The notes beneath the pieces are model-generated. The model saw nothing but the letters and a program-made list of their open reading frames with translations, had not been told where the DNA came from and did no database searches. From Deltaproteobacteria bacterium (lineage in GTDB: Bacteria > Desulfobacterota > GWC2-55-46), in assembly GCA_016234935.1 (NCBI GenBank), contig JACRNL010000011.1, forward strand, positions 129,472 through 193,471: a stretch of DNA of 64,000 nucleotides, in the 5' to 3' direction. Made by a program: the position numbers and the translations under genes. Positions within the stretch are counted from its first letter, which is position 1. The number at the start of each line of letters is the position of its first letter. Shown piece after piece: positions 1 through 64,000 of this stretch.

Positions 1-3000
1 ATGTCGCCATGGACCCTGCCGGCGCAAGCAGGTATGTCTCCATAGCCGGCGCCGTCTTCATAATCCCTTTCGTCCTGTTTTCGGGCTACGCAGGTTATCT
101 TGCCGACGTCATCAACAAGCGCTCCGTCCTTATCGCCGCCAAGAGCTTTGAGATAATCGCGGTGACGTGGGGGCTCTTTTCGTTCTTCACGGGCCGCATA
201 GAGCTCATGTTCATGGGCCTTTTCCTCATGGCCTCTCATTCGGCGTTTTTCTCCCCCGCGAAGTACGGCATACTGCCGGAGATCATGCCGCCGGAAGACC
301 TGTCGAGCGCCAACGGTCTTCTGGAAATGAGCACCTTCCTCGCGATAGTCCTGGGAACCGCGATAGGAAGCGTCATGTATTCCTTCTGGAAGGACGACCT
401 TGAAATTATCGGCGGCATCCTCGTCGTAATCGCGGTCGCGGGGACGATGCTGAGCTTTGGCATCCCGCGCGTGCCCGCATCGGGCTCCGTTAAGAAGTTC
501 ACGTTCAATCCGCTTTCGGAGATAATCGCGGGTGTAAAAATACTCTTTAAAAAACGCCAGCTCCTTCTGGCCGTCGGCAGCATAACCTTTTTCTGGTTCC
601 TTGGGACTCTCCTTCAGATGCTCCTCCTCCTGCTCGGCAAGGAAGTGATGCATTTGAGCGACATGATGATAGGCGTCATCGTGACCTTCCTCGCCATAGG
701 CATTGGTTCGGGGGCGGTGATCGCCGGCAGGCTTTCCGGAGACAAGATCGAGCTTGGTCTTTCTCCCCTTGGCGCCATAGGCATGGGGGTATGCGCCATG
801 CTCCTTGCCTACTCGACCTTTTCCTTTGTCCTCACCAGCATAGTCCTTACGCTGCTCGGCTTTTTTGGAGGGATATTCGTCGTGCCCCTTAATGCCATAC
901 TCCAGCATAAAAGCGGCAAGGAGGAAAAGGGCAGGGTAATCGCCACGAATAACTTTATAAACACCGGCGGCATCCTTGGGGCTTCGGCCGTTCTGTGGCT
1001 CACAAGGGACATAATGAACGTGCCCGTGGAAAAGATAATTTTCATCTTCGGCGGCTGCGCGATACTGCTGGCCGTCTTTTTGATAGCGGTCCTGCCGCAG
1101 TATCTTGTCCGCTTCACGTTCTGGTTTTTGGCGCATACGGTATATAAGATACGCATCGAGGGCAGGAATAACGTCCCTGTGTGCGGGCCGGCCCTGATAG
1201 TGTCCAACCACATCTCCTTTATTGACTGGCTCTTTATCAGCGCGTGCGTCCAGCGCTTCATCAGATTTATGATTCACAGCCGGTATTATGAGATGAAGTT
1301 CCTTAAATCGGGGCTGCGCCTCATGAAGGTCATCCCCGTGCCGGATGCGGGGAGGAAAGAGCTGTTCGAGTCCATAAAAATGGCGCGCGAGGAGTTGAAG
1401 GCAGGCCACGTCGTGTGCATCTTCGCCGAGGGTATGCTGTCGCGGACGGGTAATCTCCTGCCATTCAAGAAGGGCATCGAGAGGATAGCGGGCGGCCTTG
1501 ATGTGCCGATAGTGCCGGTGCATCTTGACAGGGTCTGGGGGTCGGTATTTTCTTTTAAAAAGGGCAGGTTTTTCTGGAAGATGCCGGAGCGCGCAAGGCG
1601 CTCGGTAACGGTAAGCTTCGGCGCGCCGCTGCCTTCCACCGCCGCGTCCGAGGATGTTAGGCACGCCATTATGGAGCTCGGCGCCGGAGCGATAGCCCAC
1701 CGCATAGATTCGGGCGAAACGCTCCACACAAGGTTCATAAAGACCGCAAGGAGGCGGTGGTTTTCCCCTTGCGTGGCGGATTCGGGCGGGGCGGAGCTTG
1801 CCTTTGGCGCGGCGCTTACCGCGGCGATGCTCCTTTCAGACTGGCTTGAAAAGGAGAAAGGCCCTGAAAAGTTCATCGGCATAATGCTCCCGGCCTCTGC
1901 GGGCGCGGTGGTCGCCAATGCCGGAGCAATGCTTGCCGGAAAGACGGTCGTGAATCTGAACTTCACGGCGGGGCATTCCTCCATTCAATCGGCCGTAAGG
2001 CTCTGCGGCATAAAGACCGTCATCACTTCGCGCCAATTCCTTTCAAAGGCCCGATTTTTTTCTAAAACTGAGCCGGGCGGGTTGGAAGGCATGGTTTTCC
2101 TTGAGGACATTGCCGAAGGCTTCGGCGCGCTTAAAAAGGCCGTTAAATATATTTCGGCCATAGCCATTCCTTCCTTCCTGCTTGCGCGGATGTACGGCCG
2201 CGGCACGGACGCGTCAAGCCTTGCGACGGTGATATTCACAAGCGGGTCGACCGGAGAGCCAAAAGGGGTGATGCTCTCGCACAGGAACATCCTTGCCAAC
2301 ACCGAGGGTTTCTCGCAGGTATTCCACAAATTGGGCAGGAAAGACGTCCTTATGGGCGTCCTGCCGTTTTTTCACGCGTTCGGGTTTGCGGGGACGCTGT
2401 GGTTCCCGCTCTTGAACGGTTTTAAGGCTGTCTACCATTCAAACCCGATGGACGCCAAGACCGTCGGGGAGATGGTCAAAAAGCACGGGGCTACGGCGCT
2501 TATCGCCACGCCGGCCTTCTATTCGGCATATGTCAGGAACTGCTCCAGAGAGGAGTTTTCCACCGTAAGGATAGCCATCTCAGGGGCGGAGAAGCTGAGG
2601 GACGGCGCGGCAAACGCATTTAAAGAGAAGTTCGGTCTTGAGCTTTTGGAGGGTTACGGATGCACCGAGCTTTCCCCCGTAGTGGCGGTCAACGTCCCGG
2701 ATGTCGTGCACGGGAAGATAACGCAAACGGGCCGGAGGCACGGCACCGTGGGCCAGCCGATACCGGGCGTGGCCGTGAAGATAGTCCACGCCCAGAGCAG
2801 GGAGAGGCTTTACGCCGGAGCGGAAGGCATCCTTTTTGTGAAAGGCCATTCGGTGACGAATGGCTACTTAAGCGACCATCTGGCGACAGGAGAGATGCTG
2901 GAGGGCGGCTGGTATAATACAGGGGACATCGCGTCAATGGACGAGGACGGCTTCCTCCGCATAGTTGACAGGGTATCGAGGTTTTCAAAGGTCGCAGGGG

Positions 3001-3311
3001 AAATGGTCCCGCATATAAGGATCGAGCAGGCCATACTCGACGCGGGCGGAGGGGGGGCGGCGGTCACCGCCGTTCCGGACGGCTCGCGGGGAGAGCGCAT
3101 CGTGGCCTTTTACACGGCTAATGACGTGACAGAGGGCGACCTCCGTGCGCGGCTTTTAAAGACGGATATGCCGAGGCTCTGGATACCGAAAAAAGAGAAC
3201 ATTCATTTTACCCGGGAGATACCGGTTGCCGCGTCGGGCAAGGCCGATATGAAGAGGATAAAGGCTATGGCGCTCGCGCTCCAAGATAAGAGCGAGCCTG
3301 AATACGGATAA
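1..3311 (+). CDS. aas: LplT-Aas-like triple fusion: MFS lysophospholipid transporter + PlsC-type acyltransferase + AMP-dependent acyl-ACP/CoA synthetase. 5' end truncated by the window (first in-frame Met at 9).
   Basis: ORF 9..3311, open to the window edge. Eleven TM helices N-terminally, and the MFS motif-A-like GYAGYLADxINKR follows the first in-window helix, so TM1 is missing. HxxxxD acyltransferase box NHISFIDW. AMP-binding motif TSGSTGEPKGV. C-terminal ligase region ends ...PVAASGKADMKRIKA. Confidence 0.8.
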   Translation, partial: VAMDPAGASRYVSIAGAVFIIPFVLFSGYAGYLADVINKRSVLIAAKSFEIIAVTWGLFSFFTGRIELMFMGLFLMASHSAFFSPAKYGILPEIMPPEDLSSANGLLEMSTFLAIVLGTAIGSVMYSFWKDDLEIIGGILVVIAVAGTMLSFGIPRVPASGSVKKFTFNPLSEIIAGVKILFKKRQLLLAVGSITFFWFLGTLLQMLLLLLGKEVMHLSDMMIGVIVTFLAIGIGSGAVIAGRLSGDKIELGLSPLGAIGMGVCAMLLAYSTFSFVLTSIVLTLLGFFGGIFVVPLNAILQHKSGKEEKGRVIATNNFINTGGILGASAVLWLTRDIMNVPVEKIIFIFGGCAILLAVFLIAVLPQYLVRFTFWFLAHTVYKIRIEGRNNVPVCGPALIVSNHISFIDWLFISACVQRFIRFMIHSRYYEMKFLKSGLRLMKVIPVPDAGRKELFESIKMAREELKAGHVVCIFAEGMLSRTGNLLPFKKGIERIAGGLDVPIVPVHLDRVWGSVFSFKKGRFFWKMPERARRSVTVSFGAPLPSTAASEDVRHAIMELGAGAIAHRIDSGETLHTRFIKTARRRWFSPCVADSGGAELAFGAALTAAMLLSDWLEKEKGPEKFIGIMLPASAGAVVANAGAMLAGKTVVNLNFTAGHSSIQSAVRLCGIKTVITSRQFLSKARFFSKTEPGGLEGMVFLEDIAEGFGALKKAVKYISAIAIPSFLLARMYGRGTDASSLATVIFTSGSTGEPKGVMLSHRNILANTEGFSQVFHKLGRKDVLMGVLPFFHAFGFAGTLWFPLLNGFKAVYHSNPMDAKTVGEMVKKHGATALIATPAFYSAYVRNCSREEFSTVRIAISGAEKLRDGAANAFKEKFGLELLEGYGCTELSPVVAVNVPDVVHGKITQTGRRHGTVGQPIPGVAVKIVHAQSRERLYAGAEGILFVKGHSVTNGYLSDHLATGEMLEGGWYNTGDIASMDEDGFLRIVDRVSRFSKVAGEMVPHIRIEQAILDAGGGGAAVTAVPDGSRGERIVAFYTANDVTEGDLRARLLKTDMPRLWIPKKENIHFTREIPVAASGKADMKRIKAMALALQDKSEPEYG

Positions 3312-3313
3312 AA

Positions 3314-4267
3314 ATGTCAATAATTCACGTCAACGGCCTTGTCAAGAAGTATAACGGCGCGCCGGCGGTTTCCGGCGTATCTTTTGATGTTGAAGAGGGC
3401 GAGATATTCGGCTTTCTCGGCCCCAACGGCGCGGGCAAGACCACCACGATAAGCATCCTGTGCACGCTGCTCGGCTTTGATTCCGGCGAGGCCGTTGTCA
3501 ACGGATTTGACTGCCGCAGGGATCCGCAGAAGGTGCGCTCTTCCATCGGACTCGTCTTTCAGGAGTATACCTTGGACAACGAACTCACCGCGTACGAGAA
3601 CCTCAAGTTCCACTGCTACCTTTATAATATGGAAAAAAGGCTCATGAACGAGCGCATAGACGAGATACTCGGCGTCGTGGGCCTTGCCGGCAGAAGAAAC
3701 GAACTTGTCAAGAGGTTCTCCGGCGGCATGAAAAGGAGGCTTGAGATAGCAAGGGGGCTGCTGCACAGGCCCAAGGTGCTATTTCTCGACGAGCCTACTC
3801 TGGGGCTCGACCCGCAGACGAGAAGCCACGCATGGGAGTTCATAAAAAAGCTGAAGAAGTCGGAAGGCAATACGGTCTTCATGACCACGCACTACATGGA
3901 CGAGGCCGAGATATGCTCAAGGATTGCGATAATAGACAACGGCAGGATAATCGCCTGCGCCACGCCGGAGGAGTTGAAGAGGTCGTTAAAGGGCGACACC
4001 ATCTACGTGAAGACGACGGATGACGAAAAGGCCCGTAAGGAGCTGGAATCAAAGCTCGGCCTGACGTGTAAAAAGATAGAGAGCGGCCTTGCCGTCAGCG
4101 TCGAGGCAGGGGAGAAGTTTATACCTAGGATATTCGAAGCCCTCAAGACGCCGATAGTTTCCGTCAACCTCAAGAGGCCGAGCCTTGAAGACGTATTCAT
4201 AAACCTCACCGGCAGGGAGATAAGGGACTACCCCGGCGCGCCGGGCCGCCGCGGCATACGGGGCTGA
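3314..4267 (+). CDS. ABC transporter ATP-binding protein (ABC-2 exporter type)
   Basis: Walker A GPNGAGKTT, ABC signature FSGGMKRRL, Walker B VLFLDEPT. Starts 3 nt after the aas stop. Confidence 0.85.
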   Translation: MSIIHVNGLVKKYNGAPAVSGVSFDVEEGEIFGFLGPNGAGKTTTISILCTLLGFDSGEAVVNGFDCRRDPQKVRSSIGLVFQEYTLDNELTAYENLKFHCYLYNMEKRLMNERIDEILGVVGLAGRRNELVKRFSGGMKRRLEIARGLLHRPKVLFLDEPTLGLDPQTRSHAWEFIKKLKKSEGNTVFMTTHYMDEAEICSRIAIIDNGRIIACATPEELKRSLKGDTIYVKTTDDEKARKELESKLGLTCKKIESGLAVSVEAGEKFIPRIFEALKTPIVSVNLKRPSLEDVFINLTGREIRDYPGAPGRRGIRG

Positions 4268-4324
4268 TTCAGGCAATCAGGTTTTTTGAAAAATTTTATA
4301 TGCCGTCATTAAAAGGATTTAAGG

Positions 4325-5089
4325 ATGTTTTCCTACAGGGCGATATACGTGATCGTTTTGCGCGAGTTCACGAGGTTTTTCCGGCAAAGGAGCCGCCTTG
4401 TCGTCACCATGGCAAGGCCGCTCATATGGCTGCTTATCGTCGGTTCCGGCTTTACCAAGCTCATTGACGACGGTTCCGGCGTTCACTACATCCAGTTCAT
4501 CCTGCCCGGCATTGTCGGCATGACGATACTTTTCAGCGCCATCTTCTCAACTATCTCCGTGGTGTGGGACAGGGAGTTCGGGTTTTTAAGGGAGATGCTG
4601 GTCGCTCCGGTGCCGAGGGTGACGATAGTCTTCGGGAAACTAATCTCCGGCACGGCCCTGTCGGTCTTTCAGGGCGCGGCGCTCCTCGTGGTAGCCCCGT
4701 TCATAGGGCTTAGCCTCGGGTTTTACGATTTTCTGGCCATGCTGCTGCTCATGGCGCTCGCGGCCTTTGCCATAACGTCCCTCGGGCTGCTGGTGGCGTC
4801 GTTTCTTACGTCCCTTGAGGGCTTTAACGTTATAATGAACTTCATTATCCTTCCGATGTTTTTTTTAAGCGGCGCGCTCTATCCGCTCAGCGTGCTGCCG
4901 TTTTACATAAGGGTCTTTAGCTACATAAACCCGCTCAGCTACGGCGTGGATTCCTTCAAGCACATACTTCTTCCGGGCACGGGCAGGCTTAGCGCGGAGT
5001 TTCCGCTGTATCTGGATATAATATTCGTATCTGTCTTTTCCGTGATTATGACATTTTCATCCGCGCTCGCATTCGAGCGCCGCAAATAG
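4325..5089 (+). CDS. ABC-2 family transporter permease
   Basis: 254 aa, six hydrophobic helices, ABC-2 topology. Immediately follows the ATPase gene. Confidence 0.75.
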   Translation: MFSYRAIYVIVLREFTRFFRQRSRLVVTMARPLIWLLIVGSGFTKLIDDGSGVHYIQFILPGIVGMTILFSAIFSTISVVWDREFGFLREMLVAPVPRVTIVFGKLISGTALSVFQGAALLVVAPFIGLSLGFYDFLAMLLLMALAAFAITSLGLLVASFLTSLEGFNVIMNFIILPMFFLSGALYPLSVLPFYIRVFSYINPLSYGVDSFKHILLPGTGRLSAEFPLYLDIIFVSVFSVIMTFSSALAFERRK

Positions 5090-5098
5090 GCTATTGAG

Positions 5099-5947
5099 AT
5101 GCAGGGAACGCTTTATATAGTCGCAACCCCGATTGGCAACATGGAAGACATGACGATTCGCGCCATAGGCGTCCTTAAAAAGGCCGGTATCGTCGCCGCC
5201 GAGGACACGAGGCATACGAGGAAGCTCCTGGCGCACTTCGGCATAAACACACCGCTTGAAAGCTACCACGAGCATAATGAAAAGGAAAAGTCCGCTTATC
5301 TTGTGGAAAGGCTTAAGGGCGGCGTTGACGTCGCCCTTGTTTCCGACGCGGGCACGCCGGGCATTTCAGACCCCGGTTACAGGCTCATAAGGCTTGCCGC
5401 GGAAAGCTCCGTCCCCGTGGTGTCGGTGCCCGGCCCGTCGGCCATTGTGGCGGCCATCAGCATTTCCGGCCTGCCGATTAGCGAGTTCACGTTCAAGGGG
5501 TTCCTGCCGCATGGCGCGGGCGCGAGGAAAAAGTTTATTCTGGAGCTTAAGGACAGCCCGGGCACTTACGTCATGTATGAATCTCCAAGGAGGCTCCGTG
5601 CCACGCTTGAGTCCGTCCTTGAAAATATCGGCGACGTCCCCGTTGTCGTAGCGCGCGAGATGACAAAGCTCCATGAGGAGGTCATGCGCGGGAGCGCGCG
5701 AGAGGTGCTGGAGCGCGTAAAAGACAGGGAGCTAAAGGGCGAGATAACGCTCATCGTGCGCGTCGAAAAAGATGGGAGAGAGGCGGGCCGGGCGGTGGAT
5801 CCAAGGGAAAGGATAAAGGAGCTTCTTCGGGGGGGCATGCGCCTTAAGGAGGCGGTCATGGCCGTTGCGCTTGAGACCGGGCGGCCCAGGGGCGAACTAT
5901 ACAAAGAGGCGTTGAGGGTAAAGGCGGAATCAGAGGGGTCAAACTGA
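5099..5947 (+). CDS. rsmI: 16S rRNA (cytidine1402-2'-O)-methyltransferase RsmI
   Basis: N-terminus MQGTLYIVATPIGNMEDMTIRAI...AEDTRHTRKLL is the tetrapyrrole-methylase-fold RsmI signature. 282 aa. Confidence 0.85.
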   Translation: MQGTLYIVATPIGNMEDMTIRAIGVLKKAGIVAAEDTRHTRKLLAHFGINTPLESYHEHNEKEKSAYLVERLKGGVDVALVSDAGTPGISDPGYRLIRLAAESSVPVVSVPGPSAIVAAISISGLPISEFTFKGFLPHGAGARKKFILELKDSPGTYVMYESPRRLRATLESVLENIGDVPVVVAREMTKLHEEVMRGSAREVLERVKDRELKGEITLIVRVEKDGREAGRAVDPRERIKELLRGGMRLKEAVMAVALETGRPRGELYKEALRVKAESEGSN

Positions 5948-5984
5948 CAGGCTGCCTGAGACGGGATACGCGAGTGTCTTTCAG

Positions 5985-6165
5985 CAAACTAAACCGGTGT
6001 GGTTGCACCTGTGCACGAACCTGCAGCGGCATTAAAGTTTTTTGGCCGCCTGCGGCGGAGCAAAGTTAAATGGTTGTATTTTGACTTTAGCCGTGCGCAG
6101 CACCTGCGGTGAGCAAAGTTTAAGGTGTATCATTTCAAACTTTAGCGTGCGCAGCACCTTTTTTG
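5985..6165. repeat. Composite intergenic repeat, copy A: three degenerate tandem units ending ctgcggNgagcaaagtt plus a terminal ttttttgaaaaaa palindrome
   Basis: Seen directly. Its reverse complement recurs at 44160-44300 (for example ggccgcctgcggcggagcaaag here versus ctttgccccgccgcaggcggcc there). Confidence 0.8.
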
Positions 6166-6189
6166 AAAAAAGATAAGCGGAGGGAGGAT

Positions 6190-6411
6190 ATGATCAAGAT
6201 ATTTTTGGGCATACTGCTCGGCATTATCGTTCTTACCGGATTTGTCTACTTCGGAGGGGCGAAGTATCTTAAGTCGCTGGGCACAAAGACCGAGGCGGCG
6301 GGGGAAAAGCTCGAAAAGGTGGAAAAGCAGCTGAAGGAGTCAACGAAGGACGTTAAAAAGTCGGTGGACATGACCGCTGAAAAGATGAAAAAGTACGTGC
6401 CGGGGAATTAG
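6190..6411 (+). CDS. Small membrane-anchored coiled-coil protein (YtxH/DUF948-like), 73 aa
   Basis: ATG at 6190 follows SD ggagggagg with a 5-nt spacer. The track ORF starts at an upstream TTG. One N-terminal TM helix, then a K/E-rich helix. Confidence 0.5.
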   Translation: MIKIFLGILLGIIVLTGFVYFGGAKYLKSLGTKTEAAGEKLEKVEKQLKESTKDVKKSVDMTAEKMKKYVPGN

Positions 6412-6420
6412 AAGGGCGCC

Positions 6421-7086
6421 TTACGGCAGCAGATCGTTTAGTTTTTGGAGCTGGAACGGGAAGGATAACGCATAAGGCTTCGTGTGGATATACAGGTCCG
6501 TTATCACAAGGTCGGCGGTTGTGAAATCTTTTGAGAGCGGGGGAAAGATAAGGAACTTCGAGGCAGTTTGCGAGGATTTTATTGTCTGCGTGTTGTCGTA
6601 GATGACCGATGAGAGCGCGCCAAGCTGCGCCTGCGCGCCGACGCTTTCCTTCACGAAGTCGTAGAAATCGGTGTAGTCAAGCGGCTTTTTGTAGTCGAGC
6701 GAATTCGTCGTAAGGGATGTGAGCGCGGGGTTAAAGGTTATATTTATTCTGTTTGAGAGGTTTTTTATGTCTAACTTCAAGAATATATAGCCCTTGGCAG
6801 CGAGTTCGTCTACTACGTCTATATATGTCGGCTCAATATTGTCCTGCGTGACGTGGCGTACCGTTATAACGACTTCCGCGTTTGTAAAGCTCCAGAAGCG
6901 GCCGTGGGGCTTGTAGCCCATCTTTTGCATCTCAGCGGTTTTTTCGCCCAGGATCGGGTAAAGCGCGGTAGACGCTTTTGGTGTCGCCGCGCATCCCGCG
7001 AGGATGATCATGAGGAGCGCCAGAAAAATCGGGCCCGCCGGGGAAGAGGGGAAGCCTTTAAGCCGATTTTTTAAAAAATATGCCAT
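6421..7086 (-). CDS. Putative lipoprotein
   Basis: Signal peptide with lipobox LMIILAGC when started at the internal Met (MAYFLKNRLKG...). No recognisable catalytic motif. Confidence 0.5.
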   Translation of the reverse strand: MAYFLKNRLKGFPSSPAGPIFLALLMIILAGCAATPKASTALYPILGEKTAEMQKMGYKPHGRFWSFTNAEVVITVRHVTQDNIEPTYIDVVDELAAKGYIFLKLDIKNLSNRINITFNPALTSLTTNSLDYKKPLDYTDFYDFVKESVGAQAQLGALSSVIYDNTQTIKSSQTASKFLIFPPLSKDFTTADLVITDLYIHTKPYALSFPFQLQKLNDLLP

Positions 7087-7169
7087 TTCAAGCCCGTACT
7101 CCACCGCCGGTGATTTAATCACTTTCGCTTCGCGAGGCCTTTATAATGTTCCTGATATGAGGACGCGGC

Positions 7170-7463
7170 TTAATAGCTATTGTAACGGGTCAGGGCCGTA
7201 AAGTCGTCGAACTCATTTCTGTATTCTTCCCATGTCACGGTTACCTTTTCCACCCGCGCAATTTCAGGGCCTATCCTGCACCATTGGATGAGCTTGTTTA
7301 CTTTTTCCTCGTCGCCCTCGATGACCGCCTCGACCGCTCCGTCGGGCCTGTTCTTGACAAAGCCGTAGACGCCGATTCTCCTGGCGGCCTCGACCGTATT
7401 CGCCCTGTAAAAAACACCCTGCACGAGACCTTCGATGATAAGGTGCGCCCGTACCGGTTTCAT
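7170..7463 (-). CDS. acyP: Acylphosphatase
   Basis: VRAHLIIEGLVQGVFYRANTVEAARRIGVYGFVKNRPDGAVEAVIEGDEEKVNKLIQWC matches the acylphosphatase fold signature (VQGVxFR...GxVxNxxDGsVe). Start placed at the internal Met (cat at 7461-7463). Confidence 0.8.
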   Translation of the reverse strand: MKPVRAHLIIEGLVQGVFYRANTVEAARRIGVYGFVKNRPDGAVEAVIEGDEEKVNKLIQWCRIGPEIARVEKVTVTWEEYRNEFDDFTALTRYNSY

Positions 7464-7555
7464 AGTGGAGAGACTAACATAAAATTCCATCGTTTGCAAT
7501 ATGCGCGGAGAGGTATTTATGTTATTATTGCCGGTGTAATAATGCGGGCATATCA

Positions 7556-8893
7556 ATGAACTCCTCGGGAAAGCGTCCTTCAAATTCAATCACAATAATC
7601 GGCGGCGGACTTGCCGGAAGCGAGGCGGCGTATCAGGCCGCGAGAAGCGGGCTTCGCGTGGCAATCCGCGAGATGAAGCCAATGCGTTTTTCACCAGCGC
7701 ATTCGATGGACGGCCTTGCCGAGCTTGTGTGCAGCAATTCGCTCAAGGCCGTTGACCTCGCGAGCGCATCCGGCATCCTTAAGGATGAGATGGCAAGGCT
7801 CGGCTCCATAATCATCACGGCCGCGTATGAGACGAGGGTTGCCGCCGGCGGCACCCTCGCCGTTGACCGGGGCGCTTTTTCAGAATTCGTCACGCAGGCC
7901 CTTTTAAAGGCCGGGGTCGAGATAACAAGGGAAGAGGCTGTGAATATCACGGATGAGCCTTCCTCCGGCCCTCTTGTAATCGCCACGGGGCCGCTTACCT
8001 CCGACGCCTTTGCCCCGGCAATAAGTTCCATTGTCGGCGCCCGGAGCTGTTATTTCTACGACGCGGTCGCCCCCATAGTCTACAGGGATTCGATAAACAT
8101 GGACAGGGCCTTTTACGCGTCGCGTTACGGCAAGGGCGGCAATGATTACATAAACTGTCCGCTTGACAAAGACGAGTATGAGCGGTTCGTTGCGGAGCTT
8201 TTAAGCGCCGACAGGCCGTCTGCCCGCGCCTTTGAAGACTTGCCGCTTTTTGCCGGCTGTATGCCGATTGAGGCGATGGCCCAAAGGGGGCCGATGACGT
8301 TGATGTTCGGCCCTATGAAGCCGGTGGGTCTTGTCGACCCGCGCACCGGCACGCGTCCCTGCGCCGCAGTTCAGCTGCGGAGCGAGAACAGAGACGGAAC
8401 GCTTTATAATATCGTGGGTTTTCAGACGCGCCTCGGCTTTAAGGATCAGCAAAGGGTATTCAGGCTCATTCCGGGACTTGAGAACGCGGAGTTCGCAAGG
8501 CTCGGCAAGATGCACAGGAACACCTACATTGATTCGCCGCGGCTGTTAATGAATACGCAGCAACTCAGGTCAAATCCCCGTATCTTTTTCGCCGGACAGA
8601 TAACCGGCGTGGAGGGCTACTGCGAATCGGCGGTATCGGGTATTATGGCCGGCATAAACGCGGCGCGTCTGGCAAAGGGGCTGCCTCTTGTCTGTCCGCC
8701 GTCCACGACGGTTACCGGCGCGCTGCTCCGGCATATAAGCTCGTGCGAAGGGCCTTTTCAGCCCATGAACGCGAATCTCGGCCTTCTGCCGCCGCTTGAA
8801 AGGGTGATAAGGCGCAAAGCTGACAGAAAAGCGGCCCTTGCCCAAAGGGCGCTTGAGGATTTTAATGTGTGGATGAAGACAAACGGCATATGA
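7556..8893 (+). CDS. trmFO: Methylenetetrahydrofolate--tRNA-(uracil54-C5)-methyltransferase TrmFO
   Basis: 445 aa. N-terminal FAD-binding IIGGGLAGSEAAYQAA. Overall length and architecture match TrmFO/Gid. Confidence 0.9.
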   Translation: MNSSGKRPSNSITIIGGGLAGSEAAYQAARSGLRVAIREMKPMRFSPAHSMDGLAELVCSNSLKAVDLASASGILKDEMARLGSIIITAAYETRVAAGGTLAVDRGAFSEFVTQALLKAGVEITREEAVNITDEPSSGPLVIATGPLTSDAFAPAISSIVGARSCYFYDAVAPIVYRDSINMDRAFYASRYGKGGNDYINCPLDKDEYERFVAELLSADRPSARAFEDLPLFAGCMPIEAMAQRGPMTLMFGPMKPVGLVDPRTGTRPCAAVQLRSENRDGTLYNIVGFQTRLGFKDQQRVFRLIPGLENAEFARLGKMHRNTYIDSPRLLMNTQQLRSNPRIFFAGQITGVEGYCESAVSGIMAGINAARLAKGLPLVCPPSTTVTGALLRHISSCEGPFQPMNANLGLLPPLERVIRRKADRKAALAQRALEDFNVWMKTNGI

Positions 8894-9102
8894 CCGCGCC
8901 CCTGCAAGATTTCTTTGTTTTTCTGCGCTTTTTTGTAGTAGAATATTCAGGTTTATCGCTGAGGAAGGCGCCTGCGGATGTAAAAAGCGGCATGTTGCCT
9001 TTTAGAAGGTGATTGTTTGTAATGTGTGCGTGGCATTTATACTTTCATATGCGTTGCAGGCCGCGATAGACCGGCGCATTATCTAAAAAATCAGGAGCGT
9101 TC

Positions 9103-10131
9103 ATGTTAAGCGGCAAGACCATACTCATAACCGGCGGCACAGGGTCATTCGGCAAGAAGATGGTAGAGGTTATTTTGGCGCGCTACCGGCCTGAAAAACT
9201 CATAATCTTCAGCAGGGATGAATTGAAGCAATATGATATGTCGCAGAAGTGGAGCGCTGAGAAGTATCCCTGCATGCGTTATTTTTTAGGCGACGTGCGC
9301 GACAAGGACAGGCTCGTGCGCGCCTTTCACGGCGTTGATTATATAATACACGCGGCGGCGTTGAAGCAGGTGCCGGCGGCTGAATATAACCCCGCGGAGT
9401 TCATCAAGACCAACGTCAACGGCGCGATGAACGTCATTGACGCGGCAATAGACAGGAACGTGAAGAAGGTCGTAGCCCTTTCAACGGACAAGGCCTGCAA
9501 CCCCGCGAACCTCTACGGCGCGACGAAGCTCTGCTCGGATAAGCTCTTCCTTGCGGCCAGCGTCTACGGCGGGCAGGACGGCACCGTTTTCTCGGTCGTG
9601 CGCTACGGGAACGTAGTCGGCAGCCGCGGCTCCGTCATCCCGTTTTTCACAAAGGAAGCGGCTAAAGGCGTGCTGCCGATAACCGACGTCAGGATGACAC
9701 GCTTCTGGATTACCCTCGATCAGGCCGCTGACTTCGTCCTTAAGGCCCTTGCGCTCTCAAAGGGGAGCGAGGTATTCGTGCCCAAGATACCTTCAATGAA
9801 GATAACCGACCTTGCAAAGGCCATCGCCCCTGAATGTGAACACAAGATCGTAGGCATACGCCCGGGCGAAAAGATACACGAGACCCTTGTCGCGGAAGAC
9901 GAGGGCAGGAATACGGTCGAGTACAGGGAATGCTTCGTTGTCAGGCACAATTTTCTGCCTGGCGACCAGAAAAACGGCAAAAGGTGCGTCGAGGGGTTCA
10001 AATACACATCAGACAACAACACGCTCCATATCGGCATCGAAGAGCTTCGCCTCGTGCTCGCGCGCATGTCCGCTGAAGAGGGCGTGGCGGCAGGTAATCA
10101 CTGGCGCATGGAAGATTTAGCCCGCGGGTAG
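9103..10131 (+). CDS. pseB: UDP-N-acetylglucosamine 4,6-dehydratase (inverting) PseB
   Basis: MLSGKTILITGGTGSFGKK...SRDELKQ...YGATKLCSDKLF...VVRYGNVVGSRGSVIPFF...ITDVRMTRFWITLD. From memory, close to Helicobacter pylori FlaA1/PseB along its full length. Confidence 0.9.
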   Translation: MLSGKTILITGGTGSFGKKMVEVILARYRPEKLIIFSRDELKQYDMSQKWSAEKYPCMRYFLGDVRDKDRLVRAFHGVDYIIHAAALKQVPAAEYNPAEFIKTNVNGAMNVIDAAIDRNVKKVVALSTDKACNPANLYGATKLCSDKLFLAASVYGGQDGTVFSVVRYGNVVGSRGSVIPFFTKEAAKGVLPITDVRMTRFWITLDQAADFVLKALALSKGSEVFVPKIPSMKITDLAKAIAPECEHKIVGIRPGEKIHETLVAEDEGRNTVEYRECFVVRHNFLPGDQKNGKRCVEGFKYTSDNNTLHIGIEELRLVLARMSAEEGVAAGNHWRMEDLARG

Positions 10132-10146
10132 GTTTTTTTAAATCAA

Positions 10147-11361
10147 ATGCCAAAAGAAAAAAATTCCGGGTTCATACCATACGGCAGGCAGTGGATAGAT
10201 GAAGACGATATCCGCGCCGTGGCCCGGGCGCTGAGCTGCGATTATCTCACGCAGGGTCCCGGGGTGGAGCGGTTTGAAGAGGCCCTGGCCGGATATCTTG
10301 GCGCGAGGTTTGCCGTGGCGGTTTCAAGCGGCACCGCGGCGCTTCATTTAGCGTGCCTTGCCGTTGGAGTGAAAGACCGCCTTGAGGCAATAACGACCCC
10401 GATAACCTTTGCCGCAAGCGCGAACTCGGCCGTTTACTGCGGCGGAAAGCCGGTGTTTGCGGATATTGAGCCCCATACCTTTAATATTAATCCCGATGAG
10501 ATACGAAAGAAGATAACGGCGCGCGCGAAGGCGGTTATCCCCGTGCATTTCGCCGGGCTTGCCTGCGATATGGACGCCATCAGGGCCATCGCCGATGAGC
10601 GCGGCCTGACGGTCATTGAAGACGCCTGCCACGCGCTCGGCGCGGAGTATAAGGATTTAAAAGGCAAGTGGCATAAGGCCGGCTCTTGCGCCCATTCGGA
10701 CCTGTCTATCATGAGCTTCCATCCGGTAAAGCACATAACCACCGGAGAGGGCGGCGCGATACTCACAAACAGCCCGGAGCTTTATGAAAGGCTTATGCTC
10801 CTGAGGACGCACGGCATAACAAAGAAGCCGGATGCGTTTAAAAACAAGGCAATGGCCTTTGATGAAAACGGCGCGCCCAACCCCTGGTACTATGAGATGC
10901 AGGAGGCGGGGTTCAATTACAGGCTGACTGACCTGCAGTGCGCCCTGGGCATAAGCCAGCTTAAAAAGCTCGACGCCTTTGTCGCAAGAAGGCGGCGCAT
11001 AGCGGATATTTATAGCGCGGCCTTTAAGGGGATTGATCTTATAACGCCGCAGGCCGTGTCCGCAGGCAGGGTGTCGTCCTACCACCTCTACGCCGTGCAG
11101 ATTGATTTTAAGAGGCTCGGCAAAAGCCGGGCAAGAATTATGACGGAGCTTAAGGAAAAGGGCATAGGCACTCAGGTGCACTATATCCCCGTGCATTTAC
11201 AGCCCTTTTACAGGGAAAGGTTCGGATGCAAAAAGGGAGACTTCCCCGTGGCCGAGGCGTATTACGAAAAGGCCCTGAGCCTGCCCATGTACCCGAAGAT
11301 GACGGACGATGATGTGAGGCGGGTGGTCCAGGCTGTAACGGGCCTGCTAAAGGTTGCGTGA
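10147..11361 (+). CDS. pseC: UDP-4-amino-4,6-dideoxy-N-acetyl-beta-L-altrosamine transaminase PseC (DegT/DnrJ/EryC1 family)
   Basis: 404 aa PLP aminotransferase fold. DegT-type motifs, SFHPVKHITTGEGG lysine region. Confidence 0.85.
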   Translation: MPKEKNSGFIPYGRQWIDEDDIRAVARALSCDYLTQGPGVERFEEALAGYLGARFAVAVSSGTAALHLACLAVGVKDRLEAITTPITFAASANSAVYCGGKPVFADIEPHTFNINPDEIRKKITARAKAVIPVHFAGLACDMDAIRAIADERGLTVIEDACHALGAEYKDLKGKWHKAGSCAHSDLSIMSFHPVKHITTGEGGAILTNSPELYERLMLLRTHGITKKPDAFKNKAMAFDENGAPNPWYYEMQEAGFNYRLTDLQCALGISQLKKLDAFVARRRRIADIYSAAFKGIDLITPQAVSAGRVSSYHLYAVQIDFKRLGKSRARIMTELKEKGIGTQVHYIPVHLQPFYRERFGCKKGDFPVAEAYYEKALSLPMYPKMTDDDVRRVVQAVTGLLKVA

Positions 11362-12891
11362 ATGTCAAGGAAAGTCCTGCTCATAAGGCCGCGTAACGTT
11401 TATAATTACAATAATTATCCCGCGCTTAATCTTATATGCGTCGGTTCCAAGCTTAAGTCCGCCGGATATGACGTCAAGATAATCAATTGCGCCTTTGAAA
11501 ACGACCCGTTAAAGGCCATAAGCGCTGAACTGAAGGATTCTCTGTTAGCGGGCATATCGTTTCTTACCTCCGAAGTGCCTGATGCCTATGCCGTAATGAA
11601 GCACATAAAAGACAGCTCCGATTTGCCGGTGGTCGCGGGGGGCTGGCACACGACCCTTTTCCCTGAACAGATGGAGGCGTGTCAATACGTTGATTACGTG
11701 GTGGCGGGAGAGGGCGAAGAGCATATACTGAAGATAGCCGACCTGCTGGCAAAAGGAGAGCGGCCCGGGCAGAAGATATTCCCCAAAAGGATGCTCGATA
11801 TGGATACCCTGCCCATGCCGGATTATGACATCGACGGCAATATCGGCAGGTTCATGGACAGCTATCTTACGGACAAGCTCTCTGAATATGTAAGGCAGCC
11901 CATGCGGTGGCTTCCTTACGAATCAAGCCGCGGTTGCCCGTCGCATTGCACCTTCTGCATAAACGTTGTGGCAGGCAATACGCGTTACAGAAAAAAGAGC
12001 GCGGCGAAGGTTATCTCGGAGATAGAGTATATAGTAAACAAACACAAGCTTACGCACCTGAAGATAATAGACGACAACTTCTTTGTTGACATAAAGTGGG
12101 TGCGTGAGATATGCGCCGGAATAATCGACAGAGGGTTCGACATAACATGGGACGGCGAGTGCCGCTGCGACTATTTTAACGATCGTCATCTTAACGACGA
12201 AACGCTGGATCTTTGCAGAAGGTCGGGTCTTGTTCAGCTTACGCTTGGGATAGAGTCCGGCTCCGAGCATACCCTGAAGCTAATGAAAAAGGGCATAACG
12301 CCGGAGCAGGCTGAAAACGCCGTAAGGAGCTGCAACGCGCATAAGATAATAGCCAGATCGTCTTTCATACTTGAGATACCCGGAGAGACGATAGACGATA
12401 TTAAATACACGATACGGCTCATAAACAGGCTGAGAAGATACCCGTATTTCACCTGCGGGGTTGGCACCTTCAGGCCGTATCCGAAGTGCGAGCTTACCGA
12501 GAACCTCCTGAAGGAAGGCTACCTCAAGGAGCCGCGGAGTTTTGAGGAGTGGAAAATGCAGAACGTTATAGACATGTACACCTCGGCGGAATATCAAAGG
12601 CCGTGGCAGGCGAACGCTGATTATTCCGAGAGCGCGGCCTATTATCTGAACATGGAATCAAGCGTGAGGCTCGGGAACCACCAAATAGACAGGGCGCGTG
12701 ACAGGGTTATTAATAATATGTTCATATCCGTCGCGAAGCTGAGAAATAAATTGGCGTACTATGGGCTCCCTTTTGAAAAAATACTCTATAAAAGATTTCT
12801 GAAGAATTTTTACAGCAGGAGGCAGGAGATGGAAAAGAGCGGCTCGTATCCGCTGTCACGCGGTCTTGAAAAGGACGGGAAAAGGGCATGA
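11362..12891 (+). CDS. Cobalamin (B12)-binding radical SAM protein, class B
   Basis: N-terminal B12-binding Rossmann-like domain. CxxxCxxC radical SAM motif CPSHCTFC. 509 aa. Confidence 0.8.
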   Translation: MSRKVLLIRPRNVYNYNNYPALNLICVGSKLKSAGYDVKIINCAFENDPLKAISAELKDSLLAGISFLTSEVPDAYAVMKHIKDSSDLPVVAGGWHTTLFPEQMEACQYVDYVVAGEGEEHILKIADLLAKGERPGQKIFPKRMLDMDTLPMPDYDIDGNIGRFMDSYLTDKLSEYVRQPMRWLPYESSRGCPSHCTFCINVVAGNTRYRKKSAAKVISEIEYIVNKHKLTHLKIIDDNFFVDIKWVREICAGIIDRGFDITWDGECRCDYFNDRHLNDETLDLCRRSGLVQLTLGIESGSEHTLKLMKKGITPEQAENAVRSCNAHKIIARSSFILEIPGETIDDIKYTIRLINRLRRYPYFTCGVGTFRPYPKCELTENLLKEGYLKEPRSFEEWKMQNVIDMYTSAEYQRPWQANADYSESAAYYLNMESSVRLGNHQIDRARDRVINNMFISVAKLRNKLAYYGLPFEKILYKRFLKNFYSRRQEMEKSGSYPLSRGLEKDGKRA

Positions 12892-13871
12892 GGGTTTTAG
12901 TCGCAGGCACAGGGTCAATCGGCACAAGGCACATAAAGAACCTCGTCGAGCTCGGTCATGAGGTGTATGCTACTGACATAAATCAGGAGTGCCTCAAGGC
13001 CGCCGCGCCGCTTGTGAAGGGGACATTCGTGTCGCTTGACGGCGCGCTTAAGGTCAGGCCTGAAGCGGCTTTTATCTGCACATTCAGCTCAGATCATATA
13101 GAACCCGCGCGCAAATGCGCGGAGGCTGGCTGCCATATTTTTATAGAAAAGCCGCTCTCGATGGATTTAAACGGCGTGGACGAGCTGATAGATACGGCTG
13201 ACAGTAAGGGCCTTGTCACGATGGCCGGCTGCAACATGAGATTCCACCCTGCGGTGGCGCATATTAAAGGCATCCTTGACAACGAAGCCGCTTTTGCTAA
13301 AAAGCTCTGGGCAAACCTTGAGTTCGGCTATTATCTGCCGTTTGCCAAGAAGGACTACGAGTCTTCTTATATGGCAAGAAGGAGTCTGGGCGGCAATATC
13401 ATCTTCGATGTGATACATGAGCTTGATTACGCCGTTTGGTTCTTTGGAAAGCCGGTTGAGGTCTTTTGCAGCAAGGGCATACTGTCGGGCTTGAAAATAG
13501 ACACTGAAGACTACGCGGATATGATGATAAGGTTTAAGTCAGGCGCGGTTTGCGTGATACACATGGATTATCTGCAGCACGGCTACTCAAGAAGGTGCAA
13601 GGTCGTCGCCGAAGGCGGGACGGTCGTCTGGGACTTCGCGCACGGCGATATCGGCGCCGTGACCGTAAATAGCAGGCAATGGGACTGGAAGGAAATGAAA
13701 CTTGAAGCTCTCTATAACCGCATGTACGTGGATGAGGCGCAATACTTCATGGACTGCGTTTCATCCGCCAAGGATACGTTCAATCCCTTAAAGGGTGCGC
13801 TTTCCGTTCTAAAGCTCGCGCTCGCGGCGAATATATCCTGCCATACAAACAAGTGGGAGATGGTGTCATGA
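12888..13871 (+). CDS. Gfo/Idh/MocA family NAD(P)-dependent oxidoreductase
   Basis: MRVLVAGTGSIGTRHIKNL Rossmann N-terminus. 327 aa. ATGA overlap with the upstream gene. Confidence 0.8.
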   Translation: MRVLVAGTGSIGTRHIKNLVELGHEVYATDINQECLKAAAPLVKGTFVSLDGALKVRPEAAFICTFSSDHIEPARKCAEAGCHIFIEKPLSMDLNGVDELIDTADSKGLVTMAGCNMRFHPAVAHIKGILDNEAAFAKKLWANLEFGYYLPFAKKDYESSYMARRSLGGNIIFDVIHELDYAVWFFGKPVEVFCSKGILSGLKIDTEDYADMMIRFKSGAVCVIHMDYLQHGYSRRCKVVAEGGTVVWDFAHGDIGAVTVNSRQWDWKEMKLEALYNRMYVDEAQYFMDCVSSAKDTFNPLKGALSVLKLALAANISCHTNKWEMVS

Positions 13872-14737
13872 GCAAGGTTATCGGGGTAATTACGGCGAGA
13901 ATGGCGTCAACGCGCCTTCCGGGCAAGGTCTTGCTGAAGATGGCTGGTAAATCCATATTCGCGCATCATGCCGAGAGGATGCAGAACGTTAAGGGCCTTG
14001 ACGGGGTTTTTCTGGCCACGTCGGAAGACCCTCTGAATAAGCCGCTTATCGCGGAGGCGGAGCAAATGGGCTGCGGGTGGTTTGCCGGGGCTGAGCAGGA
14101 TATAGTGGACAGGCACATAAAGCTGTGCGAAAGGGAAGGGGCCGACGCCTTTATACGTGTCACCTGCGATTCTCCCATATTCGACATCGGGAGCGCGTCA
14201 AGGTTCGTATCCGAGTTCAGGAAGGAGTACAGGGACCTGATCTATGTCTCCAACATGACGATGATTCAGGGATCTCTGTCCGAGCTGCTCTCTTATAAGG
14301 CCATGGTCCAGGTGCATAAGCAGTACAGGGGCGCGGGCATCTCAATGCCTATAAAGGAAAATATGGATAAGTATAAGACCCTCGGCATAGAGATAGACGC
14401 CGACCTGTGCAGGCCTGAGTACCGCATAACGATTGACGAAGCCGTTGACATTGAAATGATAGGCAAGATATACGAGGCGCTCTATAAGGGCAGGCCGCTT
14501 GACCTTCATGAAGTATATACCTGGCTGGATGACTACCCCATGGTAGCGAAGATGAACATGCATGTCGGCATAAAGGGGTGCGAGCAGCAGAGCGCCAATC
14601 TGACGGAGATGCCGGTCTATACCGTAGTGAAGTCCGGCAAAGGCTTCGTGATACTCGATGAGCAAAAGCGCATGGTCGCGCCGGAGGATTTTATGTCAAG
14701 GGTTAAGGATATTTTCCCGCAACTAAAACGGGGATGA
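13868..14737 (+). CDS. SpsF/FlmC-type cytidylyltransferase-like protein (glycan pathway)
   Basis: VIGVITARMASTRLPGKVLL is typical of the SpsF/NeuA-like cytidylyltransferase family. Start at ATG 13868 overlaps the upstream stop. Confidence 0.65.
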   Translation: MSKVIGVITARMASTRLPGKVLLKMAGKSIFAHHAERMQNVKGLDGVFLATSEDPLNKPLIAEAEQMGCGWFAGAEQDIVDRHIKLCEREGADAFIRVTCDSPIFDIGSASRFVSEFRKEYRDLIYVSNMTMIQGSLSELLSYKAMVQVHKQYRGAGISMPIKENMDKYKTLGIEIDADLCRPEYRITIDEAVDIEMIGKIYEALYKGRPLDLHEVYTWLDDYPMVAKMNMHVGIKGCEQQSANLTEMPVYTVVKSGKGFVILDEQKRMVAPEDFMSRVKDIFPQLKRG

Positions 14738-14738
14738 A

Positions 14739-16037
14739 TTGATGACCATGAAAGACCGTTATATCCGTTCAGAAGAGATGCATAAAAGGGCGTTAAAGGC
14801 AATCCCTCTGGGCACGCAGACCTTCAGCAAGAGCAGTACCCAGTATCCGTTCGGCGTCTCCCCTTATTTTATAAAAAAGGGCAGGGGCTCGCATGTGTGG
14901 GACGTTGACGGCAACGAGTATGTTGACTTTATCAATTCCCTTGCCGCCATAACGCTCGGCTACAACGACCCTGACGTCGACGCGGCCGTGAGGGCGCAGC
15001 TTGAAGAAGGCGTGATATTTTCCCTGCCGCACGAACTTGAGATAAAGGCCGCTGAAAAGGTCATAGAGATGGTTCCGTGCGCCGAGATGGTCAGGTTCGG
15101 CAAGAACGGCTCCGACGCAACGGCCGGGGCGATACGGGTCTCAAGGGCCTTTACGAAAAGGGACCATGTCGCCGTGTGCGGCTACCACGGCTGGCAGGAC
15201 TGGTACATCGGCTCAACCGCGCGAAATCTCGGCGTGCCAAAGGCCACGCGCGAGCTGACGCATACGTTTACTTACAATAATATTGATTCGCTCGATAAGA
15301 TATTCAAGGATTACCCTAACGATGTGGCCGCAGTAATCATGGAACCGATGAACGTTTTTGAGCCGGTTGACGGATTCCTTGAAAAGGCCGCGGAGCTTAC
15401 GCGAAGAAACAACGCGGTCTTCATATTCGACGAGACCATCACGGGCTTTCGCTACGCAAACGGCGGGGCCGGCGAATATTTTAACGTGAAGCCCGACCTT
15501 GCCACATTCGGCAAGGGGCTTGCCAACGGCTATCCCGTTTCCGCGGTGGCCGGAAGGGCCGATATAATGCGGTTCATGGAGGATGTATTTTTTTCATTCA
15601 CATTCGGCGGAGAGACATTGTCCCTTGCCGCCGCTCTTACGACCATGGAAAAGTTGCAGAGGGAGCCTGTCATAAAGACCATCTGGTCTCAGGGGGCGAA
15701 GATACTTGACGGCCTTACTCCCCTTATTAAAAAGCACGGGCTTGAAGATATTCTTTCGACAGCCGGCAAGCCCTGCTGGTCTTTTCTGGTATTCAAAGAC
15801 GCGAAAGACTATACCATGTGGGAATTAAAAACACTCTTTTTGCAGGAGATATTCGCGCGCGGCGTGCTTACGCTTACCACGCACAACATGAGCTACGCGC
15901 ATACCGATGAGGACATCGCAAAGCTCCTCAAGGCGTATGACGAGGTGTTCGGGATGATGAAAGAGGCCGTGGAGGAAAAGTCGCTCTTGAAACTACTGCG
16001 CACGGAGCCTCTGGCTGCGCTCTTTAAAGTGAGATGA
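14739..16037 (+). CDS. Class III (GSA-aminomutase-like) PLP-dependent aminotransferase
   Basis: 432 aa. FIFDETITGFR and AT-III fold. Common in flagellin and nonulosonate glycosylation islands. Confidence 0.8.
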   Translation: MMTMKDRYIRSEEMHKRALKAIPLGTQTFSKSSTQYPFGVSPYFIKKGRGSHVWDVDGNEYVDFINSLAAITLGYNDPDVDAAVRAQLEEGVIFSLPHELEIKAAEKVIEMVPCAEMVRFGKNGSDATAGAIRVSRAFTKRDHVAVCGYHGWQDWYIGSTARNLGVPKATRELTHTFTYNNIDSLDKIFKDYPNDVAAVIMEPMNVFEPVDGFLEKAAELTRRNNAVFIFDETITGFRYANGGAGEYFNVKPDLATFGKGLANGYPVSAVAGRADIMRFMEDVFFSFTFGGETLSLAAALTTMEKLQREPVIKTIWSQGAKILDGLTPLIKKHGLEDILSTAGKPCWSFLVFKDAKDYTMWELKTLFLQEIFARGVLTLTTHNMSYAHTDEDIAKLLKAYDEVFGMMKEAVEEKSLLKLLRTEPLAALFKVR

Positions 16038-17107
16038 AGGTAATCTTCAGGACGGACGCCTCCGTCGCAATCGGCTCCGGCCACGCAATGAGGTGTCTGA
16101 CCCTTGCGGCCGCGCTCCGTGAAAAAGGCGCGGAGGTGGTTTTTATATGCAGGGAGCTTAAGGGCAATCTCTGCGCCTTCATCGAGGAAAAGGGTTATCG
16201 CGTGAGAAGGCTTCCTGTGCATTCGGATTCGGCGTTGCAAAAGGGCCTGTATGCGCGCTGGCTCGGAGTGGATATTGAAACAGACGCGGCGGAGACAATG
16301 GCCGCGATAGAAAAGGAAGGACAGGTGCGCTGGCTGGTTATTGACAGCTATGCCATTGACAAAAGGTGGGAGGCCCGCATGAGGCCGTTTGTGTCCGGCA
16401 TCATGGTGATTGACGACCTTGCCGACCGCGAGCATGACTGCGACATACTGCTGAACCAGAACCTTTACGACGACATGGAGGAAAGATACGCGGGTAAGCT
16501 CCCTATTCACTGCAAAAGGCTTTTTGGCCCTGAATACGCGCTTATTCGGCCAGAGTTCAGGGACGCAAGATTAAAGCGCGGGCAAAGGCACGGCAGCATC
16601 AGGCGCATACTCGTATTTTACGGCGGAAGCGACCTCACAAACGAGACCTCGAAGGCGTTAAGGGCGATTCAATCATTGAATATGCCTCAAGTGGCCGTTG
16701 ACGTGGTCGTTGGCAAGGCAAACCCGAATAGGGAAGAGATTGAGAAGCACGCATTTGCCCTTCCCAATGCGGCATTTTACTGCCAGACTGACGATATGGC
16801 GGAGCTTATGTCAAGGGCAGACCTTGCCCTTGGGGCCGGTGGGTCTTCCTCGTGGGAGAGGTGCTGCATGGGCCTGCCGGCTATAGTGACTGTCGTAGCT
16901 GAAAATCAGGCCGCGATAGCGGAAAACCTCGCCAAAAGAGGGATAGTGATAAATCTCGGCTGGCACGCGGACGCGAAGGAAGCTGATATACAAAATGCCG
17001 TTAAAGCCCTTATGGATGACCGCCAAAAGGTTTTGGAGATGGGCAAAAGGGCGTTAGGGCTTGTTGACGGAGACGGGGCCCTTAGGGCTGTTAAGGAGAT
17101 GATTTAA
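16034..17107 (+). CDS. pseG: UDP-2,4-diacetamido-2,4,6-trideoxy-beta-L-altropyranose hydrolase PseG
   Basis: MKVIFRTDASVAIGSGHAMRCLTLA N-terminus and GT-B-like fold, 357 aa. Sits between the aminotransferase and pseH. Confidence 0.85.
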   Translation: MKVIFRTDASVAIGSGHAMRCLTLAAALREKGAEVVFICRELKGNLCAFIEEKGYRVRRLPVHSDSALQKGLYARWLGVDIETDAAETMAAIEKEGQVRWLVIDSYAIDKRWEARMRPFVSGIMVIDDLADREHDCDILLNQNLYDDMEERYAGKLPIHCKRLFGPEYALIRPEFRDARLKRGQRHGSIRRILVFYGGSDLTNETSKALRAIQSLNMPQVAVDVVVGKANPNREEIEKHAFALPNAAFYCQTDDMAELMSRADLALGAGGSSSWERCCMGLPAIVTVVAENQAAIAENLAKRGIVINLGWHADAKEADIQNAVKALMDDRQKVLEMGKRALGLVDGDGALRAVKEMI

Positions 17108-17122
17108 AGAGAGGTTTCTTGC

Positions 17123-17605
17123 GTGAAGACATCCTTTAATTCAAAAGATGCAGAGATAAATTTCAGATATATTGATGAGTCTGACGTAGAAGATCTGTTT
17201 GAATGGAGAAATCACCCTGAGGTAAGGAAAAACTCTTTTAATATGGCTCCGTTAATATTCAAGGAGCATGAAGAGTGGTTTAAGAGAAAAATTAAAAACT
17301 CTGACACAACCATATATATGGCGTGTTGTGGTAATGACAAAATAGGTTCAATCAGATTTGAAGACAATGGCGAAGTTGAAAAAGTAAGCGTGATGCTAAA
17401 CCCGAAATTTACCGGCAAAGGCCTTGGCTCCAAAATTATCAGGATTGGAACGTGGAAATTTATAAGCGAAAAGAAGCCGGGTAAACCTGTTGTCGCGGAA
17501 ATTAAAAGGGATAATATAGCTTCAATCAAGGCCTTTGAAAGAGCCGGCTTCAAGGAAAGCTTCATAACCTTTATTTTCGACGAAAAGCAGGGGAATTTTG
17601 AATAA
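17123..17605 (+). CDS. pseH: GNAT N-acetyltransferase PseH
   Basis: 160 aa GNAT between pseG and pseI. GTG start. Markedly AT-rich (about 36-40% GC by eye) relative to its neighbours. Confidence 0.75.
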   Translation: MKTSFNSKDAEINFRYIDESDVEDLFEWRNHPEVRKNSFNMAPLIFKEHEEWFKRKIKNSDTTIYMACCGNDKIGSIRFEDNGEVEKVSVMLNPKFTGKGLGSKIIRIGTWKFISEKKPGKPVVAEIKRDNIASIKAFERAGFKESFITFIFDEKQGNFE

Positions 17606-18671
17606 CTCGATAAAAATTGGAAATAGGTTGATAGGCAAGGCCCATCAGCCGTTTGTCATCGCCGAGATGTCGGGCAACCACAATCAGTCGCTTGACCGGG
17701 CGTTGGCCATTGTCGAGGCCGCGGCAAAGGCCGGGGCACACGCGGTTAAGCTTCAGACCTACACCGCCGACACCATGACGATAGAGGCCGATAAAGGGCG
17801 GGACGCCCTTCAAGGGCTATTCTATATTGACGACCCCAAAAGCCTCTGGAAGGGCAGGTCGCTTTACGAGCTTTACAAAGAGGCGTATACGCCGTGGGAA
17901 TGGCACGGGCCGATTTTCAAGCGCTGCCGTGAATTGGATATTATTGGCTTTAGCACGCCGTTTGACGAGACGGCGGTTGACTTTCTGGAAGGCTTGAGCG
18001 TTCCGGCATACAAGATAGCGTCGTTTGAAAATAATCATCTGCCGCTTATAAAAAAGGCCGCGGCAACGGGTAAGCCCCTTATTATTTCAACCGGCATGGC
18101 GACTGTGGCCGAGCTTGATGAGGCTGTTTTAACGGCGCGTAAGGCCGGATGCAAGGATATCATACTTTTAAAATGCACAAGCGCCTACCCCTCCGTGCCG
18201 GATGACACGAATCTCAAGACCATCAGACATCTCAAAAAACTCTTTGACGTGGAAGCCGGGCTTTCAGACCATACGCTCGGCGTCGGCGTGGCCGCCGCGG
18301 CAGTGGCCCTCGGCGCGACGGTCATTGAAAAGCATTTTACGCTTTCAAGGGCGGACCACGGCGTGGACTCTGTCTTTTCCATGGAGCCTGACGAGCTAAA
18401 GCTCCTTGTGGATGAGACTAAAAAGGCGTGGCTGGCCCTCGGCAAGGTCTCATACGGCCCGACGGAAAGGGAAAGGGCGTCGTTAAGATTCCGCCGTTCC
18501 GTCTACGTTGTGAAGGACGTGGCAATGGGCGGGAAGTTCACAACGGAAAATACAAGGATAATAAGGCCGGGTGACGGCCTTTCGCCAAAGTATTACGACG
18601 TGATAATCGGCAAGACGGCCTCGCGCCACATAAAAAAGGGCACGCCGATGAATTGGGAGATGGTTTTGTAG
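17598..18671 (+). CDS. pseI: Pseudaminic acid synthase PseI (NeuB family)
   Basis: QPFVIAEMSGNHNQSLDRAL... is a NeuB-type TIM barrel. C-terminal SAF/antifreeze-like domain. 357 aa. Confidence 0.9.
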   Translation: MNNSIKIGNRLIGKAHQPFVIAEMSGNHNQSLDRALAIVEAAAKAGAHAVKLQTYTADTMTIEADKGRDALQGLFYIDDPKSLWKGRSLYELYKEAYTPWEWHGPIFKRCRELDIIGFSTPFDETAVDFLEGLSVPAYKIASFENNHLPLIKKAAATGKPLIISTGMATVAELDEAVLTARKAGCKDIILLKCTSAYPSVPDDTNLKTIRHLKKLFDVEAGLSDHTLGVGVAAAAVALGATVIEKHFTLSRADHGVDSVFSMEPDELKLLVDETKKAWLALGKVSYGPTERERASLRFRRSVYVVKDVAMGGKFTTENTRIIRPGDGLSPKYYDVIIGKTASRHIKKGTPMNWEMVL

Positions 18672-18697
18672 CAGGTAAAATCTTCTATTGCGGGGGG

Positions 18698-19255
18698 ATG
18701 ATGAAAACAAGGCCGATATTCCTTGAAGGGAAAGATATCTTTCTCGGGCCGTTGTCGAAAGACGACAACCTCGATGATTACGCAAGCTGGCTTAATGACG
18801 CGGAAACAACACGCTACATGGGAAGCGGAAGGTTTCCGTTAGCCGCCGAAGGCCTCATGGACTATATTGGCCACTACAATAGCGGCAAGGACGGCATGCT
18901 CCTTGGGATATTTCTTAAAAAACCGGTCAGGCACATAGGCAACATAACGCTCCATCAGATAGACTGGAGAAACAGGCACGCGGAGATAGGTATTCTAATT
19001 GGCGACAAAAAGGCGCGCGGCAAAGGCTACGCGAAAGAGGCCGTGATTCTTGCGGCGCGCCATGCGTTTACGCGCTTAAATCTGAGGAAGCTTACGGCCG
19101 GCATGATAAAGGGCAATGAAGCGTCGAAAAGAGTCTTTGAGAAAGCTGGCTTCAAGGTCGAGGGCGTGCTTCGTGAGCACTTTTTTCTTGACGGTGAATA
19201 CCTCGATTGCTTAAGGCTCGGGCTTCTGAGAAGCGAATTTGTTGACATGGGCTGA
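18698..19255 (+). CDS. GNAT family N-acetyltransferase (RimL-like)
   Basis: GNAT core at HAEIGILIGDKKARGKGYAKEAV. Start at ATG 18698 after SD gcgggggg. Confidence 0.75.
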   Translation: MMKTRPIFLEGKDIFLGPLSKDDNLDDYASWLNDAETTRYMGSGRFPLAAEGLMDYIGHYNSGKDGMLLGIFLKKPVRHIGNITLHQIDWRNRHAEIGILIGDKKARGKGYAKEAVILAARHAFTRLNLRKLTAGMIKGNEASKRVFEKAGFKVEGVLREHFFLDGEYLDCLRLGLLRSEFVDMG

Positions 19256-19398
19256 CGCCAAAAACTTCCGCATGATAACCGGCGGTCTGAGTATTCAAAG
19301 GACACGATGGCACAAACAAGTTCGAGGCAGCTGGTCGGAGGCGCGTGCCATGGCCGCCGGTTTTGCAGATAAAAGGATTCAGGACTAAGGAATAGTCT

Positions 19399-20178
19399 AT
19401 GTCAATCAGCGGAACGATCAAAGGGGCGGCGCTCCCTTTTTATAAATGGATATACGACGCGGTAATGGGCAATAAAGAGTCGCGGTATCTCTATTACAGG
19501 CTCGCCGTATTCCTCTCCACGCGCGGCATTGCCCCGTTGCTGGCGCCTTCGGCCTCGTCCGTGAAAGAGAGATGGCGCAGGCAGGGGCAGGACAGCGCGG
19601 CTGACAATCCCGCCACTTACGCAGTGGAGGATGCGTCTGTTCGCGAGCTTTTCAGGGATGTTTTTCCTTGTCTGGGTAAAGACAGCCGCATACTTGAGAT
19701 AGGCTGCAATGCCGGGCGTTCTTTGAATTATCTTTACAAAAACGGCTTCAGGAATCTGACAGGCGTTGAGATAGGCCCTGAGGCCGTGGAACTCATGAAG
19801 ACAGCCTTCCCTGAAGCATACAGGGGCAGCACAATTATAGTTGGCGACGCTTCTGATGCAGTCAAGAGGTTTAAGGAGGGGGAGTTCGACCTCGTTTTCT
19901 GTCACTCGGTTCTTGTGAACATACATCCGAGATACAATCATATTTTCAGGGATATGGCGAGGATAAGCCGCAAATTCGTATTGATACTGGAAAACGAGGG
20001 CAGTTGCACGGCGTATCCGCGCGACTTCAAGAGGCTGTTTGAAAAAGAGGGGCTTAAGATGGTCGCGTTCAGGGTGCTTGCCGGCGCCGATGCCGCGATA
20101 CCCGCGCCATTCGAAGACAGGCATATATACGTGAATAACACCATAAGACTTTTCGTAAAGGATAAATCTTCTTTCTGA
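19399..20178 (+). CDS. Class I SAM-dependent methyltransferase
   Basis: Motif I ILEIGCNAGR, 259 aa. The opposite-strand 263-aa ORF that fully overlaps it is judged a shadow ORF. Confidence 0.75.
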   Translation: MSISGTIKGAALPFYKWIYDAVMGNKESRYLYYRLAVFLSTRGIAPLLAPSASSVKERWRRQGQDSAADNPATYAVEDASVRELFRDVFPCLGKDSRILEIGCNAGRSLNYLYKNGFRNLTGVEIGPEAVELMKTAFPEAYRGSTIIVGDASDAVKRFKEGEFDLVFCHSVLVNIHPRYNHIFRDMARISRKFVLILENEGSCTAYPRDFKRLFEKEGLKMVAFRVLAGADAAIPAPFEDRHIYVNNTIRLFVKDKSSF

Positions 20179-20198
20179 GGATTCAGCGCGCATCTTTT

Positions 20199-22310
20199 AT
20201 GCCGGGTTATGTCAAGGATGTTTTGTGCGGCAAGCGTATTTATATGAAAATCAGGTTTTACAGCTATTTCGGCGCCCTGCAGGTGATGTCGGTCTTTTTG
20301 TCAGGGGCGGGAAAGGAGATATACTATTTCGATATATCCGCGGCAGGCAAGGCCTTGCTTGGCCTCTTGAATATGAAAGGCCGCGTCAAGCCTTTTGAGT
20401 TCATCTTAGCCGAAGTAAAGGATTCAACCGGTCAGAGTTATTTCCCGAGGATATACGGAAGAGATATCGTGGCCGTATGCGACGTGATAGAGAATGACGT
20501 ATTCAGGAAAAACCCTCTAATAGACGCGCTTGGAAATATCTTTGACAGGGAAAAGATAATCCTGTATTTCAGAAAGATCGCAGGCAAGGAAATAGCCGAA
20601 AATATCGCATTCTTAAATGTTATTTCGTGGCACTGCCAAACGGTATCGGGCAATAAGCCTGATGCCGTTGAGTTTTTTATAGAGAGCACGGCGTACTACA
20701 GGGCGTTAAGAGATTTTGCGCTGAGAGAGCACCGGATATCGCTTGGCTGGCAGGTCTCCTCAAGAAAGATGTTCAGGTTTTTTTACCCGCTAATTGGGAA
20801 TGTGTTCCTTTCGGTTCTGCTGTGTTTTAGACCGCTTGCAAGCTTTTTTAGCACGACAAAAAAGCTGCCATCAGATAAATCCAGGCCGGTTCTTGCCAGT
20901 TTATATACTGTCAGGGGATTGACCTTTGACCGCACGAAGCGCTGCGATTTCCCCTGGCTGCTCATGTCTGAAATGTCACGCGAGCAGATATTGATCTATT
21001 TCGACAGAAAGGACCTGCCGGTCACGGACGATATGGCTGAGTTGCTGAGGCGGCAGGGTGTCAACTGCATGGCGATGTCTGCCGAGGCAACCAGCGTAAG
21101 CGGGATGCCTGTTTTCGTCCCTTCGTTCGTAACCGTGAAAAAGCTCCTCAGGCAGACCGGCCGTGTTTTATTTGCCGCTTTTAAAGAGGCATCCCGTCTC
21201 AGGTTGCGCTCATTAGTTTATTTGAGCGCTGGCATTCGTTTCGCGAGAGAATATTCCGTTGCATACGATTTTTACCTTTCCAATAATATTAAGATAAATA
21301 TGGATTTTATTGATTTTGACCCCAACCGGATACCGAGGAGCCTTGCGCTGAGAGACGCGGGCGGGGTAAGCATAAGCTATCAGGTGTCTAACTGGCCCAT
21401 ACCCAACGTGATACTTGGCACGGGCGCGGATATCTTTTTCATGTTCGGGCCGCACTATTTGAAAAATTTTCTTAAAGGCGGCGCCTGTAATGACGCCGTT
21501 GTTTATACCGGATATACGTCTGATTATTCATTTGCCGCAGTTAAGGAAAGGGCAAGGGATTTGCGGGAGAGGCTTGTGGGGAGCGGTGCGCAGTTTGTGG
21601 TCGCTTATTTCGATGAGAACTCCGCCGGGGGCAGGATGAGCATCATCCCGCATAAAACAGCCGCGGTAATCTATAAAAGACTTTTGGAGCTGGTCGTAGC
21701 GGATGGAACCATTGGTCTTATTTGCAGCCCTAAGCGCCCCAAGACCCTTCTTAAGCGAATGCCGGAGCTTTCATCTCTTTTGAAAAAGGCAAAGGATACG
21801 GGCAGGTGTCTGTTTATCGAGGGAGAATACGCCACTGACAAATATCCTGCCGAATCAGCGCAGGCCTCAGACCTTGTGATAACTTTATTGATAGGCGGCA
21901 CTACGGCGCTGGAGAGCCACCTTTGCGGCCAAAGGGCGGTCTTCCTTGATCTGGAAGGGTTTTATTCCTACACGGAATATGAATGGGGCAGGAACACCAT
22001 CGTCTTTGACGATATGGACGCTCTAATATCGGCTATCGAAAGATTCCGGCAGGATGGGCAGGCAAACGACGCGCTGGGCAATCCCGCGCTGATACGAACG
22101 CTTAATGAAAAAGATCCGTTCCGCGACGGGAAGGCCGCCGAAAGGATGGGGCAGTATCTGAACTGGCTGCTTGAGGCCTTTAACCAGGGCGGGACAAGGC
22201 AGGACGCGATCGCGTCCGCCAACAGCAAATATGCGGAGCAATGGGGCAAGGAAAATATCGTAAGGCTTGAATATCCGGCAGGGAGCCGTTTGTCGCCGGA
22301 TAAGGATTGA
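20199..22310 (+). CDS. Large hypothetical protein with GT-B-like C-terminal signature (putative glycosyltransferase), 703 aa
   Basis: C-terminal ...DLVITLLIGGTTALESHLCGQRAVFLD resembles the GT-B donor-binding motif. Lower GC than its flanks. No other motif recognised. Confidence 0.45.
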   Translation: MPGYVKDVLCGKRIYMKIRFYSYFGALQVMSVFLSGAGKEIYYFDISAAGKALLGLLNMKGRVKPFEFILAEVKDSTGQSYFPRIYGRDIVAVCDVIENDVFRKNPLIDALGNIFDREKIILYFRKIAGKEIAENIAFLNVISWHCQTVSGNKPDAVEFFIESTAYYRALRDFALREHRISLGWQVSSRKMFRFFYPLIGNVFLSVLLCFRPLASFFSTTKKLPSDKSRPVLASLYTVRGLTFDRTKRCDFPWLLMSEMSREQILIYFDRKDLPVTDDMAELLRRQGVNCMAMSAEATSVSGMPVFVPSFVTVKKLLRQTGRVLFAAFKEASRLRLRSLVYLSAGIRFAREYSVAYDFYLSNNIKINMDFIDFDPNRIPRSLALRDAGGVSISYQVSNWPIPNVILGTGADIFFMFGPHYLKNFLKGGACNDAVVYTGYTSDYSFAAVKERARDLRERLVGSGAQFVVAYFDENSAGGRMSIIPHKTAAVIYKRLLELVVADGTIGLICSPKRPKTLLKRMPELSSLLKKAKDTGRCLFIEGEYATDKYPAESAQASDLVITLLIGGTTALESHLCGQRAVFLDLEGFYSYTEYEWGRNTIVFDDMDALISAIERFRQDGQANDALGNPALIRTLNEKDPFRDGKAAERMGQYLNWLLEAFNQGGTRQDAIASANSKYAEQWGKENIVRLEYPAGSRLSPDKD

Positions 22311-22314
22311 TGCA

Positions 22315-23787
22315 ATGTCCCTCGGCGAAAAGAACATAAGAAACTTCTTCATCTACATCTTTCCGAAGTTCGTCGGCTACGGGGTGCAGTTCGTTACGCT
22401 TCCGATCCTGACGCGCATACTTTCCCCTGCGGACTTCGGCGTCGTGACGATGACCATGCTCTTTGCAACGCTCGGGGCAAGCGTCCTTACGCTCGGGATA
22501 ACCTCCGCCGCTCAAAGATACTATTTTGAGTATAAGCCCGGCGGAGACGGCCTGAACGCGCTGGTGTTTTCCTCCCAGCTCTTTTTGTATCTCATGCTGG
22601 CGGTTTCTTCGGCAGCCGCCTTTTTCTTCAAGGACCGTGTCGCGCTCCTGATTACCGGAGACGCAAAGTATGGCACAGCCGTCTTCCTTATGTTCATCGC
22701 CGGGTACCTCGGACAGGTCATTAATTTTTATCTTTATATGTACCAGAACATGGAAAAGGCGTCGTGGCACTCGGCCTTCAACATTTCAAGGAGCGTCCTG
22801 ACGGGCGCTTTGAGCCTGCTGCTCGTCTGGCATTTCAGGATGTCCTACATGGGGATGATCTGGGCGTCCCTTGCGGCCACGGCCGCAGTGTGCCTTGCCA
22901 TGTTCGTGCTGTTTAACAGGGGTTTTACTTTCCGCTTGAGCTTTAGGGTGCTGATTGACAATATAAAGTTCGGGCTTCAGATAGTGCCAAAGTCGCTTAC
23001 GGGCTTCATAAACCTGTATTTTGACAAGTATATGATAAACAACATGCTCTCGCTCTCCGCGGTGGGCGTCTACAACATAGGGCAAAGCGTAGGCAATCTC
23101 GCCTTTTTCTTGATGAGTGCCATCTGGTCTTCTTTTCAGCCGGTCTATTACAGGGACGTCTTTGACCGGGGGGCCGAGGCATCGGGGAACGTGGGCAGGA
23201 TATTCACCATATTCGCCTACATATCGCTGGCGCCGCTCCTTGTCCTGATACTCTTTGCGGGAGAGGCGCTGTCCGTAATAGCCCCGCCCGCGTATTACGG
23301 CGCGCTCGACGTGATAATAATCATTTCCGCCGGCGTGGCCACGCAGACCTTCGGCATGTATGTCGGCGTGCAGTATGCCTACACCAAAAAGGCTTATTGG
23401 CTCTTTCCGATAACCGTTGCAGGGACCATAGTGAACGTGATTGCGAACGTCATCCTTATCCCGCGTCTGGGGCTTACGGGCGGCGCCGTCTCCTCGGCGC
23501 TTTCCACGGCGGCCTTTAACGTCATAGCGATAGCAATAGGCCAGAGGATTTACAGGATCGGGTATGAATGGAAGCCGATAGCGGTCTTATACGCGCTGAT
23601 AGCGCTGGCAATACCTTCGGCGCTCTACGTAAGGACGGATGCCTTCCCGTTCGCCGTTGTCTACGGCATTAAGCTCTCGCTCATAGCGTTCTATCTTTTT
23701 GCCGGGATAAAGACGCGTATAATAACAGAGACTTCGATTAAAAAGGTCGCCGGTTCACTGTTTAACTACCGGAGGAAGGAGGCCTGA
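22315..23787 (+). CDS. wzx: Wzx-like oligosaccharide flippase (MOP/polysaccharide biosynthesis protein family)
   Basis: About 490 aa with 12-14 TM helices throughout. Start at ATG 22315, just after the upstream stop. Confidence 0.75.
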   Translation: MSLGEKNIRNFFIYIFPKFVGYGVQFVTLPILTRILSPADFGVVTMTMLFATLGASVLTLGITSAAQRYYFEYKPGGDGLNALVFSSQLFLYLMLAVSSAAAFFFKDRVALLITGDAKYGTAVFLMFIAGYLGQVINFYLYMYQNMEKASWHSAFNISRSVLTGALSLLLVWHFRMSYMGMIWASLAATAAVCLAMFVLFNRGFTFRLSFRVLIDNIKFGLQIVPKSLTGFINLYFDKYMINNMLSLSAVGVYNIGQSVGNLAFFLMSAIWSSFQPVYYRDVFDRGAEASGNVGRIFTIFAYISLAPLLVLILFAGEALSVIAPPAYYGALDVIIIISAGVATQTFGMYVGVQYAYTKKAYWLFPITVAGTIVNVIANVILIPRLGLTGGAVSSALSTAAFNVIAIAIGQRIYRIGYEWKPIAVLYALIALAIPSALYVRTDAFPFAVVYGIKLSLIAFYLFAGIKTRIITETSIKKVAGSLFNYRRKEA

Positions 23788-23790
23788 GCC

Positions 23791-24687
23791 ATGAAGGACG
23801 CGTGCAACCTGTGTTTGTCGGATGGTTTTGAGCTTGTAAAATCTGCGCTGCGCGACCAGGGCGCGGAGCAAAAGGTTTATAGATGCCTTGCTTGCGGACA
23901 TGTTCAGCTCCTGCCGAGGCCGACGGCCGAGGAGGATAGCGCCTTTTACGACGCTAACCGTCAGGACAGAAACAGGGGTAAGGAGATAGATTACGAAAGG
24001 CTCCGGCTGAACAACCTCTTTGATACGGAAAGACATGTTAGTCTTATAAAAGGGCTTTGCGCGGACAAGGGTTCGCGGATACTTGATATCGGGGCGGGCT
24101 ATGGGTTTTTCGTCAACAGGCTCTACGGTGCCGGATACACAAAAGCAATGGGTATAGAGGTGAGTGAAGAAAGGCGGGCTATGGCCGTAAACCGCGGGCG
24201 CGCGGAGATTATCGACTTCGATGTTTTAAGCCCAGGGTGTGACATCGGCAGGTTCGCCATTGTAACGCTTTTTCACGTGCTGGAGCACATGGCCGACCCT
24301 GTTGCATTTTTAAGGGGTATTAAGGGCCTGCTAAGCGACGGCGCTGTCTTTGTATGTGAGGTGCCTAACGTAAACGAACTTCTTCTTGAGAGATCTAAGA
24401 CGTACAACGATTTTTATTGGATACGGGCTCACCTTAATTACTTTAGCGCCAAGACACTTGTTGATTGTTTTACAAAGGCAGGTTACGCGGGCGTACAGAT
24501 GCGCTTTGAACAGAGGTATGGGCTTTTGAATATGTGTAACTGGCTTTCAAAAGGCACGCCGCAGATAGACCATCCGGTATTCGAAATAGACGGCGCGTAT
24601 AAGCCGGTTGAGGATTTTTACAGGGAGCATCTTGCGTCAATGAGAAAGACGGACACGATAGTCGCGGTTGCAGGGCTGAAAAAATGA
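23791..24687 (+). CDS. Class I SAM methyltransferase with N-terminal CxxC...CxxC zinc ribbon
   Basis: CNLC...CLACGH zinc ribbon, then motif I ILDIGAGYG. 298 aa. Confidence 0.75.
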   Translation: MKDACNLCLSDGFELVKSALRDQGAEQKVYRCLACGHVQLLPRPTAEEDSAFYDANRQDRNRGKEIDYERLRLNNLFDTERHVSLIKGLCADKGSRILDIGAGYGFFVNRLYGAGYTKAMGIEVSEERRAMAVNRGRAEIIDFDVLSPGCDIGRFAIVTLFHVLEHMADPVAFLRGIKGLLSDGAVFVCEVPNVNELLLERSKTYNDFYWIRAHLNYFSAKTLVDCFTKAGYAGVQMRFEQRYGLLNMCNWLSKGTPQIDHPVFEIDGAYKPVEDFYREHLASMRKTDTIVAVAGLKK

Positions 24688-26624
24688 AGTATGTAGTAAT
24701 TGAGTTCATTGACGAATATAAGGCTTTTATAGAGTTTCTCGGTAAAGGTAAAGGCCGGCTTGAGGATTACGTCATAGTAGCCATTGAGCCAAAGCTCGAG
24801 GCCTATCTTGAGGCCAATGGCGTGAGATATCGCAATACCCTTAATTATTTCGACACCGGATCCCAAAAAAGGATATTGAGAGCGACCGAGAAGGTAATGG
24901 AGTATATAGAGAGAAACTTCACTTTTACGGATTCCGGCGGGCTCAGGAGCTGTTACGAAAAGGAGTTCGCGCATTATGTAAGGTTGTATATGAATCATAT
25001 GTTCAAGATGTTGGAGATATTCGGTGGTATTCGCGCGGAGGACAGCGGTTGTGAGTTATACGCGTGCGGAGGCGGTTCAATGACCGCGACTGCCATTATG
25101 TCGGACGATGAGAGATATCTCGCAAGGCTGGCGGCAGGCTTCGCTGATGCGCATAATCTTAGTTTTACGGATTTCAATGGAGATGCATCGGTATCCGCCG
25201 CGCCGGTTAGAGGCGGCTATGTAAATTCGGCAAATTTCGTTGTAAAACTCCTCAGCAGGGCAACGTTGTCGCTTTTTACCGGTAAAAAGACGATTTTTGT
25301 GCCGCGAATGGGGCATGTTTTCAAAGACATGGCAAAGCGGTTGTCGGCAAAGGACAGGCGAGTGGTCTTTGTGGCAATAGACTATACGGAAGGTTTTCTA
25401 TATGCGGCGGTCTTTAACGCGCTTTCTTTCTTCAAGTCGCTAACGGGGAGACAGCCATATAGAAATTATATCGTCAACGTGAATTTTTTCCGCAGCGCCG
25501 TATCTCATGACGAGTGTGAAAGATTGACGCAATGTGTTGATTCCATCGTCGAGCGCGGCGGACTGTTTGAATATAATGGCGTAGATTGCCGGGCGTTGAT
25601 TAAAATGAAGGTGGACGCAGGGCTTAAAGCCCACCTTTTGCGCATGCTCCACAGCTCGCATAATCTCAGTTATATGTTCGGCAGGATGAAAAGGTGGATG
25701 GTGATGTCGTTTTCCGGGCTCGACGCGATGGCCGTGGCCGGGGAGCTTACAAGAAGGCTCGGCGAAAGGTCTTTGTTTGTTTCCCACGGCGCGCATCCGG
25801 CGCCGTCGGATGAGTATCATGAAATAGAGCTTTTACGGCTGTGCAGGAGTTTCATGCTCAGCGACTACACGCACGTTGCTCTGAGCAGTCCCGTGCAGGA
25901 GGAGCATCTTCGTTACTTTAAGCGCAAATACGATTGGGTCGGTAATATTGAATTGAAGACAGGTCCGCTGGTTTTTGCCGACGTGATGGATATGGATAAA
26001 TCCGAAAGCAAAATAAGACTGGGCATACCTCCGGGCAACATTGTGCTGACTCATGCCACGACCACCAAGGCAAGGCACGGCGAAAGGTATTATTTTCTCG
26101 AAACATTGGATGAGTTTTTTGCGAGCCTTTCTGATATTGTCCGGTGCGTGGATGAGCGCCGCGGCGTGAGCCTGATAATAAGGGTCCATCCGGGGTTCCG
26201 TTTGAATGATGAAGAGATAAAAGCGCTTTTGCCGGCGTCTGCGAAATTCATTATACACAGGGATGGCCCCTTTAGCGAGGCGCTCTCGGCCACGGACGTC
26301 CTTATAAGTTATTCTTCGACCGCTATAGACGAGGCGCTCATGAATAAAATCCCGGTCTTGCTTTACGACAGGTGGAGCAGGTATAATCATTTCAAGACAG
26401 GTGTTTTTGAGGGGTCTTCGTCGCCGGATATTTTTCCTGTATGTTATGTGAACGCAAGAGAAAAACTGGCCGGAGCGGTTGAATATATGCTGGGAAAGAC
26501 CATGGCTGTTGATAAAAAAGATTTTGACAATGGCAGGTTCCGCTACTCGGAAGATTATTCCGAAAACCTCTTTAAGTTCGTTGAGGGCTCCTTGAATGCG
26601 CGTCAGCCCGGAGGGTTGCCATGA
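24684..26624 (+). CDS. Large hypothetical protein with GT-B-like C-terminal signature (putative glycosyltransferase), 646 aa
   Basis: C-terminal ...VLISYSSTAIDEALMNKIPVLLYD is a TagF/GT-B-like donor-domain motif. AT-shifted composition. Confidence 0.5.
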   Translation: MKYVVIEFIDEYKAFIEFLGKGKGRLEDYVIVAIEPKLEAYLEANGVRYRNTLNYFDTGSQKRILRATEKVMEYIERNFTFTDSGGLRSCYEKEFAHYVRLYMNHMFKMLEIFGGIRAEDSGCELYACGGGSMTATAIMSDDERYLARLAAGFADAHNLSFTDFNGDASVSAAPVRGGYVNSANFVVKLLSRATLSLFTGKKTIFVPRMGHVFKDMAKRLSAKDRRVVFVAIDYTEGFLYAAVFNALSFFKSLTGRQPYRNYIVNVNFFRSAVSHDECERLTQCVDSIVERGGLFEYNGVDCRALIKMKVDAGLKAHLLRMLHSSHNLSYMFGRMKRWMVMSFSGLDAMAVAGELTRRLGERSLFVSHGAHPAPSDEYHEIELLRLCRSFMLSDYTHVALSSPVQEEHLRYFKRKYDWVGNIELKTGPLVFADVMDMDKSESKIRLGIPPGNIVLTHATTTKARHGERYYFLETLDEFFASLSDIVRCVDERRGVSLIIRVHPGFRLNDEEIKALLPASAKFIIHRDGPFSEALSATDVLISYSSTAIDEALMNKIPVLLYDRWSRYNHFKTGVFEGSSSPDIFPVCYVNAREKLAGAVEYMLGKTMAVDKKDFDNGRFRYSEDYSENLFKFVEGSLNARQPGGLP

Positions 26625-27286
26625 GGACAGTCGGATTTATCCCATCGAAATTGAATAGTGAACGGGTGCCTTTAAAGAACATAAAAGATCTGGGCGGCAT
26701 TCCTCTTATTAACTACACCGTGTGCACGCTGAACAAGGTCGCGGCTGTGGACGAGATAGTCATTTTCGCCTCAGAGCCGTCCATCTGCGATTACGTGCAG
26801 CATGGCCTTAAATACAAGTTTATCCAAAGGCCGGCCTGCCTCGATACGCAGGAGGCGACGATACAGGATATCATCCGTGAGTTTTTGAAAAGGGACAGCG
26901 CTGACACGGTGGTGCTCATGCACTGCACCTCGCCTTTCCTAAAATCAGCGACAATCGCGGACTGCGTTGAAAAGGTCAACTCCGGCCGATACGAATCCGC
27001 ATTTACGGCCAATGAGATAAAAAAGTTCTGCTGGTTCAAGGGCAACCCGCTGAACTATTCCCTCTCGAAGCCGACCCCGCGCACGCAGGACATTGCCCCT
27101 GTAATAGTCGAGCAGTCGAGCCTTTATGTTTTTAAACGCGAGGTCTTTGAAAAGACCGGCCAGCGCATTTCCGACAGGCCCTATGTCAAGGCGATAGACC
27201 ATTTCGAGGGGCATGACATTGACACGCCGGAGGACTTCCGCGTGGCGGAATTGATAGTCAACACGGGTATGTTCGAGCTTTCATGA
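26621..27286 (+). CDS. pseF: CMP-pseudaminic acid synthetase PseF (acylneuraminate cytidylyltransferase family)
   Basis: MRTVGFIPSKLNSERVPLKNIKDLGGIPLINYTV NeuA-type N-terminus. 221 aa. Confidence 0.85.
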   Translation: MRTVGFIPSKLNSERVPLKNIKDLGGIPLINYTVCTLNKVAAVDEIVIFASEPSICDYVQHGLKYKFIQRPACLDTQEATIQDIIREFLKRDSADTVVLMHCTSPFLKSATIADCVEKVNSGRYESAFTANEIKKFCWFKGNPLNYSLSKPTPRTQDIAPVIVEQSSLYVFKREVFEKTGQRISDRPYVKAIDHFEGHDIDTPEDFRVAELIVNTGMFELS

Positions 27287-28434
27287 CAATAACGAACTGC
27301 TCCATATTTAAAAGATATCCTGTTTCTTTCGGTTCATCCGGCGTCAGCGCGGGCTATGAGATACTCGTCGGCAGGGGTATAACCCCGGCCATTGCAGATT
27401 TCCTCGCGCAAAAGACGAAGGACGACAGAGTCATTGTCGTCTGCGACGACTATTTCAAGGGGCGCATCGCTTCTTTGACAGATGCGCTCGCAAAGGCCGG
27501 CTTTAGCGTAAACGTTTACAGCTTCGAGGGCGGCAAGCACCACAAGAACATCAACGAGGCAATGCGCATATACGAGGCGCTGGAAAAGAGTGACTTCGCG
27601 CGCGATTCGACCATGATAGCCGTCGGAGGCGGCGTCATAGGAGACCTCGCGGGCTTCGTGGCAAGCACCTACTTGAGGGGGATGAACCTCATACACGTCC
27701 CGTCGTCGCTGACCGCGATGATAGACTCTTCCATAGGCGGCAAGGTCGCCATAAACTTCAGAAAGACGGTCAACGCCATCGGCAACTACTACCATCCGAT
27801 ATTAAATGTCATTGACCTTGACTTTATGGACACGCTGCCGCCGAGGGATTATCTTGCCGGGCTTGCGGAGATAATCAAATGCGCGGTGATAGCCGACAAA
27901 GAGCTTTTCGATTACCTCGACGTCAACTCCGAAGCGGTGCTCCGGCGTGAGGAAGTTGCGCTTTTGAAGATAATCTACCGCGCCATAGAGATAAAGCTCG
28001 ACCATGTGAGGGATGACGTAAGGGAGCAGAGTATAAGGCTGAAGCTGAACTACGGGCATACGATGGGCCATGCCGTGGAGATTTCTACCGGCATGTTTGA
28101 AGAGGTCTACAGGCACGGCGAGGGCGTTGCCATCGGCATGGTCGGGGCGGCGCATATCGCGAGGGCGTTTTTAAAGCAGGGCGATGAAATATTAAAGAGG
28201 CATGAGGCGGTGCTTGAAAAATACGGCCTGCCGGTTAAGTGCGCATCCGGCGCTATCGGGTTTGATGCTGATTTGCTAAAAAAGGAATGCCTTAGAAATA
28301 TCTTCAAGGATAAAAAGAAAAAGGACGCGATGCTTCGCTTTGTCCTGCCGGTTGCGATAGGCAGGTGCGAGGTATACGCGGGGATACCGGACGAGATGCT
28401 TCAGAAGGCGTTTGACTACATAATAGGCCAATGA
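27283..28434 (+). CDS. 3-dehydroquinate synthase-like sugar-phosphate cyclase family protein
   Basis: GGGVIGDLAGFVASTYLRGMNLIHVPSSLTAMIDSSIGGKVAINF is the DHQS-family NAD and metal site. 383 aa. Sits inside the glycan operon, not an aro context. Confidence 0.75.
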   Translation: MTITNCSIFKRYPVSFGSSGVSAGYEILVGRGITPAIADFLAQKTKDDRVIVVCDDYFKGRIASLTDALAKAGFSVNVYSFEGGKHHKNINEAMRIYEALEKSDFARDSTMIAVGGGVIGDLAGFVASTYLRGMNLIHVPSSLTAMIDSSIGGKVAINFRKTVNAIGNYYHPILNVIDLDFMDTLPPRDYLAGLAEIIKCAVIADKELFDYLDVNSEAVLRREEVALLKIIYRAIEIKLDHVRDDVREQSIRLKLNYGHTMGHAVEISTGMFEEVYRHGEGVAIGMVGAAHIARAFLKQGDEILKRHEAVLEKYGLPVKCASGAIGFDADLLKKECLRNIFKDKKKKDAMLRFVLPVAIGRCEVYAGIPDEMLQKAFDYIIGQ

Positions 28435-28462
28435 TGACGGTGAAAGACATTATTTCAAAATT

Positions 28463-28511
28463 CCCCTTAACCCCTTGAAGGGGCTGAGCCCCCTCAGGGG
28501 GTTAAGCCCCC
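28463..28511. repeat. Dispersed palindromic repeat family R1 (ccccttgaagggg / cccccTCAggggg units)
   Basis: Seen directly. Related copies at 33708-33734, 37877-37913 (inverted) and 58748-58788. Here followed by ggggggaag + T7, which is terminator-like. Confidence 0.85.
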
Positions 28512-28539
28512 TTTTACAAAGGGGGGAAGTTTTTTTATT

Positions 28540-28616
28540 CCTCCCCAGCACCACTTTCCGTTACTGGCATATGTATCTAATAGAAATGTTGGCGCCGGAA
28601 AGTGGTGCTGGGGAGG
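28540..28616. promoter_or_regulatory. Perfect 21-bp-stem inverted repeat (cctccccagcaccactttccg ... cggaaagtggtgctggggagg) with a 35-nt AT-rich loop, 16 nt upstream of the SDR gene start
   Basis: Seen directly. A degenerate short-loop version recurs at 63253-63305. Confidence 0.7.
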
Positions 28617-28632
28617 GTAGGGAGGATTTACG

Positions 28633-29421
28633 ATGTCGCAGTGTGGCAGGGGGGAGATGACGGACAAAAGATTTTCCATAAAAGACAGGGTCTGCGTTGT
28701 AACAGGCGCGGGCAAGGGCATCGGCAGGGAGACTGCAAGGCTCTTTTATGAAGAAGGGGCTTTCCTCGCGCTCATCACGAGGGACGGCAAAGACCTGCAA
28801 TCGCTTAAGACGGAGCTTGACCTTGATGACAGGCGCGTCCTCTTGTTTGAGGGCGACGTGTCCGATGAAAAGACCGTCAAAAGATTCATTGCCGAGGCCG
28901 CTGAAAAATTCGGCAGGATAGACGTCCTTGTAAACAACGCGGGCATGAGGTTTAGAAAAAAGCTCCTTGAGACAACGCCTGACGAATGGGCGCGGGTGAT
29001 GAACACGAACCTTACGAGCGTCTACCTCATGTGCCGCGAGGCAGGCCCGCACATGATAAGGCAGAAATGGGGCAGGGTCATAAACATCGCGTCCGTCATC
29101 GGAACGCTCGGCCTTGCCGAGCTTACGGCGTACGGCGCGTCAAAGGGCGGGATGCTAACGTTCACGAAGTGCCTCGCGCTCGAATGGGCGGGGCATAACA
29201 TAAACGTCAACGCCGTTGCCCCGGGCTTTTGCGAGACATCCTACGCTGAAAGTTTTAAAAAGAAAGAGGAGCTTTATAAATTCACCATCGAGAGAACGCC
29301 GCAGAAAAGGTGGGGCTCGTCAGCCGACGTGGCGGCGGCATGCCTTTTCCTGGCCTCCGGGGAGGCATCCTTCATAACCGGAGAGGTGCTGAGCGTGGAC
29401 GGCGGGTGGAGCGCATGGTAG
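28633..29421 (+). CDS. SDR family oxidoreductase (FabG-like)
   Basis: TGAGKGIGRE Rossmann motif and catalytic Y/K region (AYGASK). SD gggagg 7 nt upstream. Confidence 0.8.
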   Translation: MSQCGRGEMTDKRFSIKDRVCVVTGAGKGIGRETARLFYEEGAFLALITRDGKDLQSLKTELDLDDRRVLLFEGDVSDEKTVKRFIAEAAEKFGRIDVLVNNAGMRFRKKLLETTPDEWARVMNTNLTSVYLMCREAGPHMIRQKWGRVINIASVIGTLGLAELTAYGASKGGMLTFTKCLALEWAGHNINVNAVAPGFCETSYAESFKKKEELYKFTIERTPQKRWGSSADVAAACLFLASGEASFITGEVLSVDGGWSAW

Positions 29422-29465
29422 GCGATGAGCGTGGAACGACCGTTCAACCTGGAAGGGGTTTCTAA

Positions 29466-30896
29466 TTGAAGATACTGTTTATTCTGCCGGACGTTGATTC
29501 GTTCCACAGGCTTAATATACACTTCGGGATAGCCACCCTTGCCGGGTTTCTAAAGGCCAACGGCTATAACGACATTAGATTTCTTGCGGTTACGAGCGTA
29601 GAGGACTATGCGCGCATAATACGCGAGGTGGAGGCGTATAAGCCCGATATCGTAGGGTTTACATCCGTTGAGACGCAGTTCAAGCATGTTATCGCCCTTT
29701 CAGAGAAGATAAAAGAGGCGCATAAATGCATCGTCGTGCTCGGCGGGGTCTTCATCACGCTATTTCCTGAGAGCGTCAAGGACGCAAAGGCCCTTGACGG
29801 GGCCTTTAAGGGCGAGAGCGAACAGGCGCTGCTTAATTTCGTCCGGGCCGTTGAAAATGGGGCGGATTACAGGCAGGTTAATAACTTCTGTTATTACGAT
29901 GAAAAGGAAGGCAGGGTCATCCAGAACAGGCTGTCGCCAATGGAGGACAACCTCGACCTTTTTGGAATACCCGACCGCGGGATATTCGATTTCCAGAGCG
30001 TCATCGACTCCTACGGCGGGGCCGCGCCATTCATGTTCAACCGCGGCTGTCCGTATAACTGCTCGTTTTGCTCCAACCACGCGCTGGCATCCGTCTACGG
30101 CAGGCTGAGCAACAAGACCAGGAGAAGGAGCGTTGACCTGTGCATAAAAGAGATAAAGGGCGTCACTTCGAGCTATAAGCTCGAAGTCATACATGTCTGG
30201 GACGATCTTTTCACATCGCACAGGAAGTGGATGCAGGAGTTCCTTGATAAATACAAAAAAGAGGTCGGGCTGCCTTTCATGTGCACGACGCGGTCAAACC
30301 TCTGCGATGAAGAGCTCTTTAAGGCCCTTAAAGACGGCGGCTGCTACAGGGTGCACATGAGTCTTGAGTCAGGCAACGACTTTGTAAGAAATAAGGTCAT
30401 GAGGAGAAATATCTCAAAGGCGCAGATAGAAAAGTCGTTCGGCCTTGCCCGTAAATACGGAATCGAGGTCAGCGCGTCTTCCATCATCGGTCTGCCGTTT
30501 GAGACCCCGGAAATGATAGATGAGACTATCGGCCTCCTGGGCTCGCTCAAGGTGGAAAGCTGCGGGGTGAATATCTTTCATCCGTATAAGGGTACGCACC
30601 TTTACAAGGTCTGCGAGGAATACGGGATGCTTGTTAAGGAGGATGAGATGCATGGCATCATGGAAAGAAGGGAGAGCATATTGAATCTCCCGCATGTAAG
30701 CAGGGAGAAGCTCAAGCATTACTTTGACAATTTCGAGATGTTGGTGAGGCAGAAGGAAGGCGCCCTGCCTTACCTTAAATGCAGGCTGAAGGCGACCGCG
30801 AAGAAGCTTCTCCCTGAGACCATACAGGGCGTGATAAGGAAGGCACGTAAAAAGAAAGGCAGAGTGCAGGACTTTCCGGACGGTCTTGAGGAATGA
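29466..30896 (+). CDS. Cobalamin (B12)-binding radical SAM protein, class B
   Basis: N-terminal B12-binding domain. CxxxCxxC motif CPYNCSFC. 476 aa. TTG start. Confidence 0.8.
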   Translation: MKILFILPDVDSFHRLNIHFGIATLAGFLKANGYNDIRFLAVTSVEDYARIIREVEAYKPDIVGFTSVETQFKHVIALSEKIKEAHKCIVVLGGVFITLFPESVKDAKALDGAFKGESEQALLNFVRAVENGADYRQVNNFCYYDEKEGRVIQNRLSPMEDNLDLFGIPDRGIFDFQSVIDSYGGAAPFMFNRGCPYNCSFCSNHALASVYGRLSNKTRRRSVDLCIKEIKGVTSSYKLEVIHVWDDLFTSHRKWMQEFLDKYKKEVGLPFMCTTRSNLCDEELFKALKDGGCYRVHMSLESGNDFVRNKVMRRNISKAQIEKSFGLARKYGIEVSASSIIGLPFETPEMIDETIGLLGSLKVESCGVNIFHPYKGTHLYKVCEEYGMLVKEDEMHGIMERRESILNLPHVSREKLKHYFDNFEMLVRQKEGALPYLKCRLKATAKKLLPETIQGVIRKARKKKGRVQDFPDGLEE

Positions 30897-30909
30897 TAGA
30901 AGGTATGGC

Positions 30910-31680
30910 ATGAGCCGCATCATGAACGGCATTAAGAGAAGGCTCAGGAATATCTCCAAGCTCAAGGGCGCGTGGAGGCCCGGGTTTTTGTGGCTTTATA
31001 AAAACCGTTATCTCCGTATGGACGCCAACGTCGACATAAACGACTTAAGGCGGCGGCGCTTCCATCTGGACCGCTACGAGTTCGCCGCGCGCTCGATACA
31101 GGAGATTAAAAAGGCGGGCGCGTCCATACTCGACGCCGCATGCGGCACCGGCTACGGGACGAATATCCTTGAAAAGAGCGGGGCAGGGCGCGTGATAGGC
31201 GTTGACATAAGCCCTGAGGCAATAGAATACGCGCAGAAGAAATACGGTAGCGGAGTCGCGTCTTTTAAGGCGTCGGACGTGAGTAAGCTCGATAAGGCCG
31301 CGCTTTGCGCGGACGGCTTTGACGCTGTCGTGTCGTTCGAGACCATAGAGCATATCGATGATCCGCTGGCATTTTTAAAGTGCGTAGCCGGCCTGCTTAA
31401 AAAAGACGGCATCTTCATAGTCTCCACCCCGAATAAATGGGGCGTAACAAAAGACCACAAGATAGACTACGATTACGGGTTGTTCAGGGATCATCTGGAA
31501 AAGTTTTTTGAAATAGAATCCATATGGGCGCAAAACAGCGGCTGCATGGAGGAGTGGATAAACAGGGGACAGGAAAGAAGGCTCATAAGGGCGGCTCCGC
31601 AGAATATCGAAGAGGCCGAATGTTTTCTCGCCATATGCAGGCAAAAGTCAACAAAGCCCGCGGACGCTGAAAAAAGATGA
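30910..31680 (+). CDS. Class I SAM-dependent methyltransferase
   Basis: Motif I ILDAACGTGYG. Start chosen at ATG 30910 (SD gaagg). The ORF is also open from 30886. Confidence 0.7.
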   Translation: MSRIMNGIKRRLRNISKLKGAWRPGFLWLYKNRYLRMDANVDINDLRRRRFHLDRYEFAARSIQEIKKAGASILDAACGTGYGTNILEKSGAGRVIGVDISPEAIEYAQKKYGSGVASFKASDVSKLDKAALCADGFDAVVSFETIEHIDDPLAFLKCVAGLLKKDGIFIVSTPNKWGVTKDHKIDYDYGLFRDHLEKFFEIESIWAQNSGCMEEWINRGQERRLIRAAPQNIEEAECFLAICRQKSTKPADAEKR

Positions 31681-32708
31681 CCGTAATGGCAGACATAGAC
31701 GCAGGGCCGCCTATTTTCCGGCACACAGGCAGGGCGCACATCAGGCTCGGCAAGGGGCAAAAGGCCGTCCGCGACGCGCTCATTGGAAAACTTGATCAAG
31801 GTATATACCGGCTTGAAGAGGTCAAGTGCCTGTGCGGCATGACGGAGGATGTTGTTATTTCCGAGACCGACAGATACGGTCTGCCGCTTAAGACCGTCAT
31901 ATGCACTTACTGCGGCCTTCTGAGGACAAACCCGAGGCTTGACGCAGGTTCGCTTGACGGTTTCTACGCGAACGAATACCGGGACCTGTACATGGGGGCC
32001 GACTACGGCGACATGGACAGCTACTTTCTCGACATGGCCGCAAGGGGACGGGAAGCGCTTGACCTCATTAGAAAGACCGCGCCCTGGGTTGACCTGAAAA
32101 AGGCCGATGTGCTTGAGGTCGGCTGCTCCGCCGGCGGCGTGCTCTTTCCTTTTCTCGAGGCGGGCGCAAGGGTCAAGGGGTTTGACCATGACAGGCGCTA
32201 TCTGGATTACGGCAATAAGCGGGAACCGGCATTGAATCTTCTGCCGGGCGGCGTGGAAACGCTTGAAAAGGAAGATTGCAAATACGATATCATCTTGATA
32301 AACCACGTCATGGAGCACCTTGCCGATCCCGCGGGCGCGGCCTCGGCGGCAAGAAAGAGGCTCAAGCCGGGCGGGCTTTGCTATGTCTCCGTGCCCGGCC
32401 TGAAGAACCCCGCTTACTACAACAGCCCCGTAAAAAGTTTTTTAGGCTCGCTTCACATAGGGCATCTATGGCATTTTTCAAGGCTGACGCTTCGGCGCCT
32501 GTTAAAGGACTTTGACATGCTTTATATAGACGACGAAGTGCGGGCCGTATGCGCCTTGTCGCGGGCGGGAAGAGTTGAAAAGGATTTTCCGTCAGAGTAT
32601 GCATCGAACATGGAATTTATCCGGGACTATGAAAATGCCTTTGCGTGGAAGTTAAGGCGCGCAAGGAACGTCATTAGAAATATCCGCCATTTGATCAAGC
32701 TCGTGTAG
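31677..32708 (+). CDS. Class I SAM methyltransferase with N-terminal zinc ribbon
   Basis: CLCG...CTYCG zinc ribbon, then motif I VLEVGCSAGG. 343 aa. Same architecture as 23791-24687. Confidence 0.7.
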   Translation: MTVMADIDAGPPIFRHTGRAHIRLGKGQKAVRDALIGKLDQGIYRLEEVKCLCGMTEDVVISETDRYGLPLKTVICTYCGLLRTNPRLDAGSLDGFYANEYRDLYMGADYGDMDSYFLDMAARGREALDLIRKTAPWVDLKKADVLEVGCSAGGVLFPFLEAGARVKGFDHDRRYLDYGNKREPALNLLPGGVETLEKEDCKYDIILINHVMEHLADPAGAASAARKRLKPGGLCYVSVPGLKNPAYYNSPVKSFLGSLHIGHLWHFSRLTLRRLLKDFDMLYIDDEVRAVCALSRAGRVEKDFPSEYASNMEFIRDYENAFAWKLRRARNVIRNIRHLIKLV

Positions 32709-32743
32709 TTTCAGGCCAGACCTTTGCCAGACATCCGAGGGAT

Positions 32744-33673
32744 ATGTCAAAAATACCGGAACCGGTAAAATACATAGGCAAAAAATATATCCTCAACCTC
32801 ATCAAGAGGAAGAGGCTCGCGGCTCCGCCTTTTCCGCCCGAGTTGTGGATAGAGAACACCAACCACTGCAACGCGCGGTGCGTTATGTGTCCGCGCGATC
32901 TGCACACGCGCCCTCTGGGCATCATGAAGCTTTCTTTGTTTACGCGGCTCATGAGCGAGGCGTCCGCGCACGCCGCGAAAATAAAGAGGGTGCACCTGCA
33001 TAATTACGGAGAGCCGCTCTTGGACAAAGACCTGCCTGAGAGGATAAGGCTGGCTAAAAGGGCCGGCATAAAAGAGGTCTATTTTGTCACCAACGCGTCG
33101 CTCCTTACTCCCGAAAAATCGAAAGAGATAATCGAAGCGGGCCTTGATGAGTTCAAGATAAGTTTTTACGGCACGGACAGGGAAACTTACAACGCGACGA
33201 TGAGGGAGCTTGATTTTGACAGGTCTATCCAGAACGTCAGAGATTTCTTCAGCGTGCGCCGGAAGCTCAAGGCCCGGCGTCCCGGCGTCATCATCCAGTA
33301 TCTCGTCCAGCCGTTGAATATGGCCAAGACAGGGGAGTTTCTTGCAATATTCAAGCCGCTTGTAAATAAAGAGCTTGGCGACAGCCTCAGCATATGCCAT
33401 CTGCATAACTTCGGCGGCGGGCGTGATTACAGGAAGACGGCGAGGATTTCCGGCATCTGCAACTATCCGTGGCGGACGATAGTCATCCTGCACGACGGAA
33501 GGGTCGTGACATGCTGTCTGGATTATAACGGCCTGCAGGTAATGGGCGACGTCAACAAACAAACGATAGAGGAGATATGGAACGGGGACGCCTACCAAAA
33601 GGCAAGGGAGAGTTTCAAGAGGCTTGACTACGGCGGCTATCCTGTGTGCTTAAAGTGCGACATAATAAGATAA
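32744..33673 (+). CDS. Radical SAM protein with C-terminal SPASM/twitch-like Cys cluster
   Basis: CxxxCxxC motif CNARCVMC. C-terminal Cys-rich segment ...VTCCLDY...YPVCLKCD. 309 aa. Confidence 0.75.
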   Translation: MSKIPEPVKYIGKKYILNLIKRKRLAAPPFPPELWIENTNHCNARCVMCPRDLHTRPLGIMKLSLFTRLMSEASAHAAKIKRVHLHNYGEPLLDKDLPERIRLAKRAGIKEVYFVTNASLLTPEKSKEIIEAGLDEFKISFYGTDRETYNATMRELDFDRSIQNVRDFFSVRRKLKARRPGVIIQYLVQPLNMAKTGEFLAIFKPLVNKELGDSLSICHLHNFGGGRDYRKTARISGICNYPWRTIVILHDGRVVTCCLDYNGLQVMGDVNKQTIEEIWNGDAYQKARESFKRLDYGGYPVCLKCDIIR

Positions 33674-33707
33674 CCCCTGTCAGCGGTGAAAAGCGTCATT
33701 ACAAAAT

Positions 33708-33734
33708 CCCCTTGAAGGGGCTGAGCCCCCTTAG
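33708..33734. repeat. Repeat family R1 copy (partial)
   Basis: ccccttgaaggggctgagcccccttag; compare 28463-28511. Confidence 0.8.
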
Positions 33735-33769
33735 CCCTCTTTTCCAAAGGTGGGAAATAAAAATATGAG

Positions 33770-35590
33770 ATGATGAAAATAATCCGTTTGTCAGATATTG
33801 GAAGGCTTCCGGTCTTGGACGCGGCTAAGGCGCGTCAATGCTGTTTTGTTGACCTTATAGGCGGCCTCGTGCGTCGCGGCGGCGCGCCTGTGCGCGGCGG
33901 CATCAGGGAGATAAGGCTTGAAGGGCTTACGCCGGCGGAGAAGAAAATCTGCCGGCTGGATTATATCGACGCGATAGCCGGGCTTGGCGCGGACTTTTCC
34001 TCGCCTGAGTGGTGGGCAAACGCAGCCTCTGAAAAAAACGAGCACACGTCAGAGCACTTTAAAAACCTGTGTCTGTTTTACTTACTTGTAAAGGCCCTGA
34101 AGGCTGTTGATGACGTAATCGTCTACGTCGTATGTAACGACGCGGTGGCCCTGCAGCTTTGGGCGTGGTGCGGCCGCGCAGGCATAAAGATAACCGGCGT
34201 GGGAAAGCGGCCCTTTGTTACGGGGCGGTTTGATGAAGGGGTAAGGACGTTTAAGGCAGTGAAGGCGGCCTTTGGTGTTGCTATAAGGGCGGTAGTCCGT
34301 AAACTCTACCTGTTCGTTGTCGCGGGGGCGCATATAAGAAAAAACCTTGACCGGACAAAGGACTATTATGTAATAAGGTCATGGATAAACAAGGACGCGC
34401 TCAGACAGTGCGTTTATGCGAAAGACCCGTATTTCGGCAGGCTCCCGGAGACGGCCGTTGAAAGGGGTTTTAATACGCTGATAGTCGCGGGCATACTAAA
34501 CAACTTCACTGAAACCGTCCGGGGATTGAAGAGAGTTGATGCACTTATCGTCCCTGAGGAATATTTTTTGAGCCTTTCTGATATCGTCCGTGCCTTGTTT
34601 CGTCTTAGCCTTAGAAGGACGCGCCTTAAAAGGCCAGTGATGTTCAGCGGAGTTGACGTATCGGCGATATACGAGGCCGAGATAGAAAAGGGGTATCTGG
34701 ACGCCTCTTACACAAAGAACATCCTCAGGTATTTCATTGCCGCAAGGCTTGCGTGTTCCATAAGGTTCGGCCTGTACACACAGACATATGAAAACTACGC
34801 GTGGGAAAAAATGATGATACTCGGCATACGTAAAAACAGGCCGCAGGCGAGGATACTCGGCTTCCAGCACGCGTTCGTGTCGGAGGATTCGTTCAAGTAT
34901 TTTACAGGCGCAAAGGAAAGGGATATCGCACCGCTGCCCGACGGTATCATCACAATGGGCAGGGCGACGAAAAATATTCTTCAAAGTTACGGCAATTACC
35001 CTGCGGGCATTTTGACCGAGGGATGCGCCCTCAGGCAGGAGTATCTTGCCGGGGTAAAGATTTTTAACAGGCGGCGCTTTGGCAGGGTGGTCGTGCCGCT
35101 GACCATGATCGCGAAGGAGAGCGCATTGACGCTTGATTTCCTTTGCTCGTCGGGCCTTGCGTCCTCGGGCATAAAGGTTATTGTAAGGTGCCACCCGGCT
35201 GCCCCGTTTGAGACCTTTCAAAGACTCCTTGCCGAGGAGTTGCCGGACAGCTTCGTCTTTGACAGCGCGCGGAGCGTTGAGGAGGAGTTGAGGCAATCAG
35301 ACATGGTGCTTTACACATGGACGACCGTGGCGGCGGAGGCGCTTAGGATGGGCCTGCCGGTCATTTACCTCGACGTGCTTTCTCCCCTGCGCGTTGATCC
35401 GCTCTTTGAATGCGATGCGCTTAAAAAAAGCGTCAGCGTGCCTGAAGGGCTTATTCCTGCGATGGATGGTTTTTATAACATGACGGACGAAGCGTTCAGC
35501 GCCGAGCAGGCCGGCGCGCAGAGTTATCTAAAGGATTATTTTTATCCGGTGACGCCGAAAAATCTTGCTCCATTTTTTCCAGGACAATGA
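33770..35590 (+). CDS. Large hypothetical protein with GT-B-like C-terminal signature (putative glycosyltransferase), 606 aa
   Basis: C-terminal ...SDMVLYTWTTVAAEALRMGLPVIYLD. Third member of the large-protein set, alongside the 20199 and 24684 genes. Confidence 0.45.
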   Translation: MMKIIRLSDIGRLPVLDAAKARQCCFVDLIGGLVRRGGAPVRGGIREIRLEGLTPAEKKICRLDYIDAIAGLGADFSSPEWWANAASEKNEHTSEHFKNLCLFYLLVKALKAVDDVIVYVVCNDAVALQLWAWCGRAGIKITGVGKRPFVTGRFDEGVRTFKAVKAAFGVAIRAVVRKLYLFVVAGAHIRKNLDRTKDYYVIRSWINKDALRQCVYAKDPYFGRLPETAVERGFNTLIVAGILNNFTETVRGLKRVDALIVPEEYFLSLSDIVRALFRLSLRRTRLKRPVMFSGVDVSAIYEAEIEKGYLDASYTKNILRYFIAARLACSIRFGLYTQTYENYAWEKMMILGIRKNRPQARILGFQHAFVSEDSFKYFTGAKERDIAPLPDGIITMGRATKNILQSYGNYPAGILTEGCALRQEYLAGVKIFNRRRFGRVVVPLTMIAKESALTLDFLCSSGLASSGIKVIVRCHPAAPFETFQRLLAEELPDSFVFDSARSVEEELRQSDMVLYTWTTVAAEALRMGLPVIYLDVLSPLRVDPLFECDALKKSVSVPEGLIPAMDGFYNMTDEAFSAEQAGAQSYLKDYFYPVTPKNLAPFFPGQ

Positions 35591-36465
35591 CGGCAGGTAG
35601 CATGAAGTCAAAATACAGTTCCACGAAAATGTTTATGCAGAGGCTCTCGGACAGGATGAAGGCGGTCAGCAACGTCTTCAGGAAGATGGCGCTTTCTACT
35701 CCTGTCGGCGCGAACCTTTCTCTCGGCCGCATGGAGAGGAAAAATCCTCTGTTCGAGGCCGTTGAGATAGAGACAACTACCATATGCAACAGGAAGTGCT
35801 CCTACTGTCCGAACGCGAATTTGGCAAGGCCGGCAAAAAACATGGACGAGGCGCTGTTTCGTTCCATCATAGACAGCCTCGGCGAGATAGGCTTTTCCGG
35901 CAGGGTCTCTCCGCACTTTTACGGCGAGCCTCTTGTTGACAAGCGTATACTGAAGTTTCTTGCGTACACGAGGGAAAGGCTCCCGAAGGCGCTTATAAAG
36001 CTCTTTACAAACGGCGACCTCTTGACCTATGAACTTTTTTTAAAGCTCCTTGACGCCGGGGTTGACGTGGTCAGGATAGCGCAGCATGATCCCCGGCCGC
36101 CGAAGACAGTTGTTGAAACTCTCAGGAGGATAAAAGAAAACGGCCTCATGCGGCATGTCGAGTACGTGAAGTATTATAATAATGAAAAGGATTTGACGAA
36201 CAGGGGCGGCCTCGTTGACGTGAAGCCGTCTAAAAGAAAGATATTCTGCGACTATGTCTCGTGCGCCACGGTGGACTACGAGGGGAACGTCCTTCTTTGC
36301 TGTCAGGACTATCTGTCCAAGCACAGGTTCGGGAATCTCAAAAAGGAAAGGCTCGTTGACGTATGGAACAACGCGCGCTACAAGGCGCTGCGTGACAAGA
36401 TAAAATGCGGCATGTGGCCGCTTGAGATATGCAGGGTTTGCGCCGGAGTGCGGAAGGCGTCCTGA
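35587..36465 (+). CDS. Radical SAM protein with C-terminal SPASM/twitch-like Cys cluster
   Basis: CxxxCxxC motif CNRKCSYC. C-terminal ...VLLCCQDY...CGMWPLEICRVCAG. 292 aa. Paralogous in architecture to the 32744 gene. Confidence 0.75.
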   Translation: MTAGSMKSKYSSTKMFMQRLSDRMKAVSNVFRKMALSTPVGANLSLGRMERKNPLFEAVEIETTTICNRKCSYCPNANLARPAKNMDEALFRSIIDSLGEIGFSGRVSPHFYGEPLVDKRILKFLAYTRERLPKALIKLFTNGDLLTYELFLKLLDAGVDVVRIAQHDPRPPKTVVETLRRIKENGLMRHVEYVKYYNNEKDLTNRGGLVDVKPSKRKIFCDYVSCATVDYEGNVLLCCQDYLSKHRFGNLKKERLVDVWNNARYKALRDKIKCGMWPLEICRVCAGVRKAS

Positions 36466-36508
36466 GTCGTCTGTTAGTCTATGCCCGCCGCAGGCGGGAA
36501 TTAAATAT

Positions 36509-36538
36509 TTGCTAATTATGGCTGTAATAAGTATAATA
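36509..36538 (+). promoter_or_regulatory. Putative sigma70-type promoter (TTGCTA - 18 nt - TATAAT), preceded by GC hairpin cccgccgcaggcggg at 36484-36498
   Basis: Seen directly in the 187-bp spacer before the GT4 gene. Weak call. Confidence 0.35.
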
Positions 36539-36652
36539 TTTTGGCTTGAAAGGCTGCAAGCAGCGCGGTTTTTGAAGGAGTTTTCGCTGTTTTTTCCGCT
36601 TTGAGCCTGTTCTGATACGGCGGCACGCCGGATATCCGTCACCGGAATTGTT

Positions 36653-37825
36653 ATGCCTAAAATACTCTACATTACGGCGCGTTCCGATTACGGCGGCGGG
36701 CCTGAGCAGATGCACCTCTTGATCAAGAGGCTCTCCGCCGCATTCAAGGTCTACGTGGCCTGTCCAAACGACGTCCCTTACTTCGCAATCTTCGGAAAGT
36801 ATGCCGAGGTGCTGGAGATACCCTGCAGGAAGTTTTCGGTCGCAAGCCTTATCGCCCTTTACAAAGCGGTCAGGGAAAAGGATATAGACATAATTCATTC
36901 GCACGGCAGGGGGGCGGGCGTGTATGCCAGGCTCCTTGGGGCCATGACCCGCAAACCCGTTGTCCATACCTTTCAGGGGGTGCATCTGTGGCACCTCAGC
37001 CCGCTAAGGAAATTTCTTTATCTCTTTGTTGAAAAGGCCTTTGCCAGGGTCACGGACGTATTCATCAACGTCTCGGAGTCCGAGAGAAAGACCTGCGAAA
37101 ACGCCAATTTTTATTCCAGGAAGTTCAGGGTCGTGCCAATCGGCGTCGAGGTGCCGCCCATGCGCCGCCCCCCGCTTGATACACGCGAGGGCAGGGTAAG
37201 GCCTGACAGGCGCAGGTTTACGCTGATAAATATTTCGAGGCTCTCTTTCGAGAAGGGCGTTGACGTGCTTTTAAAAGTGGTAAAGGCGCTGGCGGACTCA
37301 GGGGCTGACTTCAAGCTCCTCCTCGCGGGCGACGGCCCTGAGCGCAAAAAGCTCGAAAAGGACGCAAAGGCCCTTGGCATCGAAAAATACGTGGTGTTCT
37401 ACGGGGCCGTCAGCGACGCGGACAAGCTGAGGCTCCTTGAGTCAGCCCACGTCTTCATGAACACGTCAAGGTGCGAGGGCATGCCGATCGCCGTTCTTGA
37501 GGCGATGGCAAGGTCTTTGCCCGTCGTTGCCACGGACGTGGCCGGCAACAAAGACGTGGTCATAAGCGGGGAAAACGGCTTTCTGTTCGACATAACGAGG
37601 CCTGAGGAAGGGGCGCGGCGGATAGTCGAGCTTATGAGAACCCCGGCGCTCTACGAACAGATGTCAACGGGCGCCTACCGGACCATGACTGAAAAATTCT
37701 CCGTTGAAACGATGTGCGAAAGCACGAAGGAAATATATATGTCCCTGCTTGGCGCCGTCAAAAAAAAAGGCGCGCTGCCGGGCAAGGCATACAGGGATAA
37801 GGCCGCAGCGGTCAATGCAAAATAA
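36653..37825 (+). CDS. Family 4 glycosyltransferase (GT4, GT-B)
   Basis: 390 aa. E-x7-E-type C-terminal region ...GMPIAVLEAMARSLPVVATDVAGNKDVV. Overall length fits RfaG/WcaL-like GT4. Confidence 0.8.
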   Translation: MPKILYITARSDYGGGPEQMHLLIKRLSAAFKVYVACPNDVPYFAIFGKYAEVLEIPCRKFSVASLIALYKAVREKDIDIIHSHGRGAGVYARLLGAMTRKPVVHTFQGVHLWHLSPLRKFLYLFVEKAFARVTDVFINVSESERKTCENANFYSRKFRVVPIGVEVPPMRRPPLDTREGRVRPDRRRFTLINISRLSFEKGVDVLLKVVKALADSGADFKLLLAGDGPERKKLEKDAKALGIEKYVVFYGAVSDADKLRLLESAHVFMNTSRCEGMPIAVLEAMARSLPVVATDVAGNKDVVISGENGFLFDITRPEEGARRIVELMRTPALYEQMSTGAYRTMTEKFSVETMCESTKEIYMSLLGAVKKKGALPGKAYRDKAAAVNAK

Positions 37826-37876
37826 GCGGCCCCCGCTTAGGGCACGCGAGGGCAGGAACGGTTTGATAGGACGAGG

Positions 37877-37913
37877 GTTGAACCCCCTGAGGGGGTTCGA
37901 CCCCTTCAAGGGG
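37877..37913. repeat. Repeat family R1 copy, inverted orientation
   Basis: aaccccctgagggggttcgaccccttcaagggg is the reverse complement of the 28463 element. Confidence 0.8.
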
Positions 37914-37918
37914 CATGA

Positions 37919-38929
37919 ATGTTTATGAAGAATAAAAAGATACTCGTCACAGGCGCGGACGGTTTTATCGGGTCGCATCTCACGGAGGAGCTTGTGCGCC
38001 GCGGTTTTACGGTCAAGGCCTTTGTCATGTATAATTCCTTTAATTCATGGGGATGGCTCGACAGGTCCGAGCCGGAGATTTTAAAATCAATCGAGGTCTT
38101 CGCGGGCGACATCAGGGACCCCCACGGCGTGAGGAACGCCATGAAGGGCTGCGACGTGGTGATGCACCTTGCCGCGCTCATAGCCATACCGTACTCCTAC
38201 CACTCCCCTGACACATACGTTGACACGAACGTCAAGGGCACGCTGAACGTGGTGCAGGCCGCGAGGGAGCTGGGGACAAGCAGGGTCGTGCATACCTCGA
38301 CGAGCGAAGTCTACGGCACGGCGAGGTTCGTGCCCATTACCGAGGAGCATCCTTTACAGGGGCAGTCGCCGTATTCGGCCTCCAAGATAGGCGCCGACCA
38401 TATAGCCATGTCCTTTCACAGCTCCTTTGAAACGCCGGTTGTTGTTTTGAGGCCGTTCAACACATACGGGCCGCGCCAGTCGGCAAGGGCCGTCATACCG
38501 GCGATAATAACCCAGATAGCAAGCGGCGCAAGGAGCCTGAAGCTCGGGGCAATCCACCCCACCAGGGACTTTAACTACATCTCGGACATCGTCCGCGGTT
38601 TTATTGCCGCGGCGGAATCCGACGGGGCGGTCGGCGAGGTCATTAACTGCGGAAGCGGCTTCGAGATTTCCATCGGTGATACCGTCCGCATGATAGCGGA
38701 TATAATGGGCGCTGAATGCGAGATACAGACCGACAATGAGCGTCTGCGCCCGGCAGGGAGCGAGGTCGAGCGCCTGCTGGCCGACAATTCCAAGGCAAAG
38801 CGCATCATGGGATGGACGCCCGCATACGCCGGCATGGAAGGCCTGAGGCGCGGCCTTGGCGAGACGATAGAATGGTTTCGCAATCCTGAGAATCTCAAGT
38901 CCTACAAGGCCGGCCTGTATAATATCTGA
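37919..38929 (+). CDS. NAD-dependent epimerase/dehydratase (SDR, CDP-sugar pathway; possibly CDP-paratose-2-epimerase/tyvelose-epimerase-like)
   Basis: ILVTGADGFIGSHL Rossmann motif, YxxxK (YSASK). Internal YNSFNSWGWLD segment resembles CDP-paratose 2-epimerase-type enzymes, from memory only. Confidence 0.7.
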   Translation: MFMKNKKILVTGADGFIGSHLTEELVRRGFTVKAFVMYNSFNSWGWLDRSEPEILKSIEVFAGDIRDPHGVRNAMKGCDVVMHLAALIAIPYSYHSPDTYVDTNVKGTLNVVQAARELGTSRVVHTSTSEVYGTARFVPITEEHPLQGQSPYSASKIGADHIAMSFHSSFETPVVVLRPFNTYGPRQSARAVIPAIITQIASGARSLKLGAIHPTRDFNYISDIVRGFIAAAESDGAVGEVINCGSGFEISIGDTVRMIADIMGAECEIQTDNERLRPAGSEVERLLADNSKAKRIMGWTPAYAGMEGLRRGLGETIEWFRNPENLKSYKAGLYNI

Positions 38930-38999
38930 GCCGCGTTTCGCGGCATGATGATTTTTGTTTGCGAGGGCGTATGCTGATTTTAAGATGGAGGGCAGGGCT

Positions 39000-39713
39000 A
39001 TGCATGCCGTTATTTTAGCGGGGGGAAAGGGCACAAGGCTCAGGCCCTATACCATTAATTTTCCTAAGCCCCTTGTTCCCGTCGGAGACTATCCGATACT
39101 TGAGGTTATAATCCGCCAGCTCGCTTCATCCGGTTTTAAACGGGTGACCATTTCCACCGGACACCTGTCTGAACTGATAGAGGCATACTTCGGCAACGGC
39201 AGGCGCTGGGGCGTGGATATCGAATATGTGCGGGAGTATACGCCGCTTAATACGGCCGGTGCGTTAAAGCTGGTGGAGCGCTGCGAAGACGACTTTCTGG
39301 TCATGAACGGCGACGTCCTTACAACGCTTGATTACGGCAAACTCTTGGCCTTGCACGTGGAAAAAGGTGTAAAGGCCACGATAGCATCAAAGTCCCGCGA
39401 ATCCAAAATCGACTTCGGCGTTCTTAAGATAGACGAGAACGGATTTCTCGATGAATATATCGAGAAGCCTGTGTACAACTTTTCGGTCAGCATGGGGGTC
39501 TACGTCCTTTCAAAGGAGGCTACAGGCCTGATAGGCGATGGGGAGGCCATTGGAATGCCTGATTTGCTCCTTCGAATTAAGAAGGCCGGTGAAAAGGTCT
39601 ACTGCCACAGGAGCGACTGCTACTGGCTGGACATCGGCAGGATGGATGATTATGAAAAGGCGCAGGAAGAGTTTGAAGCCAACAAACATATTTTTTTGAA
39701 GGACAATGGATAA
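39000..39713 (+). CDS. Sugar-1-phosphate nucleotidyltransferase
   Basis: MHAVILAGGKGTRLRPYT NTP-transferase N-terminus. Start at ATG 39000 with SD ggaggg 8 nt upstream. The track ORF begins at an upstream TTG. Confidence 0.75.
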   Translation: MHAVILAGGKGTRLRPYTINFPKPLVPVGDYPILEVIIRQLASSGFKRVTISTGHLSELIEAYFGNGRRWGVDIEYVREYTPLNTAGALKLVERCEDDFLVMNGDVLTTLDYGKLLALHVEKGVKATIASKSRESKIDFGVLKIDENGFLDEYIEKPVYNFSVSMGVYVLSKEATGLIGDGEAIGMPDLLLRIKKAGEKVYCHRSDCYWLDIGRMDDYEKAQEEFEANKHIFLKDNG

Positions 39714-40620
39714 CAAAACCGTTCTGATTACCGGTATGCATGGTTTTATCGGGAGACATCTGGCCGCGGCATTGAGGGAGGCTTTTCACGGGGTAAGGGT
39801 CGAAGGCGTGGACAGGGCCGGCAGGCATGAAAGCCCGGACTGCCGCGGCCTCGACCTGCTGGAGCCTGAATGCGCCGTTAGAGTGATAGGCGGGGTCAGG
39901 CCCGATTATATCTTTCATCTGGCGGGCGTTGTTTATTCAAAGGATCTGCGCGAGCTTTACAGGGGCAACGTGGAAACGACCGTAAATATCCTTGACGCGG
40001 TTAAGAAGGCAGGGCTTCCCGCAAGGGTTGTCGTCGCCGGCTCCGCCGCGGAGTACGGAGATGTTTCATCTGAAGATTTGCCCATTTCGGAAAAATTAGT
40101 CCCCAATCCGGCGAGCCCTTACGGCGTGTCAAAGGTCTGGCAGACTACCGTGGCAAGGTATTACGCGCAGACAGGCGTTGACACGGTAGTCGGCAGGCTG
40201 TTTAACGTTATCGGCCAGGGAGCTCCGGAAGGGCTTTCCATAGGGGCCTTTGCCGGCCAGTTGAAAAAAATCAGGCGCGGCGATCTGCCGCCGGAGCTGT
40301 CGGTCGGCAATCTCAAGCCAAGGCGCGACTTCATAGACGTCGTTGATGCCTGCCGCGGCCTTGCCGCCATTGCGGAAAAAGGAAGGTCAGGGGAGATATA
40401 CAATATCTGCTCCGGCTCGTCGGTATCGATGGAGAGCGTCCTCGGCATGATGATAGAGGCATCCGGGCTGGAGGTAAGGGTCGCCATTGACCCCGCGAGA
40501 TTCAAGGGCGCGGACGCCGGGGACGTGCGGGGTTCAAGCGCCAAGATATCGTCCGAGACAGGCTGGCAGCCGTCAGTGCCGCTGCTTAGCAGCATCGCGG
40601 CAATGGTAGGCGGATTTTAG
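39706..40620 (+). CDS. NAD(P)-dependent 4-ketoreductase/epimerase (SDR; Rmd/GDP-fucose-synthase-like)
   Basis: VLITGMHGFIGRHL motif and catalytic YGVSK. 304 aa. Confidence 0.75.
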   Translation: MDNKTVLITGMHGFIGRHLAAALREAFHGVRVEGVDRAGRHESPDCRGLDLLEPECAVRVIGGVRPDYIFHLAGVVYSKDLRELYRGNVETTVNILDAVKKAGLPARVVVAGSAAEYGDVSSEDLPISEKLVPNPASPYGVSKVWQTTVARYYAQTGVDTVVGRLFNVIGQGAPEGLSIGAFAGQLKKIRRGDLPPELSVGNLKPRRDFIDVVDACRGLAAIAEKGRSGEIYNICSGSSVSMESVLGMMIEASGLEVRVAIDPARFKGADAGDVRGSSAKISSETGWQPSVPLLSSIAAMVGGF

Positions 40621-40654
40621 ACCCCGGTGGACAGTAATCAGGAGGAGAGAGCGC

Positions 40655-41458
40655 ATGAAGGCGGTGATTCTATGCGGGGGGCAGGGGACGCGCATAAGGG
40701 ACGTTTCAGATAATATCCCCAAGCCCATGATCCCTCTGGGGGGTTATCCCATACTCTGGCACATCATGAAGTATTATTCGCACTGGGGGCACAGCTCGTT
40801 TGTCCTGTGCCTCGGGGTCAAGGGACAGGTCATCAAGGATTTTTTTCTGAACTACGAGGCGCACACGAGAGACTTCACCGTGTCGCTCGGCCAGTCGAGG
40901 TCCATCGAATATCACAGCGTGCATGACGAGGCGGACTGGCGCGTGACGCTCGCTGATACGGGCCTTGAGGCCATGACAGGGGCGCGCGTAAAGAGGGTGA
41001 AACATTACCTCGCCGGAGAAGAAAATTTTCTGCTGACATACGGCGACGGCGTCGGCGACGTTGACATCGACAGGCTGGTCAAGTTCCACCTGTCTCACGG
41101 CAAGGTAATGACGGTCACAGGCGTGAGGCCTCCGGGAAGGTTCGGCGAGATAATGAGCGGGCCCGGCGGCCTCGTAACGGAGTTCAATGAAAAGCCGCAG
41201 GCTGCCGGCGGCAGGATATCAGGCGGGTTTTTCGTCTGCCGTAAGGAACTGTTTGACTACCTGGATGACAGGGAAGGCCTCGTCTTTGAGCAGGAGCCAA
41301 TACGCGCTCTCGTGCGCGCATCTCAGATGATGGTCTATGAGCACGACGGCTTCTGGCAGCCGATGGACACGTCGCGCGATTACCTGTATCTCAACGGCCT
41401 TTGCGCGGCAGGAAAGGCGCCGTGGACGGTCTGGCGCAACCCGGAGGGTAAGGGATGA
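40655..41458 (+). CDS. rfbF: Glucose-1-phosphate cytidylyltransferase RfbF
   Basis: MKAVILCGGQGTRIRDVSDNIPKPMIPLGGYPILWHIMKYYSHWG is the characteristic RfbF N-terminus. 267 aa. Confidence 0.85.
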   Translation: MKAVILCGGQGTRIRDVSDNIPKPMIPLGGYPILWHIMKYYSHWGHSSFVLCLGVKGQVIKDFFLNYEAHTRDFTVSLGQSRSIEYHSVHDEADWRVTLADTGLEAMTGARVKRVKHYLAGEENFLLTYGDGVGDVDIDRLVKFHLSHGKVMTVTGVRPPGRFGEIMSGPGGLVTEFNEKPQAAGGRISGGFFVCRKELFDYLDDREGLVFEQEPIRALVRASQMMVYEHDGFWQPMDTSRDYLYLNGLCAAGKAPWTVWRNPEGKG

Positions 41459-41904
41459 TAGACGGCGTTAAGATAACTCCATTAAAGCAGATACCGGATG
41501 AGCGCGGGCGGATAATGCACATGCTCCGCGCCGACGCGCCGCACTTCGTCCGGTTCGGCGAGATATATTTTTCATCCGTGTATCCAGGGGCTATAAAGGG
41601 ATGGCATCTGCATAAACTCATGACGATAAATTACGCGGTTCCCCACGGCAATATTAAATTCGTTCTTTATGACGGCCGCAAGGACAGTCCCACCAAAGGC
41701 CGGCTGCAGGAGATATTCCTCGGGCCGGACAATTACAACCTCGTCACAGTGCCTCCGCTTATCTGGAACGGGTACAAGGGGATAGGCCTTCAACCGGCCA
41801 TCGTCGCGAACTGCGCGAGCCTCGCGCACGACCCTGAGGAGATGGACAGGCTCGACCCGTTTGACCCGCTTATTCCTTACGACTGGGAGATAAAGCACAG
41901 ATGA
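41455..41904 (+). CDS. RmlC-like cupin, sugar-nucleotide 3,5-epimerase family
   Basis: 149 aa cupin ...GEIYFSSVYPGAIKGWHLHK.... ATGA overlap with rfbF. Confidence 0.75.
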   Translation: MIDGVKITPLKQIPDERGRIMHMLRADAPHFVRFGEIYFSSVYPGAIKGWHLHKLMTINYAVPHGNIKFVLYDGRKDSPTKGRLQEIFLGPDNYNLVTVPPLIWNGYKGIGLQPAIVANCASLAHDPEEMDRLDPFDPLIPYDWEIKHR

Positions 41905-42869
41905 CGCGCGAGGTCCTCATCACCGGGGGCCTCGGCTATGCGGGCGGCCGCATCGCCCGCTTCCTTGCCGGGCGGCCCGATATGACGCTTCGCCTCGGCA
42001 CGCGCCTTCGGCATGAGGCCGCGCCGGAGTGGCTTAAAAACGGCCGCGTCGTCCGGATGGACTTTGAATCGCCGGACTCGCTGGCAGGCGCCTTGGCCGG
42101 GGTGAATTGCGTGATTCATCTTGCGGCCATGAACGAGTTGGACAGCGCCGCAAACCCCGAAGGCGCGCTGATTGTAAACGGCCTGTATTCCCTAAAACTC
42201 CTGAACGCGGCAATGCGCGCGGGCGCTGAGAGGTTTATTTATTTTTCAACGGGGCATGTCTACGGCAGCCCGCTTGAAGGCAGGATAACCGAAGACAGCG
42301 TTACGCGGCCCGTTCACCCCTACGCCATAACGCACAGGGTAAGCGAGGATTTTGTCCTTGCGGCCCATGACCGGAAAAAGCTCGTCGGCGTGGTTTTAAG
42401 GCTCACAAACGGCTTCGGCGCGCCGGAAAGGGCCGACGTCAACCGATGGACGCTGCTGGTCAATGACCTGTGCAGGCAGGCCGTGACAACCGGCGCTCTT
42501 GTTCTTCGCTCCTCCGGCATCCAATACCGGGACTTCATCACGCTTGAAGACGTCGCAAGGGCCGCCGGTCATTTCGCGGCCCTTCCAGCCGAGGCCTGCG
42601 GCAAAGGCCTTTTCAACCTCGGCGGCCAGCGCTCCATGACCATCCTTGAGATGACTGAGCGCATTAGCGCAAGGTGCCAGGCTGTCCTCGGTTTTAGGCC
42701 GCGCATCGTCCGGCCCGAAGCCGCCGCCCTTGAGGACGGCGCGGCAAGGCCGCTTGATTTTTGCATAGACAGGCTGAAGGCGACCGGCTTTACCCTTACC
42801 GGCGATATAGACGCGGAGATAGACGCGACCCTTTGCCTTTGCAAAAAAGCATTCGGGCAGGGCGCGTGA
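41901..42869 (+). CDS. NAD-dependent epimerase/dehydratase family protein (atypical catalytic region)
   Basis: VLITGGLGYAGGRIA Rossmann motif, 322 aa. The YxxxK appears replaced by YAITHR. Confidence 0.65.
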   Translation: MTREVLITGGLGYAGGRIARFLAGRPDMTLRLGTRLRHEAAPEWLKNGRVVRMDFESPDSLAGALAGVNCVIHLAAMNELDSAANPEGALIVNGLYSLKLLNAAMRAGAERFIYFSTGHVYGSPLEGRITEDSVTRPVHPYAITHRVSEDFVLAAHDRKKLVGVVLRLTNGFGAPERADVNRWTLLVNDLCRQAVTTGALVLRSSGIQYRDFITLEDVARAAGHFAALPAEACGKGLFNLGGQRSMTILEMTERISARCQAVLGFRPRIVRPEAAALEDGAARPLDFCIDRLKATGFTLTGDIDAEIDATLCLCKKAFGQGA

Positions 42870-43819
42870 TGAAGGCCGTGAACTCAGGCGGCCCGCCGCC
42901 GTTCGTTACGGTAATCGTCACGACCTACAACCGCGCGAAACTCCTTTCAGAGACCATCTCTTCAATACTCAATCAGAGTTTTGCGGATTTTGAGCTTATA
43001 ATTGTTGACAATATGTCCGAAGACGCCACCCAAGGGTATGTCACGGGCCTTAACGACCGGCGTATAAGGTTTTTTAAGAACCCGAATAACGGGATCATCG
43101 CGGTCAACCGGAACTTCGGCATAAAAAGGGCGAGGGGCAAATACATCGCCTTTTGCGACGACGACGACCTGTGGTTCCCGGATAAGCTCAAGACACAGGT
43201 TGAGTTCATGGAGTCGAATCCGGACGTGGGGCTGACCTTCAGCAACGCCGAGACATTTGGAGACGGCGCCACAGGCAGGGCCATTTACGCCAAAGGCGAG
43301 AGCGAATCGGTGAAGGATTTTAATTCGCTTTTGAGGGGAAATAAAATTGCCGCCTTCACCGTTATGGCCGCAAAGAACTGTCTTGACGATGTTGGTCTTT
43401 TTGACGAGAGCCCGGAGCTTAAATCCATCGAGGATTACGACCTGTGGCTGAGGGTTGCCCGTAAATACGCCCTTGCCTGCATGCCGCAAATGCTCGGCAG
43501 ATACCGCGTGCATTCTGCAAGGACGAGCGGAGACGATGTCTTTGAGAAAAAGAAGCTTCTGCGGCTGGTGGAAAAATTCAAAAAGAGCGGTCTTGCCGGC
43601 AGGTGCGAGGCTCGCATGATGGAGTCGCACGTTCATTGGATGATAGGCAATTCAGTTCTGTTGAGTGGGGCAAACGGGGACGCAGCCTTCCGGGCACACT
43701 ACCGCCGCGCATTGTCGCTTTCGCTTAACGTAAGGACATTGCTAAGTTTTATGCTTACACTCGCGCCTACCGGAGTTGCGGCCGGCATATTCAGGTTTAT
43801 TGGAAGAGCCAGGGTCTAA
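42869..43819 (+). CDS. Family 2 glycosyltransferase (GT-A)
   Basis: VTVIVTTYNRAKLL...DDDD (D-x-D). Start at ATG 42869, overlapping the upstream stop (TGATG). The Arg-rich upstream extension is rejected. Confidence 0.8.
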   Translation: MKAVNSGGPPPFVTVIVTTYNRAKLLSETISSILNQSFADFELIIVDNMSEDATQGYVTGLNDRRIRFFKNPNNGIIAVNRNFGIKRARGKYIAFCDDDDLWFPDKLKTQVEFMESNPDVGLTFSNAETFGDGATGRAIYAKGESESVKDFNSLLRGNKIAAFTVMAAKNCLDDVGLFDESPELKSIEDYDLWLRVARKYALACMPQMLGRYRVHSARTSGDDVFEKKKLLRLVEKFKKSGLAGRCEARMMESHVHWMIGNSVLLSGANGDAAFRAHYRRALSLSLNVRTLLSFMLTLAPTGVAAGIFRFIGRARV

Positions 43820-43868
43820 CGCGGGCAACGCAATGGTTAAGGCTCGAAGGGCGTCATGCCCTCGAAGG

Positions 43869-44093
43869 CTAAAACCGTGAAGCTGTTTTTTTCAGAGCCG
43901 GCCTTGCCGCCGCTGTTGGCTTATCCATCTTCGCCGCCGCTTTCGGCTTATCTATCTTACCGGACGTTTGTCCGTATCTTGCCGCCACGATCTTTTCGGC
44001 GTTAAGCCAGTTCTCAAGTTCGTTGCCTGGCACACAGCCGTTTTGTTCGTAAAGCTCATACGCGACCTTCGCTATTTCATCCTGCACGTCCAT
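43869..44093 (-). CDS. Small DUF2934-like protein, 74 aa
   Basis: EIAKVAYELYEQNG...ENWLNAEKIV pattern. Convergent with the glycan operon. Confidence 0.5.
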   Translation of the reverse strand: MDVQDEIAKVAYELYEQNGCVPGNELENWLNAEKIVAARYGQTSGKIDKPKAAAKMDKPTAAARPALKKTASRF

Positions 44094-44159
44094 AATTGCC
44101 TCCCGTAAAAATTTGATACGATAAAGTATAGCAGAGATTTCGGATTTGTTTAGGGGCCC

Positions 44160-44300
44160 GCTTACCTTTTTTGAAAAAAAAGGCGCTGTGCACGGCTAAA
44201 GGTGCTGGCGCACGGCTAAAGCGTGAATGTAATCCTTTAGCTTTGCTCACCGCAGGTGCTTTGCCCCGCCGCAGGCGGCCAAAAAACTTTAATTATAGCG
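44160..44300. repeat. Composite intergenic repeat, copy B (inverted relative to 5985-6165)
   Basis: ggtgctggcgcacggctaaa..ctttgctcaccgcaggtgc..ctttgccccgccgcaggcggcc is the reverse complement of the copy-A units. Shares the ttttttgaaaaaa end. Confidence 0.8.
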
Positions 44301-44333
44301 CGTTTGCGGGAGTTTCCTCCTGACGGCGACGGC

Positions 44334-45572
44334 CTATTCGTATCTGAGGGCATCGATGGGGTCAAGGAGCGACGCCTTATAGGCCGGATAAAAGCCGAAG
44401 AATATGCCGACTATGCCGGAGAAGCAAAAGGCAAGGATGAGCGAAAGCGCGGAGACAAGCGTGGGCCAGCCGGCGATGGCGGACAGCGCCGTTGATCCTC
44501 CGACGCCGATGAGTATGCCGAGGATGCCGCCTATGAGCGAGAGCGTCAGCGCTTCTATCAGGAACTGCGTACGGATGTCCCATGACCTGGCGCCCACGGC
44601 CATGCGTATGCCTATTTCTCTGGTCCTCTCGGTGACGGACACGAGCATGATGTTCATTATGCCTATGCCGCCCACAAGCAGGGAGACCGACGCGATGGCC
44701 CCGAGCAGAAGAGTCATGACATTGGCGGCCTGTTCCGCCGTCTGCATCATCTGAGTCAGGTTTCTGACGGTGAAGTCGTTGTCCTGTTTCGGGCCTATGT
44801 GGTGGCGCTGCCGGAGTATATCGTTGGTCTGCTTCTCGGCAGCGGGGAGGTCGTCGCCGCTTTTGGCCTTGACCATTATTATCCTGACCATGCCGGGGAA
44901 GGTCGTGCCGAAAAGCTTTTTCTGCGCGGTAGTCACCGGTACCAGGATGGTGTCGTCCTGGTCCTGCCCTATGGCGCTCTGCCCCTTTGGCGCAAGCGTT
45001 CCGATGATGGTGAAGGGGACGTTCTTTATCCTTATTATCTGGCCGACCGGGTCGGCGCCTTCAAAGAGGTTGTCAACTATGGTCTTTCCGACAAGGCAGA
45101 CCTTCGTTGAGGTCTTTACATCCTGATCGGTAAAGGGCCTGCCGGATTCAAGGGGCCAGTCGCGCACCACGAGGATGCCGGGCGTAGTGCCAAGCACGTT
45201 CGTCGACCAGTTCCGGTGTCCCCAGACGACCTGCGCGATGCCTGAAAGTATAGGCGCGACCTCCTCGACCGCGCCGGCTTCCTTGAGTATCGCGTCGGCG
45301 TCGCTCATGGAAAGCGTGGGCAGAGTGCCCGCGCCCATCCTTGCCCCGCCTGAGGTAGCCCCGCCGGGCAAAACGATAATGAGGTTGGAGCCCATGCCGG
45401 CTATCTGCTCGGAAATCTGCCTGCGCGCCCCGGCGCCGACCGACAGCATGGCGATGACCGCGGCAACGCCTATGATGATGCCGAGCATCGTAAGGGCCGA
45501 GCGCATCTTGTTGACGCTGAGCGCCCTTGCGGATACCTTTATGGCGGATGGAAGGTTTATCATCGTGAGCAA
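44334..45572 (-). CDS. macB: MacB/FtsX-family ABC transporter permease
   Basis: 412 aa. N-terminal TM, large periplasmic domain, three C-terminal TMs (FtsX). Confidence 0.8.
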   Translation of the reverse strand: MLTMINLPSAIKVSARALSVNKMRSALTMLGIIIGVAAVIAMLSVGAGARRQISEQIAGMGSNLIIVLPGGATSGGARMGAGTLPTLSMSDADAILKEAGAVEEVAPILSGIAQVVWGHRNWSTNVLGTTPGILVVRDWPLESGRPFTDQDVKTSTKVCLVGKTIVDNLFEGADPVGQIIRIKNVPFTIIGTLAPKGQSAIGQDQDDTILVPVTTAQKKLFGTTFPGMVRIIMVKAKSGDDLPAAEKQTNDILRQRHHIGPKQDNDFTVRNLTQMMQTAEQAANVMTLLLGAIASVSLLVGGIGIMNIMLVSVTERTREIGIRMAVGARSWDIRTQFLIEALTLSLIGGILGILIGVGGSTALSAIAGWPTLVSALSLILAFCFSGIVGIFFGFYPAYKASLLDPIDALRYE

Positions 45573-45590
45573 TATAACTGAGGCCGTTTT

Positions 45591-46286
45591 TTACGCATTG
45601 TTCCCGCCCGGCCCGTCGTTAACTATCTGCCCGTCCAGGAACCGTATCACCCTTTTGCTGTATGCCGCGATGTCTGACTCGTGCGTGACAAGGATGATGG
45701 TTATCTCCCTTTGCGTATTGAGCCTGACGAACAGGTCCATTATCTCCCTGCTCGTCTTCGAGTCAAGGTTCCCAGTTGGTTCGTCCGCGAGGATTATAGG
45801 CGCATCGTTTATGAGCGCCCGCGCTATGGCCACCCGTTGCTGCTGTCCGCCGGAGAGCTGGTTCGGGTGGTGGTGCAGCCTGTTTTCAAGGCCGACCGTT
45901 TTTAGCGACTGCCTTGCCCGTTCGTGCCTTTGGCCGGCGGGAACGCCGGAGTATACGAGTGGAAGCTCGACGTTTTCAAGCGCGCTCGTCCTTGAAAGAA
46001 GGTTGAAGCCTTGGAAGACAAAGCCTAATTTCTGATTCCTTATGAGCGCGAGCTCGTCCCTGTCAAGGCCGCTGACGTCAACACCCTCAAGGATGTATTT
46101 GCCGGATGTAGGCCGGTCAAGGCAGCCCAGCATGTTCATGAATGTGGATTTGCCGGAGCCGGACGGCCCCATGATGGCGACGAACTCGCCGCGGCCTATC
46201 TCAAGGGATATCTTATCAAGGGCATTGAGCGGGGCCCCGCCGAGGGAGTAAACCTTCGACACTTCCTTTATTTCTATGAGCGGCAT
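45591..46286 (-). CDS. ABC transporter ATP-binding protein (MacB/LolD type)
   Basis: Walker [10 protein letters not shown], signature [15 protein letters not shown], Walker [12 protein letters not shown]. Confidence 0.85.
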
Positions 46287-46298
46287 CTCAGAACATCC

Positions 46299-47453
46299 TC
46301 AGAACATCCTCGGCGCGCGCGCCGAGGCAGGCTTAGACTGCTTCATAAGGGACTCGGCTATCAGCTCCTGCCCTTCATTGACGCCGGAGATTATTTCCGT
46401 GTATATGCCGTTGCTGACGCCCGTTGTCACGGCCACCCGTTTTGGCCTCTTGTTTTCAAGTATCCAGACTGCCGGGCCGCCGCGTTCCGCTTTGGCCTCT
46501 TTTTCCGCGGGTTTGAACCTGAAGACGGCATTGGGAGCCATAATCACGCCGCGCTTGCGCGCGGTTATTATCGAGACATTAGCGGTCATGCCCGGCTTGA
46601 GCTTCATCTCAGGGTTGGCGACGTTCACGACCACGTCATAGGTGACGACGTTCTGTATGACGATGGGGGCGTTCCTTACCTGCACGACGGCGCCCTTGAA
46701 GGAAGCCTCCGGGTAAGCGTCAACCGTGAACTCCGCCTCCTGCCGTTGCCGTATCCTGCCGATGTCGGCTTCGTTCACGTTCGTGTCTATCTGCATCCGG
46801 GTGAGGTCCTCGGCGATGGTAAAGAGCGTGGGCGTCTGGAAGGATGCGGCTACAGTCTGTCCCACGTCCACGTTCCTTGAGATGACGACGCCGTTAACCG
46901 GAGAGAGTATCCGCGTGTATGTGAGGTTCGTTTCGGCGAGCCTCGCCGCGGCGCCTGCCTGGGCAACGGCCGCTTTTGCGGCGTTAAGGGAGGCCGCCCC
47001 GGTGTCATGGCTGGTTTGGGCCGCGTCTAATTCGCTTCTGGCTATGAGTTTTTTTGAAAACAGCTCCAGGCTCCGGTCCAGCGTCCTTTTCGCGTCCGTC
47101 AGGGACGCTTGGGCCTTTTCAACGTTTGCCGCCGCGGACATGGCGTTGGCCCTTGCCTGCTCGGCCTGCGCCTCGAACGCGGCCGGATCTATACGGGCTA
47201 TGAGCTGGCCTTTTTTTACCTTTGAATTGAAGTCCGCGTATATGTCCCTTATCGTCCCGGACACCTGCGTGCCCACCAGGATGGTGACCGTAGGGTTCAG
47301 CGTGCCGGTGGCCGTAACCGCTTCGTCGAGGTTGCCCTTTACCGCCTTCTCGGTGCGGTATCCGGGGCTATCGCCGCCGTTTCTGAAATAGAAAAGATAT
47401 GCGCCGGTTACGGCGATTATGACGGCCGCCGCTATGATGACCTTTTTCTTCAT
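46299..47453 (-). CDS. macA: Efflux periplasmic adaptor (membrane fusion protein, HlyD/MacA family)
   Basis: N-terminal TM anchor, long coiled-coil, beta-barrel domains. 384 aa. Confidence 0.8.
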   Translation of the reverse strand: MKKKVIIAAAVIIAVTGAYLFYFRNGGDSPGYRTEKAVKGNLDEAVTATGTLNPTVTILVGTQVSGTIRDIYADFNSKVKKGQLIARIDPAAFEAQAEQARANAMSAAANVEKAQASLTDAKRTLDRSLELFSKKLIARSELDAAQTSHDTGAASLNAAKAAVAQAGAAARLAETNLTYTRILSPVNGVVISRNVDVGQTVAASFQTPTLFTIAEDLTRMQIDTNVNEADIGRIRQRQEAEFTVDAYPEASFKGAVVQVRNAPIVIQNVVTYDVVVNVANPEMKLKPGMTANVSIITARKRGVIMAPNAVFRFKPAEKEAKAERGGPAVWILENKRPKRVAVTTGVSNGIYTEIISGVNEGQELIAESLMKQSKPASARAPRMF

Positions 47454-48754
47454 TTCGCTCCCATTGCCTTTTCAACGCCGGCCTCGGCTATCTTATAGTC
47501 GTAAAGCGCCTGGTTGCAGGCGTTTTTCGCGTTGACAGCCAATATCTCGGCGTCTGTTATCTCCAGAGGGCTGCCGATGCCGTTTGCGTACCTCTGGTTT
47601 GCAAGCTCAAGGTTTTCATCGGCCTGCCTGACGACAAGCTCTGCCGCCGGTATCCGCTCCGCGGCCTCGGTCAGGTTCAGGTATGCCTGCTGGACGTCAA
47701 GGAATATGGATTGTTTGATGGAATCCTCGTTAGCCCTGGCGGCATTAAGGCTCGCCCTGGACTCCTCTACCTGGTACTTCGTGAGAAAACCGCTGAAAAT
47801 AGGTATCGTCACGGTTGCCCCGACGTTCCAGCTCTTGTCAAGCGGGAAGGCCCGGCCGTTCCAGTTATAGGCCGCGTCTCCGGATAATTGAGGATAGTAT
47901 CCTTTTTTGGCGAGGTCAATGCCCCTTTCGGCGGAGCGCATCTTCGCGGAAACGGACTTCAGGTCAGGCCTGTTTTTGTATGCCCTCTCAAGCGCATCCG
48001 CGAAGGCGATATCATACTTCACGAATGAAAGGTTGTCTTCAATGGCGTATTCAGGGGCATGGATCAGCCCCATAGCGCCGCTTAGCTGCGCGAAGGCTAT
48101 CTTGAGCGCGTTTGCCGCCTTTATCCTGCCGAGCTCCGCGTTGCTCTTGTCCACAGCCGCCTTTGTCACGTCTATCCTTGACCTGGTGCCTGCCTCGTAA
48201 AAACCCTTTGCCTGTACCAGGTGGTCTTCAAGCTGCTTAACCGTGGATACGGCAAGGTCAAGGCTCCGCTTTGCCTGCAGAGTCTTGTAGTAGGCCTGTT
48301 TTACGTTAAAGACCGTCTGCGATTCGGTGTTTTCGAGGTCCTTTTTGGATGATTCGAGATTAAGCCGCTGGATGTCCACTTGCGCGGAGGTCTTTCCGAA
48401 GTCGAAGATGTTCTGCTTAAGGCTGGCGCTCGCGCTGTATGCGTCAATGGAACCGGGGGAATCGGGGGAGGCGCCACTGGCGCTGCCTGTGGTGATTGGA
48501 GCTGATTTTCTGGCGTAGCCGGAGGAAAGGCTTACTTGAGGAAAGTAGTTGGACTTGGCCTCGTCCACCTTGCTGCCGGACACCCCCACTGCGGCGCGCG
48601 AGGCGCCCAGGCCGGGGTTTTGCTTCAAGGCTATTTCAAGGCATCTTTGCAGACTCAGCGTCTTGTCTTTTTTTATGAAATCCGCGCAAAAGGCGGCTCC
48701 GGCGCCGAGGCAGATGAACGTTATGACAGCGGTTGCAATGAGGCCGCGCTTCAA
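47450..48754 (-). CDS. TolC-family outer membrane efflux protein
   Basis: Signal peptide, two internally repeated alpha-helical/beta halves. 434 aa. Overlaps the adaptor gene start. Confidence 0.8.
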   Translation of the reverse strand: MKRGLIATAVITFICLGAGAAFCADFIKKDKTLSLQRCLEIALKQNPGLGASRAAVGVSGSKVDEAKSNYFPQVSLSSGYARKSAPITTGSASGASPDSPGSIDAYSASASLKQNIFDFGKTSAQVDIQRLNLESSKKDLENTESQTVFNVKQAYYKTLQAKRSLDLAVSTVKQLEDHLVQAKGFYEAGTRSRIDVTKAAVDKSNAELGRIKAANALKIAFAQLSGAMGLIHAPEYAIEDNLSFVKYDIAFADALERAYKNRPDLKSVSAKMRSAERGIDLAKKGYYPQLSGDAAYNWNGRAFPLDKSWNVGATVTIPIFSGFLTKYQVEESRASLNAARANEDSIKQSIFLDVQQAYLNLTEAAERIPAAELVVRQADENLELANQRYANGIGSPLEITDAEILAVNAKNACNQALYDYKIAEAGVEKAMGAK

Positions 48755-48986
48755 TTAAATCCCTCCCGCAGGCGTCCCGTAAAAGTAAGTGTTTACTTAC
48801 TTATTATAGCCGGATTTGCCTTTCTGTCAATACAATTATGCCGCTTGCCCGCCGGTTACCGCCCTCAAGCCCGAATGTTTCTATCGGGGATGAAAGGAGA
48901 AAGCTGCCGTGCAGGCCGGAAAAGCAGCTGTTTTATCAGCATGTTGCATAATACCAACATATTTTTTTCAAAGACCGCTAAAGTTC

Positions 48987-49015
48987 TTGACATTTTATGC
49001 CGATATGTATATCAT
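48987..49015 (+). promoter_or_regulatory. Sigma70-type promoter for the pilin gene (TTGACA - 17 nt - TATCAT)
   Basis: Seen directly in the AT-rich spacer. SD caggagg sits 8 nt before ATG 49121. Confidence 0.55.
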
Positions 49016-49120
49016 ATGCTATAAGGCTTTGTTATTAACTGCATTGCTGGTTTGTCAAGAAAAGGGATGTGCGCATAAGGCGGATAAAAACTTAGACACA
49101 CAAACAGGAGGAATAAGAAT

Positions 49121-49594
49121 ATGAAGAGAAGGATTTTAGCGGCGGTTATCGGGTTGGGTCTGCTTTCCATTGCCGGTTCGGCAATGGCGCAGGGTCTTGC
49201 GACTATTGCAGTCTCGGCGCAAATCCCGGCCAAGTGCGCGGTTGATTCGGTTGTAGGGCAGACGGCGGACTTCGGAGACGTTATTACGACCCCCGCCACG
49301 CCTAAGACAGTAACAACGCTCTTCAGGTGCACAAAAGGCACGGCTATCACGATAACTGATGATGGCGGATTGCATGGGGGCACGCCCGGCATCTCCGGTA
49401 ATGTGAATGCCGGCGGCGTTGACAATATTAACTATACGTATGCTTATACCGTACCCAACGGAGGCGTGGGCGCGGGCTGGGGCGGTGCCCAGCAGTTATC
49501 CATGGCTATAGTACTGACCCTTAATCAAACCCAAGCGGATGCCGCAACTGTAGGCAATTATACGGACACCCTTGGGTTCACCATAACGCCCTGA
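49121..49594 (+). CDS. Csu-type (sigma clade) chaperone-usher major pilin, spore coat U domain
   Basis: Signal peptide, paired Cys, C-terminal ...NYTDTLGFTITP strand characteristic of SCPU/CsuA/B pilins. Confidence 0.75.
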   Translation: MKRRILAAVIGLGLLSIAGSAMAQGLATIAVSAQIPAKCAVDSVVGQTADFGDVITTPATPKTVTTLFRCTKGTAITITDDGGLHGGTPGISGNVNAGGVDNINYTYAYTVPNGGVGAGWGGAQQLSMAIVLTLNQTQADAATVGNYTDTLGFTITP

Positions 49595-49647
49595 CGGTCT
49601 ATTTGTATTGAGCGTATTGAGAGAGCAGAGGAAAACATGACAGTGAA

Positions 49648-49680
49648 AAGGGCGGCCTCCATTAGCCGCCCTTTTTTTTC
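49648..49680 (+). terminator. Rho-independent terminator after the major pilin gene
   Basis: aagggcggc-ctccatta-gccgccc + T8, seen directly. Confidence 0.7.
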
Positions 49681-49821
49681 AGAACAGGGGCAGGTCGATG
49701 ACGACTTCCTTATCTCCTCCCCCCTTGCGGGGCAGGGTGGGGGAGGCAGGATGGTGGATTTAGGGGTATACTTATAGGTAAGAGTAAGAGGACGCATGAA
49801 TCGGCCTTATGAGATAAAAAC

Positions 49822-50925
49822 ATGGAATTCAAAGAAAAGGAAATAGACGCCTCCGCATTGAAGCTTGCAAAGAGGCCTTTAGGCCGGATACTTCTGGACG
49901 GCGGCTTCATAAGCAGGGCGGATCTTGACAGGGCGGCCGAGGAGCAAAAAAGGGTAAAGCAGCCCATCGGCGAGATACTCGTGCGCATGGGCGCGCTCGA
50001 TGCCGACGCCCTTCGTGTGGTTCTGGCTGTTCAGCACAGGTTTTCCTCGCTTGAAGACGCCCTGAGCGCCGCCGCCGGCCAGCGCATGATGCTCGGTGAA
50101 CTCCTCCTTCAGGCCGGACGCCTCAGCCCCGAAAAGCTGTCCTCGGCCCTTGACGAACAAAGCCGGACCAATGAGAAGATAGGCGGGATACTCGTCCGCC
50201 GCCGCGTTATAACCGAAAGGGAGCTTGACGCGCTTCTTCAGTTTCAGAAAAATCTTGACGATAGTGAATCCGGGAGCGCGGATCTGCGGCTCGGCGAGAT
50301 ACTCGTCGCGGCAAAGAAGCTTTCCTACCGGCAGCTCCATGATACGCTTGCCAGACAGCAGGTCACGAAAAAGAAGCTCGGCGAGGCATTAATCGAGGCA
50401 GGCCATTGCGAGCGCCATCATGTTGAATGGGGCCTTGGCGTCCATAAAAAACTTATTGCCGCGGCTGTCATAACCGTCCTGTCGCTCGCGCACGTTCCGG
50501 CCGCCGGCGTCGCGCATGGGGCGGCAAATCCGGCGGCGGCGTCGCTCAGCGTGCAGATATCGGCGAGGGTATCGCCTCGCGTGGCCGTCAGAACCATCTA
50601 TCAGGCCCCGGAATTCGTCATCACAAACGCCGACGTAGACCGCGGTTATGTCGACGTCGCGGCGGCGTCGCTTTTTCAGGTCAGGAACAATTCACCCGCG
50701 GGTTATATCCTCGCCTTTGAGGCCGGGACGGCAAAATTCAAAGAAGTGCGCATTACGGGGCTTGCCTCCGAGGTCGTCATTACATCAGGGAGTGCCGTCT
50801 CCATGCAGCCATACGCCGGCCCCTATCCGGTGACGATGCAGCTAAGCTACAGGTTTGTCCTCGACAAGGACGCATATCCCGGCACTTATGCGTGGCCGGT
50901 AATGATGTCGGTCTCGTCATTATAA
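49822..50925 (+). CDS. Triple MshEN (T2SS-E N-terminal, c-di-GMP-binding type) domain protein fused via a TM segment to a C-terminal pilin-like beta domain
   Basis: Six 24-residue motifs match the MshEN consensus RLGxx(L/V/I)(L/V/I)xxG(I/F)(L/V/I)xxxx(L/V/I)xxxLxxQ: PLGRILLDGGFISRADLDRAAEEQ, PIGEILVRMGALDADALRVVLAVQ, MLGELLLQAGRLSPEKLSSALDEQ, KIGGILVRRRVITERELDALLQFQ, RLGEILVAAKKLSYRQLHDTLARQ, KLGEALIEAGHCE.... Hydrophobic segment LIAAAVITVLSLAHVPAAGVA follows. About 130 aa of beta-rich tail with weak SCPU-like character. Confidence 0.7.
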   Translation: MEFKEKEIDASALKLAKRPLGRILLDGGFISRADLDRAAEEQKRVKQPIGEILVRMGALDADALRVVLAVQHRFSSLEDALSAAAGQRMMLGELLLQAGRLSPEKLSSALDEQSRTNEKIGGILVRRRVITERELDALLQFQKNLDDSESGSADLRLGEILVAAKKLSYRQLHDTLARQQVTKKKLGEALIEAGHCERHHVEWGLGVHKKLIAAAVITVLSLAHVPAAGVAHGAANPAAASLSVQISARVSPRVAVRTIYQAPEFVITNADVDRGYVDVAAASLFQVRNNSPAGYILAFEAGTAKFKEVRITGLASEVVITSGSAVSMQPYAGPYPVTMQLSYRFVLDKDAYPGTYAWPVMMSVSSL

Positions 50926-51209
50926 GAATCGGGGATACAGACATTCGGAGCCTGCCCCTGCGTGTATGCCCTCGCGTGCCCCTGCTCCCCGGTAGATACA
51001 TTCGAGGACATGTTAAAACGTGCGGGGGCAGGCTGAAGCGGGGGATGGCTTTTCCATATTGTCATTCCCGATGTTTTTATCGGGAATCTAATTCCGTGAT
51101 TTGAGAAGATAAAATTAAAACCAGATCCCCGATAAAGACATTCGGGGATGACAGCAGGGCAGCGTTCGGGGATGACGGAAAAAAGAAGACATAATAAGGA
51201 GCAGGTCGA

Positions 51210-51995
51210 ATGATAACATTGCCGCCGCTTCGATCCCGGATTTTCAGATTCAAGCGCCTCCATGCCGTAATCCTTTTAAGCCTGTTTTTTTTGCGCCCTG
51301 CATCCGTCCTTGCAGGCTTCAGCGTGTCGCCTTTGACAATTGAATTCGACAAGAAGGTAAAAAGCGCTCTGATTTCGATAGAGGCCCAGGGGCCGGAAAA
51401 CGTCAATCTGCAGATGAGGGCCGTCCTGTGGACCCAGGACGCCGACGGCAAGGACGTCTACACGGACACATCCGACCTTATCTACCTCCCGAAATTAATG
51501 ACGGTCAAGGGCAATAAATCGAGGGCGCTGAGGGTTGGCACCACGCAGTCCACTATCGTGGATAAGGAAAAGTGTTACAGGCTGTTCATCGAAGAGATAC
51601 CCGCCCCCAGGAAGGATGCCGAGGGCCCGAACGTCAACATATCATTCAGGTTTGCTCTGCCGGTCTATATAAAACCGGTCAAGGAGATTTACGATTTAAA
51701 GATAGAAAAGGCGGAAATGTCGGGTAAGGGCGTGATTGTTCTTGTCAGGAATTCCGGCAACGCGCATCAGAGGGTATTTACCGTTGACATCAGGGGCAAG
51801 GATTCCGGCGGCAACGCTCTCATGTCCGCCCGGCTCAACGGATGGTATGTCCTTGGCGGCAGTTCAAGTAAATATTTTGCGGAGATACCGAAAGACAGGT
51901 GCAATGAATTGAAGACGATTGAAGTCGAAGTCAATACCGACAGAGGGCCGATTAAACAGGATATCGCGATAGACGCCGCCAAGTGCCAGCCTTAA
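51210..51995 (+). CDS. PapD-like periplasmic pilus chaperone
   Basis: Signal peptide, then FSVSPLTIEFDKKVKSALISIEAQGPENVNLQMRAV... (chaperone N-domain pattern). SD aggagcagg. Confidence 0.75.
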   Translation: MITLPPLRSRIFRFKRLHAVILLSLFFLRPASVLAGFSVSPLTIEFDKKVKSALISIEAQGPENVNLQMRAVLWTQDADGKDVYTDTSDLIYLPKLMTVKGNKSRALRVGTTQSTIVDKEKCYRLFIEEIPAPRKDAEGPNVNISFRFALPVYIKPVKEIYDLKIEKAEMSGKGVIVLVRNSGNAHQRVFTVDIRGKDSGGNALMSARLNGWYVLGGSSSKYFAEIPKDRCNELKTIEVEVNTDRGPIKQDIAIDAAKCQP

Positions 51996-52010
51996 ACTGC
52001 GGGGGGTTTT

Positions 52011-54398
52011 TTGACAGGCCGGCTAATGGACAAAATTGCCGCATTAAAATACGGCCTGCTGATACTGGCTTCTTTAGTTTTTTTTTGCGTTCCTGCTTTT
52101 TCAGAGGAATCGGTGGTCGTTGTCCTTAATGTAAGGCTCAACATGGTGGACAAGGGTGATTTTTACATGATGGCCGCCCCTGACGGGGACTATCTTGTGA
52201 AGACCGAAGAGCTTAAAAAGATGGGTTTCAAGGCCCCGCGGGGCGCGGCTTCCATTATAGAAGGCGCCGAACATATCTCCCTGAAGTCCATGCAGGGCGT
52301 CAGGTTCGTCTACAACGAGGACGCCGTCGCCCTCGAAATCACCGCCGAGCCGTCGCTTCTTGGCAAGGTTATCATTGATTACGCCGGGACCATCTACAAG
52401 GAAAATGTCGAATACACCGGCAGCGGCTTCAGCGCGTTTTTCAACTACAAGCTCAACTATAACGCAGGCATGGATTTTAAATACGAAAGCTCCGTCATGA
52501 CAAATGAAGCGGGGGTGCGCGGCGCCGGATTTCTGCTAAAGACGGATACCGTGTATACGGACACAAACAGCGGCGAAACATTCCGAAGACTCCAGAGCAA
52601 CGTCACCTACGACAGAAGGAATGAACTGCAGCGCATAACGGGCGGCGACTTCTTCGCCTCTTCCGGCGACTTCGGCACCACCTTGAACATGGGCGGCCTC
52701 AGCATAGCCAAGATATACAGGATGGACCCCTATTTTATAAAGCAGCCGCTTTTTAACGTTACCGGCCAGATGGCGACTCCATCGGAGGTCGAGGTCTATC
52801 TTGACGGCGCGCTTATAAGGAAGGAAAAGCTGGCGCCGGGAGAGTTTGAGCTAAGGAATATATCGGCATACAGCGGGGCGGGCAATTATGAGATACTTAT
52901 CAGGGACTCATATGGAAGAGAGCAGAGGATGAGGTATCCGTTCTATTATGCCGATCAGCTCTTAAAGAGCGGTCTGCATGAATACAGCTATAACGCCGGC
53001 CTCATCAGGAAGGATTACGGGGTAAAGAGCGCGGAGTACGGCTCGCCGGCATTTTCCGCGCTGCACAGGTACGGTTTCAGCGACATCCTTACGGTCGGCG
53101 CCGGCGCCGAAGCCTCCGGCGGGACCTATGTGCTTACCCCCCAGATTTCTTACGGCATGGCTGATATAGGCGTATTGGACGTGGATCTGTCCGGCAGCGA
53201 GGACGAGACAATGGGAGAGGGCTGGGCCGGCCTGGCGAGTTACAGGTATGACGGAAGACCCATAAGCTCGAGGGTTATCTTCAGGCAATTCAACAAGGAG
53301 TATATGCGGCTGAGTTCAGCTCTTACCGGCGTGAGGACAAAGTTCGAGATAGGAGCCGGCATAAGCTACTCGCCGGGAAATCTCGGCGCCGCAAGCCTTG
53401 ATTATACCGCCACCAAGATCTACCATGGAGCGGAGAGGAGGACGACCTCCACGACCTATTCCATAAGCCCGTTCAGAGAGGCCATGCTCTCTTTTACATT
53501 AAGGAACAGGAGGACGAAGGCGCCTGAGGGCGATGAATCGGCCAATGAGTTGTTTGTCAATTTCAGCTATTATCCGTGGAAGGATATAAGCGCGTCCGTA
53601 AGCTGGCAAAGGTTAAAGGACGTTGACACGGAGACGGCCCAGATACAGAAGCCTGCGCCGACGGGAGAGGGCTACGGCTACAGGATGGCCGCCGCGAGGG
53701 TGGACGGCCCGGCGGAGCGCAGCACCACGGTTTCCCCGTACGTTCAGTATAACGGCCGCTACGCCAGGATTGTCGGTGAATTTAACGGGATCTACGGCGC
53801 CGCCGGCCAACGCTCGGAAAGGTCTGATCTGTCGGTTGCAGGAGGCATCGGATACGTCGGCGGCAGGCTGGGCCTCAGCCGCCCGATATTAGACAGCTTT
53901 GCCGTCGTGAAGGCGGACGGGCTGAAGGACGTGTCAGTAATGCGCAGCGGCCAGGAGATAGGCAAGACAGACTCTGCCGGCTACGCCTTCGTGCCTGAGC
54001 TTGTTTCATATGTTAATAATACGATAAATCTCGATATAACGGCCATCCCCATGGATTATGCCGTTCATGACGCCGGAAGGACCATAAATCCGGCTTTGAG
54101 GAGCGGCACGTATCTGGACTTTAATATAAGGAAGATACAGGCCGTCACCGGAAGATTAAGGATTAAATCAAAAGACGGCTCGATAAAAGACGCCGAGTTC
54201 TACGAGGTCAGCATGACGGTCAAGGGAGAGGAGCTGCTTTTACCTACCGGCAAGGCAGGAGAGTTTTATATTGAAAACATCCCTGCCGGGCAATACACGG
54301 CGGCTGCTCGCTACCCTGGCACGGCTTGCGCGTTTGAGATTGTAGTCCCGGAGAGCATGGAGACTATTGTGGATTTGGGAGAGGTATTCTGTGAATAG
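52011..54398 (+). CDS. Outer-membrane fimbrial usher
   Basis: 795 aa, signal peptide, beta-rich throughout. Positioned chaperone-usher-pilin. TTG start per the track; alternative ATG at 52026. Confidence 0.7.
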   Translation: MTGRLMDKIAALKYGLLILASLVFFCVPAFSEESVVVVLNVRLNMVDKGDFYMMAAPDGDYLVKTEELKKMGFKAPRGAASIIEGAEHISLKSMQGVRFVYNEDAVALEITAEPSLLGKVIIDYAGTIYKENVEYTGSGFSAFFNYKLNYNAGMDFKYESSVMTNEAGVRGAGFLLKTDTVYTDTNSGETFRRLQSNVTYDRRNELQRITGGDFFASSGDFGTTLNMGGLSIAKIYRMDPYFIKQPLFNVTGQMATPSEVEVYLDGALIRKEKLAPGEFELRNISAYSGAGNYEILIRDSYGREQRMRYPFYYADQLLKSGLHEYSYNAGLIRKDYGVKSAEYGSPAFSALHRYGFSDILTVGAGAEASGGTYVLTPQISYGMADIGVLDVDLSGSEDETMGEGWAGLASYRYDGRPISSRVIFRQFNKEYMRLSSALTGVRTKFEIGAGISYSPGNLGAASLDYTATKIYHGAERRTTSTTYSISPFREAMLSFTLRNRRTKAPEGDESANELFVNFSYYPWKDISASVSWQRLKDVDTETAQIQKPAPTGEGYGYRMAAARVDGPAERSTTVSPYVQYNGRYARIVGEFNGIYGAAGQRSERSDLSVAGGIGYVGGRLGLSRPILDSFAVVKADGLKDVSVMRSGQEIGKTDSAGYAFVPELVSYVNNTINLDITAIPMDYAVHDAGRTINPALRSGTYLDFNIRKIQAVTGRLRIKSKDGSIKDAEFYEVSMTVKGEELLLPTGKAGEFYIENIPAGQYTAAARYPGTACAFEIVVPESMETIVDLGEVFCE

Positions 54399-54411
54399 CG
54401 CATTTAAAATT

Positions 54412-54882
54412 ATGTTCATAAATTGGATGCAGTTTTTATTGTTTGCCCTTGCGCCCTTTGCGGGTGATAGGGCGTATGCCGCCGCCCCAACCTGTACGTT
54501 GACCGCGACGCCAATAAACTTCCCCCTGTATGACTCTTCCGTTGCCGTCACCGCCACCGGTACCGTCACGGTGTCATGCTCAAGCGGCAACCCCGCGTAT
54601 ACGGTATCCCTCGGGCCAAGTTCTGGGAGCAACTCCGTAAACCCAAGGGCGTTAAAGCACCAGACAGTCCCGGATACGCTGACTTATACCATCAGGACTC
54701 CGGCGACGACACAGGGCACCCCTGCCGGAGCGCTCTGGGGCGACGGCACACTCGGCACAATCGTCGTGACTGAAAGGTTCAGGTTGTCGGCTGTGCTTAC
54801 CATGACCGGCGATATCCCGGCCGGACAGGATATGACGTACGGTCTTTACGCTGACAGCATCACGGCTACCGTGACGCCTTAA
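54412..54882 (+). CDS. Spore coat U domain pilin / tip subunit (CsuE-position)
   Basis: Signal peptide, Cys pair (PTCTL...VSCSSG), C-terminal YADSITATVTP. Start at ATG 54412 after the usher stop. Confidence 0.7.
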   Translation: MFINWMQFLLFALAPFAGDRAYAAAPTCTLTATPINFPLYDSSVAVTATGTVTVSCSSGNPAYTVSLGPSSGSNSVNPRALKHQTVPDTLTYTIRTPATTQGTPAGALWGDGTLGTIVVTERFRLSAVLTMTGDIPAGQDMTYGLYADSITATVTP

Positions 54883-54975
54883 CGCATTGTTTTTAAAATT
54901 GAAATCACGTTGTGTCAATAGCGCCTCCCGTCCCGCTGCGCACGCCCTCTTCTTTTTTTCTGTCAATCCGGTAAG

Positions 54976-55005
54976 TTGTCTTATTCCCTGAAATAATGGT
55001 AAAAT
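54976..55005 (+). promoter_or_regulatory. Sigma70-type promoter (TTGTCT - 17 nt - TAAAAT) for the small ORF
   Basis: Seen directly. Confidence 0.45.
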
Positions 55006-55041
55006 ATATGTATAAGATGTTATATCAAGGAGGTGAGATGT

Positions 55042-55152
55042 ATGTATCTCGATTGGCATGATAAAGACATCAGGCACATGGTGGAGGCGTACTATATTAC
55101 GGCTCTGGCGCTTACTCTCTTGATGCTTATCGGCGGATGGTATCTGTTATAA
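55042..55152 (+). CDS. 36-aa single-TM hydrophobic peptide MYLDWHDKDIRHMVEAYYITALALTLLMLIGGWYLL. Below the ORF-track size cutoff.
   Basis: Consensus SD aaggagg 7 nt upstream of ATG 55042. Own promoter and a downstream hairpin + T6 at 55183-55210. Confidence 0.5.
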   Translation: MYLDWHDKDIRHMVEAYYITALALTLLMLIGGWYLL

Positions 55153-55182
55153 AGCGCTTGATTCCATGTGATCTGTGCTTGG

Positions 55183-55210
55183 AAAAAGGGGGAGATTCCC
55201 CTTTTTTCTT
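55183..55210 (+). terminator. Putative intrinsic terminator after the small ORF (aaaaa gggg-gagatt-cccc tttttt)
   Basis: Seen directly. Short 4-5 bp GC stem. Confidence 0.4.
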
Positions 55211-55343
55211 ATCTTTTTCAAAGCCCGTCCTCCATTCCAGCGTAACATCCCGATTTTACGGACAAATATCCCATAGCCGCGGTTTAGCCCGTCTTGACGA
55301 ACCCGAAAATCAAGCTATCCTTTTTTAAAAGGAAGCGCGGGCA

Positions 55344-56945
55344 ATGGATAATGCGGGTGAGGCCGTCTATTACAGAAATAAAGTTCGCGGCAGAGCCGGC
55401 GTCAGGCAATGGATATTTTCAACCGACCATAAGCGCATAGGCGTTTTATACCTCGTCTCGGTTCTGGCCATGTTTTCGAGCGGCGTAGTCCTCGGCGTTC
55501 TTATGAGGCTGGAACTTCTAACGCCCGGGCCGACCCTGATGGGGCCGCAGACCTATAATTCCATGTTCACGCTTCACGGCGTGATAATGCTCTTTCTCTT
55601 TATCATCCCTGCCGCCCCCGGTGTGTTCGGAAACTTCTTCCTGCCCATACTCATCGGCGCAAACGACGTGGCCTTTCCGCGCCTGAACCTCCTTTCATGG
55701 TGGTTTTACATGGCAGGCGCGGCCATTGCCGTGGCTTCTATTTTAATCGGCGCGGGGCCGCCGGACACGGGCTGGACGTTTTACGCTCCGTACAGCCTCT
55801 TCACCGGGCAGGACGTTTCATTGGCCCTTTTTGCCGTCTTCGTGCTCGGCCTTTCGTCGGTGCTGACGGGCATAAATTTTATCGTCACAGTGCACAACAT
55901 GCGCGCGCCCGGCATGGGCTGGTTCAGGATGCCTCTGTTCGTGTGGTCTATCTACGCCACGGCGTGGATACAGGCCCTTGCCACGCCAGTTGTCGGCACG
56001 ACCTTTTTACTGGTGATAGCCGAAAGGTTTTTCGGCATAGGCGTATTCGATCCTGCAAAGGGAGGAGACCCGATACTGTATCAGCACCTTTTCTGGATAT
56101 ACTCCCATCCGGCGGTCTATATAATGATACTGCCGGCAATGGGGATTATCACCGAGATAATCCCCGTATTTGCCCGAAAGACGGTCTTCGGCTACCGGGC
56201 GATAGCGTATTCAAGCCTTGCGATAGCAGGGGTGGGCTCCCTCGTGTGGGGCCATCACATGTTCGTAAGCGGCTACTCCTACACGGCAGGGGTGCTCTTT
56301 TCGTTCTTTACCTTCCTCGTGGCCATACCGAGCGCGGTAAAGGTTTTTAATTGGATCGCCACCCTTCATAAAGGCTCGATAGTCTTTTCCACCCCCATGC
56401 TCTACGCCTTTTGCTTCATCTTCCTTTTTTCCATCGGAGGGCTGACCGGGCTTATGCTCGGCGCGCTTTCTATGAACGTCGTTTTGCACGGCACGTATTT
56501 TGTGGTGGGCCACTTCCACTACGTCAAGTTCGGCGGCGCGGGGTTTGCCTTTTTCGCGGGGCTTCATTATTGGTTCCCTAAGATGTCCGGCAGGCTCTAT
56601 AGCCGGATGAGGGCCAATATCGCGCTGTTTCTGTTGTTTGCCGGCTTTAACATGTTGTACTTTCCGATGTTCATCCTCGGCATCGAGGGCATGCCGAGGA
56701 GATACTTTGACGCTTTGCCGCAGTATCATTTCTGGCAGGCAGTGTCCATCGCGGGCTCGTGGGTGCTGGCGGCAGGCATTATACTGATGCTGGCCAATCT
56801 CGTCCACGCGCTTTTCAGGGGAGAAAAGGCCCCTGAAAACCCGTGGGCAGGGGCGACGCTTGAGTGGACTATCCCGTCACCGCCTGCCCATGAGAACTTC
56901 GTGAAAATCCCTGAGATAAGGCGCGGGCCGTATGATTACCGGTAG
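55344..56945 (+). CDS. ctaD: Cytochrome c oxidase subunit I (heme-copper oxidase, A-type)
   Basis: 533 aa, 12 TM. Conserved His ligands and WFFGHPEVY-equivalent region (FWIYSHPAVYIMILP), GHHMF. Confidence 0.9.
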   Translation: MDNAGEAVYYRNKVRGRAGVRQWIFSTDHKRIGVLYLVSVLAMFSSGVVLGVLMRLELLTPGPTLMGPQTYNSMFTLHGVIMLFLFIIPAAPGVFGNFFLPILIGANDVAFPRLNLLSWWFYMAGAAIAVASILIGAGPPDTGWTFYAPYSLFTGQDVSLALFAVFVLGLSSVLTGINFIVTVHNMRAPGMGWFRMPLFVWSIYATAWIQALATPVVGTTFLLVIAERFFGIGVFDPAKGGDPILYQHLFWIYSHPAVYIMILPAMGIITEIIPVFARKTVFGYRAIAYSSLAIAGVGSLVWGHHMFVSGYSYTAGVLFSFFTFLVAIPSAVKVFNWIATLHKGSIVFSTPMLYAFCFIFLFSIGGLTGLMLGALSMNVVLHGTYFVVGHFHYVKFGGAGFAFFAGLHYWFPKMSGRLYSRMRANIALFLLFAGFNMLYFPMFILGIEGMPRRYFDALPQYHFWQAVSIAGSWVLAAGIILMLANLVHALFRGEKAPENPWAGATLEWTIPSPPAHENFVKIPEIRRGPYDYR

Positions 56946-56961
56946 ACGCGGCGAGGAAGAT

Positions 56962-57573
56962 ATGGGCAAAACAGGCGTTAGAGACGATGCGCGCGGCGCG
57001 GCGGCTCGCCTGGGCATGTGGCTTTTTATAGCCACGGAGGCCTTTTTCTTCCTGGCTCCGCTTCTCCTTTATGCCGCGTATCGATACAGGTATGCATATG
57101 ATTTTCGCGCCGCGGGAGGAGAGCTTAACCTTTTTACCGGCGCGGCCAACACCGCCGTGCTTCTTACGAGTTCCCTTACCATGGCCCTCGCGGTCAATGC
57201 GGGGCAAAGGGGGGATAAGAGGCTTACGGCTGTCCTGCTCGCGGCGACGATTATCCTTGGGTCTGTCTTTCTCGTGATTAAGTATTTCGAATGGACAGCC
57301 AAGATATCCCACGGCATCTATCCAAATTCCGAAACGTTTTCAGGCCGCGCGCGCGGCGAGGTGATATTCTGGGGGCTTTATTTTTTTATTACCGGCCTTC
57401 ACGGCCTCCACGTGTTCATCGGCGTATGCCTTTTAACGGTCATGCTTTTTATGAGGCTTGCCAACGCGTCCGGAGGGAGATACCCGGCGAGGCTTGAGAA
57501 CTGCGGCCTCTACTGGCATGCCGTAGACGTCATCTGGATATATATTTTCCCGTTTTTCTATCTTATGGGATAG
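56962..57573 (+). CDS. ctaE: Cytochrome c oxidase subunit III
   Basis: GLYWHAVDVIWIYIFPFFYL signature. About 5 TM. Start at ATG 56962. Confidence 0.85.
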   Translation: MGKTGVRDDARGAAARLGMWLFIATEAFFFLAPLLLYAAYRYRYAYDFRAAGGELNLFTGAANTAVLLTSSLTMALAVNAGQRGDKRLTAVLLAATIILGSVFLVIKYFEWTAKISHGIYPNSETFSGRARGEVIFWGLYFFITGLHGLHVFIGVCLLTVMLFMRLANASGGRYPARLENCGLYWHAVDVIWIYIFPFFYLMG

Positions 57574-57579
57574 GAGATT

Positions 57580-57861
57580 GTGATGGAGAGAAAGGCTGAT
57601 TATAAGAGCCTTATTATTGTTTGGGCGGGACTAATATTGCTCACGTGGCTTTCTGCCGGCGTCTCCGGCGCCGGCCTTGCGGCGGAGGCGCGTGTGGCTG
57701 TGCCGCTGCTTATCGCAATGCTCAAGGCGTCTTTGGTCTTTTACTTCTTCATGCGCTTCAGGGTGGGCGGGGAGATATTCTGGGTGGTGCTTCCGGCAGG
57801 GCTGATAACGGTAATAATCATTACGCTTCTTGTATTTTCCGACGTGGGTTACAGGTATTGA
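57580..57861 (+). CDS. Prokaryotic cytochrome c oxidase subunit IV (CoxD-like), 93 aa, 3 TM
   Basis: Size, position after subunit III and three hydrophobic helices. Confidence 0.65.
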   Translation: MMERKADYKSLIIVWAGLILLTWLSAGVSGAGLAAEARVAVPLLIAMLKASLVFYFFMRFRVGGEIFWVVLPAGLITVIIITLLVFSDVGYRY

Positions 57862-57906
57862 AGACGCATTGACATTTACGCCGCTAAAAGGCCGGCGGTA
57901 AAAGAG

Positions 57907-58524
57907 GTGCTTTTAAGAATGCTGTTAAGCCAGGCAAGCAATATAGGAAAACTCACTGACGGCGCGTTCATGGCAATTACTGCCATTTGCGTGGCGCTTT
58001 TCCTGACAATAAATATCATTATGCTGTATTTCGCCGTTAAATACAGGAGATCCAGGCATCCGCAAAGCGCGGATATTGATGGAAGCGTTCTGCTGGAGCT
58101 TGCATGGACGGTCATCCCGGCGGCCCTTGTCGTGTTCATGTTTTACCTTGGGCTTAAGGGCTACGCCATCCGGAAGGACGCGCCCGGAGACGCGCTCGCG
58201 GTGAATGTGCGCGGGCAGATGTGGTCATGGATATTTCAGTATGCCAACGGCAAGGAAAGCAGCGCTCTGGCATTGCCCCTTAACAGGGCCGTGAAGTTCA
58301 ATCTGACCTCCGGCGACGTCATCCACAGCTTTTTCATCCCTGCGTTCGGGATAAAGGGGGACGTGGTCCCGGGCAGGCAAAACACCCTCTGGGCCGTCCC
58401 GATTGAAAAGGGTTCTTTTGACGTCTTTTGCACGGAATACTGCGGCGCCGGACATTCGATTATGCTGTCAAAGGCTGTTGTGATGGACGAAAAGGATTTC
58501 GAGGAGTGGTATGGGGCGCGGTGA
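57907..58524 (+). CDS. ctaC: Cytochrome c oxidase subunit II (CuA cupredoxin)
   Basis: Two TM helices, then a cupredoxin domain with CuA motif H...CTEYCGAGHSIM. No fused cytochrome c domain. Confidence 0.85.
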   Translation: MLLRMLLSQASNIGKLTDGAFMAITAICVALFLTINIIMLYFAVKYRRSRHPQSADIDGSVLLELAWTVIPAALVVFMFYLGLKGYAIRKDAPGDALAVNVRGQMWSWIFQYANGKESSALALPLNRAVKFNLTSGDVIHSFFIPAFGIKGDVVPGRQNTLWAVPIEKGSFDVFCTEYCGAGHSIMLSKAVVMDEKDFEEWYGAR

Positions 58525-58550
58525 GATATTTTCCGGCAAGGTTGAAAAAA

Positions 58551-58625
58551 TGGAGGCGGCGAGCGGACTCGAACCGCTGAATCGCAGTTTTGCAGACTGC
58601 TCCCTTGCCACTTGGGTACGCCGCC
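58551..58625 (-). tRNA. tRNA-Cys (anticodon GCA)
   Basis: Reverse complement folds as: acceptor GGCGGCG/CGCCGCC; anticodon stem GCAGT/ACTGC with loop CUGCAAA; T-arm AGCGG-TTCGAGT-CCGCT; discriminator U73; encoded CCA. Confidence 0.85.
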
Positions 58626-58747
58626 GTTTGTTTATCCTGTAATCACTATAAACAGCGGCAATGAACTTTGTCAAGACTTAAAGTTTTTTGCGAGTCTCGC
58701 GCTGCACATTTTTGTTTTTTAAGATATACTCGTATTGAACAAGGTCG

Positions 58748-58788
58748 CCCCTTGAAGGGGTTCAACCCCCTGAGGGCGGTTCAACGCC
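58748..58788. repeat. Repeat family R1 copy
   Basis: ccccttgaaggggttcaaccccctgagggcggttcaacgccg. Confidence 0.8.
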
Positions 58789-59017
58789 GCAACCATACAC
58801 CATCCAGTTCATCTGCGTCAAAACACACCTTAGATCATCTCCGATAGGCATTTCACATGGGCACTGCTGCGTTCCCGGCGCCTTGCAAGCGGTTTTGCCG
58901 CGGCCGAATGAACCGGCCTGTGCAAACGCCCCCACCCTGCCCTCCCCCATCAAGGGGGAGGAGATAAGGAAGTGGTCATCTGAACGCGGGGTTTTAATCC
59001 ACCACAGTCCCCCTTAG

Positions 59018-59036
59018 AAAAAAAAAGGGGGGGGGG
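59018..59036. repeat. Homopolymeric tract A9G10, 45 nt upstream of the HAMP gene start
   Basis: gaaaaaaaaagggggggggg, seen directly. Confidence 0.9.
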
Positions 59037-59047
59037 AAGCCTAAATT

Positions 59048-59068
59048 CCCCTCTTTTCTAAAGAGGGG
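59048..59068 (+). promoter_or_regulatory. Perfect 9-bp-stem, 3-nt-loop hairpin (cccctcttt-tct-aaagagggg) in the 5' leader, 12 nt before ATG 59081
   Basis: Seen directly. Confidence 0.6.
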
Positions 59069-59080
59069 TTAGGGGAGATT

Positions 59081-59689
59081 ATGGGAAAAAAGAAAAAAGA
59101 AGCTTCCGTAATAGACCGTGCCTTCAAGATACGCTTCGGCGTGAAGCTGTGCCTGTTTGCCACGTCGGCGCTTCTGGCGGCGACGGCCTTTGTGTATTCC
59201 GTCACCTCTCAAAAGCTCGGCGGCGGCTATGCCGAGGCTGTCTACACGATAGCAAATCTCAAGGTGAAAATCTTTCCGCTTATCTTCGCTTCGCTCTACA
59301 CGGCAGGGATACTTGCTTTTGCAACTATCTCCATCGCGGTTATCTCCGTATTTTTTTCACACAGGATAGCCGGACCCATCTACCGCATGGAAAGGAGCCT
59401 GGAGGCCATTGAGTCAGGAGACCTCACGACCACGACGAAGCTCCGCTCCGGGGATCAGCTTATGCCTGTTGCCGAGGATATGAACGGGATGGTCAGGGCG
59501 CTTAACCACAGGGTGAAAAGCATGCAAGAAGCCCTCGACGAGATTAAGGGCGACGCCCAAAGGCTTTCGGCCCTTTTGCAGGAAGAAGGACTCGCGGCCG
59601 GAGGCGCAATGGAAAAGGCAGAGGCGCTTAAAGGCGGCGTTGAGAAGCTTAAAAAATCCTCTGTGGTCGTGAAACCGAAGGAATATTAA
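59081..59689 (+). CDS. Membrane protein with 2 TM + HAMP domain + C-terminal coiled coil, no output domain
   Basis: Two TM helices, HAMP-like HRIAGPIYRMERSLEAIESGDLTTTTKL...NGMVRALNHRV, then a helical E/K-rich tail. Confidence 0.65.
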   Translation: MGKKKKEASVIDRAFKIRFGVKLCLFATSALLAATAFVYSVTSQKLGGGYAEAVYTIANLKVKIFPLIFASLYTAGILAFATISIAVISVFFSHRIAGPIYRMERSLEAIESGDLTTTTKLRSGDQLMPVAEDMNGMVRALNHRVKSMQEALDEIKGDAQRLSALLQEEGLAAGGAMEKAEALKGGVEKLKKSSVVVKPKEY

Positions 59690-59690
59690 G

Positions 59691-60494
59691 GTGAAGAAGT
59701 TTTGGCTCATTACGCTCCTGCTGGCGGTTATAGCGCTGTTCGGGGTTTCCGACAGGTTTGTTTCCTCCATATGGCTGAGCTACCACAGTTTCGAGGGCAG
59801 ATGTAATGACTGCCATCTTGTCGTGCCAAAGCCCGGCGAAGGGCCGGGCACGCTTATGAAGAACGTAACCGTCCTTTGCACCTCCTGCCACGCGGAGATC
59901 AAGAATTTTTCGCATCCGGTTGACATGGCGCCGTCCATGCCGGTGCCGGTAAACTTTCCGCTGGACTGGAAAGGGACGGTAACGTGCGTGACGTGCCATC
60001 CCGTCCATGACTACGGACACGGCGAGGCCCATTTAAGGAGCGCTGCGTCGGGCGAGGGGTTTTGCGCGAACTGCCACGGCGATATTGATTCAAAGATGCA
60101 CGCTGCGTCCATCGGCACCGCACACCTATCGGCTTTTCAGGCGGACAGATTCGTAAGGACGCAGGCATCTGTCGATGAGCTTTCCCTTAAGTGCCTCTCC
60201 TGCCACGACTCCCTTGTGGGAAGAGGCGTAGAGGTCGAAAGCAAGGCCGCGACCGAGGGTTACCATGAGGCAAACCAGATAGGGCTTTCTCATCCCATCG
60301 GAGTGTCTTACCTTGAGGCAAAGCGGCTTTATTTTGGCGCGTACAGGGACATTGACAAATTGCCGCCGGAGATACATCTTTTCGGGGGCGTTATAGGCTG
60401 CGGCACGTGCCACGACCCGTATTCAAAGCGGCATTATGAGCTTGTCATGTCGAACGAGATAAGCGCCCTGTGCCTTGCGTGCCATGTAAAGTAG
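59691..60494 (+). CDS. Multiheme c-type cytochrome (7 CxxCH motifs)
   Basis: CNDCH, CTSCH, CVTCH, CANCH, CLSCH, CGTCH, CLACH. Signal peptide. GTG start. Confidence 0.85.
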   Translation: MKKFWLITLLLAVIALFGVSDRFVSSIWLSYHSFEGRCNDCHLVVPKPGEGPGTLMKNVTVLCTSCHAEIKNFSHPVDMAPSMPVPVNFPLDWKGTVTCVTCHPVHDYGHGEAHLRSAASGEGFCANCHGDIDSKMHAASIGTAHLSAFQADRFVRTQASVDELSLKCLSCHDSLVGRGVEVESKAATEGYHEANQIGLSHPIGVSYLEAKRLYFGAYRDIDKLPPEIHLFGGVIGCGTCHDPYSKRHYELVMSNEISALCLACHVK

Positions 60495-60612
60495 GGTGCC
60501 GGGCAATTTTATTAATAGCGCTTTAATACTGCTTTAATGACTCTGTATTAATATGTGTTGACGTCTTAATGGGTTGATTTTTTCCATTAACTATGTTAAT
60601 TTTTAAGGGCGT

Positions 60613-61230
60613 ATGAAAAAAGGCCAATATCCGAAATACAGGAGACGTAATTTTTTCATCAAGAGGCATTTGCAGGGAAAGTTTGTGGCAGGGTTTACAA
60701 TCTTCGTGCTCGCGGGGATAATACTGAACCTGCTGCTTGCGTATTACCTGATAGACTCGCGCCTCACTGAGGAGATATACAGGATACATCTAACGGTAAG
60801 GTCGACCTCGGAGCTGGCGTGGCCGGTGCTTTGGAAGCTTTCGCTCGTGACGGTATGCGTGGGTTTTTTCGCGGCCGTCGGCATAGGATACCACCTGACG
60901 CGCCGGGTCGAGGTGCCTGTTCTGGATTTTATTGGAAGCGTCAGAAGCGCCGCCGGCGCGGACTTCTCGAACAGGTTCGCCAAGACGGGATTTAACGGCC
61001 TGGAAGACCTGCGCGTCTTCTATAACAGGATGGCGCATTCTATCGAAAAAAGGCTCTGTGCCGTCCATGATTCGGCGGTGGAAATGGGAAAGAGCTGTGA
61101 GAAAGTCAGCCGCCTGGCCGCCAAAAAGGCCTTGATGCGGGCTGATATTGAAGAGTTGAGAAAAGAGCTCATGGGCATCGAAGGCGCCGAGTTGAAGGCG
61201 CGCAGGGAATTGGCGCGATTCAAGGTTTAA
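60613..61230 (+). CDS. Membrane 2 TM + HAMP + coiled-coil protein (paralog of 59081-59689)
   Basis: Same architecture. HAMP-like YHLTRRVEVPVLDFIGSVRSAAGADFSNRF...LRVFYNRMAHSI. Confidence 0.6.
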   Translation: MKKGQYPKYRRRNFFIKRHLQGKFVAGFTIFVLAGIILNLLLAYYLIDSRLTEEIYRIHLTVRSTSELAWPVLWKLSLVTVCVGFFAAVGIGYHLTRRVEVPVLDFIGSVRSAAGADFSNRFAKTGFNGLEDLRVFYNRMAHSIEKRLCAVHDSAVEMGKSCEKVSRLAAKKALMRADIEELRKELMGIEGAELKARRELARFKV

Positions 61231-61275
61231 AGCCGGCACGCGCCGGTACGAGAAAAAACGTATTGAGGGCTTAGC

Positions 61276-62403
61276 ATGAGAAAGGCCGTGTATGTATTCA
61301 TGTTGTTGCTTCTTATGGCGCCGGCTTTCGCCGGGACGCTTCATGCGGGCGACTGGCCGATGTTCCTGAAAGACGGGGAGCATTCATCCTATGCCGATGA
61401 CGCGCCCCTTCCGCCGTATGACGTAAAGTGGCGCTTCAGCGCGAAAGGGCCGTTCTATTCCTCTCCCATCGTCTACAAGAAAAAGGTTTTTGCCGGTTCC
61501 TACGACAAAAATATGTATGCCCTTGACGCCGGCACCGGCAAGGTTGTCTGGAGCTTTGTCTCGGAGGACGCTATACTCGGCACTCCTGCCGCGTTCAAGG
61601 ACGCCGTCTACTTCGCCACGAAGGCCGGTAAGGTCTACGCCCTTGCCGTTGACACCGGAAAGCTCATCTGGACCTTCGATGCCGAAGCGGGCGTGATGAC
61701 CTCTCTGCTCGTTGTGGACGATATCGTCTATTTCGGCGCGCAGGACCTTTATTTATATGCCGTTGACGCTAAGAGCGGCAAGCGCCTCTGGCGCCTGCGC
61801 GTGCCTGACACAAGCATATACAGCGGGATATATTCCTCTCCGGTGTATTATGGCGGGTCGGTGTTGGTTTCCGGGAAGAACGGGATCATATACTCGGTCG
61901 AGGCCAAGAGCATGGCGAGGAATTGGTCTAAGAGGGTTATGGCCGCAATGTACTCTTCCCCTGTCGTAAAAGACGGCGTAGTATATGTTTCCACCTACGG
62001 GAAAAAGATGTTCGCGCTGGACGTCAAGACAGGCAAGAACGTCTGGCAAAGGGAGCTTGAGGGCGAGTTTACGTATGCCTCGCCGGTAGTTATAAACGGC
62101 CGCGTATATCAAGGGCTTAAAAACGGCCATATAATGGTGCTTGATACGGCCAAGGGTCTTGTTAAGGGCAATATAAATCTGGGCGCCGCGGTTGATGCCA
62201 CTCCTGTCGGCACATCTTCCGGCATGCTTTTAGCCGGGTGTGCCGACGGGATGTTTTATGCGCTTGACGCGGCAAGCGGCGCCGTCAAGTGGAAGTTCGA
62301 AACCGATGGGGCCATTCATGCGTCTCCCGCGGTCGCAGGGGACGCCATATACGTCTCCACGGTGGAAGGCAGCCTCTACGCTTTTACGCCGCAAAAAAAA
62401 TAA
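61276..62403 (+). CDS. PQQ-like (BamB-type) beta-propeller repeat protein, secreted
   Basis: Signal peptide. Repeated ...G.VY.G..DG.LYALDA.TGK..W... blades (about 8). Confidence 0.8.
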   Translation: MRKAVYVFMLLLLMAPAFAGTLHAGDWPMFLKDGEHSSYADDAPLPPYDVKWRFSAKGPFYSSPIVYKKKVFAGSYDKNMYALDAGTGKVVWSFVSEDAILGTPAAFKDAVYFATKAGKVYALAVDTGKLIWTFDAEAGVMTSLLVVDDIVYFGAQDLYLYAVDAKSGKRLWRLRVPDTSIYSGIYSSPVYYGGSVLVSGKNGIIYSVEAKSMARNWSKRVMAAMYSSPVVKDGVVYVSTYGKKMFALDVKTGKNVWQRELEGEFTYASPVVINGRVYQGLKNGHIMVLDTAKGLVKGNINLGAAVDATPVGTSSGMLLAGCADGMFYALDAASGAVKWKFETDGAIHASPAVAGDAIYVSTVEGSLYAFTPQKK

Positions 62404-62426
62404 CGGTATTTGAGAGAGTGTTAGGC

Positions 62427-63041
62427 ATGACCGCATCTAAAAAAATATCGGTGTTTATCCTGCCTTTTGTCCTTGCCGCATGCGCGGCGGCGTTTGCCGC
62501 CGGCGTCTCATCGGCGGCGGATGCCCCGGCTGTTCCTGCTGCCGCGCCTAAGCCTCCGTATACCGCCATTGAAGCGGTAACAACGATCATAGACCCGCAC
62601 ACGCAGATAAGCGACGAGGGACATATCCTCTGGGAAAAATGCATAATCTGCCACAGGAATGTGCCGGACTTGAAGAAAGAGAAGTCCATAAGCGACGTAA
62701 CGCTCCGTTATGCAAATGAAATGAAGGATCTGTGTCTTGGATGTCATATTGACAGGAAGCACCCCGGGACAGAAGGCGCAAGCGTCATGATGAGCGCCGC
62801 GGAGGCGCCGGATCATCTTGTCGTGCCTTCCCAGACAGTCAAGCAGAATTTGCGTCTCATGCTCAAAAGCACTCCTACGATATTCCCGTTTGATCCCAAG
62901 ACAGGAAAGGTCACATGCGTTACCTGCCACAATCCTCACGAAAAGGGTCTGCAGTCGGGCAAAGCCGGCTGGGGGGCCGGCTCTTTCAAGAGGCTTCGCG
63001 CCGAAGGTGATGATATCTGCCAATACTGCCACAGGAAATAA
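62427..63041 (+). CDS. Multiheme c-type cytochrome (4 CxxCH motifs)
   Basis: CIICH, CLGCH, CVTCH, CQYCH. Signal peptide MTASKKISVFILPFVLAACAAAFA. Confidence 0.8.
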   Translation: MTASKKISVFILPFVLAACAAAFAAGVSSAADAPAVPAAAPKPPYTAIEAVTTIIDPHTQISDEGHILWEKCIICHRNVPDLKKEKSISDVTLRYANEMKDLCLGCHIDRKHPGTEGASVMMSAAEAPDHLVVPSQTVKQNLRLMLKSTPTIFPFDPKTGKVTCVTCHNPHEKGLQSGKAGWGAGSFKRLRAEGDDICQYCHRK

Positions 63042-63290
63042 TGCGTGACGGCAATCCCGAATGCTTATGAGGCGGCGTTTTTGGCGGCCATGGCGCATTA
63101 TGGTTTCTATATTAAACTGATGCGTTTCACCGGCGCCAGTGCTTAAGAGGCCTAATAAATGCGCATGGGCGGAAAAAAAATCTCATACCCCCGCTTAAGA
63201 CCCACGCTTAAGCTTGCCCTCGAATGTTTCTATCGGGGGACACGCGAGGGCAGCCCAGCATCGCTTTCCGTTACCGGCAGGCGCAGGAAA

Positions 63291-64000
63291 GTGGCGCTGG
63301 GGAGGGCAGGCTTCCTGTGTCTTTTCTTCCTCGTCCTTGTCTTTTCCGGCTGTTCCTCCACCAGAGTGTCCGAGCCGCAGGATCAGAGGATAGTCCAGGG
63401 CAGGCGTCTTATCTGGCCGCCCGCTCCGGCCACGGCGCGCGTCGCATTTGTCCAGAGCATCTCTGCCCCTGAGGATATAGGCGCGAACAAGGGTTTTTTT
63501 AAAAAAATATTTGAATTTATCCTCGGCCCTGAAGGCAATGCGGTGCTAAAACCCTACGGCGTCGCAATAGACTCTTCCGGCAGGCTCATCGTGGCCGATA
63601 CCGCTTATAAGAGGATACACATATACGACCTCAAGGCGCCCGGCTACGACTATATTGACAGTGCTGGGGATGCAAAGCTTGAATCTCCCATCGGGGTAGC
63701 TGCCGATGCCGATGGCAATATCTATGTAACCGACCCGGGGGCAAGAAAAGTATTCGCTTACGGGAAAAAAGGGCAATTTCTCTTTGAGTTCGACGCGGGA
63801 GTGAAACCCACCGGCATCGCCGTGAACAGGGTTGACAAGGAAATCTACGTCGTTGATACCGGCGCGCACAGTGTGGGCGTCTACGACCTTAACGGCAACC
63901 GTAAAAGGAGCTTTGGAGTCTGGGGCGCAAAGGGCGGGGGCGAATTCAACTTCCCGGTGGACATATTCATTGACGGATCCGGCGATGTTTATATCACTGA
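63291..64000 (+). CDS. NHL-repeat beta-propeller lipoprotein, 3' end beyond the window
   Basis: Frame-0 ORF open to the window end, so absent from the track. Lipobox LVLVFSGC. NHL blades ...PYGVAIDSSGRLIVADTAYKRIHIYD..., ...PIGVAADADGNIYVTDPGARKVFAY..., ...PTGIAVNRVDKEIYVVDTGAHSVGVYD.... Start uncertain (GTG 63291, or ATG 63165 running through the repeat). Confidence 0.6.
   Translation, partial: MALGRAGFLCLFFLVLVFSGCSSTRVSEPQDQRIVQGRRLIWPPAPATARVAFVQSISAPEDIGANKGFFKKIFEFILGPEGNAVLKPYGVAIDSSGRLIVADTAYKRIHIYDLKAPGYDYIDSAGDAKLESPIGVAADADGNIYVTDPGARKVFAYGKKGQFLFEFDAGVKPTGIAVNRVDKEIYVVDTGAHSVGVYDLNGNRKRSFGVWGAKGGGEFNFPVDIFIDGSGDVYIT

Follow-up and report, generated by a model that had tools for sequence, protein, structure and literature searches.

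Near the two ends of a 38-kb segment that holds an entire glycan locus stand two copies of a short repeat in inverted orientation, and this arrangement raises the question of whether the copies invert the segment, mark it as acquired DNA, or lie on either side of it by coincidence. A first-pass annotation of the window (the whole 64-kb stretch of DNA analysed) proposed inversion or acquisition and, as an alternative, two chance members of a dispersed terminator-like family. Its account of the gene content between the copies holds, namely a 73-aa ORF with an N-terminal membrane helix (6190-6411, + strand), a lipoprotein with an LAGC lipobox, acyP, trmFO, the glycan genes (9103-43819) and a DUF2934 gene (43869-44093, - strand). 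Copy A (6031-6178, + strand) lies between the stop (5947) of an rsmI-like 16S rRNA methyltransferase gene on the same strand (5099-5947, +; Pfam TP_methylase and RsmI_C) and the ATG of the 73-aa ORF (6190), its downstream neighbour. Copy B (44293-44160, - strand) lies between the stop (44334) of a macB-like ABC permease gene on its own strand (44334-45563, -; Pfam) and the ATG (44093) of the DUF2934 gene downstream. The macB-like gene is the last of an OEP-HlyD-ABC-MacB operon and its product is a 100% match to MBI5888787.1, while a sigma-70-like site (44152-44125; TAAACA-16-TATACT, with TG before the second hexamer) occupies the space between copy B and the DUF2934 gene.

The inverted pair is real, as judged by a repeat search of the window together with shuffled sequences. 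The inverted-repeat search of the window returned matched arms at 6031-6065 and 44259-44293 (35 nt, 97%, 34/35 identical), 6058-6098 and 44208-44248 (41 nt, 78%), and 6090-6125 and 44234-44269 (36 nt, 83%); beyond the 35-nt arm the copies share ~80% identity, inverted, across ~140 nt. The copies also have in common three sub-motifs (18-25 nt), each with exactly two occurrences in the window, one per copy, against 0.00-0.03 matches expected from dinucleotide-preserving shuffles. The original boundaries required correction: the repeated part of copy A spans 6031-6178 rather than 5985-6165, the stretch 5948-6030 having no counterpart in copy B (421-465 of 2000 shuffles score equally well against the hairpin unit), and copy B ends at 44293 rather than 44300, its extent being 44160-44293.

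Copy A comprises a 28-nt 5' module (6031-6058; ATTAAAGTTTTTTGGCCGCCTGCGGCGG), a full hairpin unit (6059-6104), the linker TGCGGTG (6105-6111), a second full hairpin unit (6112-6158) and a 3' module (6159-6178; TTTTTTGAAAAAAGATAAGC), all on the + strand, and none of 2000 shuffles reaches the similarity score of its two units. It is non-coding, the sole long frame being closed by a TAA (6033-6035) just upstream and lacking a start codon. On the - strand, copy B begins with a 28-nt 5' module identical to that of copy A (44293-44266), followed by a truncated unit (44265-44255), the linker (44254-44248), a full hairpin unit (44247-44201), a 20-nt partial tandem duplication (44200-44182) and a 3' module (44181-44160; TTTTTTTTCAAAAAAGGTAAGC); TRF reports the tandem as a period of 20 repeated 2.2 times at 44179-44221. 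The sub-repeat organisation, initially described as the same in both copies, is similar but not identical, since unit number and truncation differ, while the T-run/A-run ends do point inward in both. The covariance model R1 scores copy A at 85.3 bits and copy B at 52.5 bits.

Elements of this kind measure 97-148 nt, with a canonical form of ~97 nt, and are ordered as the 5' module ATTAAAGTTTTTTGGCCGCCTGCGGCGG, a hairpin unit and a 3' module composed of a T-run, one base, an A-run and GGTAAGC. The unit consists of a GCAAAG-stem, a variable loop of 11-16 nt and a stem-CTTTAGCCGTGCGCAGCACC; its inner stem is A/T-rich, whereas pairing with the 5' module involves the outer part of the unit. In the consensus fold 92% of cells pair, compensatory change is present in 4/8 inner-stem pairs, and none of 500 shuffles or of the slid controls attains the observed covariation score. 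Two G-U pairs of the outer stem would become mismatches if the opposite strand were folded. The fold ends in ...GCAGCACC with T6-T8 directly thereafter; the stem itself is long, with bulges and an A/T-rich top. In prediction the element gains no stability over shuffled sequence (z -0.5 to -1.6), a simple terminator scan calls neither copy A nor copy B, and a search of Rfam at permissive thresholds returned chance matches only.

The repeat extends beyond this locus, and five full copies with a few fragments were collected in total (A, B, L016, L011 and L009). A scan of metagenomes yielded a one-unit copy at L011 1005-912 and, at L009 62-385, a copy bearing a nested palindrome of ~230 nt in its loop, both with flanks unrelated to those of the window and both tied to a relative indirectly, through a metagenome shared with a relative whose RsmI is 81% identical and, for L011, through the second repeat family of the window, which it also bears. 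A further one-unit copy is found at L016 3425-3330. Model R1 gives 112 bits on L011 and 107.3 bits on L016 (3329-3428), and no match in loci totalling 61 kb (56 kb from unrelated organisms). Short variants and scars are also present at unrelated loci of related uncultured Deltaproteobacteria. The number of units ranges from 0 (the L018 short variant) through 1 (L011, L016, L009) and ~1.5 (B) to 2 (A), the BOX-type arrangement of a 5' module, variable internal units and a 3' module. Within the 64 kb, R1 finds the two copies and one doubtful site, a possible degenerate, hairpin-less relative beside tRNA-Cys (58677-58727, +; CTTAAAGTTTTTTG...GCGCTGCAC.TTTTT...AAGATA) that is weak at 11.8 bits (E 1.6). 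Relative to genes, copies A and B each follow a gene in the sense direction, L016 occupies a divergent promoter region, and L011 and L009 are antisense. Searches of plasmids and viral contigs did not find the repeat, and three sequence strings taken from it have no occurrence in the literature searched.

Comparison of orthologous spacers reveals filled and empty sites among close relatives at two positions. The spacer between rsmI and the 73-aa ORF is 242 nt in the window, copy A included, but in four relatives it is a 4-nt overlap (L024-26), 15 nt (L014) or 36 nt (L017), with other, unrelated sequence in three more, L016, L019 and L018; BLAST homology to relatives at copy A ends at 5947 and restarts at 6178. 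Because the ORF in relatives overlaps rsmI or starts 15-36 nt after it, the sequences suggest that it was the ancestral operon partner of rsmI. Conversely, the window has an empty site in its divergent acyP/trmFO spacer (7504-7507), whereas L016, the 90% relative, has an additional 146 nt there, its one-unit copy among them, and the 85% relative L017 retains a 13-nt scar only, ATTAAAGTTTTTT. Short-read contigs of L020 and L013 stop at or just short of the element, as expected from a multi-copy repeat; that of L020, the 95% MacB relative, covers the first 10 nt of copy B and ends in ATTAAAGTTT. Taken over the copies collected, the family is a scattered one, and close relatives differ in its intergenic copies by gain, loss and remodelling.

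Copies A and B thus very probably belong to a lineage-specific family of interspersed repeats that are small, modular and non-coding. The family would be a present or recent non-autonomous mobile element moved in trans, whose units may afterwards have been duplicated or deleted via slippage or recombination. In the sense transcript, the long hairpin with its direct U-tract could act as, at most, a leaky attenuator or a 3'-end stabiliser. Copy A probably does not fully terminate transcription, since its position within the former rsmI/small-ORF operon makes complete termination improbable.

Two familiar classes fit the element in part. A classical MITE is matched in short length, lack of coding capacity and filled or empty orthologous sites, but not at the termini, where the 5' end TTAAAGTTTTTTG, set by eye against the 3' end in reverse complement (CTTACCTTTTTTG), matches at ~9/13 positions, mostly the T-run, and no direct repeat indicative of a target-site duplication is found in the flanks of the five copies; a GCGT at the L016 insertion might be one, but the 47 extra nt that came with the element there leave this ambiguous. 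As an intrinsic terminator at the 3' ends of transcription units, only copy B fits cleanly, copy A being intra-operonic, L016 in a divergent promoter region, and L011 and L009 antisense.

A different account of the family's persistence, overlapping with the mobile-repeat reading, is that a host function of its RNA or of a promoter maintains it rather than selfishness, the element serving as an attenuator, as a stabiliser of mRNA 3' ends through its hairpin and U-tract, or as a donor of A/T tracts upstream of promoters. The compensatory changes in the hairpin, the strand-specific G-U pairs and the T6-T8 directly after the stem are all in keeping with a functional RNA, yet folding energies are no better than those of shuffles and Rfam offers no match. 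Likewise, the 3' module stands 11-66 nt ahead of a gene start in 3/5 copies (A, B and L016), and in B and L016 the A-run is followed at ~10-15 nt by a -35-like hexamer, but orientation with respect to genes is inconsistent (2/5 copies are antisense) and upstream flanks are not conserved, so that a promoter of its own is not evident. BOX modules are reported to change the expression of downstream genes (PMC3049150); the element here, however, is missing from orthologous sites of close relatives, and maintenance by such a function appears unlikely overall. A rather improbable extension of the mobile-repeat reading is that an undescribed and recently active modular family carries its hairpin, U-tract and A-tract as a cassette that rewires transcription wherever it lands. 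Were this true, copy A would uncouple the 73-aa ORF from rsmI, an upstream A/T tract would be placed before the acyP and DUF2934 promoters, and gain and loss among 85-95% relatives would amount to regulatory variation and not neutral junk.

Far less probable is homologous recombination between A and B that inverts the 38-kb segment and renders the glycan locus structurally polymorphic. The 34/35 identical bases and the ~80% inverted identity over ~140 nt are near the minimum for RecA-dependent exchange, and an exchange would keep the junction genes co-directional as both copies lie in the sense of their flanking genes. Against this, only the parental form of the junctions is seen at contig level: eight relatives (RsmI 62-93% identical) have rsmI and the 73-aa ORF adjacent and collinear on either side of the copy A position, and L020 shows macB followed by the start of the element at copy B. 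GC skew stays positive throughout, across both copies and inside the segment, with no break. A Pfam search of ~50 ORFs across the window revealed no recombinase, integrase, invertase or transposase, and the presence of the repeat at other loci leaves nothing special in the pairing of A with B.

That the repeats instead delimit an island or composite element gained by horizontal transfer, with the glycan locus as its cargo, is scarcely credible: G+C is indeed lower over ~11-36 kb (0.49-0.53) than in the flanks (0.55-0.59) and the window and the 93% relative differ in their glycan genes, but the change in composition coincides with neither copy, divergence from that relative begins on the left at ~9038, past trmFO and 2.9 kb from copy A, and not at 6031, the 73-aa ORF, lipoprotein, acyP and trmFO inside the bracket retain their ancestral order even in a relative with 62-67% identical proteins and no glycan locus after trmFO, no integrase or transposase was found among the window ORFs tested, and the terminal repeats are inverted where the flanking repeats of genomic islands are normally direct.

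Junction synteny, the break at ~9038, the lack of a recombinase among the ORFs tested and the even GC skew together leave the proposal of an invertible or acquired segment unsupported, and it is the alternative offered beside it, a coincidental pair from a dispersed terminator-like family, that the further loci, other orientations and presence/absence differences bear out; as far as the data reach, the extra copies lie in varied orientations and structural polymorphism is not seen. The bracketing of the glycan locus by A and B is coincidental, and their mutual inversion arises only because each copy reads in the direction of its neighbouring genes, and these occupy opposite strands. The tempting idea that a 38-kb glycan island can flip or was imported gives way to an ordinary picture, in which the spacers of this lineage are littered with several short hairpin-repeat families in fast turnover. 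At least three other short repeat families occupy these spacers. Such repeats break short-read assemblies of the lineage, and filled and empty sites would be handy markers for separating close strains.

The repeat is a BOX/SPRITE/ERIC-like, MITE-like small interspersed repeat, and it seems to represent a family without an earlier description, which brings a BOX-like modular architecture to a phylum with few documented elements of this type. The BOX elements of Streptococcus pneumoniae and S. suis (boxA - boxB(n) - boxC) are likewise small, non-coding and intergenic, and share its fixed 5' and 3' modules, its variable number of internal units and its predicted stem-loops, with the internal unit folding largely on its own. 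BOX modules measure 59, 45 and 50 nt, whereas those here are shorter at 28, ~46 and ~20 nt; moreover, the 5' module finds its pairing partner in the 3' half of the unit, not in the 3' module, and no candidate mobilising IS is known for the repeat. As with the repeat described here, copies of BOX lie near the ends or starts of genes, and BOX elements are regarded as mobile in a non-autonomous way (PMC3049150, PMC3184786). Homology of sequence is nonetheless unlikely, the host phylum being a different one.

SPRITE, also of S. pneumoniae, resembles the repeat in its long duplex and U-rich tract, which give it the look of an oversized Rho-independent terminator, and in its intergenic dispersal (PMC3049150), but SPRITE is enriched downstream of convergent genes, while the copies here occupy mixed contexts, including an ancestral operon and a divergent promoter region, and are modular, with a T-run followed by a complementary A-run. 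The REP/BIME/REPIN family is likewise built of mosaics of palindromic units and linker modules, intergenic and with conserved stems, and its hairpins can stabilise or attenuate transcripts (PMC3049150); REP sequences, however, are G+C-rich palindromes of 20-40 nt that occur with a RAYT transposase gene, in contrast to the A/T-rich inner stem of the present unit. ERIC, Correia and the Chunjie MITEs are alike in size (~100-230 bp), imperfect palindromy, intergenic location and filled or empty orthologous sites, but differ in that their terminal inverted repeats are clear (of 21-26 bp, for instance) and their target sites are duplicated (TA, or 9 bp). Chunjie of Geobacter inserts into operons without destroying them (PMC3184786), much as copy A seems to do between rsmI and its probable former operon partner.

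The repeat bracketing the 38-kb segment is genuine and its explanation is ordinary: both copies belong to a small interspersed repeat family, BOX/SPRITE/ERIC-like in character, carried by an uncultured and repeat-rich deltaproteobacterial lineage. The presence of the inverted pair, as reported in the first-pass annotation, was confirmed by reading both regions and by a repeat finder, which returned inverted arms at 6031-6065 and 44259-44293 (35 nt, 97%), 6058-6098 and 44208-44248 (41 nt, 78%), and 6090-6125 and 44234-44269 (36 nt, 83%). In the 64-kb window, each of three sub-motifs (18-25 nt) is present exactly twice, one occurrence per copy, compared to 0.00-0.03 expected from shuffles. Pairwise alignment and inspection place copy A at 6031-6178 (+) and copy B at 44293-44160 (-). 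The earlier start of copy A at 5985 was rejected, as this extension bears no significant similarity to the hairpin unit or the consensus, and the stretch 5948-6030, part of which had been counted in copy A, resembles neither. Copy A opens with a 5' module of 28 nt and closes with the 3' module TTTTTTGAAAAAAGATAAGC, with two hairpin units in between, linked through TGCGGTG; these units are significantly similar to each other, as none of 2000 shuffles scored as well. In copy B, an identical 5' module is followed by a unit that is truncated and another that is complete, then by a partial tandem duplication (20 nt by TRF) and the 3' module (TTTTTTTTCAAAAAAGGTAAGC). The internal organisation is thus similar in the two copies and not, as had been described, identical.

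Copy A is flanked by rsmI (5099-5947, +) and by an ORF for a 73-aa membrane protein (6190-6411, +); copy B separates macB (44334-45563, -) from a DUF2934 gene (43869-44093, -). Both copies are in the sense of their own flanking genes and, because these genes occupy opposite strands, the copies are mutually inverted. Between them are found a lipoprotein gene (LAGC lipobox), acyP (7170-7463, -) and trmFO, and then an extended series of nonulosonic-acid and polysaccharide genes that all share one strand (9103-43819). The early part of this locus (9103-18671) resembles a nonulosonic-acid pathway of the pseudaminic/legionaminic type, with a Polysacc_synt_2 dehydratase, DegT aminotransferase, CMP-sugar cytidylyltransferase and NeuB synthase, and two B12-binding radical SAM genes (11362-12891 and 29466-30896) suggest an unusual sugar modification. 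Beyond the efflux operon, on its right side, 51210-54398 and 55344-58524 hold a pilus pair (PapD/usher) and a cytochrome oxidase cluster of the heme-copper type (COX1, COX3, COX2), with multihaem cytochrome c genes further on (59691-60494 and 62289-63041); we did not expect the oxidase in a lineage labelled Deltaproteobacteria.

Members of the family were recovered beyond the window by a metagenome scan with a 22-mer from the 5' module. These comprise a clean one-unit copy of ~97 nt in contig L011, a one-unit copy in L009 whose loop holds a nested palindromic insertion of ~230 nt, and a 5' module by itself in L012. The flanks in L009 and L011 have nothing in common with the window; their copies are tied to this lineage by a relative with 81% RsmI identity from the same metagenome (Ga0315281) and by the window's second repeat family, also present in L011. 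Protein searches with TrmFO, RsmI and MacB, the last 100% identical to MBI5888787.1, yielded graded relatives with RsmI identities of 93, 90, 85, 81, 73 and 62%. Six versions of the repeat, aligned with copies A and B each spliced to one unit and the L009 insert removed, were used to build a covariance model, which scored 85 bits for copy A, 52 for copy B, 112 for L011 and 107 for a copy in the 90% relative L016, with 30 bits for a hairpin-less short variant in L018 and 12 bits for a doubtful degenerate copy at 58677-58727. The model found no match in 61 kb of further loci, including 56 kb from unrelated organisms, nor did the repeat match a plasmid collection by distant BLASTN or viral contigs by an 18-mer, and a literature text search for three of its sequence strings found none. 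The 19-mer GCACCTGCGGTGAGCAAAG gave eight single matches in the genome collection, whose representatives do not include the source species, all in unrelated MAGs and limited to 19-24 nt, and these were attributed to chance. The metagenome match in L010 likewise reflects chance similarity inside a lipoprotein signal peptide (..FLAACGG), and copy A was rejected as a decayed lipoprotein gene, as the matching frame there is blocked by a TAA and lacks a start codon.

The gain and loss of the repeat is apparent at orthologous sites. The spacer between rsmI and the small ORF is a 4-nt overlap in three contigs (L024-26), 15 nt in L014 and 36 nt in the 85% relative L017; it reaches 242 nt in the window, including copy A, and 150 and 136 nt in L016 and L018, where the sequences are mutually unrelated and other than the repeat. 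BLAST homology with L016, L017, L018 and L019 ends at the rsmI stop (5945-5951) and picks up again at 6177-6178 in the three contigs reaching that far; thus, copy A is a lineage-specific filling of a former operon junction. The other fillings are hairpin-rich, that of L016 (1826-1963) matching L019 (1163-1250) and that of L018 (2776-2911) differing, so that independent insertions have a hot spot at this junction. At the divergent acyP/trmFO spacer, the window is empty (7504|7507), as is the outgroup L014; L016 bears 146 extra nt that include a one-unit copy, the 93% relative L013 appears filled where its contig stops, and L017 retains just ATTAAAGTTTTTT joined to native flank. Downstream of macB, the contig of a 95% relative, L020, terminates in ATTAAAGTTT precisely at the start of copy B, so that copy B is common to the window and this relative; an assembly stop here is expected of a multi-copy repeat. 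Contigs L021-23, bearing a 77% MacB homologue, represent a more distant lineage with other downstream genes and were thus uninformative for this junction. Fragments resembling the 3' module (AAAAAAGGGAAGCGG, AAGGAAAGGAAATCGG) are located immediately upstream of full copies (L020 1553-1586; L016 3471-3425; L013 1-35), which suggests that elements or their remnants accumulate side by side.

The first-pass annotation had raised inversion by the repeats or the boundary of an acquired segment, with a dispersed terminator-like family present here by coincidence as the alternative, and it is this alternative that the evidence favours. A rare RecA-mediated flip of the segment between the 35-nt identical cores is highly improbable: the relatives show parental junctions only. 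Recombinase, integrase and transposase families had no match among the ~50 window ORFs tested. GC skew is positive across the window with no sign change at copy A or B, and a dip in G+C is confined to ~11-36 kb. A segment boundary at copy A is contradicted by gene order, which is kept across copy A through trmFO at 62-67% protein identity in a relative with no glycan locus after trmFO. Relative L013 departs from the window only from ~9038, and the variable region therefore begins 2.9 kb right of copy A; the first glycan gene encodes a PseB-like dehydratase in the window and a GT4 glycosyltransferase in L013. Comparison of window 8894-9102 with L013 1424-1600 (TrmFO 93% identical) places the start of the difference ~145 nt past trmFO, so a hypervariable glycan region has its left edge where trmFO ends.

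Other repeats populate these spacers. A second family consists of paired G/C hairpins, CCCCTTGAAGGGG and CCCCCT[C/G]AGGGGG, at 28471-28515, 33708-33734, 37875-37914 (hairpin order reversed) and 58747-58778, and at ~775-815 in L011; the three copies in the glycan locus occupy internal intergenic gaps. A third family of ~46 nt (…CCCTGCCCTCCCCC.TCAAGGGGGAGGAGATAAGGAAGTGGTCATC) forms an inverted pair at 49697-49742 and 58935-58980, and is found between the lipoprotein and acyP genes in L016 (2931-2972), where the window has none. A palindromic unit of the GTCATTCCCGA...TCGGGAATGAC type lies upstream of the chaperone-usher pilus operon (~51055-51175), and a related palindrome of ~230 nt is that nested in the loop of the L009 copy (L009 100-260), so repeat families insert into each other.

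In the consensus fold, the 5' module (GGCCGCCTGCGG..) pairs with the 3' half of the unit (..CCGTGCGCAGCACC), and an A/T-rich inner stem, AAAGTTAA / TTAACTTT, encloses a variable loop of 11-16 nt. A T6-T8 run directly follows the stem and is able to pair with the A-run downstream of it. Across the six-sequence alignment, 92% of cells pair, both sides have changed in four of the eight inner-stem pairs, and neither any of 500 shuffles nor any slid control reached the covariation score; given a small sample and a partly hand-spliced alignment, these comparisons lend moderate support to hairpin conservation. Folding stability was not significant relative to shuffled sequence (z -0.5 to -1.6), and a simple terminator scan did not call copies A and B. 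The copies do not share one orientation with respect to genes: A and B each follow a gene in its sense direction, those of L011 and L009 are antisense, and that of L016 precedes acyP within a divergent region. Any transcriptional effect would be secondary, whether leaky attenuation at the hairpin and U-tract or an A/T tract set upstream of a promoter, as in copy B and L016. The repeat does not appear to carry its own promoter or sRNA gene, as upstream flanks differ among copies and TATAAT precedes copy B solely; a sigma-54 motif (spacing misfit, by eye), an integron attC-like site (core motifs misfit, no integrase) and a known RNA (Rfam at gathering and permissive thresholds returned only a tRNA and sub-threshold chance matches to mir-87 and Hsp90_CRE) were likewise dismissed.

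Dispersal, modularity, gain and loss, and hairpin conservation are shown for this repeat family, which is probably a non-autonomous small interspersed repeat, mobile or once mobile, although its mobility is something we infer; its unit number may change through slippage or recombination. Two defining features of a classical MITE fail, as the terminal inverted repeats amount to the T-run only and target-site duplication was not seen in five copies, and so the claim goes no further than 'MITE-like', the term applied to BOX. Sites that are filled or empty, together with insertion into an operon, are reminiscent of ERIC, Correia and the Geobacter MITE Chunjie (PMC3184786), and the hairpin with its U-tract of SPRITE (PMC3049150). 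The closest architecture is that of the pneumococcal BOX element, in which fixed 5' and 3' modules flank zero to several self-folding internal units (PMC3049150).

Follow-up and report, generated by a model that had tools for sequence, protein, structure and literature searches.

The block at positions 9103–43819 of the window, which is the whole stretch of 64,000 nucleotides that was analysed, is an unbroken run of 32 open reading frames (ORFs), each of at least 149 amino acids and all on the plus strand. The gaps between them accommodate no additional ORF. An earlier note on this DNA had placed the boundaries exactly where the first ORF starts (9103) and the last one ends (43819), but had counted 34 genes on the strand, against 32 here. 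The many overlapping ATGA-type junctions that it reported are present: 16 of the 31 junctions overlap, nine of them by 4 bp in the ATGA arrangement, and a further three are separated by no more than 3 bp, which brings the overlapping or near-abutting junctions to 19. Five gaps of 93–198 bp occur within the block. It is flanked upstream by the housekeeping gene trmFO and downstream by a convergent macAB-tolC set.

Module A (9103–19255) carries the pseudaminic acid (Pse) pathway, the enzymes of which were scored as NCBIfam bits against equivalog cut-offs. Four of the six Pse enzymes exceed these values: the inverting UDP-GlcNAc 4,6-dehydratase PseB (9103–10131; TIGR03589, 494 bits, cut-off 408), the DegT-type aminotransferase PseC (10147–11361; TIGR03588, 511 bits, cut-off 423), the UDP-sugar hydrolase PseG (16034–17107; TIGR03590, 308 bits, cut-off 154) and the pseudaminic acid synthase PseI (17598–18671; TIGR03586, 483 bits, cut-off 340). 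The claim that the pathway is complete thus passes the HMM search in substance, with PseH and PseF recognized at family level only and represented by two candidates each. For PseH, these are GNAT1 (17123–17605; TIGR03585, 48 bits, cut-off 93), which matches the PseH structure 4xpk with an E-value of 3e-5, and a second N-acyltransferase, GNAT2 (18653–19255; PF13302), which reaches 45 bits with the same model. The candidates for Pse activation are CTP221 of Module B, which resembles NeuA, and CTP294 (13853–14737, possibly starting at the ATG at 13868; PF02348), a long CTP_transf_3 cytidylyltransferase located inside the Pse block, whose best PDB match is the cytidylyltransferase 6oew, followed by KdsB.

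Three further enzymes are encoded in Module A. A B12-binding radical-SAM enzyme (11362–12891; PF02310 and PF04055) is a probable C-methyltransferase; its NCBIfam matches all lie far under cut-off, and its weak PDB matches are TsrM, CysS, OxsB and TokK. A Gfo/Idh/MocA NAD(P) oxidoreductase (12888–13871; PF01408 and PF22725) scores 98 bits with IolG and 75 bits with UDP-GlcNAc 3-dehydrogenase, neither of which reaches the cut-off. AT3 (14739–16037; PF00202) is a class-III, GSA-aminomutase-like aminotransferase with 435 bits for PRK06209 versus a cut-off of 486. Homologues of CTP294 and AT3 are fused as one 672-aa protein in other bacteria, and the Legionella Sg6/12 O-antigen clusters hold a trio of PseG, a GSAM-like aminotransferase and a cytidylyltransferase (PMC3694923), both of which suggest that CTP294 and AT3 work as a pair.

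Module B (19399–29421) begins with a class-I SAM methyltransferase, MT1 (19399–20178; PF08241), which scores 48 bits with the Pse_Me-ase model TIGR03587 (cut-off 112) and adjoins the gene for U703 in every case. U703 (20199–22310; HZB82_08670) is a TagF/TarL-like GT-B transferase of an unannotated family, with 703 residues, or 688 from the annotated start at 20244. It is followed by the MOP-type flippase Wzx (22267–23787, start probably the ATG at 22315; PF01943, 85 bits), with about ten transmembrane segments the sole polytopic protein of the locus, by a second class-I SAM methyltransferase, MT2 (23791–24687; PF13489, 75 bits), and by U646 (24684–26624; HZB82_08685), a TagF-like GT-B transferase with an HP motif. 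The cytidylyltransferase CTP221 (26621–27286) aligns over its full length with the PseF model TIGR03584 at 75 bits against a cut-off of 206, and its best PDB matches are CMP-Neu5Ac synthetases. The module ends with a 3-dehydroquinate-synthase-type enzyme, DHQS (27283–28434), and a classical SDR oxidoreductase, the DHQS partner (28633–29421; PRK06138, 250 bits, below cut-off). DHQS passes the AroB cut-off (TIGR01357, 319 bits against 305) and retains the metal, phosphate and substrate motifs when aligned to 3okf. The passing of this housekeeping cut-off was counted against a glycan role of the enzyme.

Module C (29466–36465) contains a second B12-binding radical-SAM enzyme (29466–30896; PF02310 and PF04055; HpnJ and BchE about 110 bits, under cut-off), the class-I methyltransferases MT3 (30886–31680; UbiG model 62 bits, below cut-off) and MT4 (31677–32708; UbiG model 38 bits), two SPASM/twitch radical-SAM enzymes (32744–33673 and 35587–36465; both PF04055 and PF13186), and a putative GT-B transferase, U606 (33770–35590), which likewise contains an HP motif. 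BtrN is the closest PDB match of the first SPASM/twitch enzyme (E-value 9e-16). The tailoring inventory of the earlier note agrees with these assignments: two B12-radical-SAM enzymes, two SPASM radical-SAM enzymes and four methyltransferases are confirmed, and the second, class-III aminotransferase, the second GNAT, the Gfo/Idh/MocA and SDR oxidoreductases and the DHQS are likewise present.

The variable end (36653–43819) opens with a GT4 glycosyltransferase (36653–37825; EpsE 128 bits, below cut-off) and closes with a GT2 glycosyltransferase (42761–43819, true start probably 42866/42869; PF00535, 115 bits from residue 50). What had been described as a CDP-hexose sub-pathway is in fact two cassettes. 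One consists of a LegB-equivalog NDP-HexNAc 4,6-dehydratase (37919–38929; TIGR04180, 528 bits, cut-off 475), not recognized as such in the first reading, a sugar-1-phosphate nucleotidyltransferase (38955–39713), which stays below cut-off with the models for Man-1-P guanylyltransferase (161 bits) and MurU (120 bits), and an SDR epimerase/reductase (39706–40620; GalE and LegB models 87–89 bits, below cut-off). The other comprises the glucose-1-phosphate cytidylyltransferase RfbF (40655–41458; TIGR02623, 312 bits, cut-off 300), an RmlC-like cupin that is a 3,5-epimerase or isomerase (41455–41904; PF00908, 37 bits, cut-off 27) and a second SDR epimerase/reductase (41901–42869; PF01370, 114 bits). 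RfbF is thereby upheld, but the NCBIfam scan of the locus revealed no CDP-glucose 4,6-dehydratase equivalog.

U703, U646 and U606 had no family match in the Pfam and NCBIfam scans, U606 scoring 56 bits with TIGR04326 (cut-off 250). A GT-B fold was modelled for U703 (pLDDT 90.9) and U646 (pLDDT 88.9), some relatives of U646 match PF04464, and U606 and U646 have a C-terminal motif in common. Homologues of U606, 29% identical, follow U703 in four other loci (L004, L007, L011 and L014). The glycosyltransferase candidates of the locus, put at no fewer than five in the earlier note, are GT4 and GT2, which are assigned by Pfam/NCBIfam, and these three large proteins. We infer the donors of all three; those of U703 and U646 are most likely of the cytidine-nucleotide type.

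Gene content and gene order are shared with loci of Ignavibacteriae (L002), Nitrospiraceae (L003), Margulisiibacteriota (L004) and Ca. Brocadia (L005). Three blocks recur in at least 13 MAGs from other phyla, namely pseC-B12rSAM-Gfo-CTP-AT3-pseG-pseI-GNAT, MT-U703 and Wzx-MT-U646-CTP-DHQS-SDR, and they stay unbroken even in loci with a permuted block order. In a tblastn matrix of 39 GTDB loci, 13 distinct loci combine U703, Wzx, U646 and CTP221, and in ten loci DHQS, with or without the SDR, lies immediately behind CTP221. Long U703-family matches occur in 23 loci, 19 of which have a PseI/NeuB homologue within 10 kb. GNAT2 directly follows pseI in L002–L005, the first B12-radical-SAM enzyme is 73% identical to its L003 counterpart, and AT3 shows 70–76% identity across phyla. 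By tblastn, MT4 matches in a single fetched locus, and GT4 in none of the fetched loci. A core of about 18 genes, several of unknown chemistry, recurs with little change in uncultured bacteria of many unrelated phyla, and the locus is made up of modules that move jointly from phylum to phylum. Gene identities, folds and this conserved synteny are established.

The only intergenic terminator-like hairpin (28507–28526) lies among REP-like palindromes (28471–28526; MFE −47.5 kcal/mol, z −3.9) that occupy the 198-bp gap between the DHQS and SDR genes and recur in other gaps. In sister loci the DHQS and SDR genes overlap or abut, as they do in L002 and L004; since the hairpin sits inside an insertion between them, it does not divide the block into unrelated operons. 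The hairpin and the four other gaps (93–187 bp) allow for several transcription units. The reading of the block as one functional glycan locus, centred on the Pse pathway and unusually rich in radical-SAM and methyl tailoring enzymes, is supported.

The TagF/TarL-like proteins could instead be phosphotransferase polymerases, in which case the product would not be a glycosidic oligosaccharide but a phosphodiester polymer resembling teichoic acid or a group-2 capsule, in line with the PF04464 matches and with the cytidine-linked donors expected from RfbF and the two CTP_transf_3 enzymes. The products of CTP_transf_3 enzymes are CMP-monophosphate sugars, normally glycosyl donors and not phospho-donors (Kdo, Neu, Pse). 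A CDP-glycerol or CDP-ribitol synthase is absent from the locus, export is by Wzx, whereas polymers of this kind usually leave through an ABC transporter, and in Tannerella, TagB-domain proteins have already been proposed as Pse/Leg transferases (PMC7439481), all of which makes a phosphodiester product unlikely. It is less likely still that two or more unrelated neighbours are involved, an ordinary Pse operon and an aminocyclitol- or aminoglycoside-like small-molecule cluster comprising the DHQS-type cyclase, the BtrN-like dehydrogenases, AT3 and the B12-radical-SAM C-methyltransferases. The BtrN relationship, the match of AT3 to aminoglycoside C-6' aminotransferases (E-value 1e-41), the presence of 2-deoxy-scyllo-inosose synthase (DOIS) among the DHQS relatives and the hairpin behind the DHQS gene point that way. 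Yet these genes are interspersed among Pse genes, Wzx and GT-B transferases in an order fixed across many phyla, DHQS and SDR abut elsewhere, DHQS is far closer to true DHQS (201 bits) than to DOIS (117 bits), and the block has no resistance, regulator or export genes of the antibiotic-cluster type.

In flagellin glycosylation islands, a Pse pathway is typically accompanied by methyltransferases and by additional acyl or amino tailoring. The gene content of the locus fits such an island of the Campylobacter/Aeromonas type, where transfer of CMP-Pse derivatives takes place in the cytoplasm, straight onto flagellin or pilin, and 7 kb downstream there is an operon for a chaperone-usher pilus. Nevertheless, the window holds no Maf (PF01973) protein, flagellin or flagellar gene, Wzx, unneeded for cytoplasmic glycosylation, is fixed in a conserved module, and a hetero-oligosaccharide is suggested by GT2, GT4 and the presence of two cassettes for 6-deoxy sugars; of the three alternatives, we consider this the least probable.

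We regard the block as probably a Wzx-dependent surface-glycan locus of an uncultured deltaproteobacterium, producing a lipid-linked glycan with modified Pse. As the earlier note had observed, Wzy, Wzz and a phosphoglycosyltransferase are missing, and none of the scanned ORFs matches these families; with the initiating enzyme, Wzy, Wzz, ligase and oligosaccharyltransferase absent from the locus and from the fetched parts of sister loci, it is Wzx that points to the lipid-linked route, and the absence itself is only weakly informative on the fate of the glycan. In the proposed pathway, UDP-GlcNAc would be converted to pseudaminic acid by PseB, PseC, PseG and PseI, with a GNAT in the role of PseH; we infer all chemistry beyond Pse5Ac7Ac. 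The embedded oxidoreductase, CTP294, AT3, second GNAT and B12-radical-SAM enzyme would turn one remaining hydroxyl group of the (CMP-)nonulosonate into an amine by oxidation and transamination, acylate that amine and introduce C-methylation into the skeleton, giving a Pse derivative that is triamino, C-methylated or both. Module B would couple two methyltransferases, U703, U646, Wzx and CTP221 to the DHQS-type enzyme and SDR; this last pair probably provides or reshapes a second acid of the 3-deoxy-ulosonate type. Module C would add U606, the second B12-radical-SAM enzyme, MT3, MT4 and the pair of BtrN-like radical-SAM oxidoreductases. The variable end would provide ordinary sugars, NDP-6-deoxy-HexNAc from the LegB-like cassette and CDP-6-deoxyhexose from the RfbF cassette, plus GT4 and GT2. 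Assembly of the oligosaccharide on a polyprenyl carrier would depend on an initiating transferase whose gene lies elsewhere, and Wzx would flip the product, with LPS core, protein or lipid as possible final acceptors.

The glycan most likely contains a Pse derivative with additional amination or methylation. CTP221 is always trailed by a precursor cassette of its own, DHQS and SDR here and a pyruvate-aldolase-like and KDG-kinase-like pair in other loci, which points to a second activated acid; a second CMP-activated acid is thus possibly present, and it is doubtful that the whole tailoring set acts on a single nonulosonate, as the earlier note had assumed. The novelty it anticipated is supported by the literature search, in which a Pse locus with such a tailoring set had no characterized counterpart. 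The sequence of oxidation, transamination, acylation and C-methylation is proposed by analogy only, with the GenD2/GenS2/GenN/GenD1 logic of gentamicin as its template. For the triamino Pse derivative proposed here, a precedent is provided by the 8-amino (5,7,8-triamino) nonulosonate in the O-antigen of Flexibacter maritimus (PMC3210612).

The locus (window 9103-43819) encodes a Pse5Ac7Ac-type pathway with a bona fide pseudaminic acid (Pse) core, as judged against the NCBIfam curated equivalog cut-offs. The inverting 4,6-dehydratase PseB (TIGR03589, 494 bits; cut-off 408), the aminotransferase PseC (TIGR03588, 511 bits; cut-off 423), the UDP-sugar hydrolase PseG (TIGR03590, 308 bits; cut-off 154) and the synthase PseI (TIGR03586, 483 bits; cut-off 340) are all present, and PseI stays below the cut-off of the NeuB model (294 bits; cut-off 400). 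The assignment of PseG carries the caveat that a PseG-like enzyme, SpsG, serves a Leg pathway in B. subtilis (PMC7439481). The earlier note had claimed all six Pse genes; these four stand, but the candidates for PseH and PseF fall below their cut-offs. On the PseH model (cut-off 93), the two GNAT proteins score 48 (GNAT1) and 45 bits (GNAT2, encoded after pseI); GNAT1 occupies the canonical pseG-pseI slot and weakly matches the PDB entry of PseH 4xpk (E 3e-5). Three cytidylyltransferases are found in the window: CTP294, CTP221 and RfbF. The NeuA/PseF-like CTP221 matches the PseF model over its full length with 75 bits (cut-off 206), and the PDB structures closest to it are those of CMP-Neu5Ac synthetases. 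CTP294, the long CTP_transf_3 protein inside the Pse block, has no match to the NCBIfam PseF model, and its best PDB relative is a deposited cytidylyltransferase (6oew), followed by KdsB.

The locus is an uninterrupted run of 32 open reading frames (ORFs) on the plus strand. A count of 34 genes had been given, but the gaps leave room for no further ORF. The limits proposed for the block, in turn, are natural borders, since trmFO (609 bits) lies upstream and a convergent, minus-strand macB-macA-tolC set lies downstream. The GC content is 0.49–0.55 within the locus versus 0.55–0.58 in the flanks. Some ORF starts set mechanically lie further upstream than the starts that are probably correct (20199/20244, 22267/22315, 42761/42866-42869 and 13853/13868): the large protein U703 is annotated from 20244, giving 688 aa, the gene of the flippase Wzx has an ATG at 22315, and a GTG/ATG at 42866/42869 for the GT2 gene would abolish an apparent overlap of 109 bp.

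U703 homologues in Ignavibacteriae, Nitrospiraceae, Margulisiibacteriota and Ca. Brocadia are surrounded by the same genes in the same order. This order is pseB-pseC-B12rSAM-Gfo-CTP(~290 aa)-AT3-pseG-GNAT-neuB-GNAT, directly followed by MT-U703-Wzx-MT-U646-CTP(~220 aa)-DHQS-SDR, where B12rSAM is a B12-radical-SAM enzyme, Gfo a Gfo/Idh/MocA protein, AT3 a class-III aminotransferase, MT a class-I SAM methyltransferase, U646 a second large protein and DHQS a 3-dehydroquinate-synthase-type enzyme. A scan in which a single genome represented each GTDB species yielded 39 loci, almost all from uncultured lineages, which include Omnitrophota, Saganbacteria/WOR-1, Lindowbacteria, Flavobacteria, Alphaproteobacteria, Clostridia and Scalindua. 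According to a tblastn matrix, U703, Wzx, U646 and CTP221 occur together in 13 distinct loci, and DHQS directly follows CTP221 in 10; GT4, MT4 and the RmlC-like gene are all but confined to the window. Blocks stay intact despite permuted order (for example in L007, L011 and L014). CTP294, AT3, CTP221, DHQS and SDR are 50–77% identical between phyla, and these identities indicate that the module spread laterally as a unit. Toxin-antitoxin pairs (NTP_transf_2/HepT-HEPN, PIN, ParE/RelB, TumE) sit between biosynthetic genes of sister loci, at 514-5533 and 17902-18568 in the Ignavibacteriae locus L002 and at 2559-3196 and 5547-6366 in the Ca. Brocadia locus L005; none was found in the locus of the window.

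Of the 31 gene junctions, 16 are overlaps, including nine 4-bp overlaps of the ATGA kind, and another three measure ≤3 bp; five intergenic gaps of 93–198 bp are found within the locus. A split of the block by terminators into unrelated operons had been raised as a possibility. Terminator-like sites number 30 versus 23 ± 5.4 and 25 versus 22 ± 4.1 in shuffled sequences, and because they are not enriched their counts alone are uninformative. The sole intergenic terminator-like site with a U-tract (28507-28526) falls between the DHQS gene and the SDR gene, where the gap measures 198 bp. This gap and those at 33674-33769 and 37826-37918 contain the GC-rich palindromes CCCCTTSAAGGGG and CCCCCTNAGGGGG, which have five and three matches, respectively, against about 0.1–0.2 expected by chance, with intergenic copies at 28471-28526, 33708-33720, 37883-37913, 58748-58778 and 58945-58957. 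The palindromes fold stably (−47.5 kcal/mol, z −3.9) and look like REP-type elements, one of which is followed by the U-tract. In L002 and in the Margulisiibacteriota locus L004, the DHQS gene overlaps or directly adjoins the SDR gene, and this, together with the palindromes, identifies the gap as a REP-like insertion inside a functional unit. A set of unrelated operons was therefore rejected, given the conserved synteny and the nature of the hairpin gap; transcription of the locus as several transcripts is possible.

The variable end of the locus (36653-43819) contains at least two canonical glycosyltransferases (GTs), a GT4 upstream of the cassettes and a GT2 encoded by the last gene. The 'CDP-hexose sub-pathway' assigned to the locus holds in part: RfbF passes its cut-off (TIGR02623, 312 bits; cut-off 300) and is accompanied by an RmlC-like cupin and another SDR, but an equivalog of the CDP-glucose 4,6-dehydratase RfbG is missing, the best TIGR02622 score being the 99 bits of the LegB-like protein (cut-off 278), and a LegB-NTP-SDR cassette is also there. 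In the latter, the genes of a LegB equivalog (TIGR04180, 528 bits; cut-off 475) and an NTP-transferase lie side by side at 37919-39713, and that of an SDR is next to them. The same trio recurs beside U703-like C-terminal domains in the Terriglobia and Rhodocyclaceae loci L030-L034. A second nonulosonate pathway, leading to Leg, was rejected because only LegB and the NTP-transferase are present in the window, where LegC, LegH, LegG (NeuC), LegI and LegF were not found. The only NeuB-family synthase of the window is PseI, no NeuC-type epimerase is encoded, and PseC scores 248 bits on the LegC model (cut-off 420).

With regard to glycan assembly, the Wzx flippase is present (PF01943, 85 bits; about 10 transmembrane segments). 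No other polytopic protein and no family match to Wzy or Wzz/Wzc was found among the 32 ORFs, and no initiating phosphoglycosyltransferase of the WecA/WbaP type among the scanned ORFs of the locus or flanks, which agrees with the reported absence of these genes. Genes for Wzy and Wzz/Wzc may be located beyond the window. The missing initiating enzyme is weak evidence because such genes are often unlinked. Neither the window nor the fetched parts of the sister loci revealed an initiating transferase, Wzy, Wzz, a ligase or an oligosaccharyltransferase. The product is possibly an O-linked protein glycan or LOS instead of a polymer. A flagellin glycosylation island was also considered and rejected as unlikely, because no Maf (PF01973) match was found among the three large unannotated proteins, flagellar genes are absent from the window ORFs scanned, and Wzx is conserved.

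The inventory of tailoring enzymes had been drawn up correctly: two B12-binding radical-SAM proteins, two radical-SAM/SPASM proteins, four class-I methyltransferases (MT1–MT4), the class-III aminotransferase, Gfo/Idh/MocA, SDR and DHQS are all found. The best solved relative of the first radical-SAM/SPASM protein is BtrN (E 9e-16). Elsewhere, homologues of CTP294 and AT3 are fused in one protein of 672 aa (P0134 and P0178; L045 5478-7496), and in L045 an aldo/keto reductase precedes the fusion in place of Gfo/Idh/MocA. An 8-amino nonulosonate has chemical precedent (PMC3210612). The set formed by Gfo, CTP294, AT3, GNAT2 and the B12-radical-SAM enzyme may act on the nonulosonate by hydroxyl oxidation, transamination, N-acylation and C-methylation. 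A parallel enzyme logic is followed in gentamicin tailoring. The group encoded at 29466-36465 (the second B12-radical-SAM enzyme, MT3, MT4, two BtrN-like proteins and the large protein U606) would provide further oxidation, epimerisation and methylation, and a third transferase.

The three large proteins U703 (20199..22310, HZB82_08670), U646 (24684..26624, HZB82_08685) and U606 (33770..35590) have no significant sequence match in Pfam, NCBIfam or the PDB; U703 has no Pfam or NCBIfam match at all, and U646 and U606 have sub-threshold matches only. PF04464 (TagF/TarL) matches none of them, while some U646 relatives reach 25 bits, and PF01973 (Maf) gave no Pfam match among the three. AlphaFold models computed with homologue alignments have pLDDT values of 90.9 (U703) and 88.9 (U646), and the predicted fold is a GT-B fold resembling TagF/TarL. 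BLASTP among the three proteins revealed no global paralogy, and hhalign gave a probability of 7.8% for U703 versus U646; U646 and U606 have a short C-terminal HP-containing GT-B motif in common. TagB-domain proteins have been proposed as Pse/Leg transferases, and HP motifs have been noted in sialyltransferases (PMC7439481). From the models, the HP motif and this precedent, we infer that U703, U646 and U606 are transferases for cytidine-activated acid sugars. Among 1.84 billion cluster representatives, 2040 match the U703 family at E ≤ 1e-3 and 1013 do so at E ≤ 1e-30. The family is real and of medium size, and it is unannotated in the libraries used. At L045 12991-14934, a protein of 647 aa in the U703 position has a precomputed match to PF27878 'PFTS_polysacc'; it shares 24% identity with U703 over 199 aa, and U703 may belong in or near this very recently defined family. 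Both PF27859 and PF27878 are newer Pfam entries that appear in precomputed annotations. Downstream of the U606-SPASM pair, Margulisiibacteriota have extra NeuB and CTP genes, which suggests that U606 serves a further nonulosonate in this phylum.

By sequence, DHQS is a putative 3-dehydroquinate synthase at AroB equivalog level (TIGR01357, 319 bits; cut-off 305), and the catalytic motifs are kept in an alignment to AroB from V. cholerae (3okf). Its context is the glycan module: 10 loci from other phyla keep it together with CTP221 and SDR, at 50–64% identity. The Nitrospiraceae locus L003 has two CTP221 paralogues; one precedes DHQS-SDR and the other precedes a 4-hydroxy-2-oxovalerate-aldolase-like and a KDG-kinase-like protein, and Brocadia-type loci have the aldolase/kinase pair in place of DHQS/SDR. 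This alternative cassette (L003 17102-19900 and L005 17128-19952), which is absent from the window, consists of a 574-aa aldolase-like protein, with a weak MptE/Maf-like match in L005, and a KDG-kinase-like PfkB protein. DHQS, SDR and the aldolase-like and kinase-like proteins all act on acids of the 3-deoxy-2-ulosonate type or on their phosphates. CTP_transf_3 enzymes take substrates of this class, and CTP221 with DHQS and SDR may deal with a second acid. It is rather improbable that the NeuA-like cytidylyltransferase, DHQS and SDR make and CMP-activate a carbocyclic, quinate-like 'carba-ulosonic acid' that is installed beside a triamino, C-methylated Pse. In such a pathway, the aldolase-like/KDG-kinase-like pair that precedes the trio in sister loci could supply a dedicated DAHP-type substrate, the C1(OH)(COOH) centre of the acid would stand in for the anomeric carbon that Kdo and sialic acids have, and one of the new TagF-like GT-B proteins would put the acid into the surface glycan next to the triamino, C-methylated pseudaminic acid residue. 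If true, the carba-ulosonic acid would represent a class of bacterial surface sugar that was not known before and that occurs widely among uncultured Omnitrophota, Margulisiibacteriota, Nitrospirota and anammox Planctomycetota.

Other regions of the window have different contents. Positions 9-3311 encode a three-domain fusion of 1100 aa in which an MFS transporter is joined to an acyltransferase and an AMP-binding ligase; the architecture resembles Aas/LplT lysophospholipid recycling, and ABC-2 transporter genes follow. A chaperone-usher pilus operon occupies 49822-54398, with a protein of 367 aa lacking a Pfam match (49822-50925) upstream of the PapD-like chaperone (51210-51995) and the usher (52011-54398). 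Haem-copper oxidase subunits I and III (55344-57573 and 59691-60494) adjoin a multihaem c-type cytochrome with doubled CXXCH motifs (cytochrome c7/c3), and a PQQ/BamB-like beta-propeller protein (61276-62403) adjoins this region.

The observation of the locus is confirmed, and the interpretation put on it is partly supported. A literature search found no paper describing the conserved module, and nothing relevant on Pse with radical SAM, nonulosonic acid with dehydroquinate synthase, triamino nonulosonic acid or Leg with class-III aminotransferase. The nearest experimental hint is the S-layer glycan of the anammox bacterium Kuenenia, which carries undescribed methyl-series, free-amine nonulosonates, according to a report that in the text searched names only a neuraminate-synthase homologue (bioRxiv 10.1101/2020.12.03.409086). 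Nonulosonic acids play a key part in how phages and the immune system recognise a surface and in the charge that it carries, and mass-spectrometric surveys keep turning up undescribed variants in environmental bacteria; the locus is a concrete cross-phylum gene set that could explain them. It also brings to light three transferase families that lack annotation, and public data contain about 2000 cluster representatives of one of them. The locus further assigns B12-radical-SAM, BtrN-like radical-SAM and DHQS-type chemistry to a glycan pathway, a role of which the literature search returned no description.

A comparison with known systems shows that the locus is a nonulosonate-containing surface-glycan locus of a known type with a bona fide Pse core. 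It differs from this type in the extension of roughly 12 genes, conserved across phyla, that brings in radical-SAM, class-III aminotransferase and DHQS chemistry, in the lack of polymerisation genes, in a LegB-type cassette without a Leg pathway, and in the three large unannotated transferase families. Pse-containing Wzx/Wzy-dependent loci include the K loci of Acinetobacter baumannii and those of Pseudomonas aeruginosa O7/O9. Like Wzx/Wzy O-antigen and capsule loci, the window combines nucleotide-sugar genes, GTs and Wzx in one co-directional block with a GC content below that of the flanks; unlike them, it lacks Wzy, Wzz/Wzc and an initiating transferase, and three novel large GT-B proteins replace the small GTs for the acid sugar. 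In Tannerella forsythia, a Wzx-type route leads to an extracytoplasmic acceptor, as is probable for the locus of the window, and we know of no counterpart there of the radical-SAM and DHQS complement. The S-layer O-glycan locus of this organism, as cited in PMC7439481, likewise links a nonulosonate pathway to TagB/TagF-like GT-B proteins, the proposed Pse/Leg transferases. This likeness comes via the published description; U703, U646 and U606 differ in having 600–700 aa and in being unrecognised by the Pfam/NCBIfam copies used. The O-antigen cluster of Legionella pneumophila serogroup 6/12, in its listed part (lp6_762-766), shares with the window a GNAT, a PseG-like protein, a GSAM-like aminotransferase, an acylneuraminate cytidylyltransferase and an acetyltransferase; unlike the window, it uses an ABC (Wzm/Wzt) route with WecA and a HisH/HisF amidotransferase, and that part has no B12-radical-SAM or DHQS gene (PMC3694923).

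The CMP-Pse pathway of H. pylori and C. jejuni shares with the window PseB, PseC, PseG and PseI at equivalog level, a GNAT between pseG and pseI, and a NeuA/PseF-like cytidylyltransferase. By contrast, the pathway of the window is interrupted by the B12-radical-SAM, Gfo/Idh/MocA, second cytidylyltransferase and class-III aminotransferase genes, its PseH and PseF candidates stay below the cut-offs, and Wzx is present without a Maf or flagellar context. The tailoring set has a similar logic to that of aminoglycoside systems (gentamicin GenD2/GenS2/GenN/GenD1 and GenK; butirosin BtrC/BtrN), in which an NAD oxidoreductase and an aminotransferase convert OH to NH2, a B12-radical-SAM enzyme C-methylates a sugar carbon, a twitch radical-SAM enzyme carries out the oxidation of a secondary alcohol, and an enzyme of the DHQS family takes part. 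The set of the window is not a member of these systems, as identities are low and family scores all lie far below cut-off; unlike theirs, its context is a Wzx glycan locus, and its substrate is presumably a nonulosonate.

Follow-up and report, generated by a model that had tools for sequence, protein, structure and literature searches.

The gene at positions 11362 to 12891 of the window, by which we mean the whole 64,000-nucleotide stretch of DNA analysed here, codes for a very well conserved radical SAM protein (rSAM1) and lies among the genes of a bacterial pathway for the sialic-acid-like sugar pseudaminic acid. It might be a dedicated cobalamin C-methyltransferase tailoring a pseudaminic-type nonulosonic acid (NulO) and acting on the nine-carbon acid itself or on its CMP ester, a reading which we prefer at somewhat less than an even chance. 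To our knowledge, every described NulO route assembles the nine-carbon skeleton from a hexose and PEP and thereafter decorates O and N only. In line with the preliminary description, the author of which knew of no such step in described Pse pathways, a search of the accessible literature for radical SAM chemistry in the making of nonulosonic acids brought up nothing relevant.

The operon containing rSAM1 is opened by pseB, which is preceded by an intergenic region of about 210 bp. The genes of the cluster are as follows:

9103 to 10131, + strand: pseB, UDP-GlcNAc 4,6-dehydratase (inverting); TIGR03589 with 494.2 bits vs a cut-off of 407.75, and Polysacc_synt_2
10147 to 11361, + strand: pseC, UDP-4-amino-4,6-dideoxy-AltNAc transaminase; TIGR03588 with 511.5 bits vs 423.5
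11362 to 12891, + strand: rSAM1, ATG start, 509 aa; B12-binding-domain radical SAM enzyme, predicted nonulosonic-acid C-methyltransferase
12888 to 13871, + strand: Gfo/Idh/MocA NAD-dependent oxidoreductase (Gfo); PF01408, PF22725, PF02894
13853 to 14737, + strand: divergent CTP_transf_3 cytidylyltransferase (CTP294); PF02348 with 50.9 bits, N-terminal half only
14739 to 16037, + strand: class-III glutamate-1-semialdehyde-aminomutase-like PLP aminotransferase (AT3); PF00202 with 178.5 bits
16034 to 17107, + strand: pseG, UDP-sugar hydrolase; TIGR03590 with 307.6 bits vs 153.55
17123 to 17605, + strand: GNAT N-acetyltransferase, PseH candidate; PF13302, and TIGR03585 with 47.8 bits, under the cut-off of 93.1
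17598 to 18671, + strand: pseI, pseudaminic acid synthase; TIGR03586 with 483.1 bits vs 340.25
18653 to 19255, + strand: second GNAT N-acyltransferase; PF13302 with 90.7 bits; candidate acylator of an extra amino group
24684 to 26624, + strand: 646-aa soluble protein of unassigned family; candidate glycosyltransferase for the modified sugar

In agreement with the placement given in the preliminary description, rSAM1 directly follows pseC, with zero gap between the stop codon of the latter (TGA, 11359-11361) and the ATG at 11362, and its own stop codon overlaps the start of the Gfo gene in an ATGA (12888-12891); the gene is translationally coupled on both sides. As in the canonical CMP-Pse pathway (PseB, C, H, G, I, F), the operon codes for PseB, PseC, PseG and PseI, all of which score above their equivalog cut-offs. 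Although these neighbours match, rSAM1 itself is matched by none of the Pse equivalog models (PseB/C/H/G/I/F), and it is an accessory to the canonical CMP-Pse enzymes. The canonical six-enzyme pathway contains no radical SAM enzyme, no Gfo oxidoreductase and no class-III aminotransferase, and its PseF is replaced or supplemented in the window by the divergent CTP294. The latter likely starts at ATG 13868 (289 aa), in an ATGA overlap with the Gfo stop codon, is not matched by the PseF model TIGR03584, and has only weak, KdsB-type matches in NCBIfam; its best PDB match is 6oew, a 'cytidylyltransferase', and it is probably a CMP-nonulosonate synthetase. Gfo, with weak NCBIfam matches to models of inositol 2-dehydrogenase and UDP-GlcNAc 3-dehydrogenase, is predicted to turn a hydroxyl of the sugar into a ketone by oxidation, and AT3 (likely start ATG 14742) is predicted to aminate this ketone. 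With PRK06209, AT3 scores 434.7 bits, below the cut-off of 486, and its PDB relatives are GSAM, FumI and gentamicin C-6' aminotransferases (7lld, E 1e-41).

The rSAM1 gene is real, far beyond chance; the homologue search returned more than 1000 homologues, with roughly 1400 relatives at E <= 1e-30, and a protein from a deltaproteobacterial MAG (MBI5888756.1), named by NCBI only as "B12-binding domain-containing radical SAM protein", is 100% identical. The earlier assignment to the class-B radical SAM proteins is borne out by the Pfam search, in which both B12-binding (PF02310, residues 18-121, 47.7 bits vs a gathering threshold of 32.1) and Radical_SAM (PF04055, residues 187-354, 64.5 bits vs 29.5) were found; rSAM1 is thus a protein of class-B type, for which cobalamin binding and methyl transfer are predicted. 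The motif CPSHCTFC corresponds to C192-x3-C196-x2-C199 (CxxxCxxC), the three cysteines being invariant among 28 orthologues, and the orthologue alignment reveals further invariant cysteines at C267, C324, C365 and C376. In the N-terminal domain the cobalamin-binding Rossmann elements SxL (S66-F-L68) and GG (G93-G94) are kept and conserved among orthologues, while the DxHxxG histidine is absent, as it is from solved class-B radical SAM enzymes. With an AlphaFold2 model of rSAM1 (mean pLDDT 87.5, pTM 0.87), Foldseek retrieved TsrM, OxsB, MgmA, CysS and TokK (probability 1.00, E 3e-20 to 3e-13, TM 0.58-0.67), all of which share the two-domain fold of a Rossmann B12 domain and a partial TIM-barrel radical SAM core. 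They differ from rSAM1, however, by an identity of only 14-19% and by its extra invariant cysteines, and they act on tryptophan, on a nucleotide, on a glutamine of a protein, and on compounds linked to a carrier or to pantetheine.

With respect to family models, no NCBIfam cut-off was reached by rSAM1. Its partial matches are a mixture of non-methylases, namely BchE as the top match (TIGR02026, 127.5 bits vs a cut-off of 481.35) and HpnJ (110 vs 578), and of methylases, namely RiPP C-MT (TIGR03975, 104 vs 282) and PhpK (TIGR04479, 99 vs 600), and the scores for MgmA (TIGR04014, 82 vs 360), HpnR (TIGR04367, 63 vs 650), TsrM (TIGR04428, 47 vs 500) and KedN5 (NF033712, 31 vs 700) are below the cut-offs as well. 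From the comparison with enzymes of the GenK/Fom3/TsrM class that had been suggested, the match to the TsrM fold stands, whereas the KedN5, PhpK and TsrM models do not recognise the protein at their cut-offs; rSAM1 belongs to none of these characterised families of B12 radical SAM methylases and forms a separate clade.

The position of BchE as top partial match and the names 'anaerobic Mg-protoporphyrin IX monomethyl ester cyclase' or 'YgiQ', which some metagenome pipelines give to homologues, might suggest a class-B or HemN-like enzyme with a housekeeping role, such as BchE, coproporphyrinogen oxidase or a lipid/hopanoid enzyme, that lies in the cluster by chance. This is hardly conceivable in view of the low BchE score, the translational coupling on both sides and a NulO synteny that extends over 19/19 loci across bacterial and archaeal phyla, and HemN/HemZ models gave no match at E <= 1e-3 in NCBIfam. 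A BchE, HemN or YgiQ identity is ruled out by scores and synteny, the gene residing in a glycan cluster and not among photosynthesis genes. With respect to the two objections considered in the preliminary description, the B12 domain is present, and a match to HemN/coproporphyrinogen oxidase is absent.

It counts against methylation, which we infer, that the structural neighbours of rSAM1 include OxsB and AprD4, neither of which methylates. The protein could instead be an AprD4-like dehydratase/deoxygenase that makes the ketone for AT3, an epimerase, or the catalyst of an OxsB/HpnJ-like ring rearrangement, with the B12-like domain being structural or cobalamin being used differently. AprD4 and OxsB are among the best Foldseek matches of the model, the top partial matches in NCBIfam include HpnJ and BchE, and the neighbouring aminotransferase requires a ketone; nevertheless, we consider a non-methylating enzyme unlikely. 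The aminotransferase is accompanied in these clusters by a dehydrogenase of its own (Gfo, Fe-ADH or AKR), so that the ketone is already accounted for, and in three loci (L018, L026, L029) the rSAM gene is present without an aminotransferase or dehydrogenase partner. In addition, the N-terminal domain, which is above the Pfam B12-binding threshold and keeps SxL and GG, aligns by sequence with the cobalamin domains of OxsB, TsrM and TokK, whereas the alignment with AprD4 (PDB 6fd2), an enzyme not known to bind cobalamin despite a similar N-terminal domain, is confined to the radical SAM core (residues 188-392). The model for AprD4-type diol dehydratases (NF033070) yields 25.7 bits vs a cut-off of 500, over core residues 187-390 only, and Pse5Ac7Ac lacks the vicinal diol that AprD4-type chemistry would need.

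Many bacteria and archaea, most of them anaerobes, have an orthologue of rSAM1 (62-90% identity), and all members found come from uncultured organisms. Orthologues of at least 62% identity group into a single cluster at the 50%-identity level (870 bits), well above the at most 487 bits of the following tier. The orthologous loci belong to Nitrospirota, Desulfobacterota, anammox Planctomycetota, Omnitrophota, Margulisbacteria/Saganbacteria, Flavobacteria, ANME-2 and Methanoregula. All 19 informative loci have the setting of a PseB/NeuB nonulosonic-acid cluster, and this cross-phylum synteny ties rSAM1 to the pseudaminic/nonulosonic acid pathway. In each of the 19, a CTP294-type cytidylyltransferase (about 290 aa, 61-85% identity) is encoded just downstream of rSAM1 and is its only invariant neighbour; the Gfo gene lies between the two in 16/19 loci, usually together with a class-III aminotransferase, and L024 has an aldo-keto reductase with AT3. 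While rSAM1, Gfo, CTP294 and PseB stay 58-72% identical, PseI, PseC and AT3 can be distant paralogues (31-35%) in the same clusters. Two N-acyltransferases are found in clusters with the dehydrogenase/aminotransferase pair, but one in L018 and L026, from which the pair is absent.

Since the invariant neighbour is a cytidylyltransferase, and cytidylyltransferases act in the NulO pathway after formation of the nine-carbon acid, a nonulosonic acid or its CMP ester is the more plausible substrate. CTP294 may, however, simply be the PseF equivalent of such clusters, in which case the adjacency could reflect operon layout and not a CMP-linked substrate. Pairs of a cytidylyltransferase and a 'GSA aminomutase' have been described without any rSAM in the Legionella Sg6/Sg12 O-antigen loci.

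In the preliminary description the PseC product, UDP-4-amino-4,6-dideoxy-AltNAc, had been put forward as substrate. More generally, a UDP-linked 6-deoxy-hexosamine made by PseB or PseC would be methylated or rearranged before PEP condensation. PseI would in that case start from a sugar of seven carbons, and the acid that it forms would be branched or have ten carbons. Consistent with this, rSAM1 is located directly after pseC and ahead of pseG/pseI both here and in most orthologous loci, an altered acid would require a specialised cytidylyltransferase, and CMP-linked non-ketoacid species with masses of 203 and 217, that is, CH2 apart, have been reported from Magnetospirillum gryphiswaldense; PseB orthologues (55-72% identity) are present at every rSAM1 locus with enough flank, which leaves room for an action on the hexose. 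Yet the adjacency of pseC, on which the original proposal was built, is not conserved, the gene not being immediately upstream in L016/L024, L017 and L019/L003 and lying about 4.6 kb upstream of the rSAM gene in L026. Moreover, sister clades of 44-45% identity are found in NeuB/Epimerase_2 clusters with neither PseB/PseC nor any other 4,6-dehydratase in view, and the sole invariant neighbour is the cytidylyltransferase. The PseC product is therefore disfavoured, and we judge modification at the hexose level to be rather improbable.

A methyl group might also be added to an N-acyl side chain (e.g., acetyl to propionyl) and not to the backbone, in the iterative manner of TokK/CysS. The methyl of an N-acetyl group adjoins a carbonyl, which would make it a favourable site for a radical, the structural neighbours include TokK and CysS, and the loci of relatives are rich in acyl-modifying genes (PIG-L deacetylase, formyltransferase, ATP-grasp). 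However, rSAM1 is kept in clusters with very different sets of acyl-tailoring genes, as would be expected if its target were one that they all share, and side-chain methylation accordingly seems to us very improbable.

In the sister clades of rSAM1 (41-47% identity) the gene lies beside CTP_transf_3 and NeuB genes in other NeuB clusters. One of these clades, P0121, has an Fe-ADH and a DegT-type aminotransferase instead of Gfo and AT3 (L028, L031, L032), and this swap shows that the module is functional and not incidental. Together with the AKR/AT3 pair of L024 it further shows that the dehydrogenase/aminotransferase function has been recruited repeatedly from unrelated families. A homologue search seeded with P0121 returned only metagenomic proteins, with the rSAM1 clade as nearest relatives.

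Under the preferred reading of rSAM1 as a methyltransferase acting on the nine-carbon acid, its [4Fe-4S] cluster (C192/C196/C199) would cleave SAM to a 5'-deoxyadenosyl radical, which would take a hydrogen off an sp3 sugar carbon; methylcobalamin bound in the N-terminal domain would pass its methyl group to the substrate radical, and the cobalamin would be re-methylated by a second SAM. The substrate would be the nine-carbon acid, or the CMP ester that the co-inherited cytidylyltransferase supplies, and less likely the UDP-hexose of PseC. Gfo, the class-III aminotransferase and the second GNAT, all optional, may replace the hydroxyl at C8 or C4 by an acetamido group. A tri-N-acyl NulO that is C-methylated, and so has ten carbons in its backbone or as a branched chain, is the predicted product; a soluble glycosyltransferase would then transfer it, and Wzx would export it.

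Parts of this scheme have counterparts in known systems. In fosfomycin biosynthesis, the cobalamin radical SAM C-methyltransferase Fom3 acts on an sp3 carbon of a CMP-activated substrate made by the cytidylyltransferase Fom1. However, that substrate is a two-carbon phosphonate, CMP is the normal donor form of the sugar in the NulO pathway, no specific sequence relationship between Fom3 and rSAM1 was detected, and the related PhpK model stays far below its cut-off. In gentamicin tailoring, radical C-methylation, hydroxyl oxidation and PLP transamination are combined on an aminosugar, with the B12 radical SAM C6'-methylase GenK, GenQ and the class-III transaminase GenB1, and with GenD1, GenD2 (Gfo/Idh/MocA) and GenS2. 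The C-6' aminotransferases are detectable relatives of AT3, and GenD2 shares its superfamily with the Gfo gene; the scaffold, however, is a pseudotrisaccharide and not a nine-carbon acid, the organisms are others, and no GenK-type model, KedN5 included, recognises rSAM1 at its cut-off. In Shewanella, KdnB and KdnA, an alcohol dehydrogenase and an aminotransferase, convert Kdo to Kdo8N, i.e., a hydroxyl to an amine on a 2-keto-3-deoxy sugar acid. The rSAM-CTP-FeADH-aminotransferase module of the sister clade (L028, L031) contains exactly this pair of Pfam families, whereas the window has Gfo and a class-III aminotransferase, and we know of no radical SAM partner for Kdo8N.

A CMP-activated C10 "higher-carbon ulosonic acid" of composition C16H27N3O8 has been described in M. 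gryphiswaldense as an unassigned CMP-sugar by mass spectrometry, and Methanococcus has been reported to contain higher-carbon sugars of this kind. Calculated from the published masses, the composition equals Pse/Leg5Ac7Ac + CH2 + (OH -> NHAc), with which the predicted product of the rSAM1 module agrees, the link being one of composition only. The rSAM1 clade could then comprise the missing carbon-adding enzyme for C10 'deculosonic' sugars, methylating a CMP-activated NulO which dehydrogenase, aminotransferase and N-acetyltransferase would turn into a tri-acetamido ten-carbon acid, although we think this doubtful. Variants of +14 Da are known for the nonulosonic acid of Ca. Kuenenia, the published cluster of which lists zero radical SAM genes.

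Nonulosonic acids such as sialic, pseudaminic and legionaminic acid cap bacterial and archaeal surfaces and flagella and shape phage and immune recognition. If the preferred reading is true, C-C bond formation by radical cobalamin chemistry would add a new chemical dimension to these sugars, give access at the level of genes to the 'higher-carbon ulosonic acids' of environmental microbes, which await an explanation, and bring CMP-sugars or sugar acids into the set of substrates used by class-B radical SAM enzymes; rSAM, oxidoreductase, cytidylyltransferase and aminotransferase together would make a compact, portable module for glyco-engineering. As the clade is widespread in uncultured anaerobes (anammox, Nitrospirota, Omnitrophota, ANME, methanogens), organisms of environmental importance probably owe part of their surface chemistry to it.

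Among mobile elements, tblastn searches with rSAM1 gave nothing above 30% identity in plasmids and a sole match in phages (25%, a Streptomyces phage). In keeping with the preferred reading, more distant relatives (33-38% identity) carry a fused class-I SAM methyltransferase domain, and tandem rSAM repeats occur too, whereas fusions to a cytidylyltransferase or NeuB were not found among rSAM1 relatives in the domain-fusion check. As to the candidate glycosyltransferase, the 646-aa protein has zero TM segments, nothing above threshold in Pfam apart from a weak match to DUF6716, 'putative glycosyltransferase' (E 0.0014), that stays below it, and no match in a PDB sequence search; homologues of 622-657 aa travel with the rSAM1-cytidylyltransferase pair in L003, L015, L018, L024, L025 and L026.

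The gene for the radical SAM enzyme rSAM1 is part of a glycan cluster that spans about 35 kb (about 9.1-43.8 kb of the window), all on a single strand, with housekeeping and efflux genes on either side. Three of its genes are central to what follows:

11362-12891, + strand: rSAM1, 509 aa
likely start 13868: CTP294, divergent cytidylyltransferase, 289 aa
likely start ATG 14742: AT3, class-III, GSA-aminomutase-like aminotransferase, 431 aa

The cluster starts with pseB, pseC, rSAM1, a Gfo/Idh/MocA oxidoreductase gene (Gfo), CTP294 and AT3 and continues with pseG, a GNAT gene, pseI and a second GNAT gene. These are followed by genes for methyltransferases, two soluble proteins of no assigned family (703 and 646 aa), a Wzx flippase, a PseF-like cytidylyltransferase, an AroB equivalog, an SDR, a second B12-binding radical SAM protein, further methyltransferases and two SPASM radical SAM proteins, the remainder being glycosyltransferase and NDP-sugar genes. 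The start ATG of rSAM1 immediately follows the pseC stop (TGAATG), its stop overlaps the start of Gfo as ATGA, and pseB and pseC both score above their NCBIfam equivalog cut-offs; the preliminary description of a class B radical SAM gene after pseB and pseC and coupled to an oxidoreductase gene is thus confirmed by Pfam, NCBIfam and the overlap. The called starts GTG 13853 (CTP294) and TTG 14739 (AT3) are mechanical and probably not the real ones, as ATG 13868 forms an ATGA overlap with the Gfo stop and, like ATG 14742, gives a protein of the length seen in homologues.

With respect to domain structure, residues 18-121 of rSAM1 match the Pfam B12-binding domain (PF02310-type, 47.7 bits vs a gathering threshold of 32.1) and residues 187-354 the Radical_SAM core (64.5 vs 29.5 bits), with the cluster motif CPSHCTFC at C192/C196/C199. 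In its N-terminal domain, two elements typical of Rossmann folds that bind cobalamin, SxL (66-68) and GG (93-94), are preserved and the DxHxxG histidine is absent, as is usual in class-B radical SAM enzymes. No NCBIfam model comes near its cut-off, the best partial matches being BchE (127 of 481 bits), the ladderane-lipid radical SAM protein (122/360), HpnJ (110/578), a RiPP C-methyltransferase (104/282) and PhpK (99/600); the protein has no best match to a housekeeping class such as coproporphyrinogen oxidase, and a housekeeping role is effectively excluded. Sequence matches in the PDB are weak. A confident AlphaFold2 model built from 28 orthologues (pLDDT 87.5, pTM 0.87) has the class-B-type enzymes TsrM, OxsB, MgmA, AprD4, CysS and TokK as Foldseek neighbours (TM about 0.6, 14-19% identity). 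When a family profile is used, the cobalamin domains of OxsB, TsrM and TokK can be aligned with the N-terminal part of rSAM1, while AprD4 aligns over the core only. Taken together, these comparisons place rSAM1 outside all characterised families and leave hardly any doubt that it is a real class-B-type enzyme; on sequence, non-methylating radical chemistry of the AprD4, OxsB or HpnJ kind is also possible. The identical protein of a Deltaproteobacteria MAG (MBI5888756.1, 100%) carries only a generic NCBI annotation. Outside the CxxxCxxC motif, C267, C324, C365 and C376 (window about 12160-12490) are invariant in the 28 orthologues, and C251 and C269 nearly so.

In an exhaustive representative search with 50%-identity clusters, all orthologues (at least 62% identity) fall into one cluster (870 bits), clearly apart from a second tier of full-length relatives (41-47% identity, at most 487 bits), below which there is a continuum. 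The orthologues come from Nitrospirota, Deltaproteobacteria/Desulfobacterota, Scalindua, Brocadia and other Planctomycetota, Omnitrophota, Margulisbacteria, WOR-1/Saganbacteria and one Flavobacteria MAG, and amongst archaea from ANME-2 and Methanoregula. Every orthologous locus is a PseB/NeuB cluster, and a CTP294-type gene (61-85% identity) lies downstream of rSAM1 in all 19 loci with downstream sequence, in 16 of them with Gfo in between. In a cluster type of Saganbacteria, Omnitrophota and Planctomycetales, paralogues with 31-35% identity take the place of PseI and AT3, and neither PseC nor PseG is found; even so, rSAM1, CTP294, PseB and, in loci that have it, Gfo remain 58-72% identical. 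In three loci (L018, L003 and L024) no cytidylyltransferase other than the CTP294-type enzyme is in view, so that this enzyme is probably the CMP-nonulosonate synthetase of these clusters. rSAM1 itself is very likely a dedicated nonulosonic-acid tailoring enzyme. Small toxin-antitoxin-like inserts (TumE, RelB-like/ParE, DUF5647) occur in the Brocadia locus L025 (14697-15334 and 17685-18504), and HicAB and HepT/MNT pairs upstream of the Nitrospirae version of the cluster.

The preliminary description had proposed radical C-methylation or rearrangement of the 6-deoxy-4-amino hexose made by PseC. Of this, the link of a class-B-type enzyme to Pse-type clusters stood, and since PseB always co-occurs with rSAM1, the enzyme may act on a hexose made by PseB or PseC. 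However, this reading is weakened by the loss of pseC adjacency: in 15 loci pseC immediately precedes rSAM1, in L016/L024, L017 and L019/L003 it does not, and in L026 it lies about 4.6 kb upstream. It is weakened further by the sister clades. In that of P0121 (44-45% identity; L028, L031, L032), the radical SAM gene is accompanied by CTP_transf_3, Fe-ADH and DegT-type aminotransferase genes and adjoins NeuB, Epimerase_2 and a hexapeptide acetyltransferase; P0122 is found with DegT, SDR, WbqC, PIG-L, CTP_transf_3 and NeuB, and P0127 with a CTP294-like gene (45% identity), Gfo, SDRs, NeuB and a glycosyltransferase fused to Aminotran_3. In the sister-clade locus L027 (15676-18300), an 874-aa protein beside NeuB joins a class-III aminotransferase domain to a GT4-type glycosyltransferase, a hint at possible coupling between amination and sugar transfer in this locus.

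Including L024, where an aldo-keto reductase is paired with AT3, three pairings of unrelated families are thus seen (Gfo with class III, Fe-ADH with DegT, AKR with class III), and a dehydrogenase and an aminotransferase have therefore been recruited at least three times beside the radical SAM-cytidylyltransferase pair, so that non-orthologous displacement has taken place inside a functional module. Neither a dehydrogenase nor a class-III aminotransferase accompanies the radical SAM-cytidylyltransferase pair in L018 (Methanoregula) and L026. In this small sample, two N-acyltransferases accompany the dehydrogenase/aminotransferase pair (window, L001, L003, L024, L025) and one is found without it (L018, L026), which fits an extra amino group needing acylation. 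Methylation of an N-acyl side chain by rSAM1 is a separate possibility.

The conserved radical SAM-cytidylyltransferase pair suggests a reaction on the nonulosonic acid, at the step of CMP activation or close to it. Fom3 methylates hydroxyethylphosphonate CMP-activated by the cytidylyltransferase Fom1, GenK/GenQ/GenB1 and GenD1/GenD2/GenS2 combine B12-dependent radical C-methylation, oxidation and transamination on aminosugars, and KdnB/KdnA form Kdo8N via oxidation and transamination; AT3 is detectably related to the gentamicin C-6' aminotransferases. Based on the pair and these precedents, CTP294 would form the CMP ester, Gfo would oxidise a secondary hydroxyl (C8 or C4), AT3 would aminate the resulting ketone, the second GNAT would acylate the new amine, and rSAM1 would transfer the methyl group of methylcobalamin to a sugar carbon radical, for which C9, as the neighbour of an 8-keto carbon, or else a carbon with a hydroxyl or amino substituent would be chemically reasonable sites. 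We tentatively consider rSAM1 to be such a C-methyltransferase, with the acid or its CMP ester as substrate. Methylation finds weak support in relatives of 33-38% identity that are fused to domains of class-I methyltransferases (e.g., P0160, P0178, P0211). These are the domain types that the second B12-binding radical SAM gene of the window and the methyltransferase genes following it encode separately.

Two papers report C10 ('higher-carbon') ulosonic acids in CMP-activated form from Magnetospirillum gryphiswaldense and, at lower abundance, from Methanococcus, both without assigning genes (PMC8157484; bioRxiv 10.64898/2026.04.20.719630). From the reported masses (CMP-sugar [M-H]- 693.2139; DMB derivative 506.2240) we calculate C16H27N3O8, in composition Pse/Leg5Ac7Ac plus CH2 and with one OH replaced by NHAc; as a match of composition only, these would be exactly the additions expected from the window module. 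The C1-C5 core fragment does not contain the additional carbon. That the rSAM1 clade makes these acids is a possibility of low probability. The same preprint has a Kuenenia cluster without a radical SAM gene (bioRxiv 10.64898/2026.04.20.719630).

Full-text searches of the literature returned no paper that describes a radical SAM reaction in the biosynthesis of nonulosonic acids. In cultured Legionella, O-antigen loci of the Pse type carry cytidylyltransferase, 'GSA aminomutase' and oxidoreductase genes like those of the window module, but without the radical SAM gene; this part of the module thus also exists elsewhere, where it is known from genes. The enzyme superfamily is known; for the rSAM1 clade, its place in this pathway and the reaction that this implies, no earlier description was found.

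Further genes of the window deserve mention. The soluble 646-aa protein (24684-26624, +) co-occurs with the rSAM1-cytidylyltransferase pair across phyla (homologues in L003, L015, L018, L024, L025 and L026); it has no Pfam or PDB sequence match apart from one to DUF6716 'putative glycosyltransferase' that stays below the threshold (E 0.0014), and it may transfer the modified sugar. The 703-aa ORF (20199-22310, +), which separates a methyltransferase gene from that for Wzx, matches no family and has weak homologues (25-41% identity) in L016/L024 and L021. An AroB-type gene (26621-28434, +; TIGR01357, 318.6 bits vs a cut-off of 305), oddly placed in a glycan cluster, neighbours the SDR and the weakly PseF-like cytidylyltransferase (74.6 bits vs 205) and may be part of another branch, for a sugar acid or a cyclitol. 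The second B12-binding radical SAM gene (29466-30896, +) is 24% identical to rSAM1, matches no named family and is directly followed by two class-I methyltransferase genes (30886-31680 and 31677-32708). A 1100-aa protein (9-3311, +) in which three domains are fused (MFS transporter, acyltransferase and AMP-binding enzyme) is unrelated to rSAM1 and resembles the Aas/LplT lysophospholipid acylation system. Finally, the two SPASM-domain proteins (32744-33673 and 35587-36465, +) bracket a 606-aa protein with two hydrophobic segments and no family match (33770-35590); phase-variable genes of Campylobacter fetus also include SPASM-type radical SAM genes, together with methyltransferases, an SDR and a formyltransferase-domain protein (PMC6321876).
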